Part shown: piece after piece, positions 1 through 64,000 of the stretch
How the letters are laid out: the number at the start of each line of letters is the position of its first letter
Position numbering within the stretch: position 1 is the stretch's first letter
Assembly: GCA_051362555.1 (NCBI GenBank)
Contig: CM120648.1
Location: forward strand, 16,116,587-16,180,586
Origin: Lingula anatina
Taxonomy: Eukaryota; Animalia; Brachiopoda
Length of the DNA stretch: 64,000 nucleotides
Reading direction: 5' to 3'
Notes under the pieces: model-generated
The model's input: the letters and a program-made list of their open reading frames with translations, nothing else
Told to the model about the DNA's origin: nothing
The model's database searches: none
Made by a program: the position numbers and the translations under genes

Positions 1-1527
1 AAACTGTACACAGAGGTGACAAGAGAAGGACCAGGGTGCAAGGCAGCAGTACCTAATGTAGCCATACAAGTTGGACTGTCCCAGACAATGATATCAAATG
101 TTGCATGCCGGCGAATTTTGATGTCAGCTCACATCCCTGTACCAGCAACAAGTGGGATGCAGAAACATACAAACAGTGTGCATGACAAGATAGTGGAAGC
201 CAACAGAGGTGACATGGCCAGAAGGCAGGCTCAGCTGCATGAGAACAACCAAGTAATGGGCCTCCCCAGAGACGCACCCATCAGAGTAGAGGGAGATGGA
301 CGTTATAATAACCCCCTGTATTCAGGTGCAGGGAAAACTCCCTTCCAGGCAGGCACACAGGCAGTGTATACAGTAGTTGAAAATCAAACTAAGAGCAAAC
401 AGGTGATTGCTGTGGCAACAAAAAATAAACTCTGTACTACAGCACAAAGACTGAGAAACAAGGGGCAGCATGTGACATGTCCAGATCACCATGGCCACTG
501 CTCTGCTTCAGCACCTCCTAACTCCAGCATTGGCGATGAAGCTGACCTAGCCCAGGCATGTGTGTTGGAAATGCAGCAGGACAACGAGCCAACACGTGTG
601 AAGTACTGCATTCTGGATGGTGATTCATGTGCACTGAAGGGTTTCCAACCTACCTCAGAGACATCAACAAGTGATACCCCTCCGCTTCTACTAAAAGACA
701 CCCGTCACCTCAGTCTTGGACAGAAACGTGCACTGGCCAAAGTATCCTGGAGTTCTGGGATGTTTCCTAGACATCTGAAAATAGAGAAAGAAAAACTGAT
801 TAACAGATTCAATGAGGATGTTAAGGGTCAGTGTGCTATGACATTGTCACTGTGTTATGATGCATGTGCTGGAGATGTGAACAAGATGATAAAAAAACTG
901 ACCTATGCCACTGATGCCATGATTGACTGTTACAATGGAAACCATGACTTATGCAAAAGAGGCAAGTCCTTCACATGTCAGGGCACAAAAAGACACCATT
1001 GGAACAAGCCCATGCTACCAGAAGGCTACAGGCTACATATGACTGATGAGGATAAAGATAAATTAAGACAATGTATTGGTTACAAATTGGACAGAAATGC
1101 AGTGCTCTCTCAGCAATTTAATAGTAACAGTCAAAAAGCAGAAGCAGTTAACCGCACCTATACATCAACAAACCCAAAATGTGTCACCATGACAAGGAAT
1201 TTCAGTGGCAGGATACACAGTGCTGTCCACAAGGTGAACAATGGACCAGGTCAGTCTACAGTGCAGCTACTGGAACATGTTGGAGCCAGCCTTCCACACA
1301 ATTCCCGTGTTCGATGCCAGCTGAAAAGTGAAGATGCACAAGTGAAAAAGAGAAAAGACTCTAAAAAGACTATTAAAAGCAAGCAAAACAGAATAAAAAC
1401 TGTTCTAAGAAACTATCAAATGTATGACTCTAGACCAGAAAAAGTTGTGTACAAAAAAGGCATGCATGACAAGCTGCCACAGAAATCCATTAGATGCCCT
1501 CCAGATCATAATTATAATAAAAAATAA
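1..1527 (+). CDS. DDE transposase, Mutator-like/Kolobok-type (5'-truncated by window edge)
   Basis: Open frame with VEGDGRYNNP, LDGDS, KDTRH, SQKAEAVN motifs. Confidence 0.8.
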   Translation, partial: KLYTEVTREGPGCKAAVPNVAIQVGLSQTMISNVACRRILMSAHIPVPATSGMQKHTNSVHDKIVEANRGDMARRQAQLHENNQVMGLPRDAPIRVEGDGRYNNPLYSGAGKTPFQAGTQAVYTVVENQTKSKQVIAVATKNKLCTTAQRLRNKGQHVTCPDHHGHCSASAPPNSSIGDEADLAQACVLEMQQDNEPTRVKYCILDGDSCALKGFQPTSETSTSDTPPLLLKDTRHLSLGQKRALAKVSWSSGMFPRHLKIEKEKLINRFNEDVKGQCAMTLSLCYDACAGDVNKMIKKLTYATDAMIDCYNGNHDLCKRGKSFTCQGTKRHHWNKPMLPEGYRLHMTDEDKDKLRQCIGYKLDRNAVLSQQFNSNSQKAEAVNRTYTSTNPKCVTMTRNFSGRIHSAVHKVNNGPGQSTVQLLEHVGASLPHNSRVRCQLKSEDAQVKKRKDSKKTIKSKQNRIKTVLRNYQMYDSRPEKVVYKKGMHDKLPQKSIRCPPDHNYNKK

Positions 1528-1585
1528 TAATTTTATATAAACAACGTGGTTTGTTATTTATTTATTAAATTGTGTGGGGTTAATT

Positions 1586-1675
1586 TTACTTAAAAGTTGG
1601 GGTTAACTTTCGCGGTCACACTTAAAAGTTGGGGTTAACTTTCACAGCAGTCACACTTAAAAGTTGGGGTTAAAG
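1586..1675 (+). repeat. Three ~31-35 bp subrepeats (acttaaaagttggggttaa...) leading into the TTAGGG tract, in every unit
   Basis: Direct reading; one subrepeat is missing in the unit at ~5520. Confidence 0.85.
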
Positions 1676-1887
1676 TTAGGGTTAGGGTTAGACTTAGGGT
1701 TAGGGTTAGGGTTAAAGTTAGGGTTAGGGTTAGGGTTAGGGTTAAAGTTAGGGTTAGGGTTAGAGGGTTAGGGTTAGGGTTAGACTTAGGGTTAGGGTTA
1801 AAGTTAGGGTTAGGGTTAGACTTAGGGTTAAAGTTAGGGTTAGGGTTAGACTTAAGGTTAGGGTTAGGGTTAGTGTTAGGGTTAGGG
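1676..1887 (+). repeat. Degenerate (TTAGGG)n tract
   Basis: ttaggg hexamers interspersed with ttagac/ttaaag variants. Confidence 0.95.
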
Positions 1888-1914
1888 TTTGAGCTAGTTT
1901 TAAAAATGGGATAA

Positions 1915-2610
1915 ATATTCTCCTACCGGCAGCTCTCTATCTTGTTAGTAAACAAACCACTGCACTGCTGACATTTAGGAGTTCCCTGCACCAGAGGTCC
2001 CACACTGCAACACAACTATCCTTGGTCCTGGAAAAAAAATGTGCAGTATTTAACATCCTAGCCTGCTAGTTGGCACCAAAATTAACTCTAACAAAACAGG
2101 AAAAATGTCAGAAACAAAGAGGAAAAAATGAAATACAATTTTTATACACTGTATTTTAGCAGAACTACATTTTGTCTGTCCTATACATGTCGTATTCTGT
2201 CATTGTAATGACCTATTTTTAGGGTTACACTTGCCACACAAGGGTAGAAACCACCAAATAATTTCCCTTTGACAACTATACAAAGAAATGCCTGCAAAAC
2301 TGCATGAATAAAAACATTTCCCATCCCCATGGACGGCAGACACACTGACATAACTCCCAATGGCACAAAAATATACTGTCACCAGACATTATTTCTTACC
2401 GGCATTACTTGAACATGTGACCCTTCTGTTTGTAAGCAAACCACTGCACTGCTCACATGTAGTAGCTCCCTCCGCCAGAGGTCTCACGACTGCACCACAA
2501 CTATGCCTGGTCCTGAAAAAAAAAAACTGGCAGTAGTTTACACCCTGGCCTGCTAGTTGATCCCAAATTTAACCCTAGCAACACACAAGAAATACCAGGA
2601 AAAAAAATGA
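1915..2610 (+). repeat. Diverged ~200-bp internal direct repeat pair in the unit spacer (about 1915-2110 and 2390-2610)
   Basis: Shared collinear blocks taccggca, aaaccactgcactgct, ccagaggtc, cacaactat, tggtcctg, gcctgctagttg at offset about 484 bp. Confidence 0.85.
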
Positions 2611-3324
2611 AAAAAAGCACTATTTTTATCTGAATGAACTATATTCGTCTATAACAGATGCTAATTGGCTGATTTATCAGTTTCCGCCCAGAACCAGAAA
2701 CCAAAAATAACAAAATGACAATCCACCTACATATCCGGTTTAAAGTAGTGCTCAAACTTAATCAATCTTTATGAAATATTCACCAAAAACTCAACAGCAA
2801 TCCTGAAACATATCTGGAAAATTTGGTGCCTGTTGTAACAGTACTTATTGATATATTGCAGAATAAAAACATAGTCCAATTTACTGTGTTACACCTGTAA
2901 ATTACAACAAAAATGAGAGTAATTATGGTATGTGAAGACCTGTGATTTTATGAAAAAGCTATATATCACTTCCAATTTTTTTACGTGAACAACTTGTTCC
3001 TTTAGCTAATCAAAAAAAATATTTCCACACACATTTACCTACTATATATGACCATTTTATGGAAAGTTTTAAGCTCCCCACCCCCCTAAATACATAGATA
3101 AATGGATAAAAATGCTGATGCATTATTCCAAACATCTAAGACCTAAAACCAACATTGCATACAAAAGACAAGGTGTCACTTCCTCACATGGAAAAAAAAT
3201 TCCCAGGTTTACATCTGTGTAAACACTTTCCCTGGGGAGTTGAAATCAGTAGGGGCTCTGGGCCAGGTGGCTAGGGACAGGGAGCTAACACAAACATCCT
3301 GCTGCCTGGCCTCCTGCTGCCCTG

Positions 3325-3358
3325 TATAAAAGAGACCCCAGCTCAGCCAAAAATCATA
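3325..3358 (+). promoter_or_regulatory. TATA box and Inr-like site of transposase gene (repeated in each full unit)
   Basis: tataaaag at 3325 with tcata about 30 nt downstream, preceding ATGs at 3386 and 3447. Confidence 0.55.
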
Positions 3359-3446
3359 CCAGCTCACAGAGTTAGTCTGAAGTCCATGAGTGAAAAATAC
3401 TGTCATCTTAGAGGAGAAAAAAAAATTAGAGTTGCCAGGAGACAGA

Positions 3447-5456
3447 ATGCCTGGAAGAAAAAAGGCCAGAAAATGGTATTTTAAGCCAGGCAATACCTAT
3501 GGGTCTCAGTACTGGCAAGGTGTCAGTGAAAAAAAAGCAGACCAGAGGAAAGAAGAAAGTCACCCCTTTACCAGACTGAGTGCTACTCAGTATGAAGACC
3601 TTGTGACAGTGAGGAGAGATGGCACTCTCAGCCTCCATGATGTTGATGGAAATCCTGCTCCAGTGAGGTTGCTGAGACCAGTAAAACCAAAGGCCACAGT
3701 CCAGCAGCCTGAGTCTGATGGCAAGCCACCAGTCAGTGATGATGTCTACAAGCTACACCATCAGGGGAAGCTGCTGCAGTTTTTTAATGACTGCTTTCAA
3801 GAGCATGCAGAGACCAGTGCTGGTTGTGATGGCAGACTTGTCTTCGACCCAAACAAAGAGGAGAAGCGAGGACTGTGTTGGAAGGAGGAAATGAAGTGTG
3901 AGAAATGCAGCTATCACCCTAAAAAGACAAAACTGTACACAGAGGTGACAAGAGAAGGACCAGGGTGCAAGGCAGCAGTACCTAATGTAGCCATACAAGT
4001 TGGACTGTCCCAGACAATGATATCAAATGTTGCATGCCGGCGAATTTTGATGTCAGCTCACATCCCTGTACCAGCAACAAGTGGGATGCAGAAACATACA
4101 AACAGTGTGCATGACAAGATAGTGGAAGCCAACAGAGGTGACATGGCCAGAAGGCAGGCTCAGCTGCATGAGAACAACCAAGTAATGGGCCTCCCCAGAG
4201 ACGCACCCATCAGAGTAGAGGGAGATGGACGTTATAATAACCCCCTGTATTCAGGTGCAGGGAAAACTCCCTTCCAGGCAGGCACACAGGCAGTGTATAC
4301 AGTAGTTGAAAATCAAACTAAGAGCAAACAGGTGATTGCTGTGGCAACAAAAAATAAACTCTGTACTACAGCACAAAGACTGAGAAACAAGGGGCAGCAT
4401 GTGACATGTCCAGATCACCATGGCCACTGCTCTGCTTCAGCACCTCCTAACTCCAGCATTGGCGATGAAGCTGACCTAGCCCAGGCATGTGTGTTGGAAA
4501 TGCAGCAGGACAACGAGCCAACACGTGTGAAGTACTGCATTCTGGATGGTGATTCATGTGCACTGAAGGGTTTCCAACCTACCTCAGAGACATCAACAAG
4601 TGATACCCCTCCGCTTCTACTAAAAGACACCCGTCACCTCAGTCTTGGACAGAAACGTGCACTGGCCAAAGTATCCTGGAGTTCTGGGATGTTTCCTAGA
4701 CATCTGAAAATAGAGAAAGAAAAACTGATTAACAGATTCAATGAGGATGTTAAGGGTCAGTGTGCTATGACATTGTCACTGTGTTATGATGCATGTGCTG
4801 GAGATGTGAACAAGATGATAAAAAAACTGACCTATGCCACTGATGCCATGATTGACTGTTACAATGGAAACCATGACTTATGCAAAAGAGGCAAGTCCTT
4901 CACATGTCAGGGCACAAAAAGACACCATTGGAACAAGCCCATGCTACCAGAAGGCTACAGGCTACATATGACTGATGAGGATAAAGATAAATTAAGACAA
5001 TGTATTGGTTACAAATTGGACAGAAATGCAGTGCTCTCTCAGCACTTTAATAGTAACAGTCAAAAAGCAGAAGCAGTTAACCGCACCTATACATCAACAA
5101 ACCCAAAATGTGTCACCATGACAAGGAATTTCAGTGGCAGGATACACAGTGCTGTCCACAAGGTGAACAATGGACCAGGTCAGTCTACAGTGCAGCTACT
5201 GGAACATGTTGGAGCCAGCCTTCCACACAATTCCCGTGTTCGATGCCAGCTGAAAAGTGAAGATGCACAAGTGAAAAAGAGAAAAGACTCTAAAAAGACT
5301 ATTAAAAGCAAGCAAAACAGAATAAAAACTGTTCTAAGAAACTATCAAATGTATGACTCTAGACCAGAAAAAGTTGTGTACAAAAAAGGCATGCATGACA
5401 AGCTGCCACAGAAATCCATTAGATGCCCTCCAGATCATAATTATAATAAAAAATAA
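3447..5456 (+). CDS. DDE transposase, Mutator-like/Kolobok-type (669 aa from first in-frame ATG, MPGRKK)
   Basis: Intronless ORF; Cys cluster (C..G...CEKC), putative catalytic D (GDGRY), D (DGDS), DxxH, E (KAEAVN); basic C-terminus. Confidence 0.8.
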   Translation: MPGRKKARKWYFKPGNTYGSQYWQGVSEKKADQRKEESHPFTRLSATQYEDLVTVRRDGTLSLHDVDGNPAPVRLLRPVKPKATVQQPESDGKPPVSDDVYKLHHQGKLLQFFNDCFQEHAETSAGCDGRLVFDPNKEEKRGLCWKEEMKCEKCSYHPKKTKLYTEVTREGPGCKAAVPNVAIQVGLSQTMISNVACRRILMSAHIPVPATSGMQKHTNSVHDKIVEANRGDMARRQAQLHENNQVMGLPRDAPIRVEGDGRYNNPLYSGAGKTPFQAGTQAVYTVVENQTKSKQVIAVATKNKLCTTAQRLRNKGQHVTCPDHHGHCSASAPPNSSIGDEADLAQACVLEMQQDNEPTRVKYCILDGDSCALKGFQPTSETSTSDTPPLLLKDTRHLSLGQKRALAKVSWSSGMFPRHLKIEKEKLINRFNEDVKGQCAMTLSLCYDACAGDVNKMIKKLTYATDAMIDCYNGNHDLCKRGKSFTCQGTKRHHWNKPMLPEGYRLHMTDEDKDKLRQCIGYKLDRNAVLSQHFNSNSQKAEAVNRTYTSTNPKCVTMTRNFSGRIHSAVHKVNNGPGQSTVQLLEHVGASLPHNSRVRCQLKSEDAQVKKRKDSKKTIKSKQNRIKTVLRNYQMYDSRPEKVVYKKGMHDKLPQKSIRCPPDHNYNKK

Positions 5457-5572
5457 TAATTTTATATAAACAACGTGGTTTGTTATTTATTTATTAAATT
5501 GTGTGGGGTTAATTTTACTTAAAAGTTGGGGTTAACTTTCACAGCAGTCACACTTAAAAGTTGGGGTTAAAG

Positions 5573-5778
5573 TTAGGGTTAGGGTTAGACATAGGGTTAG
5601 GGTTAGGGTTAAAGTTAGGGTTAGGGTTAGAGGGTTAGGGTTAGGGTAAGGGTTAGGGTTAGACTTGGGGTTAGACTTAGGGTTAGGGTTAAAGTTAGGG
5701 TTAGGGTTAGACTTAGGGTTAAAGTTAGGGTTAGGGTTAGACTTAGGGTTAGGGTTAGGGTTAGTGTTAGGGTTAGGG
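5573..5778 (+). repeat. Degenerate (TTAGGG)n tract
   Basis: Direct reading. Confidence 0.95.
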
Positions 5779-7335
5779 TTTGAGCTAGTTTTAAAAATGG
5801 GATAAATATTCTCCTACCGGCAGCTCTCTATCTTGTTAGTAAACAAACCACTGCACTGCTGACATTTAGGAGTTCCCTGCACCAGAGGTCCCACACTGCA
5901 ACACAACTATCCTTGGTCCTGGAAAAAAAATATGCAGTATTTAACATCCTAGCCTGCTAGTTGGCACCAAAATTAACTCTAACAAAACAGGAAAAATGTC
6001 AGAAACAAAGAGGAAAAAATGAAATACAATTTTTATACACTGTATTTTAGCAGAACTACATTTTGTCTGTCCTACACATATCGTATTCTGTCATTGTAAT
6101 GACCTATTTTTAGGGTTACACTTGCCACACAAGGGTAGAAACCACCAAATAATTTCCCTTTGACAACTATACAAAGAAATGCCTGCAAAACTGCATGAAT
6201 AAAAACATTTCCCATCCCCATGGACGGCAGACACACTGACATAACTCCCAATGGCACAAAAATATACTGTCACCAGACATTATTTCTTACCGGCATTACT
6301 TGAACATGTGACCCTTCTGTTTGTAAGCAAACCACTGCACTGCTCACATGTAGTAGCTCCCTCCGCCAGAGGTCTCACGACTGCACCACAACTATGCCTG
6401 GTCCTGAAAAAAAAACTGGCAGTAGTTTACACCCTGGCCTGCTAGTTGATCCCAAATTTAACCCTAGCAACACACAAGAAATACCAGGAAAAAAAATGAA
6501 AAAAAGCACTATTTTTATCTGAATGAACTATATTCGTCTATAACAGATGCTAATTGGCTGATTTATCAGTTTCCGCCCAGAACCAGAAACCAAAAATAAC
6601 AAAATGACAATCCACCTACATATCCGGTTTAAAGTAGTGCTCAAACTTAATCAATCTTTATGAAATATTCACCAAAAACTCAACAGCAATCCTGAAACAT
6701 ATCTGGAAAATTTGGTGCCTGTTGTAACAGTACTTATTGATATATTGCAGAATAAAAACATAGTCCAATTTACTGTGTTACACCTGTAAATTACAACAAA
6801 AATGAGAGTAATTATGGTATGTGAAGACCTGTGATTTTATGAAAAAGCTATATATCACTTCCAATTATTTTACGTGAACAACTTGTTCCTTTAGCTAATC
6901 AAAAAAAATATTTCCACACACATTTACCTACTATATATGACCATTTTATGGAAAGTTTTAAGCTCCCCACCCCCCTAAATACATAGATAAATGGATAAAA
7001 ATGCTGATGCATTATTCCAAACATCTAAGACCTAAAACCAACATTGCATACAAAAGACAAGGTGTCACTTCCTCACATGGAAAAAAAATTCCCAGGTTTA
7101 CATCTGTGTAAACACTTTCCCTGGGGAGTTGAAATCAGTAGGGGCTCTGGGCCAGGTGGCTAGGGACAGGGAGCTAACACAAACATCCTGCTGCCTGGCC
7201 TCCTGCTGCCCTGTATAAAAGAGACCCCAGCTCAGCCAAAAATCATACCAGCTCACAGAGTTAGTCTGAAGTCCATGAGTGAAAAATACTGTCATCTTAG
7301 AGGAGAAAAAAAAATTAGAGTTGCCAGGAGACAGA

Positions 7336-9345
7336 ATGCCTGGAAGAAAAAAGGCCAGAAAATGGTATTTTAAGCCAGGCAATACCTATGGGTCTCAGTA
7401 CTGGCAAGGTGTCAGTGAAAAAAAAGCAGACCAGAGGAAAGAAGAAAGTCACCCCTTTACCAGACTGAGTGCTACTCAGTATGAAGACCTTGTGACAGTG
7501 AGGAGAGATGGCACTCTCAGCCTCCATGATGTTGATGGAAATCCTGCTCCAGTGAGGTTGCTGAGACCAGTAAAACCAAAGGCCACAGTCCAGCAGCCTG
7601 AGTCTGATGGCAAGCCACCAGTCAGTGATGATGTCTACAAGCTACACCATCAGGGGAAGCTGCTGCAGTTTTTTAATGACTGCTTTCAAGAGCATGCAGA
7701 GACCAGTGCTGGTTGTGATGGCAGACTTGTCTTCGACCCAAACAAAGAGGAGAAGCGAGGACTGTGTTGGAAGGAGGAAATGAAGTGTGAGAAATGCAGC
7801 TATCACCCTAAAAAGACAAAACTGTACACAGAGGTGACAAGAGAAGGACCAGGGTGCAAGGCAGCAGTACCTAATGTAGCCATACAAGTTGGACTGTCCC
7901 AGACAATGATATCAAATGTTGCATGCCGGCGAATTTTGATGTCAGCTCACATCCCTGTACCAGCAACAAGTGGGATGCAGAAACATACAAACAGTGTGCA
8001 TGACAAGATAGTGGAAGCCAACAGAGGTGACATGGCCAGAAGGCAGGCTCAGCTGCATGAGAACAACCAAGTAATGGGCCTCCCCAGAGACGCACCCATC
8101 AGAGTAGAGGGAGATGGACGTTATAATAACCCCCTGTATTCAGGTGCAGGGAAAACTCCCTTCCAGGCAGGCACACAGGCAGTGTATACAGTAGTTGAAA
8201 ATCAAACTAAGAGCAAACAGGTGATTGCTGTGGCAACAAAAAATAAACTCTGTACTACAGCACAAAGACTGAGAAACAAGGGGCAGCATGTGACATGTCC
8301 AGATCACCATGGCCACTGCTCTGCTTCAGCACCTCCTAACTCCAGCATTGGCGATGAAGCTGACCTAGCCCAGGCATGTGTGTTGGAAATGCAGCAGGAC
8401 AACGAGCCAACACGTGTGAAGTACTGCATTCTGGATGGTGATTCATGTGCACTGAAGGGTTTCCAACCTACCTCAGAGACATCAACAAGTGATACCCCTC
8501 CGCTTCTACTAAAAGACACCCGTCACCTCAGTCTTGGACAGAAACGTGCACTGGCCAAAGTATCCTGGAGTTCTGGGATGTTTCCTAGACATCTGAAAAT
8601 AGAGAAAGAAAAACTGATTAACAGATTCAATGAGGATGTTAAGGGTCAGTGTGCTATGACATTGTCACTGTGTTATGATGCATGTGCTGGAGATGTGAAC
8701 AAGATGATAAAAAAACTGACCTATGCCACTGATGCCATGATTGACTGTTACAATGGAAACCATGACTTATGCAAAAGAGGCAAGTCCTTCACATGTCAGG
8801 GCACAAAAAGACACCATTGGAACAAGCCCATGCTACCAGAAGGCTACAGGCTACATATGACTGATGAGGATAAAGATAAATTAAGACAATGTATTGGTTA
8901 CAAATTGGACAGAAATGCAGTGCTCTCTCAGCACTTTAATAGTAACAGTCAAAAAGCAGAAGCAGTTAACCGCACCTATACATCAACAAACCCAAAATGT
9001 GTCACCATGACAAGGAATTTCAGTGGCAGGATACACAGTGCTGTCCACAAGGTGAACAATGGACCAGGTCAGTCTACAGTGCAGCTACTGGAACATTTTG
9101 GAGCCAGCCTTCCACACAATTCCCGTGTTCGATGCCAGCTGAAAAGTGAAGATGCACAAGTGAAAAAGAGAAAAGACTCTAAAAAGACTATTAAAAGCAA
9201 GCAAAACAGAATAAAAACTGTTCTAAGAAACTATCAAATGTATGACTCTAGACCAGAAAAAGTTGTGTACAAAAAAGGCATGCATGACAAGCTGCCACAG
9301 AAATCCATTAGATGCCCTCCAGATCATAATTATAATAAAAAATAA
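7336..9345 (+). CDS. DDE transposase copy
   Basis: Near-identical to 3447-5456. Confidence 0.8.
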   Translation: MPGRKKARKWYFKPGNTYGSQYWQGVSEKKADQRKEESHPFTRLSATQYEDLVTVRRDGTLSLHDVDGNPAPVRLLRPVKPKATVQQPESDGKPPVSDDVYKLHHQGKLLQFFNDCFQEHAETSAGCDGRLVFDPNKEEKRGLCWKEEMKCEKCSYHPKKTKLYTEVTREGPGCKAAVPNVAIQVGLSQTMISNVACRRILMSAHIPVPATSGMQKHTNSVHDKIVEANRGDMARRQAQLHENNQVMGLPRDAPIRVEGDGRYNNPLYSGAGKTPFQAGTQAVYTVVENQTKSKQVIAVATKNKLCTTAQRLRNKGQHVTCPDHHGHCSASAPPNSSIGDEADLAQACVLEMQQDNEPTRVKYCILDGDSCALKGFQPTSETSTSDTPPLLLKDTRHLSLGQKRALAKVSWSSGMFPRHLKIEKEKLINRFNEDVKGQCAMTLSLCYDACAGDVNKMIKKLTYATDAMIDCYNGNHDLCKRGKSFTCQGTKRHHWNKPMLPEGYRLHMTDEDKDKLRQCIGYKLDRNAVLSQHFNSNSQKAEAVNRTYTSTNPKCVTMTRNFSGRIHSAVHKVNNGPGQSTVQLLEHFGASLPHNSRVRCQLKSEDAQVKKRKDSKKTIKSKQNRIKTVLRNYQMYDSRPEKVVYKKGMHDKLPQKSIRCPPDHNYNKK

Positions 9346-9493
9346 TAATTTTATATAAACAACGTGGTTTGTTATTTATTTATTAAATTGTGTGGGGTTA
9401 ATTTTACTTAAAAGTTGGGGTTAACTTTCGCGGTCACACTTAAAAGTTGGGGTTAACTTTCACAGCAGTCACACTTAAAAGTTGGGGTTAAAG

Positions 9494-9699
9494 TTAGGGT
9501 TAGGGTTAGACATAGGGTTAGGGTTAGGGTTAAAGTTAGGGTTAGGGTTAGAGGGTTAGGGTTAGGGTAAGGGTTAGGGTTAGACTTGGGGTTAGACTTA
9601 GGGTTAGGGTTAAAGTTAGGGTTAGGGTTAGACTTAGGGTTAAAGTTAGGGTTAGGGTTAGACTTAGGGTTAGGGTTAGGGTTAGTGTTAGGGTTAGGG
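9494..9699 (+). repeat. Degenerate (TTAGGG)n tract
   Basis: Direct reading; same variant pattern as 5573-5778. Confidence 0.95.
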
Positions 9700-11255
9700 T
9701 TTGAGCTAGTTTTAAAAATGGGATAAATATTCTCCTACCGGCAGCTCTCTATCTTGTTAGTAAACAAACCACTGCACTGCTGACATTTAGGAGTTCCCTG
9801 CACCAGAGGTCCCACACTGCAACACAACTATCCTTGGTCCTGGAAAAAAATATGCAGTATTTAACATCCTAGCCTGCTAGTTGGCACCAAAATTAACTCT
9901 AACAAAACAGGAAAAATGTCAGAAACAAAGAGGAAAAAATGAAATACAATTTTTATACACTGTATTTTAGCAGAACTACATTTTGTCTGTCCTACACATA
10001 TCGTATTCTGTCATTGTAATGACCTATTTTTAGGGTTACACTTGCCACACAAGGGTAGAAACCACCAAATAATTTCCCTTTGACAACTATACAAAGAAAT
10101 GCCTGCAAAACTGCATGAATAAAAACATTTCCCATCCCCATGGACGGCAGACACACTGACATAACTCCCAATGGCACAAAAATATACTGTCACCAGACAT
10201 TATTTCTTACCGGCATTACTTGAACATGTGACCCTTCTGTTTGTAAGCAAACCACTGCACTGCTCACATGTAGTAGCTCCCTCCGCCAGAGGTCTCACGA
10301 CTGCACCACAACTATGCCTGGTCCTGAAAAAAAAACTGGCAGTAGTTTACACCCTGGCCTGCTAGTTGATCCCAAATTTAACCCTAGCAACACACAAGAA
10401 ATACCAGGAAAAAAAATGAAAAAAAGCACTATTTTTATCTGAATGAACTATATTCGTCTATAACAGATGCTAATTGGCTGATTTATCAGTTTCCGCCCAG
10501 AACCAGAAACCAAAAATAACAAAATGACAATCCACCTACATATCCGGTTTAAAGTAGTGCTCAAACTTAATCAATCTTTATGAAATATTCACCAAAAACT
10601 CAACAGCAATCCTGAAACATATCTGGAAAATTTGGTGCCTGTTGTAACAGTACTTATTGATATATTGCAGAATAAAAACATAGTCCAATTTACTGTGTTA
10701 CACCTGTAAATTACAACAAAAATGAGAGTAATTATGGTATGTGAAGACCTGTGATTTTATGAAAAAGCTATATATCACTTCCAATTATTTTACGTGAACA
10801 ACTTGTTCCTTTAGCTAATCAAAAAAAATATTTCCACACACATTTACCTACTATATATGACCATTTTATGGAAAGTTTTAAGCTCCCCACCCCCCTAAAT
10901 ACATAGATAAATGGATAAAAATGCTGATGCATTATTCCAAACATCTAAGACCTAAAACCAACATTGCATACAAAAGACAAGGTGTCACTTCCTCACATGG
11001 AAAAAAAATTCCCAGGTTTACATCTGTGTAAACACTTTCCCTGGGGAGTTGAAATCAGTAGGGGCTCTGGGCCAGGTGGCTAGGGACAGGGAGCTAACAC
11101 AAACATCCTGCTGCCTGGCCTCCTGCTGCCCTGTATAAAAGAGACCCCAGCTCAGCCAAAAATCATACCAGCTCACAGAGTTAGTCTGAAGTCCATGAGT
11201 GAAAAATACTGTCATCTTAGAGGAGAAAAAAAAATTAGAGTTGCCAGGAGACAGA

Positions 11256-13265
11256 ATGCCTGGAAGAAAAAAGGCCAGAAAATGGTATTTTAAGCCAGGC
11301 AATACCTATGGGTCTCAGTACTGGCAAGGTGTCAGTGAAAAAAAAGCAGACCAGAGGAAAGAAGAAAGTCACCCCTTTACCAGACTGAGTGCTACTCAGT
11401 ATGAAGACCTTGTGACAGTGAGGAGAGATGGCACTCTCAGCCTCCATGATGTTGATGGAAATCCTGCTCCAGTGAGGTTGCTGAGACCAGTAAAACCAAA
11501 GGCCACAGTCCAGCAGCCTGAGTCTGATGGCAAGCCACCAGTCAGTGATGATGTCTACAAGCTACACCATCAGGGGAAGCTGCTGCAGTTTTTTAATGAC
11601 TGCTTTCAAGAGCATGCAGAGACCAGTGCTGGTTGTGATGGCAGACTTGTCTTCGACCCAAACAAAGAGGAGAAGCGAGGACTGTGTTGGAAGGAGGAAA
11701 TGAAGTGTGGGAAATGCAGCTATCACTCTAAAAAGACAAAACTGTACACAGAGGTGACAAGAGAAGGACCAGGGTGCAAGGCAGCAGTACCTAATGTAGC
11801 CATACAAGTTGGACTGTCCCAGACAATGATATCAAATGTTGCATGCCGGCGAATTTTGATGTCAGCTCACATCCCTGTACCAGCAACAAGTGGGATGCAG
11901 AAACATACAAACAGTGTGCATGACAAGATAGTGGAAGCCAACAGAGGTGACATGGCCAGAAGGCAGGCTCAGCTGCATGAGAACAACCAAGTAATGGGCC
12001 TCCCCAGAGACGCACCCATCAGAGTAGAGGGAGATGGACGTTATAATAACCCCCTGTATTCAGGTGCAGGGAAAACTCCCTTCCAGGCAGGCACACAGGC
12101 AGTGTATACAGTAGTTGAAAATCAAACTAAGAGCAAACAGGTGATTGCTGTGGCAACAAAAAATAAACTCTGTACTACAGCACAAAGACTGAGAAACAAG
12201 GGGCAGCATGTGACATGTCCAGATCACCATGGCCACTGCTCTGCTTCAGCACCTCCTAACTCCAGCATTGGCGATGAAGCTGACCTAGCCCAGGCATGTG
12301 TGTTGGAAATGCAGCAGGACAACGAGCCAACACGTGTGAAGTACTGCATTCTGGATGGTGATTCATGTGCACTGAAGGGTTTCCAACCTACCTCAGAGAC
12401 ATCAACAAGTGATACCCCTCCGCTTCTACTAAAAGACACCCGTCACCTCAGTCTTGGACAGAAACGTGCACTGGCCAAAGTATCCAGGAGTTCTGGGATG
12501 TTTCCTAGACATCTGAAAATAGAGAAAGAAAAACTGATTAACAGATTCAATGAGGATGTTAAGGGTCAGTGTGCTATGACATTGTCACTGTGTTATGATG
12601 CATGTGCTGGAGATGTGAACAAGATGATAAAAAAACTGACCTATGCCACTGATGCCATGATTGACTGTTACAATGGAAACCATGACTTATGCAAAAGAGG
12701 CAAGTCCTTCACATGTCAGGGCACAAAAAGACACCATTGGAACAAGCCCATGCTACCAGAAGGCTACAGGCTACATATGACTGATGAGGATAAAGATAAA
12801 TTAAGACAATGTATTGGTTACAAATTGGACAGAAATGCAGTGCTCTCTCAGCAATTTAATAGTAACAGTCAAAAAGCAGAAGCAGTTAACCGCACCTATA
12901 CATCAACAAACCCAAAATGTGTCACCATGACAAGGAATTTCAGTGGCAGGATACACAGTGCTGTCCACAAGGTGAACAATGGACCAGGTCAGTCTACAGT
13001 GCAGCTACTGGAACATGTTGGAGCCAGCCTTCCACACAATTCCCGTGTTCGATGCCAGCTGAAAAGTGAAGATGCACAAGTGAAAAAGAGAAAAGACTCT
13101 AAAAAGACTATTAAAAGCAAGCAAAACAGAATAAAAACTGTTCTAAGAAACTATCAAATGTATGACTCTAGACCAGAAAAAGTTGTGTACAAAAAAGGCA
13201 TGCATGACAAGCTGCCACAGAAATCCATTAGATGCCCTCCAGATCATAATTATAATAAAAAATAA
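11256..13265 (+). CDS. DDE transposase copy
   Basis: Near-identical ORF; CGKC and VSRSS variants. Confidence 0.8.
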   Translation: MPGRKKARKWYFKPGNTYGSQYWQGVSEKKADQRKEESHPFTRLSATQYEDLVTVRRDGTLSLHDVDGNPAPVRLLRPVKPKATVQQPESDGKPPVSDDVYKLHHQGKLLQFFNDCFQEHAETSAGCDGRLVFDPNKEEKRGLCWKEEMKCGKCSYHSKKTKLYTEVTREGPGCKAAVPNVAIQVGLSQTMISNVACRRILMSAHIPVPATSGMQKHTNSVHDKIVEANRGDMARRQAQLHENNQVMGLPRDAPIRVEGDGRYNNPLYSGAGKTPFQAGTQAVYTVVENQTKSKQVIAVATKNKLCTTAQRLRNKGQHVTCPDHHGHCSASAPPNSSIGDEADLAQACVLEMQQDNEPTRVKYCILDGDSCALKGFQPTSETSTSDTPPLLLKDTRHLSLGQKRALAKVSRSSGMFPRHLKIEKEKLINRFNEDVKGQCAMTLSLCYDACAGDVNKMIKKLTYATDAMIDCYNGNHDLCKRGKSFTCQGTKRHHWNKPMLPEGYRLHMTDEDKDKLRQCIGYKLDRNAVLSQQFNSNSQKAEAVNRTYTSTNPKCVTMTRNFSGRIHSAVHKVNNGPGQSTVQLLEHVGASLPHNSRVRCQLKSEDAQVKKRKDSKKTIKSKQNRIKTVLRNYQMYDSRPEKVVYKKGMHDKLPQKSIRCPPDHNYNKK

Positions 13266-13413
13266 TAATTTTATATAAACAACGTGGTTTGTTATTTATT
13301 TATTAAATTGTGTGGGGTTAATTTTACTTAAAAGTTGGGGTTAACTTTCGCGGTCACACTTAAAAGTTGGGGTTAACTTTCACAGCAGTCACACTTAAAA
13401 GTTGGGGTTAAAG

Positions 13414-13625
13414 TTAGGGTTAGGGTTAGACTTAGGGTTAGGGTTAGGGTTAAAGTTAGGGTTAGGGTTAGGGTTAGGGTTAAAGTTAGGGTTAGGGTTA
13501 GAGGGTTAGGGTTAGGGTTAGACTTAGGGTTAGGGTTAAAGTTAGGGTTAGGGTTAGACTTAGGGTTAAAGTTAGGGTTAGGGTTAGACTTAAGGTTAGG
13601 GTTAGGGTTAGTGTTAGGGTTAGGG
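13414..13625 (+). repeat. Degenerate (TTAGGG)n tract
   Basis: Direct reading; same variant pattern as 1676-1887. Confidence 0.95.
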
Positions 13626-15179
13626 TTTGAGCTAGTTTTAAAAATGGGATAAATATTCTCCTACCGGCAGCTCTCTATCTTGTTAGTAAACAAACCACTG
13701 CACTGCTGACATTTAGGAGTTCCCTGCACCAGAGGTCCCACACTGCAACACAACTATCCTTGGTCCTGGAAAAAAAATATGCAGTATTTAACATCCTAGC
13801 CTGCTAGTTGGCACCAAAATTAACTCTAACAAAACAGGAAAAATGTCAGAAACAAAGAGGAAAAAATGAAATACAATTTTTATACACTGTATTTTAGCAG
13901 AACTACATTTTGTCTGTCCTATACATGTCGTATTCTGTCATTGTAATGACCTATTTTTAGGGTTACACTTGCCACACAAGGGTAGAAACCACCAAATAAT
14001 TTCCCTTTGACAACTATACAAAGAAATGCCTGCAAAACTGCATGAATAAAAACATTTCCCATCCCCATGGACGGCAGACACACTGACATAACTCCCAATG
14101 GCACAAAAATATACTGTCACCAGACATTATTTCTTACCGGCATTACTTGAACATGTGACCCTTCTGTTTGTAAGCAAACCACTGCACTGCTCACATGTAG
14201 TAGCTCCCTCCGCCAGAGGTCTCACGACTGCACCACAACTATGCCTGGTCCTGAAAAAAAAAACTGGCAGTAGTTTACACCCTGGCCTGCTAGTTGATCC
14301 CAAATTTAACCCTAGCAACACACAAGAAATACCAGGAAAAAAAATGAAAATAAGCACTATTTTTATCTGAATGAACTATATTCGTCTATAACAGATGCTA
14401 ATTGGCTGATTTATCAGTTTCCGCCCAGAACCAGAAACCAAAAATAACAAAATGACAATCCACCTACATATCCGGTTTAAAGTAGTGCTCAAACTTAATC
14501 AATCTTTATGAAATATTCACCAAAAACTCAACAGCAATCCTGAAACATATCTGGAAAATTTGGTGCCTGTTGTAACAGTACTTATTGATATATTGCAGAA
14601 TAAAAACATAGTCCAATTTACTGTGTTACACCTGTAAATTACAACAAAAATGAGAGTAATTATGCTATATGAAGACCTGTGATTTTATGAAAAAGCTATA
14701 TATCACTTCCAATTTTTTTACATGAACAACTTGTTCCTTTAGCTAATCAAAAAAAATATTTCCACACACATTTACCTACTATGACCATTTTATGGAAAGT
14801 TTTAAGCTCCCCACCCCCCTAAATACATAGATAAATGGATAAAAATGCTGATGCATTATTCCAAACATCTAAGACCTAAAACCAACATTGCATACAAAAG
14901 ACAAGGTGTCACTTCCTCACATGGAAAAAAAATTCCCAGGTTTACATCTGTGTAAACACTTTCCCTGGGGAGTTGAAATCAGTAGGGGCTCTGGGCCAGG
15001 TGGCTAGGGACAGGGAGCTAACACAAACATCCTGCTGCCTGGCCTCCTGCTGCCCTGTATAAAAGAGACCCCAGCTCAGCCAAAAATCATACCAGCTCAC
15101 AGAGTTAGTCTGAAGTCCATGAGTGAAAAATACTGTCATCTTAGAGGAGAAAAAAAAATTAGAGTTGCCAGGAGACAGA

Positions 15180-17189
15180 ATGCCTGGAAGAAAAAAGGCC
15201 AGAAAATGGTATTTTAAGCCTGGCAATACCTATGGGTCTCAGTACTGGCAAGGTGTCAGTGAAAAAAAAGCAGACCAGAGGAAAGAAGAAAGTCACCCCT
15301 TTACCAGACTGAGTGCTACTCAGTATGAAAACCTTGTGACAGTGAGGAGAGATGGCACTCTCAGCCTCCATGATGTTGATGGAAATCCTGCTCCAGTGAG
15401 GTTGCTGAGACCAGTAAAACCAAAGGCCACAGTCCAGCAGCCTGAGTCTGATGGCAAGCCACCAGTCAGTGATGATGTCTACAAGCTACACCATCAGGGG
15501 AAGCTGCTGCAGTTTTTTAATGACTGCTTTCAAGAGCATGCAGAGACCAGTGCTGGTTGTGATGGCAGACTTGTCTTCGACCCAAACAAAGAGGAGAAGC
15601 GAGGACTGTGTTGGAAGGAGGAAATGAAGTGTGGGAAATGCAGCTATCACTCTAAAAAGACAAAACTGTACACAGAGGTGACAAGAGAAGGACCAGGGTG
15701 CAAGGCAGCAGTACCTAATGTAGCCATACAAGTTGGACTGTCCCAGACAATGATATCAAATGTTGCATGCCGGCGAATTTTGATGTCAGCTCACATCCCT
15801 GTACCAGCAACAAGTGGGATGCAGAAACATACAAACAGTGTGCATGACAAGATAGTGGAAGCCAACAGAGGTGACATGGCCAGAAGGCGGGCTCAGCTGC
15901 ATGAGAACAACCAAGTAATGGGCCTCCCCAGAGACGCACCCATCAGAGTAGAGGGAGATGGACGTTATAATAACCCCCTGTATTCAGGTGCAGGGAAAAC
16001 TCCCTTCCAGGCAGGCACACAGGCAGTGTATACAGTAGTTGAAAATCAAACTAAGAGCAAACAGGTGATTGCTGTGGCAACAAAAAATAAACTCTGTACT
16101 ACAGCACAAAGACTGAGAAACAAGGGGCAGCGTGTGACATGTCCAGATCACCATGGCCACTGCTCTGCTTCAGCAACTCCTAACTCCAGCATTGGCGATG
16201 AAGCTGACCTACCCCAGGCATGTGTGTTGGAAATGCAGCAGGACAACGAGCCAACACGTGTGAAGTACTGCATTCTGGATGGTGATTCACGTGCACTGAA
16301 GGGTTTCCAACCTACCTTAGAGACATCAACAAGTGATACCCCTCCGCTTCTACTAAAAGACACCCGTCACCTCAGTCTTGGACAGAAACGTGCACTGGCC
16401 AAAGTATCCTGGAGTTCTGGGATGTTTCCTAGACATCTGAAAATAGAGAAAGAAAAACTGATAAACAGATTCAATGAGGATGTTAAGCGTCAGTGTGCTA
16501 TGACATTGTCACTGTGTTATGATGCATGTGCTGGAGATGTGAACAAGATGATAAAAAAACTGACCTATGCCACTGATGCCATGATTGACTGTTACAATGG
16601 AAACCATGACTTATGCAAAAGAGGCAAGTCCTTCACATGTCAGGGCACAAAAAGACACCATTGGAACAAGCCCATGCTACCAGAAGGCTACAGGCTACAT
16701 ATGACTGATGAGGATAAAGATAAATTAAGACAATGTATTGGTTACAAATTGGACAGAAATGCAGTGCTCTCTCAGCAATTTAATAGTAACAGTCAAAAAG
16801 CAGAAGCAGTTAACCGCACCTATACATCAACAAACCCAAAATGTGTCACCATGACAAGGAATTTCAGTGGCAGGATACACAGTGCTGTCCACAAGGTGAA
16901 CAATGGACCAGGTCAGTCTACAGTGCAGCTACTGGAACATGTTGGAGCCAGCCTTCCACACAATTCCCGTGTTCGATGCCAGCTGAAAAGTGAAGATGCA
17001 CAAGTGAAAAAGAGAAAAGACTCTAAAAAGACTATTAAAAGCAAGCAAAACAGAATAAAAACTGTTCTAAGAAACTATCAAATGTATGACTCTAGACCAG
17101 AAAAAGTTGTGTACAAAAAAGGCATGCATGACAAGCTGCCACAGAAATCCATTAGATGCCCTCCAGATCATAATTATAATAAAAAATAA
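15180..17189 (+). CDS. DDE transposase copy (most divergent in array 1)
   Basis: Intact ORF with several private substitutions and variants shared with array 2. Confidence 0.8.
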   Translation: MPGRKKARKWYFKPGNTYGSQYWQGVSEKKADQRKEESHPFTRLSATQYENLVTVRRDGTLSLHDVDGNPAPVRLLRPVKPKATVQQPESDGKPPVSDDVYKLHHQGKLLQFFNDCFQEHAETSAGCDGRLVFDPNKEEKRGLCWKEEMKCGKCSYHSKKTKLYTEVTREGPGCKAAVPNVAIQVGLSQTMISNVACRRILMSAHIPVPATSGMQKHTNSVHDKIVEANRGDMARRRAQLHENNQVMGLPRDAPIRVEGDGRYNNPLYSGAGKTPFQAGTQAVYTVVENQTKSKQVIAVATKNKLCTTAQRLRNKGQRVTCPDHHGHCSASATPNSSIGDEADLPQACVLEMQQDNEPTRVKYCILDGDSRALKGFQPTLETSTSDTPPLLLKDTRHLSLGQKRALAKVSWSSGMFPRHLKIEKEKLINRFNEDVKRQCAMTLSLCYDACAGDVNKMIKKLTYATDAMIDCYNGNHDLCKRGKSFTCQGTKRHHWNKPMLPEGYRLHMTDEDKDKLRQCIGYKLDRNAVLSQQFNSNSQKAEAVNRTYTSTNPKCVTMTRNFSGRIHSAVHKVNNGPGQSTVQLLEHVGASLPHNSRVRCQLKSEDAQVKKRKDSKKTIKSKQNRIKTVLRNYQMYDSRPEKVVYKKGMHDKLPQKSIRCPPDHNYNKK

Positions 17190-17337
17190 TAATTTTATAT
17201 AAACAACGTGGTTTGTTATTTATTTATTAAATTGTGTGGGGTTAATTTTACTTAAAAGTTGGGGTTAACTTTTGCGGTCACACTTAAAAGTTGGGGTTAA
17301 CTTTCACAGCAGTCACACTTAAAAGTTGGGGTTAAAG

Positions 17338-17555
17338 TTAGGGTTAGGGTTAGACTTAGGGTTAGGGTTAGGGTTAAAGTTAGGGTTAGGGTTAGGGTTA
17401 GGGTTAAAGTTAGGGTTAGGGTTAGAGGGTTAGGGTTAGGGTTAGGGTTAGACTTATGGTTAGGGTTAAAGTTAGGGTTAGGGTTAGACTTAGGGTTAAA
17501 GTTAGGGTTAGGGTTAGACTTAAGGTTAGGGTTAGGGTTAGTGTTAGGGTTAGGG
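17338..17555 (+). repeat. Degenerate (TTAGGG)n tract
   Basis: Direct reading. Confidence 0.95.
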
Positions 17556-17996
17556 TTTGAGCTAGTTTTAAAAATGGGATAAATATTCTCCTACCGGCAG
17601 CTCTCTATCTTGTTAGTAAACAAACCACTGCACTGCTGACATTTAGGAGTTCCCTGCACCAGAGGTCCCACACTGCAACACAACTATCCTTGGTCCTGGA
17701 AAAAAAATATGCAGTATTTAACATCCTAGCCTGCTAGTTGGCACCAAAATTAACTCTAACAAAACAGGAAAAATGTCAGAAACAAAGAGGAAAAAATGAA
17801 ATACAATTTTTATACACTGTATTTTAGCAGAACTACATTTTGTCTGTCCTATACATGTCGTATTCTGTCATTGTAATGACCTATTTTTAGGGTTACACTT
17901 GCCACACAAGGGTAGAAACCACCAAATAATTTCCCTTTGACAACTATACAAAGAAATGCCTGCAAAACTGCATGAATAAAAACATTTCCCATCCCC

Positions 17997-18828
17997 ATGG
18001 ACGGCAGACACACTGACATAACTCCAAATGGCACAAAAATATACTGTCACCAGACATTATTTCTTACCGGCATTACTTGAACATGTGACCCTTCTGTTTG
18101 TAAGCAAACCACTGCACTGCTCACATGTAGTAGCTCCCTCCGCCAGAGGTCTCACGACTGCACCACAACTATGCCTGGTCCTGAAAAAAAAACTGGCAGT
18201 AGTTTACACCCTGGCCTGCTAGTTGATCCCAAATTTAACCCTAGCAACACACAAGAAATACCAGGAAAAAAAATGAAAAAAAGCACTATTTTTATCTGAA
18301 TGAACTATATTCCTCTATAACAGATGGACGGCAGACACACTGACATAACTCCCAATGGTACAAAAATATACTGTCACCAGACATTATTTCTTACCGGCAT
18401 TACTTGAACATGTGACCCTTCTGTTTGTAAGCAAACCACTGCACTGCTCACATGTAGTAGCTCCCTCCGCCAGAGGTCTCACGACTGCACCACAACTATG
18501 CCTGGTCCTGAAAAAAAAACTGGCAGTAGTTTACACCCTGGCCTGCTAGTTGATCCCAAATTTAACCCTAGCAACACACAAGAAATACCAGGAAAAAAAA
18601 TGAAAAAAAGCACTATTTTTATCTGAATGAACTATATTCCTCTATAACAGATGGACGGCAGACACACTGACATAACTCCCAATGGCACAAAAATATACTG
18701 TCACCAGACATTATTTCTTACCGGCATTACTTGAACATGTGACCCTTCTGTTTGTAAGCAAACCACTGCACTGCTCACATGTAGTAGCTCCCTCCGCCAG
18801 AGGTCTCACGACTGCACCACAACTATGC
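17997..18828 (+). repeat. 327-bp tandem amplification (2.5 copies) of a spacer segment at the end of array 1
   Basis: Copies start at 17997, 18324, 18651; junction aacagatg|gacggc with atg microhomology. Confidence 0.9.
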
Positions 18829-20720
18829 AGTGGACGTTTAAAATGGCTAAGACTACTCACAGCTAAAACCGCCAATTTGTTAACCGCTTTGGCTCTCAAC
18901 GTGCCCTATAGCGTCACAGGTGAAATCAAACGTAAACTCAGTGTAAAACAAAATGAAAATAACAGCATCTGAAATTATCTCACTAAAAATGTTTGGCTAT
19001 TACGTAAGATTGTCACCTAAATGGCTGACTTTTGGGTGCCTTGAGGCCAGTGAAAGGGAGTCTCCCCCCGGACGAATTACCTGTAAGAACCCGGTAAAGT
19101 GGTTTAGTAAGCAATAGCGGCTTTAGAGGGTGTCTGGGGGGTCCTGACCCCCCTTCGATTTCTGAAAAAAAATCAAATCAATGGTCCCTTCTTGAAATTA
19201 TAATTTGGGCAAGCTGAATCAAAGTTTTAAACCGTACCAAGTGGCACCGTTCGCCCTGTAAAATGCCATTTTTTCCGTCCCCGGGCCCCAAACCAAGAAT
19301 GGGGGGTCGAGTTTGCATCCGCGGACCCCCCCCCCCCCCCCCCTTCAAAAATTCCTGCATCCGCCATTTGGATAGAATAAATTCTTATGCGAGACCCATT
19401 AATTGATATTTTGTAGAGGCTAAGAGGCTAAGCTTGGTTCTCATATTGAGGCACGACGTTTTATTCGTGTGCTTCGTCATGCACACAAACACGCACAAAC
19501 ACACGCGCATCTTATTCACCATCTTGACCGAGAAGTAGATTTTTTAGTCCAATTGGTCGTGACGTCATTCCCGTTTCTCCCCACTGGGTCTTTGTGAAGC
19601 GATAAGAGCATTAATTGATCTCTAAAGGGACGTTTTATACACAGGCGTTGTCTATATTTTTTTGATTACTTTTTAACGTCCACTTAATTTACACTTTTTT
19701 TCAGTGTGATGTCGCTATACCTAACCAACAACCAGAAATTAAGTGGGAACATTTTCGCTCGTCAAGTAAAGAGAGGGTGACTAAGAAACCAATGTTGATT
19801 GGGTAATTTTAAAATTATGAATTTGATTGATTTATTAATAATAAGATAGGAGGAGAGATTAATCCAGGAAACAGGATATGTGTATTTTTGTGCACCACAT
19901 TGCTGTGCCTCTATATGCACCCAAAGCAGTAAGGGCACTATAAGAGTTTACTTAAAACTTTTTCACATTCTTTTTTCTGAGCAGCGTTGCAACTGCTGGA
20001 TTCACCGATCACCGATAAATTAATGAATTTATTAATAATTAATTAAATAATTAACGAATTGAGGAGGTTGGTGAGGATTTTGAAATGATGTGTATAAAAA
20101 TTCTTTTATTGAGAAGAATGTCTCGAGTTCATTTGCTTTAAAAACAAAGGTTCTGGACATATCTGTGCCAAAACTTGAAACAGGAAGTCTCAAAGGGCAG
20201 CTGGACGGTGACCTGGCTTGCGGGTGACTAACTCTCAAGCGCCATGTTAAAGGTACCGAAACTACTCTTAGTTTCACGTAAGTTGTAAACTTCTGATGAT
20301 TCTAATTAGTTTGATATTACATGTGAGTTACACGTATAAGAGAAGTTTTAAAAGCTTTTGTCTGCTCCCATCATACCACGATGTCTTTTCCATTTCACTG
20401 TCTATTTAATAAATTTTACTTATTTGTTCGTTCAGGCTCAAGATTTTTCAGAAAAAGAACCCCCCCCCCCCCTTTTGAAATTTCTGGCAACGGGCCTGTC
20501 GTTTGTTTATTTTGTTAACTGTAGAGACAAAGGACAAGAACGCAATAATTCAAGCAATTTAAGACATTTAATGAAGCAAGGGTGACATATCAAAGCGGAT
20601 CAAAAAAAAAAAAACAAAAAACATTCTGGCATCATTCATGCCTTCGAGTAGCATTCAGGCAACAATTATGATAAAGATCTGCTAACAATCATGAGGTAGT
20701 TGTGCGGCAATTAATCTACA

Positions 20721-21090
20721 GTCAAAGTATCGCCACTTGTCCAGTGCAGTCATTGCATTAACGGCATTTTCATAATCAGCAAATTTTCTTCTTCTTTGAA
20801 TAAAATCTGTCATTTCCGTAGACTGAAAATTCTTAAAATATCTATTGCTATGGCTAAGGATTTCTTTGCCTTTGTGAAAATAGTCATGATAAAAGTTGAG
20901 AAAAATTAAAGTCAAAGTATCACCACTTGTGCATTGCAGTCATTGCATTAAAGGCATCTTCATAATTTTCTTCTTCTTTAAATAAAATCTGTCATTTCCG
21001 TAGACTGAAAATTCTTAAAATATCTTTTGCTATGGCTAAGTATTTATTTGCCTTTGTGAAAATAATCATGATAAAAGTTGAGAAAAATCA
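20721..21090. repeat. 190-bp tandem duplication
   Basis: gtcaaagtatc.ccacttgt at 20721 and 20911 with collinear continuation. Confidence 0.8.
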
Positions 21091-21894
21091 AATACTACAC
21101 ACTCTATACCATGTGGCAAGCTATCAAACATTCAATACCTTTAGCAAGATCCCTTTAACCATCCATCTATCTGTATCATAATGCACTGTTTTAGAGAATT
21201 TAAAACTGAAGGCTTACAACACATATATCACAACAGCTAAACATAAAAGAGCTGCGCGAAGCAAACTCATCTTCAAGTCGTCAAATCATTTCAAGGCATT
21301 TGCGCTTTTTTGAAAGATGTTGTTAACACTTTAGCATTAAGTTTTTGTGTACCGTTATATTAATTTCAAGTCTATGAGAACCAAAGGCAAATAACTACGG
21401 AAAATCTTGCCAAGAAAGTCCAAATAAAAGCGGTCGATTTGGCACTTTGTTTCAAACGGAGATTTAAATGAGGGTCCCACTGGGTATTTTTGTAACCCGT
21501 GAAAGCAACTTTTTATTTCCCCAGATGCATTAAACGTTCATATTATTTAGAGCGGCATCTGAATGCTGATTTTTATTTCTCGTTCGTCGTTAAACGAAGT
21601 CATTGTACTCAGCGATACGTGGTTTTCAACTTGCCGGGCTTGCATTTTCAATGAGATATGAATAAAGTCTTATTTTCTGTGATTTGTGATTTGCTGGTTT
21701 TATTTCCCGTGGTCTTAACGCCCCCCCTCCTCTCCCATGGGACCCTCTCAGAAAGTCCGAAAGCAAAATTAATGTTCGAAAATGAGAACAATTTGAGTCT
21801 CAGTTGGCTGTGGTACTGCATCTCCATGTAAACATGCCAGTTGTATTACATTCGATGCTATAGCGCAAATATTTCGCATGCCTTATAATTTAGT

Positions 21895-22187
21895 TTACAT
21901 GAGAAAGGCAATGAAAGGGTGGTACAGCATACGCCCGGTGAACTGGATATCCAGTTGGTATCTGCCGAGAGTGGGTACGAGGTTGGTGATGTCGTAATGC
22001 AGACAGGTCGGGCCACACTGGCGGTAGATGGCGGCCATGCCGGTGTCTTCGTTGGTGACTTTCAGAACTGGGCACATTTCTGCGCTGCCGGTTGGAACGA
22101 ACAAATACACACGTCTTAGGCGTCTGGTGCTTGGCTGCGGTCCGAGACGAATGACGTCAAATGTATACCGTCCGTTTCTGGCGGGAT
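21895..22187 (-). CDS. Putative terminal coding exon of an unknown gene (DPARNGRYTF...HPFIAFLM*)
   Basis: GC-richer open frame after acceptor ttgcattcAG, ends in stop. Confidence 0.5.
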
Positions 22188-22482
22188 CTGAATGCAAACG
22201 GAATGAATTAATTGATTATGCACATTCGATAAATTTCAGAACTATTAGAACTGGCATAATTAACACTTTGCAATAAAAAAGTGAAAATATATCATTAGTA
22301 AACTAGTAGACTTCCGGGCAAAAACAAAATAGTGTAATCACATTCATGATTTTCATTCAGTATTTATTATTTAATTCAATGAAAAGAAAGAAAAAGGGGG
22401 AACGGAGGGTAAAGCCACTGTACATTTACTTTTTGCATTACTGTAAATTACTGAGATGGGGAGAGATGGGGGCAAAGAAAAT

Positions 22483-22491
22483 ACACACACA

Positions 22492-22550
<59 letters not shown>

Positions 22551-22688
22551 GGAAAAAATACGAAAAGTGGGAGAGAGAGAGAGAGGGAAAGAGAGATGGG
22601 ACCACAGAAAATACGTACAGACAGGTAGAGGAAGCCAAAGCAAATACGAGAGAGAGAGAGAGAGAGAGTGAGAGAGAGAGAGAGAGAG
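22483..22688. repeat. (CA)n/(GA)n microsatellite cluster
   Basis: Direct reading. Confidence 0.9.
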
Positions 22689-22691
22689 TGC

Positions 22692-22814
22692 CTTCGTTGG
22701 CCTCAGTGGCACAGATCAGTGTGGACCGAAAGAGCCATTGCAGTTCAGAATTCCAGCATGTCAGGAGGCCTGGGGCATTCAGACATGAGGACCGAGTGTT
22801 CACTCGTCTTGAAC
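22692..22814 (-). CDS. Putative internal exon of the same unknown gene (123 bp, phase 1-1)
   Basis: Acceptor cttttcttgaccctAG; open frame SRRVNTRSSC...TEANE; needs a GC donor; phase matches next exon. Confidence 0.35.
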
Positions 22815-23218
22815 CTAGGGTCAAGAAAAGTATAAACGTTAATTGCAAAAAATCATTGAGGCCATTTTCCCATCAAAACACCACTGGTCTGCGTGGATCG
22901 ACCAAACTCTGCGGGGACTCTTGCTGACTGCAATCAGTTTAACTGAATGACAAGCCTCCCATGGCGTAAAGTAGAATACAGAAAAGCTGCCAATTATACG
23001 ATTATGTTGGAAACAAGATGAGGCGTGTCACTCGCTTAAGCTGATTGCACTTAACGAAAACCACTTTTTTCCACTCTCTCCTTTGCTACAATATAAATGC
23101 GTGTTAATGGAGTTTCAACTTTTTTATGTACAGACACAGATGTGTCTGTACATATAGCCGTCACCTGCGTCTGTCGTCGCCGTTGCCGTTGCCGTTGCCG
23201 TTGGCGTGCACTTTTACC

Positions 23219-23830
23219 GTAAACATGATAAGTGGAAAACCGTTTTACTTTTTGACTTGAAACTTACAGAACTGATGAATATTCATAATACGCAGGTCAA
23301 GTTCGAAAATCGGCATGATCGGGCCATTTTTAGGGAAGTTATGCTTTTTTTTCACTTTTTTCAGCATATATGCAACACCGTAAACACGATAAGTGAAAAA
23401 CCGTTTTACCTTTTGACTTGAAACTTACAGAACTGATGAATATTCATAATATGCAGGTCAAGTTCAAAAATCAGCATGATCGGGCCATTTTTAGGGAAGT
23501 TATGTTTTTTTTCACTTTTTTCAGCATTTATGCAACACCGTAAACACGATAAGTGAAAAACCGTTTTACCTTTTGGCTTGAAACTTACAGATCTGATGAA
23601 TTTTCATAATACACAGGTCAAGTTCGAAAATCAGCATGATCAGGCCATTTTTATGGAAGTTATGCTGTTTTTTTTTTCACTTTTTTCAGCATTTATGCAA
23701 CACCTATAACACATTTTAAGGAAAATTGATTGGCCAATTGTCTTGAAATTCACAGGAGTGATCAGTGTTACTAAAATACAGATTAAGTTTTGAAAAAAAG
23801 CTTGATCAGTTAAGTTTTGGTGAAGTTATG
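23219..23830. repeat. ~160-bp tandem repeat, 3 good copies plus a degenerate fourth
   Basis: gtaaaca.gataagtg at 23219, 23380, 23540. Confidence 0.9.
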
Positions 23831-24871
23831 CCTTTTTTTTGTAATTCTCAGGCATGTTAATAGTCTCATTTTTTAACTAATTTAGATATGTTAAGTTGTT
23901 CTTTTGACATTTTCTGCATCTTAACAATATTGTTAGTTGATTATATATAAAAGACGGAAAACCTGTTATTGTGTACTGTATAATAAAGTGTCAAAAATGG
24001 AAATAAACTCATATCTTTACAGTTTGTCAGATTCAAACATTCACTATGTTCAGAATCTCTGAATGGAGCAAATTGGACATTTAAAATTGTTCTATTGATA
24101 TTTTTCCTATGTCAACAATTTCCCTAGTTGATCATTTAAAAATGAAAGTAAATTGATTATTTTGTTTAATGTAAAAAAAGTGTTGTAAATGGAAATAGTC
24201 CCATTTCAGTATAGCTATCTCTTGTTTACATTTTGGCATTTTGAAAGTGTGACTCTGAACTTCCATGGCCTTGAAGACCTTCCCATATCACATTTTCTGA
24301 ATATCCACGATACTTTTATTTTTTTATAAAAAAAAATTGATGGTCATTATGCTGTTAAGCATTATGTAATGTTACATCAAAATTGAAGACAACCCTATTT
24401 TGGGCACTGCCTCCATAGTGACCATTTAAAGAAAAGCATGTCACTTACTCTTCTCAAACTCACAGAAACCTTGCATAGGACTAAAATGTAGCTTCAGTTG
24501 GAAAACCTGTTTTATCAAATAACTTTTCTGGAAATTATATAGTTTTTTGTGAGAATTAAAATTTTCACATAACAACATTTTCGAGATGTGACATTGAACT
24601 TCTATTGGTTTGAAGACCTACTGCTAATCATATTTCTTGAATATCCATGATACTGTTACTTTATTATTAAAAAATAATGGTTATTATGCTTTTAAGCATT
24701 ATGTTATATTGCATGAAAGTTGAAGAAAACCCCATTTTGGATTGCGATTAAGGGTAAACCATGTTTCTTATGATACTTAAACTTACAGAAAAGTTTTATA
24801 GGTCTGAAGTGCAGCTTGTGTCGGAAAATCAGTGTGATTGTTTTCTGTTTTGGAAGCAATGCAGTTGTTTA

Positions 24872-25083
24872 TACCCCTTTTACACTTGACGGCGTCCTTT
24901 CTGCGACCATGAAATTTGGCATCGCTGTGGTCTTAATAAGGAGGCACGAGCATTGATTTTGTATCAGAATGAATGCTCAATGATAGACCAGTTGTCGGCA
25001 CGTAAAGTATTATAAATTTTTAACTCTCAAATGGGGCCATACTGCTGGATGCAGAAAGGACGCCGTCTAGTGTAAAGGGGGCT
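24872..25083. mobile_element. PIF/Harbinger-type MITE
   Basis: ~30-bp TIR (ccccttttacacttgacggcgtcctttctgc / gcagaaaggacgccgtctagtgtaaagggg), flanking TTA duplication. Confidence 0.75.
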
Positions 25084-26338
25084 TTAGAGTACTATATGGT
25101 GCAATAAATGTATATAGATAGTGGACAGTATGAAATTGTCCCTTGGGTGATCACTAATTAAATTAAGGTCTATAAAGTAATTTGCTTAATCAATTTTCAA
25201 TTGGCCATTAAATGAGATTACATAAAACACTCGTTGAGATTTCCCTGTAAAGTACCATAGGTTTAGCTCTCTTAACTGTGTCACATAATTAGGAGTCGAT
25301 GATAATTATGCAGGTAAATGTTGTTTTATATTGAAAATAAGTTTACAAAAGAAAAATTTTGTGTAAGACTTACATTAATGCTAAAGATGCCTTATTATTC
25401 GCAAACTCAATAGGGTTATTCATATTATGTTAATAGTTATACAGCTAGATTAAAAGTTTGAATAGCAGCTTTATTGGAATTTTTTTATGTTTTATTTTAC
25501 ATTTGTTTTTTAAATTATTTTTCAAACACTAGCATCTTCAAGATGACACTTTTAACTCCCATCCACCAGAAGTGCTGTGCATTTTCTGTATTTCCACATT
25601 AGCATTTGTGTTGAATTTTATGTCTTTAAACATTGTGTAATATTATTTTATGCACTGTCATCATTTTTCACATATTGGGATTTTCATTATGTGAATTTGA
25701 ACTCACATATGGTCCTGAAACTGTAATCTTATTGACCAAGTTATTCTGTTGTACATTTTTGTGAAATTTTTATCTTTCACATATTGGTATTTTCAGTGTG
25801 GGACTTATAACTCCCAAGGGCATGTAACAGTTCACTTTTATTGATACTTCCTGTTGTGCAATATTTGCAACTTGACTTTGCAGTTAAAGGGATAATAACT
25901 GTTTGTTTTGGCAAACAATTTTTTTTCTAAAAAGTATTTTTTTGTTATAATCTCTTAAGAGATTATTACAGAGTATATCTATGGAGGTCATATGGTCTAA
26001 TGACAAGTTCAGATATCAGAATAATAGCTATGACTGCCCTTTTTGTAGTTAAACAAAATATATTATATTTCTGTGAGTTGTTTACACTGTTTAAAGTCAA
26101 GTTGGATGATTCATATCATGGTAATATAGCTAGACTGATTGGCAGCTCTAGTGGAATATTTTTGTAATTTTTCCTTTTTTAATTTTTCATTTTTCAAATT
26201 TTTCATTTTTCAAGATGTGACTTATCACTACCATTGACCAGGATGCCTGTACTGTTACTTTGTAACATTTTCTGTATTTTTTTTTAACTTACAAGAATGA
26301 TTCTTAGGATTGACATACAGCCCAAATTAGAAAAACAG

Positions 26339-26340
<2 letters not shown>

Positions 26341-26404
<64 letters not shown>
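26341..26404. repeat. (AT)n microsatellite
   Basis: Direct reading. Confidence 0.95.
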
Positions 26405-26408
<4 letters not shown>

Positions 26409-26618
26409 CGTTGATTTCTTTATGATGTCCCATCTAATGTCATACTGGGTTTTATTTTCTGTTAATTTCCATATGTATTTGGATAACTCAGTATCTGCAG
26501 CATATTTCTTGTCTCTAAATGACTTGGTGTGATTATTGTATCTCAACTTAAATTGGCCACCACAAAGCCCTATATATTTCATGCATTTGTCCTTAGTAGT
26601 GACTGATGCTTGGTACAC
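26405..26618 (-). mobile_element. Penelope-like retroelement fragment (GIY-YIG endonuclease)
   Basis: YQASV...YIGLCGGQFKLRYNNHTKSF...TELSKYIWKL motif typical of PLE endonuclease; flanked by (TA)n on both sides. Confidence 0.8.
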
Positions 26619-27494
26619 ATATATATATATTAATGTTATTATTATTTTTTATTGAGTTTAAGCAATTTTTTTCTTAATTCTCACTTATTCTCATTCTGGC
26701 ATTTCCAAAGTATGAACTTTAACTCTTATCAGCCTGAAGCCTTAGGGACAATTTCCAGACCCTGTCACGCTTACTGTGGGTTGATCTATCTCCAAGGGAA
26801 TTCTCGCTAAATTGCAATCAATGTAAGTGGCTTAGCTGTCCTACTGAAACTGGCATGCCAGAATCCTAAGCCACTTAAGCTGAAAGCAATTTAGTGAGAA
26901 ACCCCTTCGAGTTGGATTGATCCTTGTAGATTGATCTAGGTATGGGAACTCGGTCTAATGCTTGTTACACATTTTACTTTCACCCTAATCCGCAGTTGCG
27001 CAGAATTAAAATTTGATGTTGGCTATGCAGTTAAGCATAATACATAAGAACATCAGAATTAACAGTATCCCATTTTCTGCTTTTTTATTTTCTGCTTTTT
27101 GTCTGTACATTTGACAGCTTTGCTGCCTTGTTTACCATTAGTGTTAGTTGCATGCAGCTACAGGATGTACTGCCACTGTCTGCAATATATTTTCCAATGA
27201 AAACTATTAAAACTAAGACCTCACTCAGGATTGGGGACTACTGTAACTAGTCCGCAGATCAGATATGGCGTGCCCACTACAAAGCTTGCCGTCTAATCTG
27301 CTAATAGACACTAAATACATGTAGATATCCCGTTGGGAAGTACCACATTTGAATTTTGCTAAATTCAGCTTCCAATATGCCTACAAAAGGCAAGGGAAAA
27401 TAGCTTAGAGAGGAGGAAATTGGAAGGGGAGAATGAAAGGCAAAACTGACGTGCGCCGCCACTTTGTCATCACAAGCGTGTCACGCAAGTATGA

Positions 27495-30165
27495 AAATTC
27501 GTGCACCCGGTTGTGATCGTGGCTTAAATGGGTGCTACAGTCGTAGAGATCGATTTTCAAGGTAGCCACACAGAGGATGTAAGGCAACTGTAATGAGACT
27601 GTTGGGTTTTTTCAACGCGCTAACTTTTTTACCGGCAAACCGATATTTTCCCCACATAACCTCAATGTCATATGGGAAAAAATGTTCCTGCACGCAATAT
27701 ATAGTAAGCTCGCCACAGCCTGTAACCTTGAAAATACTATTTACCTTTTCTTGTAGCGTTATCAAGGGCGTTTGAGAAAACGTTCCTGTAAGTCAAAATT
27801 AAAGGTATCGCGCTAGCTTGCACCATTGCATCTTGTCAGTTTTAGCGTTTTGTACGTGTACTTTAAGGCAGGCCATTTAAATAACAAATGCAGCATTTTC
27901 TGTTACCAGCAATTGGGAATAACGACAATGAGAATACAATACCAAGTACCTGTTAACTGTAACATATCGCCACTGTGAAACAGGTTCAAACCCAAAACCA
28001 TACGATCTTAAAATTCGTGCGCCCGGTTGTGACCATGGCTTAAATGGGTGCTACAGTCGCAGAAATCCGCGGCAACAACGGCTCCATTTTCGAGGAAGCC
28101 ACACGGAGGAAGTAAGGCAACTGTAATGAGACTGTTGGGGTTTTTAACGCGCTAAATTTATCAACCGTCAAACCGATATTTTCCCACATAACCTCAATGT
28201 CATATGGGGAGAAATGTCCCTGCACGCAATATATAGTATGCTCGCCACAGCCTGTAACCTTGAAAATACTATTTACGATTTCACCGTACGTCATTCGTGA
28301 TAAAAGTTATCTTGGCTCTTGCGTGCGCTCAGGGAAGACGGAACTGGTAAAACTACCCCCTCATGTCTACCTGTCCTTGTAGTGTTATCGCGGGAGTTTG
28401 AGAAAACGTTCCTGTAAGTCAAAACTAAAGGTATCGCGCTAGCTTGCCCTATTGCATCTTGTCAATTTAAGCGTTTTGTTCATGTACTTTAAGGCACATT
28501 ATTTTAATAACAAATCTACAAACACAGTACGAGCACAAATACAAAATGGCAGCATTTTCGGTTACCAGCAATTGAGAATAACGACAATATGAGTACAATA
28601 CCAAGTACCTGCTAACTGTAACATATCGCCACGATGAAACAGGTTCAAACCCAAAAAGAAGACAACAAACAGCTTGGCGAAGCTTTCTATTCTTTATTGG
28701 CAACTGTTGTCCTCCGTGAGTGCTGCAAACTGGACTTCTCGAACGCAAACATTTACAAAACCTTCCAAAACGAATGGCCCCAGCGACTCGCAAGGCAGAC
28801 TTGCGCCTTTCTATTGCAACCTTTCCTCTAGTCCTACGAACCCCACGGATTCTACTGCAACCAAAATTCGCTGGGGCCATACGATCCTAAAATTCGTGCG
28901 CCCGGTTGTGACCATGGCAGAAATCCGCAGCAACAACGGCTCCATTTTCGAGGAAGCCACACGGAGGATGTAAGGCAACTGTAATGAGACTGTTGGGGTT
29001 TTTAACGCGCTAACTTTTCAACCGGCAAACCGATATTTTCCCGCATAACCTCAATGTAATATGGGGAGAAATGTCCCTGCACGCAATATAAAGTAAGCTA
29101 GCCACAGCCTGTTAACTTGAAAATACTATTTACATTTTCTTGTAGCGTTATCGAGGGCGTTTGAGAAAACCTTCCTGTAAGTCAAAATTAAAGGTATCGC
29201 GCTACCTTGCGCCATTCCATCTTGTCAGTTTAAGCGTTTTGTACGTGTACTTTAAGGCAGGCCATTTAAATAACAAATGCAGCATTTTCGGTTACCAGCA
29301 ATTGGGAATAACGACAATGAGAATACAATACCAAGTACCTGTTAACTGTAACATATCGCCACTGTGAAACAGGTTCAAACCCAAAACCATACGATCCTAA
29401 AATTCGTGCGCCCGGTTGTGACCATGGCTTAAATGGGTGCTACATTCTCAGAAATCCGCGGCAACAACGGCTCTATTTTCGAGGAAGCCACACGGAGGAT
29501 GTAAGGCAACTGTAATGAGACTGTTGGGGTTTTTAACGCGCTAAATTTATCAACCGTCAAACCGATATTTTCCCACATAACCTCAATGTCATATGGGGAG
29601 AAATGTCCCTGCACGCAATATATAGTATGCTCGCCACAGCCTGTAACCTTGGAAATACTATTTACGATTTCACCGTACGTCATTCGTGATAAAAGTTATC
29701 TTGGCTCTTGCGTGCGCTCAGGGAAGACGGAACTGGTAAAACTACCCCCTCATGTCTACCTGTCCTTGTAGTGTTATCGCGGGAGTTTGAGAAAACGTTC
29801 CTGTAAGTCAAAACTAAAGGTATCGCGCTAGCTTGCCCTATTGCATCTTGTCAATTTAAGCGTTTTGTTCATGTACTTTAAGGCACATTATTTTAATAAC
29901 AAATCTACAAACACAGTACGAGCACAAATACAAAATGGCAGCATTTTCGGTTACCAGCAATTGAGAATAACGACAATATGAGTACAATACCAAGTACCTG
30001 CTAACTGTAACATATCGCCACGGTGAAACAGGTTCAAGCCCAGAACGAAGACAACAAACAGCTTGACGAAGTTGTTCATTTTCGTAAACTTCTTTCTTCT
30101 CCTTATTGTCGACTGATGTTCTCCGTGAGTGGAATTTGGCGCCTCAAACTTGAACGTTTGCAATA
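27495..30165. repeat. Higher-order tandem repeat: related monomers A-B-A'-B', dimer period 1389 bp
   Basis: aaaattcgtgc.cccggttgtga at about 27495, 28010, 28889, 29399; ORF-track duplicates at 28040/29429. Confidence 0.85.
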
Positions 30166-31029
30166 ACTTTAAAACTGCGTTGCCGTCGGTTTATATAGAA
30201 CTCTGTGCTCTTCCCGTGGGCGTTTCGATAGATGACAGGTTTGAACATTCCTTTCGGTTGACACGCCCCATCTGGGTAGATCTAGACAGTTGTCTCTAAC
30301 ATTTGATACGCTACCACGTTGCACCCGCCACTAAGGGCTAATTCCTACTGAGACTATCGTTCTATGCACGTCGATCCAGCTTTGCAGGGAGTCAAGGTGA
30401 ATGCAATCAGGTCAACAAATGAACACGCCCACTCTTGTTTTCAACGTGGTCGTAGAATCCCCAGCTTTTCTGTTCTGCTCGGCGCCGGGAGGAGGCGTGA
30501 TAAGCTGTTGATCTGCTTTCATTCAGGGAGACCCCCTGCGGAGTTGAATCGATCTACGTAGACCGACAGTTTCATTGGAAATGCCCCTACTTTGTGTAGA
30601 AGTAAATTAAAAATCTGGAAACTTGTCAACGGAGGTAGTCTTTGACGTTTCAGAGAAAATTACCTAAAATTTCAGGCTATAAACAATTTAGTTTTATTAT
30701 TTGACCTTCAAGATTTGCAGGCCTGAAATTAAAGTTGAAATATGATCGTGTTTTTCTCGTCCCCGGCAAAATGACGCACAACTCAGCAAGAAGAGGAAGG
30801 GAGCCGATTTTACACGGCTTGAATTGAAAAAATGACATGCTCCATTAATGAAACCCAATTAAAGGAGCCTACCAAAACTGGTTTCAGTGGAAATTACTTA
30901 TATGCAGTTTTAGATCAATAAGGATGTTTTGTCAAAAGAAGCAATACCTTCCATTATTTCTTTGAAATAAATCCATTCCCAAAATTTAGAGGAGTTCAAA
31001 AGTGAGACACACTGAATCCTTTACTTTTG

Positions 31030-32330
31030 AATATATTAATTGATGGCATACTTAGACTTATAGATAAATAAAAAAGCAAAGCACCAGCAAACCTTTTACT
31101 GGTCTTTTTTATGCAGACGATCTAGTTTTGTTTTTGGAAAATTCCTCAGGCCTTCAGAATACCAGTAGTTTAAAATGCTTAGAAAAATTCTGTCATAGAT
31201 AGAGGTTAACTGTTCATTAAAAAAAAAAGACGAAAGTTGCTATTTTTAATGTTAAGGAAGAAATACATGGTCACACTGTTGGAAATAGAGTTTTTTTTTA
31301 CTTTCATAACCAGTTGGTGCCAGTAGTAACAAGCTAGCTACATGTGTAACTAGGTCTCCTTTTCACAAGGTCTGGCACACTAGCCCTTGCACAACAAAAT
31401 GTACATATAAAGCCTTCTTCAGTCAAGCTAGTAACAATCCCACCTCCTTAAAAGAAAAAAAGACTTTATGAAACAATGATTTTCCAAGTTGCAGCATATG
31501 GAGCTGTAACATTGGGTTACACTCCATTTTATGATAAGTCCCCAACAGAAAAAATACATCTCCATATTTGCTAGCACCATTTAGGGGTGCATTCTAAATC
31601 TAGTGATTATGCTGTTCGGGGGGAACTTGGGCGCCAAATTCAGATACAAGTAATTAAATACTGGGTCAATATGTTATAATACGATGACTGTGTTCCACTT
31701 AAACGGGCATACCTAGATGAATTAAAACACTTTGATCTTCTTTCAAGCACTAGCCTTCATAACACAAGCCATGCTATGCCACGGAGTGAAAGGGGAAGAA
31801 AATTCTTGTAGGAAATGGTTTTGGGCATGTATGCTTCAAAGAGAAAACGGACAAAAAGTTCATGAAGAATTTTAGTGTAAGACTTAGAGACAGTAGTATA
31901 AAACTTTGGCATGGTAAGGTATCACAAGAAAATCTCAAGCTGAGAACGTATAAACGTATAAAACTATTAAACTTTATTTTGGGAAAGAAAAATACCTTGA
32001 TATAATTCAAGATAAAGAATTAAGCCAAACCCTAACCAAATTTAGAATCAGCAACCACAATTTGCACATTGAAACAGATCGCCATGTCAATGGTTAACCA
32101 ACACCAGATGAGAAAAGAAAATGTCGCTTTTCCACACTAGAGTTATAGGATTCAGAGCACTTTTTAAATACCTGCTCTCTGTATACTGAATACAGAAAAG
32201 AACTCTTTCAAATAGTGCAAAGCGGCCACACATGCTTTACACATTATAACAACAAAGATAAATTCTCCATCATAATGAACCAAACGAGGCTGTAATAATA
32301 TATTTAGCCAAATTTCTTAATTTAACCTCG
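31030..32330 (+). pseudogene. Decayed non-LTR retrotransposon ORF2 3' part (RTE-X-like LINE)
   Basis: Motifs LFYADDLVL (~31105), YAVRGELGR (~31608), LTKFRISNHNLHIETDRH (~32032), EHFLNTCSLY (~32155) with stops and frameshifts. Confidence 0.75.
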
Positions 32331-32859
32331 CTTTTGTGAAAAGAAACTGCGTTGCATCTCCCACTTAGTAATGTGAATAATTACTGCAAATGTTCAGGTT
32401 CATTTCACATAGTAGAAAACAGGTTCGTGAATAATTAATTTCTATATCTTAGTCATGTACTTGTAGTGTGATGCTAGCGTATGATCAGTGCTGTGAGCAG
32501 TTGACTCGGCATTAAGACCGCACCTAGCTTATCATCATGAAATACTGGATATGTATGTGTAATAACGATGCATTGCTATATATGTAAATTTCTGTTTTTC
32601 TTTATTTCATTTTATTTATTTATTTATTTATTACTATTACTTTTTATCTTTGCACATTTTCACCAGTTCAGCCTGGTGTAGAAGGTTTGAATAAAGCATA
32701 TTTAATGATAAATAAAACGCGAGTATTATCAATTTTGTTTCATTGACATGTAAGGATGAGTGACAACGGCGCCAGTTTTGTGGGAAGGGCTGAGATGGGG
32801 TATTTATCCTTTCAACCTAAACATTAATGATTGGATTGAAAAATAAATGATACGGGTAG

Positions 32860-34117
32860 CTATCTTCCCATTAGTATTAATACTAATTGGGAGCGCAAGG
32901 AAAGGGGGGCGTCTCCTTGAAGTCAAAGTATCTGAGGCTGAGGTTTGCGATGTAGGGAGTATTACCCACTTTGGCCAAACTTGTCATTTTAAAACTAACG
33001 AACTATAATATAAACGTAGGGTCATTTTGGTTAAGTTGAGGCTCGGACACATTAGTATTTTGTATCCGATGTTGAGGAGTTCAAAGGTGTTGTGAACTAC
33101 AACATTGGTCAAAAAGGTTGTCCCACCCCCATTTCCATGTACTTTTATTTACAAATGATCACCTCACAGCTGTAAATTGTTAGATATAGTGCTTTTTATT
33201 ACAAATTCCGTGTATAACATGATTAATGGTTAAAAAATACAAAATAGTGGTGAAAATCTACACACATATACCCCTTAGTAAAATTTATAACAGGCGCCCC
33301 CTCAAATCCACCGTTTCACTGTGACTTCTACAGATGTAAAGAAACGTCTATTAAATTGAAACGACACCATCAAATGTCACCAAATCCACACACAATTAGC
33401 ATTAGGGTATGATCGTTAAAGGTGACGTGCCTGACAGCGTGTGCGTCTGCCGCGTACTGCAATTATCTCCTGTAGACGGCACGACAAGCCTTCAACACGG
33501 GTAACAATTCTGTTATGTGGGATATTGCATAAAAAATTATTCATGCAACCCATGTAAGGAGTTTACCGAAAGGAAACTGTGGTTCCAGTGAGAAGGTACT
33601 TCTTTATTGGCGGTTTTAAAGCAATAAGACCCGCTTTGTCAAAACAACCTGTATATTCCATCATTTATGATAAATCAAACGAGGGTATAAGCTAGAATTA
33701 TTGTTTGCTTGACATGAAACGATAAATGACCAAGACGCCATCTTGAGTGGTTAGCTGTAGCATTTACTCTATCCACCTGCACATAATGCAGCTTTTAAAA
33801 ACTGAATTGATTAAAACATAATTATATGAGTAGTCATCTTCCCATCAGTATTAATGCTAATTGGGAGCGCAAGGAAAGAAGGGGCGTCTCCTTGAAGTCA
33901 AAGTATCTGAGGCTGAGGTTTGCGATCTAGAGAGTATTACCCACTTTGGCCAAACTTGTCATTTTAAAACTAACGAACTATAATATAAACGCTGAACTTC
34001 AAGGTGTCTTAACATCAAAATATTTGGGACACATGAGGGACATTTTGGTTAAGTTGAGGCTCAGACACATTAGTATTTTGTATCCGAGGTTGAGGAGTTC
34101 ATAGGCGTTGTGAACTA
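32860..34117. repeat. Dispersed direct duplication of ~240 bp (32860-33100 and 33835-34117)
   Basis: Shared cttcccat.agtattaat.ctaattgggagcgcaagg...gttgtgaacta. Confidence 0.8.
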
Positions 34118-35094
34118 TATTAGGATACCAGGTTGCCTTCATTTTCCCTGATGGAACTTGTTTATTTTTTACTACTTTGCAGCTGATGATGCATTTGGGT
34201 ATTTATTATTATTTTTTTATACAACCATGCATCCAGTTTTATTGCCATTCATTTCCAGTCCCCTCTTCTCGATTCAAAAACATGGTTCAAATATAAAAAA
34301 ATCCAAACACAATCTGACATATAAGTTTTATTACATTATAAGCAAATGAATTTGATATATTCAAATAAAAGTACATGCAGGCATATAAAGGCAATGTCCG
34401 AATTCCAGTGTCGTCATCGTGGGCTAAAACAATACCACCACCACCCCCCCCCCCCCCAACAACAAAAAAAAAAAAAAAAAAAAAAAAAAAAACATTTATT
34501 TATAAAAAAGACAATCTTTTCATAAATTTTATTCTAGAAAAGCTTCATACCAGACACAAAGTGCGATCTAAGTGCGAGTCATTTTTTGGTATCTTAATAC
34601 TGCCTATAACATTTTTCTCATTTTCTGTCATAAACACAGAAAGTAAGGCTACAACTGAAAGTAAGCAATAGCAGTCGTTAAGCTGATTTTACTCAGCGAG
34701 ATTCCCTACATATTAATAACGATCTACGTACATTGTAGACCGATGACATCTATGGGAACAAGCCCAAATATTGGTTGTAACAGAGTCTTTCCTCCATTAA
34801 ATTTATAGATGTTGGGGGTTACCGTGACGTAAGTGGATTGACTTCTGGGAAGAGTACTTATACAGGCTTCACGTTTACTTTAACGGATATCTAATTTTTC
34901 CTGTCGAAAGGCGGTCAAAGGTGAAGGATGAATCAAAGATAAATTTAGAAGACTGACTGAAATATATCTCTGGATCTGCCCTTAGCCGTGTATTGTAAGG
35001 GGCTCTGGTGCATTGGGACTGGTTGACTTCACAATATTTTATTATTTAAAAAAAAATGTTTTAAATTGAACCGTATTATTCCACCAACTTTCAG

Positions 35095-36520
35095 CTAGAT
35101 TACAGTGTACTCAAACAGAGGGATATATTTCCCCCTTGATTCGCCGTACTTGGCGCACAATTTCAACTTCCCGGGACAGTCTCCTGTATAAACTGTTCCA
35201 TCCCACGTGTCCCCGTCGCTAGGCAACGGTTGCCATTTCCGGTTCACCATAGCGGAGACCTGCAGCGCTCCAGGAACCTGAAGTTTGAAACTAATTAGGC
35301 TTCCGGCGTCAAGGACCCCCGTGAAAGGGTGATGGAGAACCCCTACATCCCAGCGCCCTAACGCGATGGGCAAGGGGCATTGTTCCATAGACGGCACAGA
35401 GCAGCAAACAAGCACGCGGTAAACACACTCAAATTGGTCTTCCACTGCCGACTGCGAAACTGAGATTTGGGATACATTCAAGTCTAATTCCGCAGCGAAA
35501 ACAGAAAGCATGTAAAATCCGTTTTTTATCATTCTTAATCTGAATCCCACGTGATCTGGGTCTTTTTCGTAGATCATGGCGAACTGAGTGTTCTCCAGAG
35601 CGGACGACACCGATTTCCCAAAATATACGAAAGTATGCGAAATTCGGCAGTTTCTTTTTGTAAGTATTCGAAAACAATAATCACTTTCTTTGTCATGTAC
35701 AACGTATGGGTCAAAACGAGCTACAGGAGAAATGCCCAAGCCCTTGGCATGTGCAGTGGCACCCAAAATGTGTACATTTGGATAATGACGTCTGCTAGAA
35801 GATTTGTCGACGTCAGTACAGTTAATCTGAAACACGCATGCGCATTCCATGGTGGTCGAAGGGTCGTCTGCTACGAATATTTTCAAAAAGTATATGCCTG
35901 GTTGTGGGACTTTGGCAGTGAAAAGAACCTCGTTGTCGATTCTTCGACAAAGAACGCTTCCTGTCCCCGATTCTCGACTAGCTGCAGACGGGGGGTGGTG
36001 TGGGTCAATTTTAGCGGCAAAGTCTGCCCGACTGGCATTCGGCACTCCTATTCTCACCTCAGCCCTGCCGGAGTGCGTCCATAGAATCGATATGTACCGG
36101 GTTGCGAAGCGCAGGCCTTTGTTAAAAAATGGCGCCTTTACCACCGGGAGTCTAATAAATTCCTCCATGGAAATGGCAGGCTCCATTAGCTGCCACTTTT
36201 TGTCGTCCGGAAAATGTTCAAAAATATGATCTCCGGGGTCCGTGACAAAATAAAACTCCTCACACTGATATTGAAGCTCTTCGTTGATGACATTCCCCTG
36301 ACCTTGACCTGGTGATGTGATCTGACCTTGACCTAGTTCGTCCTCAAAATGTTTCCCCCTGGTGAATCGTGCACCCCATTGGCAGTTGATGAAGTGCCAA
36401 GACCCGTCCACGCAGACTGCTGTCCAGGAATTTCTGAAGCGCCTGGACATTTTACGACCAGCCTTGTAGCCAGAACCCTTGGAGTACCCACGGATGATCT
36501 CACAGTGAATTCCAGCGTAA
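35095..36520 (-). CDS. Hillarin/kyphoscoliosis-peptidase-like protein, long terminal exon (transglutaminase-like + KY Ig-like domains)
   Basis: YAGIHCEIIRGYSKG, NSWTAVCVDGSWHFINCQWGAR, EEFYFVTDP..IFEHFPDDKKWQL motifs; acceptor ttttatattAG at 36521-36522. Confidence 0.85.
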
Positions 36521-36980
36521 CTAATATAAAAAATAAAAACAATATAACAATGACTTTTAATTGACTTCCCGAAAAAAGGCAGCTTTAAGGAACAAAGACT
36601 AGATAAATGTCTAAAAAAATGTTTTTGAAATGACAAAAATAAATAATAAAAAGTTACATCAATTTAATTGAATCCCCGAAAATAAGCAGTCATAATGAAG
36701 AAAGACTCGACTGATACATTCAGTTCACTGTTAGAATGAGGGCACAGGGTTTCCTTGAGAAAAGAAAAGAAGAAGAAAAGAAGCTCAAGAAAAATAAGAA
36801 GAAGAGGTGGATACCACCAAAGATAAGATTGAGGGGTACTTGCTATGCCAACCCCCCCCCCAACCCAGCATCCAGAATACAGTTTAGCCCACCCTCGACG
36901 TTGCAGGTGGTTTCCTCGAATAAAATCTTCACTGAAAGTGGTATAGAGTTTCATGAGACAAAAGAGGCACTGAGGTTTAC

Positions 36981-37124
36981 CTGCATAGTCGTTTGAAAAG
37001 AACATGATAACTTTCAATCCCCAGTTTGATCCCTCTAAGCAGTCCCAGGGGAGTGTCTGGGTCAAGGTCATCGCTGAACTCCATCTTGTTCAGGTTCTTT
37101 ACTGTAATCCAACGGAATATGGCT
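36981..37124 (-). CDS. Hillarin-like exon (AIFRWITVKNLN...DTPLGLLRGIKLGIESYHVLFKRLCS)
   Basis: Canonical AG/GT boundaries, 144 bp phase 2-2, splices in frame to terminal exon; hillarin signature peptide. Confidence 0.85.
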
Positions 37125-37502
37125 CTGAAAGCGTGTAACATTTTTAGATATTAAATTAAATTATTAAAATTATATTAAAAAATTAAAACAAACGTGCGCC
37201 TTGTTGGTTTAGACAGCTCAAAAAACAGATTAAAGAAATGTTAAAATCAATGATGTTGCATCTGCCCTAAGAATTTCACTAAGTAGTATATGAGATAAAA
37301 TAGGCAAATGATCTTCAAAAAATCAGTCATTTTTCTAATATGCAATTGCAATCATGCTCAGTGTGTGTTTGTTCGGGGAAATAATTAATAAATAAGATAA
37401 AATTAAAATTAATTAAAATCAAAATAAATAAAATCAAATAAAACAGATATCAGAATTCAATGCTGACCTTGAGTAATGTTAAATAATAAGAATGACTCGC
37501 AC

Positions 37503-37586
37503 CTTGCTTTTTCTAATTCGTTACAGTTAATTGGTTAGGTTCCTTACAAGGTCTGTAAATGTTGTCAAATCGTCGGATTTCGCAAC
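37503..37586 (-). CDS. Hillarin-like exon with apparent 1-bp frameshift (VAKSDDLTTFTDLVRNLTN / NCNELEKAR)
   Basis: AG/GT boundaries; start and end frames both resemble hillarin but differ by one base. Confidence 0.6.
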
Positions 37587-37934
37587 CTTTAATAACAATT
37601 GTAAAAAAGTCTTAGTCATACCCTGCTTGAAGAAGGAGTACAACCTGTCCTCACGAAATCAAGAAGCGTGATTAAGGTAAAATTGCACCAATGATAAAAA
37701 TCCATTGGAAAATTTGAATATCGTCTCTCCATAATAAAACCCACTGTATTTATTTATTTATCTATTTATTGCAAGGGAATATGCAAATGTTTTACCATTA
37801 AAATTAATAAGGAATGCTAGTCACTCTCGTCCTAGAGATGGAAGCTGCAGTATTCACTCGTAACTGTGACAAAAGAACATGAAAGTCACAAAGGTGGCTA
37901 TAATTTCCAGGTGCAGACGTCTCACTCAATAACA

Positions 37935-39120
37935 TTTGGTCTGGTGATGAATCTTGGCGGGTTTTTAATTTAAATTGGAGCCATCATAGCGGTTATAAAT
38001 GTCATTGGAGATATATGCACAAAGCCACATTTCTCGTTTGCGACGCCAAAGTCAAGGTGTTTTTAATAAGAAGTGTGTTGCCGCATTTCATAGTTATGAA
38101 ACAATGCAATGATTTTGGGCTTATTCAAATTTTCGCTTTCTTAATTCATTTTAATTCAGTTTGCCAGTACGGTTTGTCAGTGTTTAAAATTCTTTCTCAA
38201 TGGAACAATTATTTTTAATTTGTTTACTGAACTTGTGTTTCTACAGCTGACGACGTAACAACGTCGCGTCTCCCTGGAAGAGCTTTCTGCTGCTGTACAG
38301 AGAATTTGGCTTCAACTTTTTTTAAATTAGTACGTAAAAGGAGCAAAAAATGCTTGGTTTCACAGCCTCCTGTCCTGGATAGAAACCCCCCTTACCCCCC
38401 AGCCCCCCTCACCCACCCACCCTCGTCGATCTCATTAGGTATTCAGTTGGCGGACAGAGAATTCTTGGCCTTGGTAGGGAGCCCAAACAGAAAATATTTA
38501 TTTTAAACCCCCCCCCCCCTCCACTTGCTCACATTGATCTGGTGGTGAATCTTGACGGGTTTTTATAATAATAGAAGCCACTGCGTTTCGTAACGGTCAT
38601 TAATTTCATTGGTGATGTCTGCACAAAGCCACATTTCCCGTTTGCGACGGAAGCGTCAAGGCGTTTTTAATAAGAAGTGTAGTGCCGCATAGTGAAACAT
38701 TGCATTGATTTTGGGCTTATTAAATATTTCGCTTTCTTTATTCATTTTAATTCATTTCCAAAATCGAGTCTCCCAGTACGATTTTCAGTGTGTAAAGTTT
38801 TGTCTCAACGGAACGATTCTTTTTAATTTGTTTACTGAACTTGTTTTTCTACTGCTGACGAGGTGACAACGCACTCTCTCCCTGCTTTCTGCTGCTGTAC
38901 AGAGAATTTGGGTTCAACTTTTTTTCTGAACTTTGGTGCGTAAACGAAGCCAAACATGTTTGGTCTCTTGTCCTGGATAGAAAAACCCTCCTCCCCCCCC
39001 CCCTCCTCCCTCCCCCTCTCGTCGCTCAAATGGGTTACTCAGCCGGTGTAGGCCTACTGAGAATTCTTAGCCTGGGTATTAAGCCCAAACAGAACATATT
39101 TTATCTCAACCCTCCCCCCC
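37935..39120. repeat. Imperfect ~600-bp tandem duplication
   Basis: tctggtg.tgaatcttg.cgggtttt at ~37940 and ~38538; shared gcacaaagccacattt, tttactgaacttg, gtcctggatagaaa. Confidence 0.8.
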
Positions 39121-41127
39121 CCCATCTCCCACCCTGTGTAGATTACACCTCACCCCAGCACCCCCCCCCCCCACCACCCACCCACCCCACCATATATCCT
39201 CTGATATTACAACCCCATTAAAACACTGTACAGAATCACACTCTAGGGTTTTCAACATTTTTGTACCAGCCTACTAGCGCCCCCTGTGGCTAGAGAGTAC
39301 CAAACACACCGTTTGTGAAGGCTTGGTAGTATGACAGGCAAGGGCAGGGGTGGATCCCGAGATATTTTCTGGTAGTCTTCCAAATTATCTTTGTTGAACC
39401 ATCTTTAATTTTTGACCGTCTTCAGATAGTCCGCGGATGTAAAACCGACCCCTCCCCCTTCTCCCCTTGGCGTGGGGCCCAGGGCCCACTAAAATGTCCC
39501 GAAAAATGTTGGTATTGGTACTGTTTATAAGTATGATTCAGCTAGTCAAAATTCTAATTTCAAGAGGGGAGCATTGGTGTGACATTTTTTATTTATTTTT
39601 TTCATAGAAATTGAAGGGAGGTCAGGACCCCATTGACCCCCACCCACCCGCTCTAAAACCACTGCGTGTGATATCTGGACTACGTGTGACCCCACTGCGC
39701 ATAGACTAATGGAGCTAAATTCTCAAAACAACGATTTTTCAAATGGACTCATTGTTATTTCTTCCAAAGCAACAAAATAAGACACGTCTGGCTGCTTTCC
39801 TCCAGAAGGCATGTGTTATAGAGTTAGACAAATATTATTTGCTCCTGCATCACACAGCGATCGACTTTCATCCTTTTTAAAGGTCAAACTTTATTATCTA
39901 CCCTGGCAACCCACGAAGCGTTAGATCAATAAATAGAATTCAAATAAAATTACTGATCAATAAAAATAAGAATATCAATAGATATTTAAATAATCAAGAT
40001 AAAATAGATTTATTTAAATCAGTCAACGTTGACACTTGTATACCGTTCTGTATGTTCTATTTCATCTTGGCATCTGCACAGGTTCATTCACTAATGTAGG
40101 CGTTTTGAGGTAGGAAGAGTCTAAAAGAAACATATTTTGTTTTTTTCTTTTAGTTAAGGATACTGTTAGCTTTTGCCAAAACTCCTCATCAACTGCATCA
40201 CATACATTCGTTTGGATAATAGATAAATCTTCAGTGGTCAGTGACTAAATTAATTAACATTTATACGTATGTTATCTTACGAGTGAGGTCATAATTGCGG
40301 CTTTGTGGTAAAATATTGAAAGATTGGTTTCGCAAATTTCTCCTTTACCTGAGAACCTACGAACACCGCTTCAACGCCAATTTAATTTATTTAACCATTT
40401 AGTACTCCAAAATCCTGCCATAGATTCGTCTTAAAAGTCTCCGTTCAGATTTGATCGTTGATAAAGCAAAATAATGTCTTTGTTTAATTTTAAAAAATCT
40501 GTTTTTAGGGATGAAGTTACGCCCCACACCGATAGATTGTTTTTTGGAGGGTTTTTTTTTTATTGTTTTAAATCAAAACAAAGATAAGTGCATTGTTGAA
40601 TAATAAGATGCAGGAAAAAAACTACATTTCGGCATCTGGATGATAAAAAAGGCTTAGAATACCCTGTGGTTAAGTGAATGGCGAAAATTCATATAATCCA
40701 AACGCATTCAAATAAATATGTAAATAAATAAATAAATAAAGCCATACAATACTGACCTCGATCGCTATGGGATTAGCCCTGCGAATGTGGTTATTGTAAA
40801 TTCTAATCAACACTGTTTCTAAGAAGCACTGCATAACAAGTAGGGAGAGTTTACCATTTATGAGTCCCACAAGGTGGAAACATAGTGTCTATGAAGAAAT
40901 ACAAAACGAAACTTTGTGAACCAGTCAATTAATTATCCTGCTTACTTAACCGGCCTTGTGGAGATGCAAATAAATACATAAATAAATAAATAAATAAATG
41001 AAATAAATAAATGAAATAAAATAAAATAATAAACGAATAAAAATTAAACACATAAATACTACACTATTACCGAATACAGTCATAATGAATAAAATAAGAA
41101 TTTCACGTTAGAAATAGCTAAAATAAG

Positions 41128-41129
<2 letters not shown>

Positions 41130-41181
<52 letters not shown>
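41130..41181. repeat. (AT)n microsatellite
   Basis: Direct reading. Confidence 0.95.
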
Positions 41182-41182
<1 letters not shown>

Positions 41183-41348
41183 TTTAAACTTCATCAATTT
41201 GAGATAAATGGGCATAAACATCCTGTGAAAAAATACAAATACACATGCATATTATGTGCCCACGACTTGAATTTCACCACTGTCACAATTTCCTCCTCAG
41301 CTTCTATTGCAACAGCTGTATTCAGTTTGATAGCACTAGCAGACTTAC

Positions 41349-41471
41349 CTCTGGGATATTCAAACTATGGAGCCGGAAACTCTCCGAGGTGACTCAAACT
41401 GTTCGTAAAATCAAGCGAGATTTCGCTGTATCTAGAGTAGGTTTGGGGTATAGATAATGGCAGCTTTATAA
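41349..41471 (-). promoter_or_regulatory. Possible TATA box and non-coding first exon of the hillarin-like gene
   Basis: Minus strand tataaag at ~41470-41464 and strong donor gag|GTAAGT at 41348. Confidence 0.3.
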
Positions 41472-41777
41472 TACGTAAACGCTTTTAATACGTAGGGGAC
41501 AGTTTATTATTTTTTTCTTTTCAATTGTCTTTCAAAAGTATATTTCATTAAATTTTCAAACATTTTATTAGTCAGGAAATCTAGACCGACCCCCCCCCCC
41601 TTGTATAACTCAAAAAGGGGGTGAAGTCCCAAGAAGATGGTAGCTCTACGTTGAGTTGAGGGGGGGGGGGGGACAAGTTGGCACCCTATACGAACATGAA
41701 GTATCCCATGTAAACACCTTGAAATACACGTTTATTTATTAAGTTGATTTTTGAGAGTCATTGATGAATAAATATTT

Positions 41778-41920
41778 AGACCCCAGCTCAGCCAAAAATC
41801 ATACCAGCTCACAGAGTTAGTCTGAAGTCCATGAGTGAAAAATACTGTCATCTTAGAGGAGAAAAAAAATTAGAGTTGCCAGGAGATAGAATGCCTGGAA
41901 GAAAAAAGGCCAGAAAATGT
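41778..41920 (+). pseudogene. Internally deleted first unit of array 2 (about 2 kb of ORF removed)
   Basis: ...ggccagaaaatg joined directly to tggggttaattttac (3' flank of ORF), tg microhomology. Confidence 0.85.
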
Positions 41921-42020
41921 GGGGTTAATTTTACTTAAAAGTTGGGGTTAACTTTCGCGGTCACACTTAAAAGTTGGGGTTAACTTTCACAGCAGTCACA
42001 CTTAAAAGTTGGGGTTAAAG

Positions 42021-42256
42021 TTAGGGTTAGGGTTAGACTTAGGGTTAGGGTTAGGGTTAAAGTTAGGGTTAGGGTTAGGGTTAAAGTTAGGGTTAGGGTT
42101 AGGGTTAGGGTTAAAGTTAGGGTTAGGGTTAGAGGGTTAGACTTAGGGATAGGGTTAGACTTAGGGTTAGACTTAGGGTTAGGGTTAAAGTTAGGGTTAG
42201 GGTTAGACTTAGGGTTAAAGTTAGGGTTAGGGTTAGACTTAGGGTTAGGGTTAGGG
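42021..42256 (+). repeat. Degenerate (TTAGGG)n tract
   Basis: Direct reading. Confidence 0.95.
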
Positions 42257-43748
42257 TTTGAGCTAGTTTTAAAAATGGGATAAATATTCTCCTACCGGCA
42301 GCTCTCTATCTTGTTAGTAAACAAACCACTGCACTGCTGACATTTAGGAGTTCCCTGCACCAGAGGCCCCACACTGCAACACAACTATCCTTGGTCCTGG
42401 AAAAAAAATATGCAGTATTTAACATCCTAGCCTGCTAGTTGGCACCAAAATTAACTCTAACAAAACAGGAAAAATGTCAGAAACAAAGAGGAAAAAATGA
42501 AATACAATTTTTATACACTGTATTTTAGCAGAACTACATTTTGTCTGTCCTATACATGTCGTATTCTGTCATTGTAATGACCTATTTTTAGGGTTACACT
42601 TGCCACACAAGGGTAGAAACCACCAAATAATTTCCCTTTGACAACTATACAAAGAAATGCCTGCAAAACTGCATGAATAAAAACATTTCCCATCCCCATG
42701 GACGGCAGACACACTGACATAACTCCCAATGGCACAAAAATATACTGTCACCAGACATTATTTCTTACCGGCATTACTTGAACATGTGACCCTTCTGTTT
42801 GTAAGCAAACCACTGCACTGCTCACATGTAGTAGCTCCCTCCGCCAGAGGTCTCACGACTGCACCACAACTATGCCTGGTCCTGAAAAAAAAACTGGCAG
42901 TAGTTTACACCCTGGCCTGCTAGTTGATCCCAAATTTAACCCTAGCAACACACAAGAAATACCAGGAAAAAAAATGAAAAAAAGCACTATTTTTATCTGA
43001 ATGAACTATATTCGTCTATAACAGATGCTAATTGGCTGATTTATCAGTTTCCGCCCAGAACCAGAAACCAAAAATAACAAAATGACAATCCACCTACATA
43101 TCCGGTTTAAAGTAGTGCTCAAACTTAATCAATCTTTATGAAATATTCACCAAAAACTCAACAGCAATCCTGAAACATATCTGGAAAATTTGGTGCCTGT
43201 TGTAACATTACTTATTGATATATTGCAGAATAAAAACATAGTCCAATTTACTGTGTTACACCTGTAAATTACAACAAAAATGAGAGTAATTATGGTATAT
43301 GAAGACCTGTGATTTTATGAAAAAGCTATATATCACTTCCAATTTTTTTACATGAACAACTTGTTCCTTTAGCTAATCAAAAAAAATATTTCCACACACA
43401 TTTACCTACTATGACCATTTTATGGAAAGTTTTAAGCTCCCCACCCCCCTAAATACATAGATAAATGGATAAAAATGCTGATGCATTATTCCAAACATCT
43501 AAGACCTAAAACCAACATTGCATACAAAAGACAAGGTGTCACTTCCTCATATGGAAAAAAAATTCCCAGGTTTACATCTGTGTAAACACTTTCCCTGGGG
43601 AGTTGAAATCAGTAGGGGCTCTGGGCCAGGTGGCTAGGGACAGGGAGCTAACACAAACATCCTGCTGCCTGGCCTCCTGCTGCCCTGTATAAAAGAGACC
43701 CCAGCTCAGCCAAAAATCATACCAGCTCACAGAGTTAGTCTGAAGTCC

Positions 43749-45824
43749 ATGAGTGAAAAATACTGTCATCTTAGAGGAGAAAAAAAATTAGAGTTGCCAG
43801 GAGACAGAATGCCTGGAAGAAAAAAGGCCAGAAAATGGTATTTTAAGCCAGGCAATACCTATGGGTCTCAGTACTGGCAAGGTGTCAGTGAAAAAAAAGC
43901 AGACCAGAGGAAAGAAGAAAGTCACCCCTTTACCAGACTGAGTGCTACTCAGTATGAAGACCTTGTGACAGTGAGGAGAGATGGCACTCTCAGCCTCCAT
44001 GATGTTGATGGAAATCCTGCTCCAGTGAGGTTGCGGAGACCAGTAAAACCAAAGGCCACAGTCCAGCAGCCTGAGTCTGATGGCAAGCCACCAGTCAGTG
44101 ATGATGTCTACAAGCTACACCATCAGGGGAAGCTGCTGCAGTTTTTTAATGACTGCTTTCAAGAGCATGCAGAGACCAGTGCTGGTTGTGATGGCAGACT
44201 TGTCTTCGACCCAAACAAAGAGGAGAAGCGAGGACTGTGTTGGAAGGAGGAAATGAAGTGTGAGAAATGCAGCTATCACTCTAAAAAGACAAAACTGTAC
44301 ACAGAGGTGACAAGAGAAGGACCAGGGTGCAAGGCAGCAGTACCTAATGTAGCCATACAAGTTGGACTGTCCCAGACAATGATATCAAATGTTGCATGCC
44401 AGCGAATTTTGATGTCAGCTCACATCCCTGTACCAGCAACAAGTGGGATGCAGAAACATACAAACAGTGTGCATGACAAGATAGTGGAAGCCAACAGAGG
44501 TGACATGGCCAGAAGGCGGGCTCAGCTGCATGAGAACAACCAAGTAATGGGCCTCCCCAGAGACGCACCCATCAGAGTAGAGGGAGATGGACGTTATAAT
44601 AACCCCCTGTATTCAGGTGCAGGGAAAACTCCCTTCCAGGCAGGCACACAGGCAGTGTATACAGTAGTTGAAAATCAAACTAAGAGCAAACAGGTGATTG
44701 CTGTGGCAACAAAAAATAAACTCTGTACTACAGCACAAAGACTGAGAAACAAGGGGCAGCGTGTGACATGTCCAGATCACCATGGCCACTGCTCTGCTTC
44801 AGCACCTCCTAACTCCAGCATTGGCGATGAAGCTGACCTAGCCCAGGCATGTGTGTTGGAAATGCAGCAGGACAACGAGCCAACACGTGTGAAGTACTGC
44901 ATTCTGGATGGTGATTCACGTGCACTGAAGGGTTTCCAACCTACCTCAGAGACATCAACAAGTGATACATGTACCCCTCCGCTTCTACTAAAAGACACCC
45001 GTCACCTCAGTCTTGGACAGAAACGTGCACTGGCCAAAGTATCCTGGAGTTCTGGGATGTTTCCTAGACATCTGAAAATAGAGAAAGAAAAACTGATAAA
45101 CAGATTCAATGAGGATGTTAAGCGTCAGTGTGCTATGACATTGTCACTGTGTTATGATGCATGTGCTGGAGATGTGAACAAGATGATAAAAAAACTGAAC
45201 TATGCCACTGATGCCATGATTGACTGTTACAATGGAAACCATGACTTATGCAAAAGAGGCAAGTCCTTCACATGTCAGGGCACAAAAAGACACCATTGGA
45301 ACAAGCCCATGCTACCAGAAGGCTACAGGCTACATATGACTGATGAGGATAAAGATAAATTAAGACAATGTATTGGTTACAAATTGGACAGAAATGCAGT
45401 GCTCTCTCAGCAATTTAATAGTAACAGTCAAAAAGCAGAAGCAGTTAACCGCACCTATACATCAACAAACCCAAAATGTGTCACCATGACAAGGAATTTC
45501 AGTGGCAGGATACACAGTGCTGTCCACAAGGTGAACAATGGACCAGGTCAGTCTACAGTGCAGCTACTGGAACATGTTGGAGCCAGCCTTCCACACAATT
45601 CCCATGTTCGATGCCAGCTGAAAAGTGAAGATGCACAAGTGAAAAAGAGAAAAGACTCTAAAAAGACTATTAAAAGCAAGCAAAACAGAATAAAAACTGT
45701 TCTAAGAAACTATCAAATGTATGACTCTAGACCAGAAAAAGTTGTGTACAAAAAAGGCATGCATGACAAGCTGCCACAGAAATCCATTAGATGCCCTCCA
45801 GATCATAATTATAATAAAAAATAA
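43749..45824 (+). CDS. DDE transposase, 691 aa, first ATG in frame and no frameshift
   Basis: ORF MSEKYCH...DHNYNKK; A8 run keeps the upstream ATG in frame; in-frame 6-bp insertion (DTCTPP). Confidence 0.8.
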   Translation: MSEKYCHLRGEKKLELPGDRMPGRKKARKWYFKPGNTYGSQYWQGVSEKKADQRKEESHPFTRLSATQYEDLVTVRRDGTLSLHDVDGNPAPVRLRRPVKPKATVQQPESDGKPPVSDDVYKLHHQGKLLQFFNDCFQEHAETSAGCDGRLVFDPNKEEKRGLCWKEEMKCEKCSYHSKKTKLYTEVTREGPGCKAAVPNVAIQVGLSQTMISNVACQRILMSAHIPVPATSGMQKHTNSVHDKIVEANRGDMARRRAQLHENNQVMGLPRDAPIRVEGDGRYNNPLYSGAGKTPFQAGTQAVYTVVENQTKSKQVIAVATKNKLCTTAQRLRNKGQRVTCPDHHGHCSASAPPNSSIGDEADLAQACVLEMQQDNEPTRVKYCILDGDSRALKGFQPTSETSTSDTCTPPLLLKDTRHLSLGQKRALAKVSWSSGMFPRHLKIEKEKLINRFNEDVKRQCAMTLSLCYDACAGDVNKMIKKLNYATDAMIDCYNGNHDLCKRGKSFTCQGTKRHHWNKPMLPEGYRLHMTDEDKDKLRQCIGYKLDRNAVLSQQFNSNSQKAEAVNRTYTSTNPKCVTMTRNFSGRIHSAVHKVNNGPGQSTVQLLEHVGASLPHNSHVRCQLKSEDAQVKKRKDSKKTIKSKQNRIKTVLRNYQMYDSRPEKVVYKKGMHDKLPQKSIRCPPDHNYNKK

Positions 45825-45972
45825 TAATTTTATATAAACAACGTGGTTTGTTATTTATTTATTAAATTGTGTGGGGTTAATTTTACTTAAAATTTGGGGT
45901 TAACTTTCGCGGTCACACTTAAAAGTTGGGGTTAACTTTCACAGCAGTCACACTTAAAAGTTGGGGTTAAAG

Positions 45973-46172
45973 TTAGGGTTAGGGTTAGACTTAGGGTTAG
46001 GGTTAGGGTTAGGGTTAGGGTTAGGGTTAAAGTTAGGGTTAGGGTTAGAGGGTTAGACTTAGGGTTAGGGTTAGACTTAGGGTTAGACTTAGGGTTAGGG
46101 TTAAAGTTAGGGTTAGGGTTAGACTTAGGGTTAAAGTTAGGGTTAGGGTTAGACTTAGGGTTAGGGTTAGGG
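45973..46172 (+). repeat. Degenerate (TTAGGG)n tract
   Basis: Direct reading. Confidence 0.95.
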
Positions 46173-47664
46173 TTTGAGCTAGTTTTAAAAATGGGATAAA
46201 TATTCTCCTACCGGCAGCTCTCTATCTTGTTAGTAAACAAACCACTGCACTGCTGACATTTAGGAGTTCCCTGCACCAGAGGTCACACACTGCAACACAA
46301 CTATCCTTGGTCCTGGAAAAAAAATATGCAGTATTTAACATCCTAGCCTGCTAGTTGGCACCAAAATTAACTCTAACAAAACAGGAAAAATGTCAGAAAC
46401 AAAGAGGAAAAAATGAAATACAATTTTTATACACTGTATTTTAGCAGAACTACATTTTGTCTGTCCTATACATGTCGTATTCTGTCATTGTAATGACCTA
46501 TTTTTAGGGTTACACTTGCCACACAAGGGTAGAAACCACCAAATAATTTCCCTTTGACAACTATACAAAGAAATGCCTGCAAAACTGCATGAATAAAAAC
46601 ATTTCCCATCCCCATGGACGGCAGACACACTGACATAACTCCCAATGGCACAAAAATATACTGTCACCAGACATTATTTCTTACCGGCATTACTTGAACA
46701 TGTGACCCTTCTGTTTGTAAGCAAACCACTGCACTGCTCACATGTAGTAGCTCCCTCCGCCAGAGGTCTCACGACTGCACCACAACTATGCCTGGTCCTG
46801 AAAAAAAAACTGGCAGTAGTTTACACCCTGGCCTGCTAGTTGATCCCAAATTTAACCCTAGCAACACACAAGAAATACCAGGAAAAAAAATGAAAAAAAG
46901 CACTATTTTTATCTGAATGAACTATATTCGTCTATAACAGATGCTAATTGGCTGATTTATCAGTTTCCGCCCAGAACCAGAAACCAAAAATAACAAAATG
47001 ACAATCCACCTACATATCCGGTTTAAAGTAGTGCTCAAACTTAATCAATCTTTATGAAATATTCACCAAAAACTCAACAGCAATCCTAAAACATATCTGG
47101 AAAATTTGGTGCCTGTTGTAACAGTACTTATTGATATATTGCAGAATAAAAACATAGTCCAATTTACTGTGTTACACCTGTAAATTACAACAAAAATGAG
47201 AGTAATTATGGTATATGAAGACCTGTGATTTTATGAAAAAGCTATATATCACTTCCAATTTTTTTACATGAACAACTTGTTCCTTTAGCTAATCAAAAAA
47301 AATATTTCCACACACATTTACCTACTATGACCATTTTATGGAAAGTTTTAAGCTCCCCACCCCCCTAAATACATAGATAAATGGATAAAAATGCTGATGC
47401 ATTATTCCAAACATCTAAGACCTAAAACCAACATTGCATACAAAAGACAAGGTGTCACTTCCTCACATGGAAAAAAAATTCCCAGGTTTACATCTGTGTA
47501 AACACTTTCCCTGGGGAGTTGAAATCAGTAGGGGCTCTGGGCCAGGTGGCTAGGGACAGGGAGCTAACACAAACATCCTGCTGCCTGGCCTCCTGCTGCC
47601 CTGTATAAAAGAGACCCCAGCTCAGCCAAAAATCATACCAGCTCACAGAGTTAGTCTGAAGTCC

Positions 47665-49744
47665 ATGAGCGAAAAATACTGTCATCTTAGAGGAGAAAAA
47701 AAATTAGAGTTGCCAGGAGACAGAATGCCTGGAAGAAAAAAGGCCAGAAAATGGTATTTTAAGCCAGGCAATACCTATGGGTCTCAGTACTGGCAAGGTG
47801 TCAGTGAAAAAAAAGCAGACCAGAGGAAAGAAGAAAGTCACCCCTTTACCAGACTGAGTGCTACTCAGTATGAAGACCTTGTGACAGTGAGGAGAGATGG
47901 CACTCTCAGCCTCCATGATGTTGATGGAAATCCTGCTCCAGTGAGGTTGCGGAGACCAGTAAAACCAAAGGCCACAGTCCAGCAGCCTGAGTCTGATGGC
48001 AAGCCACCAGTCAGTGATGATGTCTACAAGCTACACCATCAGGGGAAGCTGCTGCAGTTTTTTAATGACTGCTTTCAAGAGCATGCAGAGAAGAGTGCTG
48101 GTTGTGATGGCAGACTTGTCTTCGACCCAAACAAAGAGGAGAAGCGAGGACTGTGTTGGAAGGAGGAAATGAAGTGTGAGAAATGCAGCTATCACTCTAA
48201 AAAGACAAAACTGTACACAGAGGTGACAAGAGAAGGACCAGGGTGCAAGGCAGCAGTACCTAATGTAGCCATACAAGTTGGACTGTCCCAGACAATGATA
48301 TCAAATGTTGCATGCCGGCGAATTTTGATGTCAGCTCACATCCCTGTACCAGCAACAAGTGGGATGCAGAAACATACAAACAGTGTGCATGACAAGATAG
48401 TGGAAGCCAACAGAGGTGACATGGCCAGAAGGCGGGCTCAGCTGCATGAGAACAACCAAGTAATGGGCCTCCCCAGAGACGCACCCATCAGAGTAGAGGG
48501 AGATGGACGTTATAATAACCCCCTGTATTCAGGTGCAGGGAAAACTCCCTTCCAGGCAGGCACACAGGCAGTGTATACAGTAGTTGAAAATCAAACTAAG
48601 AGCAAACAGGTGATTGCTGTGGCAACAAAAAATAAACTCGATCTGTACTACAGCACAAAGACTGAGAAACAAGGGGCAGCGTGTGACATGTCCAGATCAC
48701 CATGGCCACTGCTCTGCTTCAGCACCTCCTAACTCCAGCATTGGCGATGAAGCTGACCTAGCCCAGGCATGTGTGTTGGAAATGCAGCAGGACAACGAGC
48801 CAACACGTGTGAAGTACTGCATTCTGGATGGTGATTCACGTGCACTGAAGGGTTTCCAACCTACCTCAGAGACATCAACAAGTGATACATGTACCCCTCC
48901 GCTTCTACTAAAAGACACCCGTCACCTCAGTCTTGGACAGAAACGTGCACTGGCCAAAGTATCCTGGAGTTCTGGGATGTTTCCTAGACATCTGAAAATA
49001 GAGAAAGAAAAACTGATAAACAGATTCAATGAGGATGTTAAGCGTCAGTGTGCTATGACATTGTCACTGTGTTATGATGCATGTGCTGGAGATGTGAACA
49101 AGATGATAAAAAAACTGACCTATGCCACTGATGCCATGATTGACTGTTACAATGGAAACCATGACTTATGCAAAAGAGGCAAGTCCTTCACATGTCAGGG
49201 CACAAAAAGACACCATTGGAACAAGCCCATGCTACCAGAAGGCTACAGGCTACATATGACTGATGAGGATAAAGATAAATTAAGACAATGTATTGGTTAC
49301 AAATTGGACAGAAATGCAGTGCTCTCTCAGCACTTTAATAGTAACAGTCAAAAAGCAGAAGCAGTTAACCGCACCTATACATCAACAAACCCAAAATGTG
49401 TCACCATGACAAGGAATTTCAGTGGCAGGATACACAGTGCTGTCCACAAGGTGAACAATGGACCAGGTCAGTCTACAGTGCAGCTACTGGAACATGTTGG
49501 AGCCAGCCTTCCACACAATTCCCGTGTTCGATGCCAGCTGAAAAGTGAAGATGCACAAGTGAAAAAGAGAAAAGACTCTAAAAAGACTATTAAAAGCAAG
49601 CAAAACAGAATAAAAACTGTTCTAAGAAACTATCAAATGTATGACTCTAGACCAGAAAAAGTTGTGTACAAAAAAGGCATGCATGACAAGCTGCCACAGA
49701 AATCCATTAGATGCCCTCCAGATCATAATTATAATAAAAAATAA
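47665..49744 (+). pseudogene. Frameshifted transposase copy
   Basis: 4-bp insertion aaactc[gatc]tgt at ~48640 splits the ORF into 355 aa + 376 aa frames. Confidence 0.85.
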
Positions 49745-49892
49745 TAATTTTATATAAACAACGTGGTTTGTTATTTATTTATTAAATTGTGTGGGGTTAA
49801 TTTTACTTAAAAGTTGGGGTTAACTTTCGCGGTCACACTTAAAAGTTGGGGTTAACTTTCACAGCAGTCACACTTAAAAGTTTGGGTTAAAG

Positions 49893-50104
49893 TTAGGGTT
49901 AGGGTTAGACTTAGGGTTAGGGTTAGGGTTAAAGTTAGGGTTAGGGTTAGGGTTAGGGTTAAAGTTAGGGTTAGGGTTACAGGGTTAGACTTAGGGTTAG
50001 GGTTAGACTTAGGGTTAGACTTAGGGTTAGGGTTAAAGTTAGGGTTAGGGTTAGACTTAGGGTTAAAGTTAGGGTTAGGGTTAGACTTAGGGTTAGGGTT
50101 AGGG
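49893..50104 (+). repeat. Degenerate (TTAGGG)n tract
   Basis: Direct reading. Confidence 0.95.
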
Positions 50105-51596
50105 TTTGAGCTAGTTTTAAAAATGGGATAAATATTCTCCTACCGGCAGCTCTCTATCTTGTTAGTAAACAAACCACTGCACTGCTGACATTTAGGAGTT
50201 CCCTGCACCAGAGGTCCCACACTGCAACACAACTATCCTTGGTCCTGGAAAAAAAATATGCAGTATTTAACATCCTAGCCTGCTAGTTGGCACCAAAATT
50301 AACTCTAACAAAACAGGAAAAATGTCAGAAACAAAGAGGAAAAAATGAAATACAATTTTTATACACTGTATTTTAGCAGAACTACATTTTGTCTGTCCTA
50401 TACATGTCGTATTCTGTCATTGTAATGACCTATTTTTAGGGTTACACTTGCCACACAAGGGTAGAAACCACCAAATAATTTCCCTTTGACAACTATACAA
50501 AGAAATGCCTGCAAAACTGCATGAATAAAAACATTTCCCATCCCCATGGACGGCAGACACACTGACATAACTCCCAATGGCACAAAAATATACTGTCACC
50601 AGACATTATTTCTTACCGGCATTACTTGAACATGTGACCCTTCTGTTTGTAAGCAAACCACTGCACTGCTCACATGTAGTAGCTCCCTCCGCCAGAGGTC
50701 TCACGACTGCACCACAACTATGCCTGGTCCTGAAAAAAAAACTGGCAGTAGTTTACACCCTGGCCTGCTAGTTGATCCCAAATTTAACCCTAGCAACACA
50801 CAAGAAATACCAGGAAAAAAAATGAAAAAAAGCACTATTTTTATCTGAATGAACTATATTCGTCTATAACAGATGCTAATTGGCTGATTTATCAGTTTCC
50901 GCCCAGAACCAGAAACCAAAAATAACAAAATGACAATCCACCTACATATCCGGTTTAAAGTAGTGCTCAAACTTAATCAATCTTTATGAAATATTCACCA
51001 AAAACTCAACAGCAATCCTAAAACATATCTGGAAAATTTGGTGCCTGTTGTAACAGTACTTATTGATATATTGCAGAATAAAAACATAGTCCAATTTACT
51101 GTGTTACACCTGTAAATTACAACAAAAATGAGAGTAATTATGGTATATGAAGACCTGTGATTTTATGAAAAAGCTATATATCACTTCCAATTTTTTTACA
51201 TGAACAACTTGTTCCTTTAGCTAATCAAAAAAAATATTTCCACACACATTTACCTACTATGACCATTTTATGGAAAGTTTTAAGCTCCCCACCCCCCTAA
51301 ATACATAGATAAATGGATAAAAATGCTGATGCATTATTCCAAACATCTAAGACCTAAAACCAACATTGCATACAAAAGACAAGGTGTCACTTCCTCACAT
51401 GGAAAAAAAATTCCCAGGTTTACATCTGTGTAAACACTTTCCCTGGGGAGTTGAAATCAGTAGGGGCTCTGGGCCAGGTGGCTAGGGACAGGGAGCTAAC
51501 ACAAACATCCTGCTGCCTGGCCTCCTGCTGCCCTGTATAAAAGAGACCCCAGCTCAGCCAAAAATCATACCAGCTCACAGAGTTAGTCTGAAGTCC

Positions 51597-53676
51597 ATGA
51601 GTGAAAAATACTGTCATCTTAGAGGAGAAAAAAAATTAGAGTTGCCAGGAGACAGAATGCCTGGAAGAAAAAAGGCCAGAAAATGGTATTTTAAGCCAGG
51701 CAATACCTATGGGTCTCAGTACTGGCAAGGTGTCAGTGAAAAAAAAGCAGACCAGAGGAAAGAAGAAAGTCACCCCTTTACCAGACTGAGTGTTACTCAG
51801 TATGAAGACCTTGTGACAGTGAGGAGAGATGGCACTCTCAGCCTCCATGATGTTGATGGAAATCCTGCTCCAGTGAGGTTGCGGAGACCAGTAAAACCAA
51901 AGGCCACAGTCCAGCAGCCTGAGTCTGATGGCAAGCCACCAGTCAGTGATGATGTCTACAAGCTACACCATCAGGGGAAGCTGCTGCAGTTTTTTAATGA
52001 CTGCTTTCAAGAGCATGCAGAGAAGAGTGCTGGTTGTGATGGCAGACTTGTCTTCGACCCAAACAAAGAGGAGAAGCGAGGACTGTGTTGGAAGGAGGAA
52101 ATGAAGTGTGAGAAATGCAGCTATCACTCTAAAAAGACAAAACTGTACACAGAGGTGACAAGAGAAGGACCAGGGTGCAAGGCAGCAGTACCTAATGTAG
52201 CCATACAAGTTGGACTGTCCCAGACAATGATATCAAATGTTGCATGCCGGCGAATTTTGATGTCAGCTCACATCCCTGTACCAGCAACAAGTGGGATGCA
52301 GAAACATACAAACAGTGTGCATGACAAGATAGTGGAAGCCAACAGAGGTGACATGGCCAGAAGGCGGGCTCAGCTGCATGAGAACAACCAAGTAATGGGC
52401 CTCCCCAGAGACGCACCCATCAGAGTAGAGGGAGATGGACGTTATAATAACCCCCTGTATTCAGGTGCAGGGAAAACTCCCTTCCAGGCAGGCACACAGG
52501 CAGTGTATACAGTAGTTGAAAATCAAACTAAGAGCAAACAGGTGATTGCTGTGGCAACAAAAAATAAACTCGATCTGTACTACAGCACAAAGACTGAGAA
52601 ACAAGGGGCAGCGTGTGACATGTCCAGATCACCATGGCCACTGCTCTGCTTCAGCACCTCCTAACTCCAGCATTGGCGATGAAGCTGACCTAGCCCAGGC
52701 ATGTGTGTTGGAAATGCAGCAGGACAACGAGCCAACACGTGTGAAGTACTGCATTCTGGATGGTGATTCACGTGCACTGAAGGGTTTCCAACCTACCTCA
52801 GAGACATCAACAAGTGATACATGTACCCCTCCGCTTCTACTAAAAGACACCCGTCACCTCAGTCTTGGACAGAAACGTGCACTGGCCAAAGTATCCTGGA
52901 GTTCTGGGATGTTTCCTAGACATCTGAAAATAGAGAAAGAAAAACTGATAAACAGATTCAATGAGGATGTTAAGCGCCAGTGTGCTATGACATTGTCACT
53001 GTGTTATGATGCATGTGCTGGAGATGTGAACAAGATGATAAAAAAACTGACCTATGCCACTGATGCCATGATTGACTGTTACAATGGAAACCATGACTTA
53101 TGCAAAAGAGGCAAGTCCTTCACATGTCAGGGCACAAAAAGACACCATTGGAACAAGCCCATGCTACCAGAAGGCTACAGGCTACATATGACTGATGAGG
53201 ATAAAGATAAATTAAGACAATGTATTGGTTACAAAATGGACAGAAATGCAGTGCTCTCTCAGCACTTTAATAGTAACAGTCAAAAAGCAGAAGCAGTTAA
53301 CCGCACCTATACATCAACAAACCCAAAATGTGTCACTATGACAAGGAATTTCAGTGGCAGGATACACAGTGCTGTCCACAAGGTGAACAATGGACCAGGT
53401 CAGTCTACAGTGCAGCTACTGGAACATGTTGGAGCCAGCCTTCCACACAATTCCCGTGTTCGATGCCAGCTGAAAAGTGAAGATGCACAAGTGAAAAAGA
53501 GAAAAGACTCTAAAAAGACTATTAAAAGCAAGCAAAACAGAATAAAAACTGTTCTAAGAAACTATCAAATATATGACTCTAGACCAGAAAAAGTTGTGTA
53601 CAAAAAAGGCATGCATGACAAGCTGCCACAGAAATCCATTAGATGCCCTCCAGATCATAATTATAATAAAAAATAA
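51597..53676 (+). pseudogene. Frameshifted transposase copy
   Basis: Same 4-bp insertion at ~52572. Confidence 0.85.
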
Positions 53677-53824
53677 TAATTTTATATAAACAACGTGGTT
53701 TGTTATTTATTTATTAAATTGTGTGGGGTTAATTTTACTTAAAAGTTGGGGTTAACTTTCGCGGTCACACTTAAAAGTTGGGGTTAACTTTCACAGCAGT
53801 CACACTTAAAAGTTGGGGTCAAAG

Positions 53825-54030
53825 TTAGGGTTAGGGTTAGACTTAGGGTTAGGGTTAGGGTTAAAGTTAGGGTTAGGGTTAGGGTTAAAGTTAGGGTTAG
53901 GGTTAGAGGGTTAGACTTAGGGTTAGGGTTAGACTTAGGGTTAGACTTAGGGTTAGGGTTAAAGTTAGGGTTAGGGTTAGACTTAGGGTTAAAGTTAGGG
54001 TTAGGGTTAGACTTAGGGTTAGGGTTAGGG
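53825..54030 (+). repeat. Degenerate (TTAGGG)n tract
   Basis: Direct reading. Confidence 0.95.
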
Positions 54031-55522
54031 TTTGAGCTAGTTTTAAAAATGGGATAAATATTCTCCTACCGGCAGCTCTCTATCTTGTTAGTAAACAAAC
54101 CACTGCACTGCTGACATTTAGGAGTTCCCTGCACCAGAGGTCCCACACTGCAATACAACTATCCTTGGTCCTGGAAAAAAAATATGCAGTATTTAACATC
54201 CTAGCCTGCTAGTTGGCACCAAAATTAACTCTAACAAAACAGGAAAAATGTCAGAAACAAAGAGGAAAAAATGAAATACAATTTTTATACACTGTATTTT
54301 AGCAGAACTACATTTTGTCTGTCCTATACATGTCGTATTCTGTCATTGTAATGACCTATTTTTAGGGTTACACTTGCCACACAAGGGTAGAAACCACCAA
54401 ATAATTTCCCTTTGACAACTATACAAAGAAATGCCTGCAAAACTGCATGAATAAAAACATTTCCCATCCCCATGGACGGCAGACACACTGACATAACTCC
54501 CAATGGCACAAAAATATACTGTCACCAGACATTATTTCTTACCGGCATTACTTGAACATGTGACCCTTCTGTTTGTAAGCAAACCACTGCACTGCTCACA
54601 TGTAGTAGCTCCCTCCGCCAGAGGTCTCACGACTGCACCACAACTATGCCTGGTCCTGAAAAAAAAACTGGCAGTAGTTTACACCCTGGCCTGCTAGTTG
54701 ATCCCAAATTTAACCCTAGCAACACACAAGAAATACCAGGAAAAAAAATGAAAAAAAGCACTATTTTTATCTGAATGAACTATATTCGTCTATAACAGAT
54801 GCTAATTGGCTGATTTATCAGTTTCCGCCCAGAACCAGAAACCAAAAATAACAAAATGACAATCCACCTACATATCCGGTTTAAAGTAGTGCTCAAACTT
54901 AATCAATCTTTATGAAATATTCACCAAAAGCTCAACAGCAATCCTGAAACATATCTGGAAAATTTGGTGCCTGTTGTAACAGTACTTATTGATATATTGC
55001 AGAATAAAAACATAGTCCAATTTACTGTGTTACACCTGTAAATTACAACAAAAATGAGAGTAATTATGGTATATGAAGACCTGTGATTTTATGAAAAAGC
55101 TATATATCACTTCCAATTTTTTTACATGAACAACTTGTTCCTTTAGCTAATCAAAAAAAATATTTCCACACACATTTACCTACTATGACCATTTTATGGA
55201 AAGTTTTAAGCTCCCCACCCCCCTAAATACATAGATAAATGGATAAAAATGCTGATGCATTATTCCAAACATCTAAGACCTAAAACCAACATTGCATACA
55301 AAAGACAAGGTGTCACTTCCTCACATGGAAAAAAAATTCCCAGGTTTACATCTGTGTAAACACTTTCCCTGGGGAGTTGAAATCAGTAGGGGCTCTGGGC
55401 CAGGTGGCTAGGGACAGGGAGCTAACACAAACATCCTGCTGCCTGGCCTCCTGCTGCCCTGTATAAAAGAGACCCCAGCTCAGCCAAAAATCATACCAGC
55501 TCACAGAGTTAGTCTGAAGTCC

Positions 55523-57602
55523 ATGAGTGAAAAATACTGTCATCTTAGAGGAGAAAAAAAATTAGAGTTGCCAGGAGACAGAATGCCTGGAAGAAAAAAG
55601 GCCAGAAAATGGTATTTTAAGCCAGGCAATACCTATGGGTCTCAGTACTGGCAAGGTGTCAGTGAAAAAAAAGCAGACCAGAGGAAAGAAGAAAGTCACC
55701 CCTTTACCAGACTGAGTGCTACTCAGTATGAAGACCTTGTGACAGTGAGGAGAGATGGCACTCTCAGCCTCCATGATGTTGATGGAAATCCTGCTCCAGT
55801 GAGGTTGCGGAGACCAGTAAAACCAAAGGCCACAGTCCAGCAGCCTGAGTCTGATGGCAAGCCACCAGTCAGTGATGATGTCTACAAGCTACACCATCAG
55901 GGGAAGCTGCTGCAGTTTTTTAATGACTGCTTTCAAGAGCATGCAGAGAAGAGTGCTGGTTGTGATGGCAGACTTGTCTTCGACCCAAACAAAGAGGAGA
56001 AGCGAGGACTGTGTTGGAAGGAGGAAATGAAGTGTGAGAAATGCAGGTATCACTCTAAAAAGACAAAACTGTACACAGAGGTGACAAGAGAAGGACCAGG
56101 GTGCAAGGCAGCAGTACCTAATGTAGCCATACAAGTTGGACTGTCCCAGACAATGATATCAAATGTTGCATGCCGGCGAATTTTGATGTCAGCTCACATC
56201 CCTGTACCAGCAACAAGTGGGATGCAGAAACATACAAACAGTGTGCATGACAAGATAGTGGAAGCCAACAGAGGTGACATGGCCAGAAGGCGGGCTCAGC
56301 TGCATGAGAACAACCAAGTAATGGGCCTCCCCAGAGATGCACCCATCAGAGTAGAGGGAGATGGACGTTATAATAACCCCCTGTATTCAGGTGCAGGGAA
56401 AACTCCCTTCCAGGCAGGCACACAGGCAGTGTATACAGTAGTTGAAAATCAAACTAAGAGCAAACAGGTGATTGCTGTGGCAACAAAAAATAAACTCGAT
56501 CTGTACTACAGCACAAAGACTGAGAAACAAGGGGCAGCGTGTGACATGTCCAGATCACCATGGCCACTGCTCTGCTTCAGCACCTCCTAACTCCAGCATT
56601 GGCGATGAAGCTGACCTAGCCCAGGCATGTGTGTTGGAAATGCAGCAGGACAACGAGCCAACACGTGTGAAGTACTGCATTCTGGATGGTGATTCACGTG
56701 CACTGAAGGGTTTCCAACCTACCTCAGAGACATCAACAAGTAATACATGTACCCCTCCGCTTCTACTAAAAGACACCCGTCACCTCAGTCTTGGACAGAA
56801 ACGTGCACTGGCCAAAGTATCCTGGAGTTCTGGGATGTTTCCTAGACATCTGAAAATAGAGAAAGAAAAACTGATAAACAGATTCAATGAGGATGTTAAG
56901 CGTCAGTGTGCTATGACATTGTCACTGTGTTATGATGCATGTGCTGGAGATGTGAACAAGATGATAAAAAAACTGACCTATGCCACTGATGCCATGATTG
57001 ACTGTTACAATGGAAACCATGACTTATGCAAAAGAGGCAAGTCCTTCACATGTCAGGGCACAAAAAGACACCATTGGAACAAGCCCATGCTACCAGAAGG
57101 CTACAGGCTACATATGACTGATGAGGATAAAGATAAATTAAGACAATGTATTGGTTACAAATTGGACAGAAATGCAGTGCTCTCTCAGCACTTTAATAGT
57201 AACAGTCAAAAAGCAGAAGCAGTTAACCGCACCTATACATCAACAAACCCAAAATGTGTCACCATGACAAGGAATTTCAGTGGCAGGATACACAGTGCTG
57301 TCCACAAGGTGAACAATGGACCAGGTCAGTCTACAGTGCAGCTACTGGAACATGTTGGAGCCAGCCTTCCACACAATTCCCGTGTTCGATGCCAGCTGAA
57401 AAGTGAAGATGCACAAGTGAAAAAGAGAAAAGACTCTAAAAAGACTATTAAAAGCAAGCAAAACAGAATAAAAACTGTTCTAAGAAACTATCAAATGTAT
57501 GACTCTAGACCAGAAAAAGTTGTGTACAAAAAAGGCATGCATGACAAGCTGCCACAGAAATCCATTAGATGCCCTCCAGATCATAATTATAATAAAAAAT
57601 AA
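55523..57602 (+). pseudogene. Frameshifted transposase copy
   Basis: Same 4-bp insertion at ~56498. Confidence 0.85.
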
Positions 57603-57750
57603 TAATTTTATATAAACAACGTGGTTTGTTATTTATTTATTAAATTGTGTGGGGTTAATTTTACTTAAAAGTTGGGGTTAACTTTCGCGGTCACACTTAA
57701 AAGTTGGGGTTAACTTTCACAGCAGTCACACTTAAAAGTTTGGGTTAAAG

Positions 57751-57962
57751 TTAGGGTTAGGGTTAGACTTAGGGTTAGGGTTAGGGTTAAAGTTAGGGTT
57801 AGGGTTAGGGTTAGGGTTAAAGTTAGGGTTAGGGTTACAGGGTTAGACTTAGGGTTAGGGTTAGACTTAGGGTTAGACTTAGGGTTAGGGTTAAAGTTAG
57901 GGTTAGGGTTAGACTTAGGGTTAAAGTTAGGGTTAGGGTTAGACTTAGGGTTAGGGTTAGGG
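57751..57962 (+). repeat. Degenerate (TTAGGG)n tract
   Basis: Direct reading. Confidence 0.95.
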
Positions 57963-59454
57963 TTTGAGCTAGTTTTAAAAATGGGATAAATATTCTCCTA
58001 CCGGCAGCTCTCTATCTTGTTAGTAAACAAACCACTGCACTGCTGACATTTAGGAGTTCCCTGCACCAGAGGTCCCACACTGCAACACAACTATCCTTGG
58101 TCCTGGAAAAAAAATATGCAGTATTTAACATCCTAGCCTGCTAGTTGGCACCAAAATTAACTCTAACAAAACAGGAAAAATGTCAGAAACAAAGAGGAAA
58201 AAATGAAATACAATTTTTATACACTGTATTTTAGCAGAACTACATTTTGTCTGTCCTATACATGTCGTATTCTGTCATTGTAATGACCTATTTTTAGGGT
58301 TACACTTGCCACACAAGGGTAGAAACCACCAAATAATTTCCCTTTGACAACTATACAAAGAAATGCCTGCAAAACTGCATGAATAAAAACATTTCCCATC
58401 CCCATGGACGGCAGACACACTGACATAACTCCCAATGGCACAAAAATATACTGTCACCAGACATTATTTCTTACCGGCATTACTTGAACATGTGACCCTT
58501 CTGTTTGTAAGCAAACCACTGCACTGCTCACATGTAGTAGCTCCCTCCGCCAGAGGTCTCACGACTGCACCACAACTATGCCTGGTCCTGAAAAAAAAAC
58601 TGGCAGTAGTTTACACCCTGGCCTGCTAGTTGATCCCAAATTTAACCCTAGCAACACACAAGAAATACCAGGAAAAAAAATGAAAAAAAGCACTATTTTT
58701 ATCTGAATGAACTATATTCGTCTATAACAGATGCTAATTGGCTGATTTATCAGTTTCCGCCCAGAACCAGAAACCAAAAATAACAAAATGACAATCCACC
58801 TACATATCCGGTTTAAAGTAGTGCTCAAACTTAATCAATCTTTATGAAATATTCACCAAAAGCTCAACAGCAATCCTGAAACATATCTGGAAAATTTGGT
58901 GCCTGTTGTAACAGTACTTATTGATATATTGCAGAATAAAAACATAGTCCAATTTACTGTGTTACACCTGTAAATTACAACAAAAATGAGAGTAATTATG
59001 GTATATGAAGACCTGTGATTTTATGAAAAAGCTATATATCACTTCCAATTTTTTTACATGAACAACTTGTTCCTTTAGCTAATCAAAAAAAATATTTCCA
59101 CACACATTTACCTACTATGACCATTTTATGGAAAGTTTTAAGCTCCCCACCCCCCTAAATACATAGATAAATGGATAAAAATGCTGATGCATTATTCCAA
59201 ACATCTAAGACCTAAAACCAACATTGCATACAAAAGACAAGGTGTCACTTCCTCACATGGAAAAAAAATTCCCAGGTTTACATCTGTGTAAACACTTTCC
59301 CTGGGGAGTTGAAATCAGTAGGGGCTCTGGGCCAGGTGGCTAGGGACAGGGAGCTAACACAAACATCCTGCTGCCTGGCCTCCTGCTGCCCTGTATAAAA
59401 GAGACCCCAGCTCAGCCAAAAATCATACCAGCTCACAGAGTTAGTCTGAAGTCC

Positions 59455-61534
59455 ATGAGTGAAAAATACTGTCATCTTAGAGGAGAAAAAAAATTAGAGT
59501 TGCCAGGAGACAGAATGCCTGGAAGAAAAAAGGCCAGAAAATGGTATTTTAAGCCAGGCAATACCTATGGGTCTCAGTACTGGCAAGGTGTCAGTGAAAA
59601 AAAAGCAGACCAGAGGAAAGAAGAAAGTCACCCCTTTACCAGACTGAGTGCTACTCAGTATGAAGACCTTGTGACAGTGAGGAGAGATGGCACTCTCAGC
59701 CTCCATGATGTTGATGGAAATCCTGCTCCAGTGAGGTTGCGGAGACCAGTAAAACCAAAGGCCACAGTCCAGCAGCCTGAGTCTGATGGCAAGCCACCAG
59801 TCAGTGATGATGTCTACAAGCTACACCATCAGGGGAAGCTGCTGCAGTTTTTTAATGACTGCTTTCAAGAGCATGCAGAGAAGAGTGCTGGTTGTGATGG
59901 CAGACTTGTCTTCGACCCAAACAAAGAGGAGAAGCGAGGACTGTGTTGGAAGGAGGAAATGAAGTGTGAGAAATGCAGCTATCACTCTAAAAAGACAAAA
60001 CTGTACACAGAGGTGACAAGAGAAGGACCAGGGTGCAAGGCAGCAGTACCTAATGTAGCCATACAAGTTGGACTGTCCCAGACAATGATATCAAATGTTG
60101 CATGCCGGCGAATTTTGATGTCAGCTCACATCCCTGTACCAGCAACAAGTGGGATGCAGAAACATACAAACAGTGTGCATGACAAGATAGTGGAAGCCAA
60201 CAGAGGTGACATGGCCAGAAGGCGGGCTCAGCTGCATGAGAACAACCAAGTAATGGGCCTCCCCAGAGATGCACCCATCAGAGTAGAGGGAGATGGACGT
60301 TATAATAACCCCCTGTATTCAGGTGCAGGGAAAACTCCCTTCCAGGCAGGCACACAGGCAGTGTATACAGTAGTTGAAAATCAAACTAAGAGCAAACAGG
60401 TGATTGCTGTGGCAACAAAAAATAAACTCGATCTGTACTACAGCACAAAGACTGAGAAACAAGGGGCAGCGTGTGACATGTCCAGATCACCATGGCCACT
60501 GCTCTGCTTCAGCACCTCCTAACTCCAGCATTGGCGATGAAGCTGACCTAGCCCAGGCATGTGTGTTGGAAATGCAGCAGGACAACGAGCCAACACGTGT
60601 GAAGTACTGCATTCTGGATGGTGATTCACGTGCACTGAAGGGTTTCCAACCTACCTCAGAGACATCAACAAGTAATACATGTACCCCTCCGCTTCTACTA
60701 AAAGACACCCGTCACCTCAGTCTTGGACAGAAACGTGCACTGGCCAAAGTATCCTGGAGTTCTGGGATGTTTCCTAGACATCTGAAAATAGAGAAAGAAA
60801 AACTGATAAACAGATTCAATGAGGATGTTAAGCGTCAGTGTGCTATGACATTGTCACTGTGTTATGATGCATGTGCTGGAGATGTGAACAAGATGATAAA
60901 AAAACTGACCTATGCCACTGATGCCATGATTGACTGTTACAATGGAAACCATGACTTATGCAAAAGAGGCAAGTCCTTCACATGTCAGGGCACAAAAAGA
61001 CACCATTGGAACAAGCCCATGCTACCAGAAGGCTACAGGCTACATATGACTGATGAGGATAAAGATAAATTAAGACAATGTATTGGTTACAAATTGGACA
61101 GAAATGCAGTGCTCTCTCAGCACTTTAATAGTAACAGTCAAAAAGCAGAAGCAGTTAACCGCACCTATACATCAACAAACCCAAAATGTGTCACCATGAC
61201 AAGGAATTTCAGTGGCAGGATACACAGTGCTGTCCACAAGGTGAACAATGGACCAGGTCAGTCTACAGTGCAGCTACTGGAACATGTTGGAGCCAGCCTT
61301 CCACACAATTCCCGTGTTCGATGCCAGCTGAAAAGTGAAGATGCACAAGTGAAAAAGAGAAAAGACTCTAAAAAGACTATTAAAAGCAAGCAAAACAGAA
61401 TAAAAACTGTTCTAAGAAACTATCAAATGTATGACTCTAGACCAGAAAAAGTTGTGTACAAAAAAGGCATGCATGACAAGCTGCCACAGAAATCCATTAG
61501 ATGCCCTCCAGATCATAATTATAATAAAAAATAA
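59455..61534 (+). pseudogene. Frameshifted transposase copy
   Basis: Same 4-bp insertion at ~60430. Confidence 0.85.
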
Positions 61535-61682
61535 TAATTTTATATAAACAACGTGGTTTGTTATTTATTTATTAAATTGTGTGGGGTTAATTTTACTTAA
61601 AAGTTGGGGTTAACTTTCGCGGTCACACTTAAAAGTTGGGGTTAACTTTCACAGCAGTCACACTTAAAAGTTTGGGTTAAAG

Positions 61683-61894
61683 TTAGGGTTAGGGTTAGAC
61701 TTAGGGTTAGGGTTAGGGTTAAAGTTAGGGTTAGGGTTAGGGTTAGGGTTAAAGTTAGGGTTAGGGTTAGAGGGTTAGACTTAGGGTTAGGGTTAGACTT
61801 AGGGTTAGACTTAGGGTTAGGGTTAAAGTTAGGGTTAGGGTTAGACTTAGGGTTAAAGTTAGGGTTAGGGTTAGACTTAGGGTTAGGGTTAGGG
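61683..61894 (+). repeat. Degenerate (TTAGGG)n tract
   Basis: Direct reading. Confidence 0.95.
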
Positions 61895-63386
61895 TTTGAG
61901 CTAGTTTTAAAAATGGGATAAATATTCTCCTACCGGCAGCTCTCTATCTTGTTAGTAAACAAACCACTGCACTGCTGACATTTAGGAGTTCCCTGCACCA
62001 GAGGTCCCACACTGCAACACAACTATCCTTGGTCCTGGAAAAAAAATATGCAGTATTTAACATCCTAGCCTGCTAGTTGGCACCAAAATTAACTCTAACA
62101 AAACAGGAAAAATGTCAGAAACAAAGAGGAAAAAATGAAATACAATTTTTATACACTGTATTTTAGCAGAACTACATTTTGTCTGTCCTATACATGTCGT
62201 ATTCTGTCATTGTAATGACCTATTTTTAGGGTTACACTTGCCACACAAGGGTAGAAACCACCAAATAATTTCCCTTTGACAACTATACAAAGAAATGCCT
62301 GCAAAACTGCATGAATAAAAACATTTCCCATCCCCATGGACGGCAGACACACTGACATAACTCCCAATGGCACAAAAATATACTGTCACCAGACATTATT
62401 TCTTACCGGCATTACTTGAACATGTGACCCTTCTGTTTGTAAGCAAACCACTGCACTGCTCACATGTAGTAGCTCCCTCCGCCAGAGGTCTCACGACTGC
62501 ACCACAACTATGCCTGGTCCTGAAAAAAAAACTGGCAGTAGTTTACACCCTGGCCTGCTAGTTGATCCCAAATTTAACCCTAGCAACACACAAGAAATAC
62601 CAGGAAAAAAAATGAAAAAAAGCACTATTTTTATCTGAATGAACTATATTCGTCTATAACAGATGCTAATTGGCTGATTTATCAGTTTCCGCCCAGAACC
62701 AGAAACCAAAAATAACAAAATGACAATCCACCTACATATCCGGTTTAAAGTAGTGCTCAAACTTAATCAATCTTTATGAAATATTCACCAAAAACTCAAC
62801 AGCAATCCTGAAACATATCTGGAAAATTTGGTGCCTGTTGTAACAGTACTTATTGATATATTGCAGAATAAAAACATAGTCCAATTTACTGTGTTACACC
62901 TGTAAATTACAACAAAAATGAGAGTAATTATGGTATATGAAGACCTGTGATTTTATGAAAAAGCTATATATCACTTCCAATTTTTTTACATGAACAACTT
63001 GTTCCTTTAGCTAATCAAAAAAAATATTTCCACACACATTTACCTACTATGACCATTTTATGGAAAGTTTTAAGCTCCCCACCCCCCTAAATACATAGAT
63101 AAATGGATAAAAATGCTGATGCATTATTCCAAACATCTAAGACCTAAAACCAACATTGCATACAAAAGACAAGGTGTCACTTCCTCACATGGAAAAAAAA
63201 TTCCCAGGTTTACATCTGTGTAAACACTTTCCCTGGGGAGTTGAAATCAGTAGGGGCTCTGGGCCAGGTGGCTAGGGACAGGGAGCTAACACAAACATCC
63301 TGCTGCCTGGCCTCCTGCTGCCCTGTATAAAAGAGACCCCAGCTCAGCCAAAAATCATACCAGCTCACAGAGTTAGTCTGAAGTCC

Positions 63387-64000
63387 ATGAGTGAAAAATA
63401 CTGTCATCTTAGAGGAGAAAAAAAATTAGAGTTGCCAGGAGACAGAATGCCTGGAAGAAAAAAGGCCAGAAAATGGTATTTTAAGCCAGGCAATACCTAT
63501 GGGTCTCAGTACTGGCAAGGTGTCAGTGAAAAAAAAGCAGACCAGAGGAAAGAAGAAAGTCACCCCTTTACCAGACTGAGTGCTACTCAGTATGAAGACC
63601 TTGTGACAGTGAGGAGAGATGGCACTCTCAGCCTCCATGATGTTGATGGAAATCCTGCTCCAGTGAGGTTGCGGAGACCAGTAAAACCAAAGGCCACAGT
63701 CCAGCAGCCTGAGTCTGATGGCAAGCCACCAGTCAGTGATGATGTCTACAAGCCAGAGGCGTAACCAGACCTTTAAAAATTGTACGCACAGATTTTGAAA
63801 ATTCCCAGGTACGATTATATTCCTTGAAAAATACACTAAATTAATGGAGAATAATATCATGGTTGGCTCAAAAAATTGTACGCACAGTGCATCCGTGCGT
63901 ATGCCTGGTTACGCCCCTGCAAGCTACACCATCAGGGGAAGCTGCTGCAGTTTTTTAATGACTGCTTTCAAGAGCATGCAGAGAAGAGTGCTGGTTGTGA
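63387..64000 (+). pseudogene. Transposase copy interrupted by MITE (runs off right edge)
   Basis: ORF stops at 63764 inside a 166-bp insertion and resumes at 63920. Confidence 0.85.
63754..63919. mobile_element. 166-bp MITE with 15-bp TIR and 5-bp TSD (hAT-like termini)
   Basis: TIR cagaggcgtaaccag / ctggttacgcccctg; CAAGC duplicated at 63749-63753 and 63920-63924; empty site visible in other copies. Confidence 0.92.

Follow-up and report, generated by a model that had tools for sequence, protein, structure and literature searches.

Tandem transposase arrays of Lingula anatina as probable KolobokP multimers carrying a telomere-like tract

KolobokP is a lineage of Kolobok DNA transposons for which (LTDR-INT)n multimers, built from long terminal direct repeats (LTDRs) and internal regions, and solo LTDRs were described by Kojima and Bao in 2022 (PMC9587614). 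In the available parts of that paper, to which all comparisons with it are confined, the LTDR is about 450 or 660 bp long and carries a short TIR of its own, perfect or imperfect, while the TSD, TTAA in classical Kolobok, is variable and 3-5 bp long in KolobokP. A His-Me finger nuclease lies downstream on the complementary strand in most, not all, KolobokP families; since two nuclease-less families are filed under KolobokP there, this nuclease is typical and not required. The same paper proposes, and leaves untested, that the nuclease induces the multimers. Its available text nowhere discusses telomeric repeats and mentions neither Lingula nor a brachiopod, and Lingula is not found in its supplements either.

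Several described systems resemble the Lingula locus in part. KolobokP-1_LG and KolobokP-1_SaGl (PMC9587614) are also KolobokP without apparent His-Me nuclease, but searches of the supplement, which may miss motifs split by line ends or alignment gaps, found no long tract in them; the record directly preceding KolobokP-1B_LG-I has a CCCTAA run of about two copies near its end. The consensus of KolobokP-2_PaMi from Patiria miniata (Data S1 of the same paper) has a degenerate TTAGGG-like tract inside its internal region. However, this tract is shorter and upstream of the transposase, which by eye is followed by nuclease-like sequence. TBE elements of Oxytricha (PMC4724952, available parts) are likewise DDE DNA transposons carrying host telomeric repeats, but they are of the Tc1/mariner type, carry the repeats in their TIRs, are dispersed and are excised during development. 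Interstitial telomeric sequences (ITS) inserted at double-strand breaks, including TERC-ITS (PMC8537989, available parts), offer a possible route for the origin of the Lingula tract.

The stretch analysed here (the window) comprises 64,000 nucleotides of Lingula anatina. Its arrays share with KolobokP the transposase motifs, both zinc fingers, an LTDR of ~450 bp with GG..CC ends, a ~4.4-kb monomer, multimers and signs of abundant solo LTDRs. They differ in lacking a His-Me nuclease, whose place is taken by a telomere-like tract together with an older, broken LTDR copy, in a right TIR that appears decayed and in the host phylum, Brachiopoda being outside the seven phyla of PMC9587614. We read them as probable (LTDR-INT)n KolobokP multimers with a degenerate tract and a broken LTDR at the nuclease position, with a probable single acquisition of the tract and a probable local amplification of the unit through unequal crossover, not through transposition. 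A literature search on Lingula together with Kolobok returned nothing; none of the papers listed by searches on KolobokP, telomeric-repeat DNA transposons and tandem transposase macrosatellites, judged at search-result level and with Repbase outside their scope, describes the array family.

Array anatomy and transposase

The units, ~3.92 kb long, are arranged head-to-tail as two arrays separated by a 23-kb spacer (Table 1). Eleven bear a transposase and one is deleted, and with a spacing of 3889-3932 bp and a likeness of 98-99.4% they bear out the original prediction of 11 near-identical ~3.9-kb units plus one deleted unit. The nine complete units are 2-22 substitutions apart when the tract is excluded. 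Neighbouring units are most alike, and distinct variants are common to neighbours in an ordered fashion. Neither a native array end nor a TSD is found within the window, where both array ends are non-native.

Table 1. Features of the two arrays and the spacer (window positions)
Feature	Position	Strand	Remarks
Array 1	1..18326	+	five head-to-tail units, probably KolobokP (LTDR-INT); first cut by window edge
Array 1, final LTDR	from 17910	+	lacks its last ~30 bp
LTDR piece, 327 bp, 2.5 tandem copies	17997..18828	+	right end of array 1
Array 2	41779..64000 (window end)	+	ORF-deleted unit, 1 intact, 4 frameshifted, then MITE-broken last unit cut by window edge
ORF-deleted unit	41779..42259	+	promoter remnant and 10 codons fused to first bases of tract cassette
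LTDR, reference copy	13980..14426	+	GG...CC ends; from profile and read ends
LTDR, complete copies (n=10)	starts 2242, 6133, 10053, 13980, 42611, 46527, 50459, 54385, 58317, 62249	+
5' internal region	14427..15179	+	753 bp; 720 bp in nearest relative L001
TATA-like box	15058		putative promoter
DDE transposase	15180..17189	+	intronless, 669 aa, PF20700
Intact transposase, other copies	3447-5456, 7336-9345, 11256-13265, 43809-45824	+
Convergent polyadenylation-like signals	within 17178..17229		AATAAA at 17178 (+), 17219 and 17223 (-)
Tract cassette	17236..17558	+	nuclease position; 2.6 copies of ~35-bp repeat, then degenerate TTAGGG/TTAGAC/TTAAAG core
Tract cassette, other copies	starts 1574, 5503, 9392, 13312, 41919, 45871, 49791, 53723, 57649, 61581	+
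Broken older LTDR copy	13654..13942	+	between tract and LTDR; ~78% like LTDR positions 14128-14411; no termini
MITE, 166 bp, 15-bp TIR, 5-bp TSD (CAAGC)	63754..63919	undefined	inserted in last transposase copy
Hillarin exons	35335..37592	-	between arrays; 90-97% identity per exon to hillarin [Lingula anatina]; diagnostic of Lingula anatina as host

It could be argued that mis-assembly of dispersed copies inflated the arrays. No long read or contig spanning two units was found, and contigs cannot separate monomers from multimers, because none covers a whole LTDR plus both flanks. However, the ordered variants of neighbours and the unit-specific tract structure speak against this explanation, the internal junctions of the array were all recovered in two independent samples (X5 and X9), and multimers are normal for KolobokP (PMC9587614, available parts). 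We regard mis-assembly as very improbable.

The transposase matches Pfam PF20700 with an E-value of 4.5e-43. In the numbering of the copy at 3447 (P0001), its catalytic motif consists of D260, D367, DxxH at 394-397 and E542. D260, D367, H397 and E542 are invariant in all 22 aligned proteins and D394 nearly so. A CCHC finger (C306/C321/H324/C328) follows the first D, and a second finger (C471/H476/C479/C487) lies between DxxH and E; C306, C328, C479 and C487 are invariant in the same alignment. The fold is of the RNase H type, with the transposases of ISCth4, P-element and Hermes as nearest structures. The DDE residues, PF20700 and this fold together place the protein in the Kolobok superfamily, and its motifs agree with the available KolobokP alignment passages (PMC9587614, Data S3). 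The transposase joins L001, a locus with LTDR and His-Me nuclease, at SH-aLRT 100 in a quick tree whose 43 rows omit seven short loci and do not include published KolobokP sequences. The Kolobok affinity suggested at the outset is upheld. MuDR/Mutator elements, the group named by the Pfam label, have long TIRs and an 8-10-bp TSD. No long TIR was found in the unit, and the relatives recovered via PF20700 show KolobokP architecture.

Eleven transposase copies are present, two of them cut by the window edges. Among the nine full-length ORFs five are intact and four are frameshifted by one common 4-bp insertion; a tenth is broken by the MITE, so that 5 of 10 judgeable ORFs are broken. The expectation that each unit pairs a promoter with an intronless transposase needs qualifying in that some of these ORFs are broken. 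Variant codons comprise 23 nonsynonymous and 5 synonymous changes (expected 3.7:1, p = 0.82); the copies drift neutrally, with no purifying selection among them. CpG loss is strong (o/e 0.18; NCG 1 vs NCA 69 codons), and together with the open frame it implies long protein constraint in the past.

Maintenance of the array as a host-domesticated, coding tandem gene would fit the frames kept open despite extreme CpG erosion and the occurrence of the family, with at least half its words, in sequencing runs of three studies (organism A). Yet purifying selection among copies is absent, four units carry a frameshift, a MITE has been inserted and the full transposon architecture is retained, which makes domestication highly unlikely. 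With small numbers of RNA reads (592 and 68) and no calibration of their strand, expression is weakly hinted at.

LTDR, termini and probable solo copies

Each unit holds an LTDR of 447 bp (446-448 bp over 10 complete copies) with a putative, decayed inverted repeat, in which 12 of 18 positions pair as counted by eye from the printed ends, and for this reason we interpret the arrays as KolobokP (LTDR-INT)n multimers. It starts with GG and finishes with CC, as fits the 5'-RR ... YY-3' termini of the Kolobok superfamily. The left end was located by a profile (score 18.5 at 13980, next best 4.3, reached by 0 of 500 shuffles); the right end alone was absent from the top profile matches. The right end is preceded at 26 nt by an ATTGG box, which 6 of the 11 relatives have at a distance of 24-28 nt. 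An independent contig (organism B) breaks off at 13979, and RNA reads (X17) break off at 13978 and at 14426, four reads each. Plain TIR scans overlooked the true LTDR, and a nucleotide profile (nhmmer) built from 11 LTDRs gave no match in the unit.

The monomer of the array family would measure 4,377 bp, inside the range of Table S1 of PMC9587614 (available parts). It had been claimed that there is no clear TIR between units, which is correct only in the literal sense, as the units are separated by the 447-bp LTDR and its putative, decayed TIR. The further claim of an undescribed element without terminal repeats is not supported: the unit has a KolobokP LTDR, its arrays correspond to the published multimers, and the Lingula array represents local variation on an element already described and no class of its own.

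Two other delimitations were considered. One was an array made of INT alone, from which the LTDR would have been excised at the TATA at 14387, much as in the INT-INT junction of KolobokP-4_MyCo (PMC9587614, available parts); it was ruled out once the LTDR ends had been located at 13980 and 14426. An enlarged LTDR of 1,180 bp (13284-14463), the top inverted-repeat match, was rejected as AT-rich, without a GG start and without read support.

Summed contig depth in X5 is 7,291-30,576 across the LTDR bins and falls to 1,076 just behind the LTDR, as expected if there are many solo LTDRs; this depth and the read ends are signs that solo LTDRs are abundant. In X5, a loose end at 14412 (one contig) reveals a related LTDR of greater abundance whose right TIR is near-perfect at the place where that of the array has decayed. 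Contigs of the family reach a depth of 1,076-1,266 in X5 vs 40-100 for one-off variant contigs, which suggests tens of family copies, although depth is not equal to copy number.

The original prediction also held that the element may seed interstitial telomeric sequence, which can be read as a family that still transposes and spreads such sequence across the genome. Five ORFs are intact with all catalytic residues, published families have TIRs of only 1-8 bp (Table S1 of PMC9587614, available parts), two separate arrays exist 23 kb apart, and one RNA loose end is an LTDR ending at 14426 in a different flank. However, the right TIR is decayed, drift is neutral and half of the judged ORFs are broken. 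No tract cassette or array-type LTDR occurs in varied flanks among the loose ends listed, and no dispersed tract-bearing copy with a TSD occurs among the sequences examined. The few RNA reads are mostly first-mate on the + strand, antisense in common stranded libraries, though uncalibrated here. Ongoing transposition is quite unlikely.

The tract at the nuclease position

All 11 units whose 3' region is inside the window have the tract (five and six per array), with the G-rich strand on + in every case. The cassette begins 46 bp past the stop codon and the TTAGGG core ~143 bp past it, close to the ~150 bp originally given. The core measures 209-245 bp in the seven tracts with a clean measurement, and length and structure differ from unit to unit. 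With 16 telomere-like hexamers per 120 bp it is far above chance, since the 23-kb spacer reaches no more than 3 and none of 35 related loci exceeds 5; the Lingula telomerase template encodes TTAGGG. The description as a telomeric tract stands in this respect but needs qualification, since the tract is degenerate: the 11 tracts hold 245 TTAGGG, 56 TTAGAC and 52 TTAAAG tokens, variants make up roughly one third of the hexamers, and the longest pure TTAGGG run is six copies. Telomeric repeats within TIRs, the TBE hallmark, are absent from the array unit; its tract is internal, on one strand only and ~350 bp from the left end of the LTDR. X5 contigs that connect the ORF with the tract, and the tract with the LTDR, are 1,184-1,244 deep vs 1,186 for the ORF. 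With junctions as deep as the ORF, the tract is fixed throughout the family across samples, as would also be predicted if it had a function.

A His-Me ORF is present in 21 of 35 related loci. Of the 19 whose downstream DNA is long enough to judge, 15 have it, the nuclease-less ones being L005, L007, L020 and L022; PF05551 was confirmed in all four His-Me ORFs tested. These ORFs lie at the tract position, so the tract does occupy the expected place of the nuclease. The unit has neither a His-Me ORF nor a remnant of one (best E 21), and the spacer likewise yielded no remnant. The convergent polyadenylation-like signals are probably left over from the 3' end of the nuclease gene that was lost, and the broken older LTDR copy is found in every unit. 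Twelve related loci have LTDR candidates of 448-492 bp with GG..CC TIRs, eight contigs being circular, and none of 56 candidate stretches places a relative in a viral contig. The tract itself occurs in 0 of 35 related loci, a count limited by the nearest relative with DNA being 52% identical; the closest protein relatives (P0003 and P0004, 59-60% identical) are known as protein alone and lie outside it. This absence argues for a one-off capture followed by local duplication, the very outcome that the original prediction had named as speaking against it.

An alternative is that the tract took over the job proposed for the nuclease. Through fragility, a tendency to form G-quadruplexes or shelterin binding, it would provoke breaks beside the LTDR and drive unequal crossover into long multimers. 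Consistent with this, the tract sits at the exact nuclease position in every unit and at ORF-like depth in other samples, at least four consecutive TTAGGG are kept in 8 of 11 tracts while length varies, the deletion in the unit at 41779 stops at the first cassette bases, and the arrays are long without a nuclease in cis. Yet the tract has a single origin and does not recur in the 35 relatives, including the four nuclease-less ones, its variant hexamers are numerous, long direct repeats multimerise unaided, and sister families could supply a nuclease in trans. Such a function is unlikely. Equally doubtful is the bolder proposition that a KolobokP swapped its homing-type nuclease for the tract as a break-prone multimerisation site, a host telomere sequence standing in for a protein of the transposon, with the former nuclease transcription unit making telomere-repeat RNA antisense into the transposase.

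Under the preferred reading of a multimer with a captured tract, the ancestral KolobokP would have had a nuclease at the tract position, as L001 does, and a single rearrangement would have exchanged this gene for the tract and an LTDR fragment. The somewhat more probable route is that a telomere-like microsatellite beside an old LTDR was captured or grew by slippage; double-strand break repair helped by telomerase is somewhat less probable. Because variant hexamers recur, later slippage is implied under either route. The Lingula tract differs from TERC-ITS (PMC8537989, available parts) in being degenerate with higher-order variants and in its flanks, which have no match to Lingula telomerase RNA. 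A TERC-ITS origin was not borne out: four short motifs were absent from the supplement of PMC8480181, rows being compared by eye, and an Rfam search gave a single chance match (E 0.11). Homologous recombination between LTDRs or units probably then lengthened and homogenised the arrays and carried the frameshift into four neighbouring units. The tract would travel along as a passenger in arrays that form a young macrosatellite eroded by methylation.

Implications

Our analysis adds Brachiopoda to the known KolobokP hosts. It also touches the proposal that the nuclease induces multimers, as arrays of at least five and at least seven units exist without a nuclease in cis. The arrays represent one way for interstitial telomere-like sequence to multiply, relevant to TTAGGG FISH signals and to telomere calling in lophotrochozoan assemblies. 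Should the tract prove to drive recombination, this would amount to functional replacement of a new kind within a transposon.

Arrays, units and transposase

Tandem transposase units carrying telomeric-repeat tracts, as stated in the original prediction, are borne out by two arrays (1–18326 and 41779 to the window end) with 11 transposase copies and 11 tracts. The units are spaced by 3889–3932 bp and are 98–99.4% alike. Each follows the order LTDR (long terminal direct repeat), 753-bp leader, transposase, convergent polyA-like signals, tract cassette, LTDR fragment and next LTDR. Two of the 11 copies are truncated by the window edges, and one additional unit has its ORF deleted past codon 10. 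Among the nine full-length ORFs, five (669 or 671 aa) are intact; the other four, adjacent in array 2, have a common 4-bp frameshift. A tenth copy is interrupted by a MITE. Small insertions common to adjacent units are observed, an in-frame one of 6 bp and the frameshifting 4 bp in array 2 ORFs and one of 4 bp in three leaders of array 1; these could be excision footprints. In the RNA run X14, 25 molecules start at 17236, the place equivalent to the deletion end in the ORF-deleted unit. No contig or read record of the other samples spans two units.

The transposase copy at 3447 (P0001) matches PF20700 with an E value of 4.5e-43. Asp260, Asp367, His397 and Glu542 are invariant across 22 aligned relatives, as are the zinc-finger residues Cys306, Cys328, Cys479 and Cys487. 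Two zinc fingers are described for the transposase of the Kolobok lineage KolobokP, and motifs of P0001 recur in the KolobokP alignment of the same paper (PMC9587614). The nearest folds to its AlphaFold model (pLDDT 80.1) are the ISCth4, P-element and Hermes transposases. The family comprises 364 representatives at E ≤ 1e-30.

Between the arrays, host exons match hillarin of Lingula anatina, with 99% identity in one search and 90–97% per exon in another, which identifies the host as a brachiopod; a tblastn search of the window recovered no exons for residues 1–164.

Features between and within the arrays (window positions)
Feature	Position	Details
Hillarin (KY-like Ig domain) exons, host gene between arrays	35335–37592 (−)	
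Spacer tandem duplication	20720–21092	period 182 bp
Spacer tandem duplication	23216–23840	period 160 bp
Spacer tandem duplication	27494–30071	period ~1.4 kb
Spacer tandem duplication	32702–34117	period ~1 kb
Spacer tandem duplication	37936–39121	period ~600 bp
ORF-deleted first unit of array 2	41779–42259	deletion end = first bases of tract cassette
MITE in last transposase copy	63754–63919	166 bp, 15-bp TIR, 5-bp TSD (CAAGC)

The long terminal direct repeat

The earlier statement that no clear TIR lies between units overlooked a 447-bp LTDR, which begins with GG, ends with CC and has 12 of 18 end positions paired. Plain inverted-repeat scans and a nucleotide profile of whole LTDRs did not detect it. 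A profile of 11 left LTDR ends matches 13980 with a score of 18.5 (runner-up 4.3; none of 500 shuffles as high), while the right end, taken alone, gives no profile score. Relatives' LTDRs have an ATTGG box in common just ahead of the right TIR (at 24–28 nt in 6 of 11), and the sole non-coding ATTGG of the unit lies 26 nt before 14426. Reads give independent agreement: in a contig of organism B the match starts at 13979, after 178 unlike letters, and loose ends in the RNA run X17, four reads each, fall at 13978 and 14426. Ten complete LTDRs of 446–448 bp are found in the window, and the predicted monomer of 4,377 bp falls inside the range of Table S1 of PMC9587614. A broken older LTDR copy, ~78% alike, sits between tract and LTDR.

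In sample X5 the summed contig depth is 7,291–30,576 over the LTDR versus 1,076 just behind it, a pattern that numerous solo LTDRs would produce. One contig of X5 departs at 14412, and its letters would form a near-perfect TIR; thus a related LTDR subfamily retains what the array has lost. At 17997–18828 a 327-bp LTDR piece is present in 2.5 copies via short ATG microhomology, ending at 18829 against a high-copy repeat where contig depth goes up. A poly(A) transcript of another locus in X14 holds a piece of a related LTDR, with matches to 13678–13747 and 14165–14255 and 12–32 reads per loose end.

The telomere-like tract and the nuclease

The 11 tracts lie 3′ of the transposase ORFs, with the G-rich strand on plus in all. 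The cassette begins 46 bp past the stop; a ~35-bp repeat comes first, in 2.6 copies, followed by a hexamer core of ~210–245 bp in which TTAGGG is interspersed with TTAGAC and TTAAAG (245, 56 and 52 tokens); the longest uninterrupted TTAGGG run is six copies. Telomere-like hexamers reach 16 per 120 bp in the tract versus at most 3 in the spacer. The variant hexamers form recurrent higher-order patterns that differ from unit to unit; hence slippage has been at work on the tract since it arose. The Lingula row in the supplement of PMC8480181 gives the telomerase RNA template as CUAACCCUAAC, which makes TTAGGG the host telomeric repeat; the tract flanks have no match to the telomerase RNA of that row. 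Where X5 contigs link ORF with tract, tract with LTDR or LTDR with leader, their depth matches that of the ORF (1,076–1,266), and thus the tract is a fixed part of the family. At least half of the element's words occur in each of nine runs of organism A (three studies), and the best of these may be the source sample. Diverged contigs of a sister subfamily in X2, X5 and X9 are ~88% alike, with frameshifts and other sequence past the stop (region 16390–17190).

A metagenome scan gave 35 relatives' loci. On the minus strand, 21 of them have a His-Me finger ORF, as do 15 of the 19 loci in which the C-terminus and 550 bp or more of downstream sequence are present (four lack it); all four ORFs tested by Pfam contain PF05551. 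LTDR candidates of 448–492 bp with GG..CC TIRs occur in 12 loci, and overlapping ends of eight contigs indicate a head-to-tail structure. A telomere-like tract is absent from all 35 loci, where such hexamers number no more than 5 per 120 bp. A quick tree of 43 rows, with seven short loci left out, places the window transposase with its closest protein relatives P0003 and P0004 (59–60% identical) and with locus L001 (SH-aLRT 100). The former two are protein sequences only, and the tract and nuclease survey rests on the loci with DNA. In L001 (52% identical) the nuclease comes immediately after the transposase, and there is an LTDR candidate of 448 bp. Since this tree partner has the nuclease and none of the 35 loci has the tract, most likely the nuclease was lost and the tract gained in the Lingula family. 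Four KolobokP-like loci (L005, L007, L020, L022) show neither detectable His-Me nuclease nor tract; loss of the nuclease seems to have happened more than once in the tree.

RNA reads are scarce: 592 for X14 and 68 for X17, in each case out of ~6% of the run. Along the first half of the ORF the depth is ~8–11-fold, and X14 peaks at 105 next to the tract, where X17 has zero reads. First mates are mostly on plus, which in common stranded libraries would mean antisense RNA. This is a hint of RNA with the orientation of the lost nuclease gene, with the strand uncalibrated and the tract-near reads possibly from other loci.

Origin, amplification and classification

The array is an (LTDR-INT)n multimer, INT being the internal region, without the nuclease. 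One rearrangement would have taken out the nuclease and left the tract and the LTDR fragment. The tract may have arisen by telomerase-assisted break repair, which has a vertebrate precedent (PMC8537989), but its flanks lack a telomerase-RNA match. It is at least as likely that a telomere-like microsatellite was captured or grew.

Adjacent units are the most alike, and variant codons between copies (23 nonsynonymous versus 5 synonymous; expected 3.7:1, p = 0.82) are neutral. Amplification would most likely have proceeded by unequal crossover, the first multimer route proposed by Kojima and Bao (PMC9587614), given this likeness of neighbours, the frameshift in four adjacent units, the decayed right TIR and the neutral variants. 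That the tract stands in for the nuclease as driver of multimerisation is improbable. Within the unit CpG o/e is 0.18, compared with values of 0.76 (spacer) and 0.92 (hillarin exon), and transposase codons include one NCG versus 69 NCA. This strong depletion points to long methylation while the reading frame remained open; among the 35 relatives only L024 is as depleted (0.19).

By most features the element is a KolobokP and works like one, except that it lacks the His-Me nuclease of a typical KolobokP. PMC9587614 files two families without nuclease under KolobokP and has multimers of at least five units in its Figure S2. The KolobokP-2_PaMi consensus there also has a TTAGGG-like tract, but upstream of its transposase, and ciliate TBE DNA transposons also carry telomeric repeats, but in their TIRs (PMC4724952). 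Neither this family nor any brachiopod KolobokP turned up in the literature searched, which did not include Repbase. The kind of element is thus already known; what is new here is a tract-bearing, nuclease-less KolobokP multimer and a new host phylum.

Follow-up and report, generated by a model that had tools for sequence, protein, structure and literature searches.

A telomere-like repeat tract in arrays of a putative KolobokP transposon of Lingula anatina

Two arrays of a 3.9-kb unit and their tracts

The window, by which we mean the whole 64-kb stretch of Lingula anatina DNA that was analyzed, contains two head-to-tail arrays of a unit of ~3.9 kb, with nine complete units and one telomere-like tract per unit. 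Both arrays are on the plus strand. Array 1 (1..18828) runs off the window on its left side; its right end lies within a long terminal direct repeat (LTDR) and follows 2.5 copies of a 327-bp segment of the LTDR. Array 2 (41778..64000) begins within the 5' internal region of the unit, without an LTDR, and runs off the window on its right side. The inner ends of both arrays are truncated and both outer ends lie beyond the window. Neither terminal repeats nor any part of the unit were seen in the 23-kb middle segment that separates them; on the minus strand of this segment we found a 522-aa open frame (35095-36663) with two KY-like Ig domains (PF23265, E 1e-27), probably an exon of a host gene. 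Short arrays of 160-bp and 182-bp repeats were also present in this segment, at 23216-23840 and 20720-21092. At the terminus of array 1 (17997-18828), the 2.5 tandem copies of the LTDR piece are 99% alike and then break off, suggesting a satellite forming from the LTDR.

The 5' internal region of the unit (2691..3443, plus strand), in which a TATA-like box was recognized from the sequence, precedes a 670-aa ORF for a DDE transposase (3444..5456, plus strand, PF20700) with D261, D368/D370, a DxxH motif at 395-398 and E543. This ORF is intact in five units. In four others the frame shifts at codon 335, a further copy, at the end of the window, is truncated at 105, and the remaining unit has lost the ORF by deletion. 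The ORF-less unit is explained by a single deletion, whose junction (41919-41921) shows 2-bp microhomology and one end of which lies at the entry of the tract at 42009. Four adjacent units of array 2 (47725-63908) carry an identical 4-bp frameshift, indicating that broken copies were amplified, and in run X13 four of eight RNA reads show this change as well. An extra insertion is present near 63754-63916 in the last unit of this array. In the final full unit of array 1 (13626-17555), haplotypes of both arrays are combined, an indication of exchange over the 23-kb gap. Loose ends at 1462 and 1524 (30 letters shown) mark another family that shares ~60 bp of the ORF end.

Using TRF followed by parsing of the 64-kb window, we identified the tract in 11/11 units of the two arrays, with 35–41 repeat units in each copy. 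The tracts of array 1 occupy 1664..1887 (37 units, 24 of them exact), 5561..5778, 9482..9699, 13402..13625 and 17326..17555, and those of array 2 occupy 42009..42256 (the longest, with 41 units, behind the ORF-deleted unit), 45961..46172 (the shortest, with 35 units), 49881..50104, 53813..54030, 57739..57962 and 61671..61894, all on the plus strand. Among their 407 repeat units, 258 (63%) were exact TTAGGG, 58 were TTAGAC and 52 were TTAAAG, in agreement with the recurring ttagac and ttaaag variants noticed in an earlier sequence-only reading of this DNA. The longest pure TTAGGG run per tract was 3–6 units, and no pure telomere was found in the window. TTAGGG or CCCTAA dimers were absent from the 64 kb outside the 11 tracts, which are therefore far beyond chance expectation. 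The 11 tracts are near-identical repeats of one ancestor, with seven distinct codes among them, and do not represent independent observations. Short interstitial telomeric sequences are defined in PMC7215372 by at least four telomeric units, with mismatches numbering below one per unit; the tracts, with 35–41 units, 63% of them exact, at sites internal within this window, belong to this class.

Each tract is preceded by 32/35-bp subrepeats (entry block and three subrepeats at 1574..1663, plus strand, in the reference copy; the same block lies ahead of all 11 tracts), with three subrepeat copies in ten units and two copies in one, ahead of the tract at 5561, and is closed by the same 13-bp junction in 11/11 copies. 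Both the shared entry and the common exit had been described from sequence alone. TTGGGG is the opening unit in 8/11 copies, and the recurring block of the tract, TTAAAG followed by one or two TTAGGG and TTAGAC, mirrors the subrepeat core. The G strand is on the transposase strand in all 11 tracts, as also stated earlier; however, the earlier length range of 200–236 bp has to be revised to 212–248 bp (206–242 bp if counted from the first TTAAAG), and the hexamer phase, previously thought to be kept, is interrupted once per tract by an 8-bp unit in 11/11 copies.

Relationship to KolobokP and position of the tract

Sequence features identify the unit as a predicted KolobokP multimer, with a Kolobok-type DDD/E transposase, a C/DxxH signature, zinc-finger inserts, an LTDR and an (LTDR-INT)n organization. 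The transposase matched PF20700 with E 4.5e-43, cysteines 307, 329, 480 and 488 and D395xxH398 are also present, and its motifs agree with the KolobokP rows in the supplement of PMC9587614. KolobokP as described by Kojima and Bao (2022, PMC9587614) shares with this unit the DDE motifs, an ~450-bp LTDR with short TIRs, (LTDR-INT)n multimers and a unit of ~3.9 kb. The present unit differs in the absence of a His-Me nuclease (a few such families are noted in that paper), in a second, decayed LTDR that abuts the current one, in a 212–248-bp tract 3' of the transposase and in its CA right end.

In KolobokP, the LTDR measures ~450 or 660 bp, short TIRs have 5'-RR and YY-3' ends, a 3–5-bp target site duplication borders the outer ends, and most but not all families have a His-Me finger nuclease on the strand opposite to the transposase and behind it. 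A TIR search of the window with a repeat finder gave no clear pair, and the LTDR was found only from read data: DNA depth rises at 2241, where six contigs enter unlike flanks, and related contigs break off past 2675, where their TIR corresponds to the left LTDR end. The current LTDR placed in this way (2241..2690, plus strand) is 450 bp long, starts with AG, ends with CA and has a short imperfect TIR. Ten complete copies measure 448–450 bp, with AG at the left end and CA at the right end in 10/10; one base further in, the ends are GG..CC, 8/10 matched. In related contigs of the same species, the right end is CT instead of CA. The right end looks decayed, and the family with CA-ended LTDRs may no longer transpose, growing by recombination only. 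Over 2241-2675, related LTDR families were several-fold to ~30-fold deeper than the element itself in runs X3, X5 and X7.

The decayed second LTDR (1902..2240, plus strand) abuts the current one and aligns to LTDR 2367-2690, its rightmost 324 bp, through the last base, with ~80% identity in the core. The order 3' of the transposase stop is 43 bp, the subrepeats, the tract and the 1902-2240 segment. On the far side of the tract, a collinear 11/13 LTDR match in the expected register was detected, which was reached by 1/437 LTDR positions and 0/22936 background positions; as a free alignment this left-side match is not significant (656/2000 shuffles reach it), and the register depends on a short anchor. 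In full, the decayed LTDR may span 1571..2240 (plus strand), with 446 bp excluding the tract and 7-bp inverted ends, which is suggestive only. The subrepeat has no counterpart in the current LTDR. By these alignments, the tract lies in, or directly against, an older decayed LTDR, 3' of the transposase. It is 353 bp inside from the end of the current LTDR, and the LTDR junctions are neither TTAA nor telomeric, so that the tract is not a target-site remnant. The proposed link between its TTAA-containing variants and the Kolobok target tetranucleotide is thus not supported, also because KolobokP lacks a strong target preference according to PMC9587614. A separate tract-bearing MITE was considered and rejected, since the ORF end is part of the contigs that cover the tract entry, and the increase in depth does not begin before 2241.

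We found 27 transposase homologues among 7998 scored candidates, and those with names were bivalve sequences. A metagenome contig scan gave 11 related loci with 29–52% identity to the transposase, and protein scans of genome contig and viral contig collections detected no transposase relatives. Four of the 11 loci assemble as circles of 3.6–3.85 kb; we rejected these as proof of multimers, because a lone LTDR-INT-LTDR copy may give a circular assembly too. Also rejected was a small-RNA-gene target like that of Dada elements, with 0 Rfam matches in 9/11 loci scanned and one match at E=1 in the unit. LTDR-like segments with TIRs were found in three loci, L007 (465 bp), L008 (451 bp) and L001 (450 bp, read by eye), and these also end in CT.

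A gene for a His-Cys box nuclease lies directly behind the transposase, on the minus strand, in four of the 11 loci (L001, L005, L006 and L007), between the transposase stop and the LTDR, which is where the tract lies in the present unit. No His-Me nuclease was detected in this unit by profile or by tblastn from the four relatives' nucleases (best profile match E 0.17). The profile was built from these four, which match it by construction, and found nothing in the other seven loci, several of them partial. KolobokP-type loci with no detectable His-Me nuclease include L008, a whole, complete circular unit with its 451-bp LTDR, and 2707-5829 of L002. KolobokP-1_LG and KolobokP-1_SaGl also lack the nuclease according to PMC9587614, so its absence marks a variant and still allows membership in KolobokP. 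Arrays of at least five and at least six units stand here without the nuclease, making this a natural nuclease-less KolobokP with long multimers that bears on the proposed model in which the nuclease would build multimers.

The tract was absent from all 11 related loci, including 4/4 complete circular units, a comparison whose nearest member has 52% protein identity, relatives with 59–60% identity being outside it. One of these loci, L008, is without both nuclease and tract. A scan for the tract-entry pattern gave 0 matches in the genome contig and viral contig collections. In the KolobokP supplements, TTAGGGTTAGGG occurs four times in two passages, an isolated dimer and an 80-bp degenerate run elsewhere in the element, and the 70-letter line breaks of these files may hide matches. 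The internal region of KolobokP-2_PaMi (PMC9587614 supplement) is the closest case, a KolobokP with a degenerate TTAGGG run, but this run is ~80 bp, unpatterned and 5' of the transposase, pointing to an independent gain.

Inheritance, turnover and exchange

The tract code tracks flank SNPs (Mantel r 0.626, p 1e-4; 10/11 units, with the ORF-less unit left out). Each unit thus passes on its tract by descent, with no fresh addition in the individual copies, as the sequence-only reading had proposed, and tract codes are usable as haplotype tags for array turnover. The mean flank difference was 0.40% (max 0.68%), versus a tract difference of 6.6 of ~37 units, and in the nine complete units substitution-type variable columns per kb numbered 50.5 in the tract, 14.4 in the ORF and 10.3 in non-coding sequence. 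The tract is the fastest-changing part of the unit. Because the flanks differ by only 0.40%, similar tract lengths are expected from recent common descent, and the observed length range was reached by 66/256 random sign choices, a comparison of little power based on eight gain/loss events read by eye from the codes. The length constraint suggested earlier therefore finds no support, as a fast-changing tract among such close flanks fits a random walk. Retention of the tract in the ORF-less unit was correctly observed, the tract at 42009 following the deleted ORF; as evidence of function it fails, since a single deletion event cannot show selection for the tract.

The units are mosaics, and exchange between them is frequent. 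Four-gamete conflicts were found in 9/176 comparisons across the tract versus 8/175 within the sides (8/11 units; a few sites are alignment-edge gaps, and the comparison has little power), and exchange is not enriched across the tract. Read depth at the tract entry relative to neighboring unit pieces was ~1:1 in X5, 0.4–0.5 in X3 and 2–4 in X7, and the entry coincides with one deletion end and one RNA read start. A canonical G4 pattern was present in 10/11 tracts and (TTAGGG)4 in 8/11, whereas G4Hunter scores of at least 1.2 were reached in 18–38% of 25-nt windows (five tracts) versus 100% for the pure repeat.

These data bear on the idea that the tract replaces the lost His-Me nuclease by stalling forks and causing breaks, with repair off a neighboring unit adding units, which we regard as improbable. 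The tract occupies the position of the relatives' nuclease gene, one deletion ends at its entry, and interstitial telomeric tracts cause fragility and rearrangement according to PMC6410037. Long arrays (at least five and at least six tracts), together with LTDRs that end in CA in 10/10 copies and not in the YY needed by Kolobok ends, suggest that array growth is likely by recombination. However, there is no excess of exchange across the tract, L008, KolobokP-1_LG and KolobokP-1_SaGl (the latter two according to PMC9587614) are also nuclease-less and L008 has no tract, and the tract is short and interrupted, with only 18–38% of its 25-nt windows at a G4Hunter score of 1.2 or above. The nuclease-driven multimer model is itself still a proposal in PMC13565253. 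If the tract did stand in for the nuclease, it would give mobile elements a novel route to higher copy number through host telomere biology. A stronger form, in which KolobokP exchanged its homing endonuclease for a piece of telomere, and a fragile site bound by host telomere proteins drives the unequal exchange that builds arrays and, despite the decayed right end, disperses C-rich telomeric RNA together with interstitial telomeric DNA, appears quite improbable.

Origin of the tract and its possible roles

We think it fairly probable that the tract is an interstitial telomere-like minisatellite in a nuclease-less KolobokP multimer, likely a passenger that was inserted once at break repair and then amplified with the units. 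An ancestor would have lost the nuclease gene and acquired a second adjacent LTDR. A break close to the left end of the older LTDR would then have received telomeric repeats, either made by telomerase or captured from telomeric DNA, and local flank duplication accompanying the insertion would have given the subrepeats. Slippage of 24–36-bp blocks may have created the TTAAAG/TTAGAC pattern, these interruptions would keep pure runs short and length changes small, and unequal crossover and gene conversion among units would have multiplied and mixed the copies. Break-repair TTAGGG insertions are associated with deletions, flank duplications, in-register bases and decay with age (PMC7215372). The claim that the tract is not telomerase-added DNA holds for the present copies, which are inherited (Mantel r 0.63), but not necessarily for its origin, because junctional filler at a deletion or insertion, the telomere-register bases at the entry and the duplicated flank resemble the break-repair insertions of PMC7215372; telomerase involvement at this step is possible by analogy. 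We infer an insertion origin. No tract-free ancestral allele was found, and the current LTDR serves as a rough stand-in for the empty site; in one run, a single unverified low-depth contig (depth 53) joins 1530 to 2326 without the tract.

The main rival is that the tract grew in place from the 32/35-bp subrepeat by slippage, its telomere likeness implying no role of telomerase or telomeres, and it would still be a passenger. Growth in place has a low but appreciable probability. Each of the two main variants has two positions unlike TTAGGG and resembles the subrepeat core, which is also consistent with this origin, the TTAAAG, one or two TTAGGG, TTAGAC block mirrors that core, and TTGGGG comes first in 8/11 copies; the ~80-bp degenerate run 5' of the transposase in KolobokP-2_PaMi (PMC9587614 supplement) indicates that such runs arose more than once in KolobokP. 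On the other hand, the exact telomeric hexamer makes up 63% of units, an apparently collinear LTDR is interrupted by the tract, and the current LTDR has no counterpart of the subrepeat. The tract resembles the short interstitial telomeric sequences of PMC7215372 and PMC6410037 in having a few dozen TTAGGG units, an internal location, degeneracy, variable length and rearranged flanks; it differs in being located inside a transposon unit, multiplied with it and built of higher-order variant blocks, and most cases described are from vertebrates. It provides a clear example of interstitial telomeric DNA being multiplied by a DNA transposon array, which PMC6410037 lists only as a possible route. 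No description of a tract-bearing KolobokP array was found in the literature searched, with most subscription journals and Repbase outside its coverage.

Each tract contains 16–19 POT1-type and 19–24 TRF-type predicted sites, and binding of telomere proteins at the tract is quite possible. Mobile DNA with telomeric repeats includes HHV-6, SART/TRAS and ciliate TBE1 (also MoTeR), in which repeats of fixed strand are carried or targeted at element ends; in the direct repeats of HHV-6 they serve in chromosome-end recombination or new telomere seeding. A comparable role, with the tract as a handle by which arrays recombine into chromosome ends or seed new telomeres after a break, is very unlikely here. 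The G strand runs 5' to 3' in the same direction in every unit, the tract is within LTDR-derived sequence and telomere-protein sites are predicted. Unlike in HHV-6, SART/TRAS and TBE1, the tract lies internally, 353 bp from the LTDR, and none of the two inner array ends (0/2) falls in a tract; both arrays adjoin ordinary sequence with a host ORF, and no pure run exceeds six units. The KY-like Ig-domain ORF and the ordinary sequence between the arrays argue against a chromosome end at this locus. The unit also does not look like a telomere-targeting element, as LTDR junctions are not telomeric and the inner array ends are outside the tracts.

RNA was studied in four runs of the same species from three studies (X13, X14, X16 and X19, with X13 and X14 from one study), with the tract interior outside read mapping. 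Most reads over the unit were from the minus strand and defined antisense exons in the decayed LTDR (1927..2027, 101 nt), in the current LTDR (2400..2512, 113 nt) and over the transposase ORF (4583..4703, 121 nt, and 5087..5249, 163 nt). Three GT-AG introns had 14, 14 and 17 supporting reads in X13 and 2, 0 and 2 in X16, and one intron had 6 in X14; a further minus-strand GT-AG intron that contains the tract (1321..1926) is predicted from four reads whose loose end is 17 nt long. We rejected a hidden antisense protein, since the four exons total 498 nt with stops in all three frames. Reads also piled up over the tract entry in X13 (98x) and X14 (122x), where 25 and 21 molecules start at 1574, which suggests an unspliced C-rich antisense isoform with an end near 1500-1574. 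Neither this pile-up nor starts at 1574 were found in X16 and X19, the latter without any read at 99% identity.

These RNAs raise the question of whether the tract is kept because it belongs to an antisense RNA that holds the transposase in check or has an effect on telomeric RNA, to which we give a very small probability. The spliced minus-strand RNA with canonical introns crosses the unit, and the pile-up at the tract entry would fit such a role; however, the pile-up appeared in 2/4 runs, both from one of the three studies, the other isoform splices the tract out, and the exons have no open frame and no Rfam match above noise. A function of the tract as a break source, a telomere handle or a regulatory RNA has no positive support beyond position. 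The spliced antisense RNA (1321-5249) has strong splice sites, and two of its four exons lie in LTDR-derived sequence; it could represent host-gene read-through or a precursor of piRNAs. In the RNA runs, a minus-strand exon of related LTDR families was spliced to many unrelated sequences, and solo LTDRs may be widely exonised.
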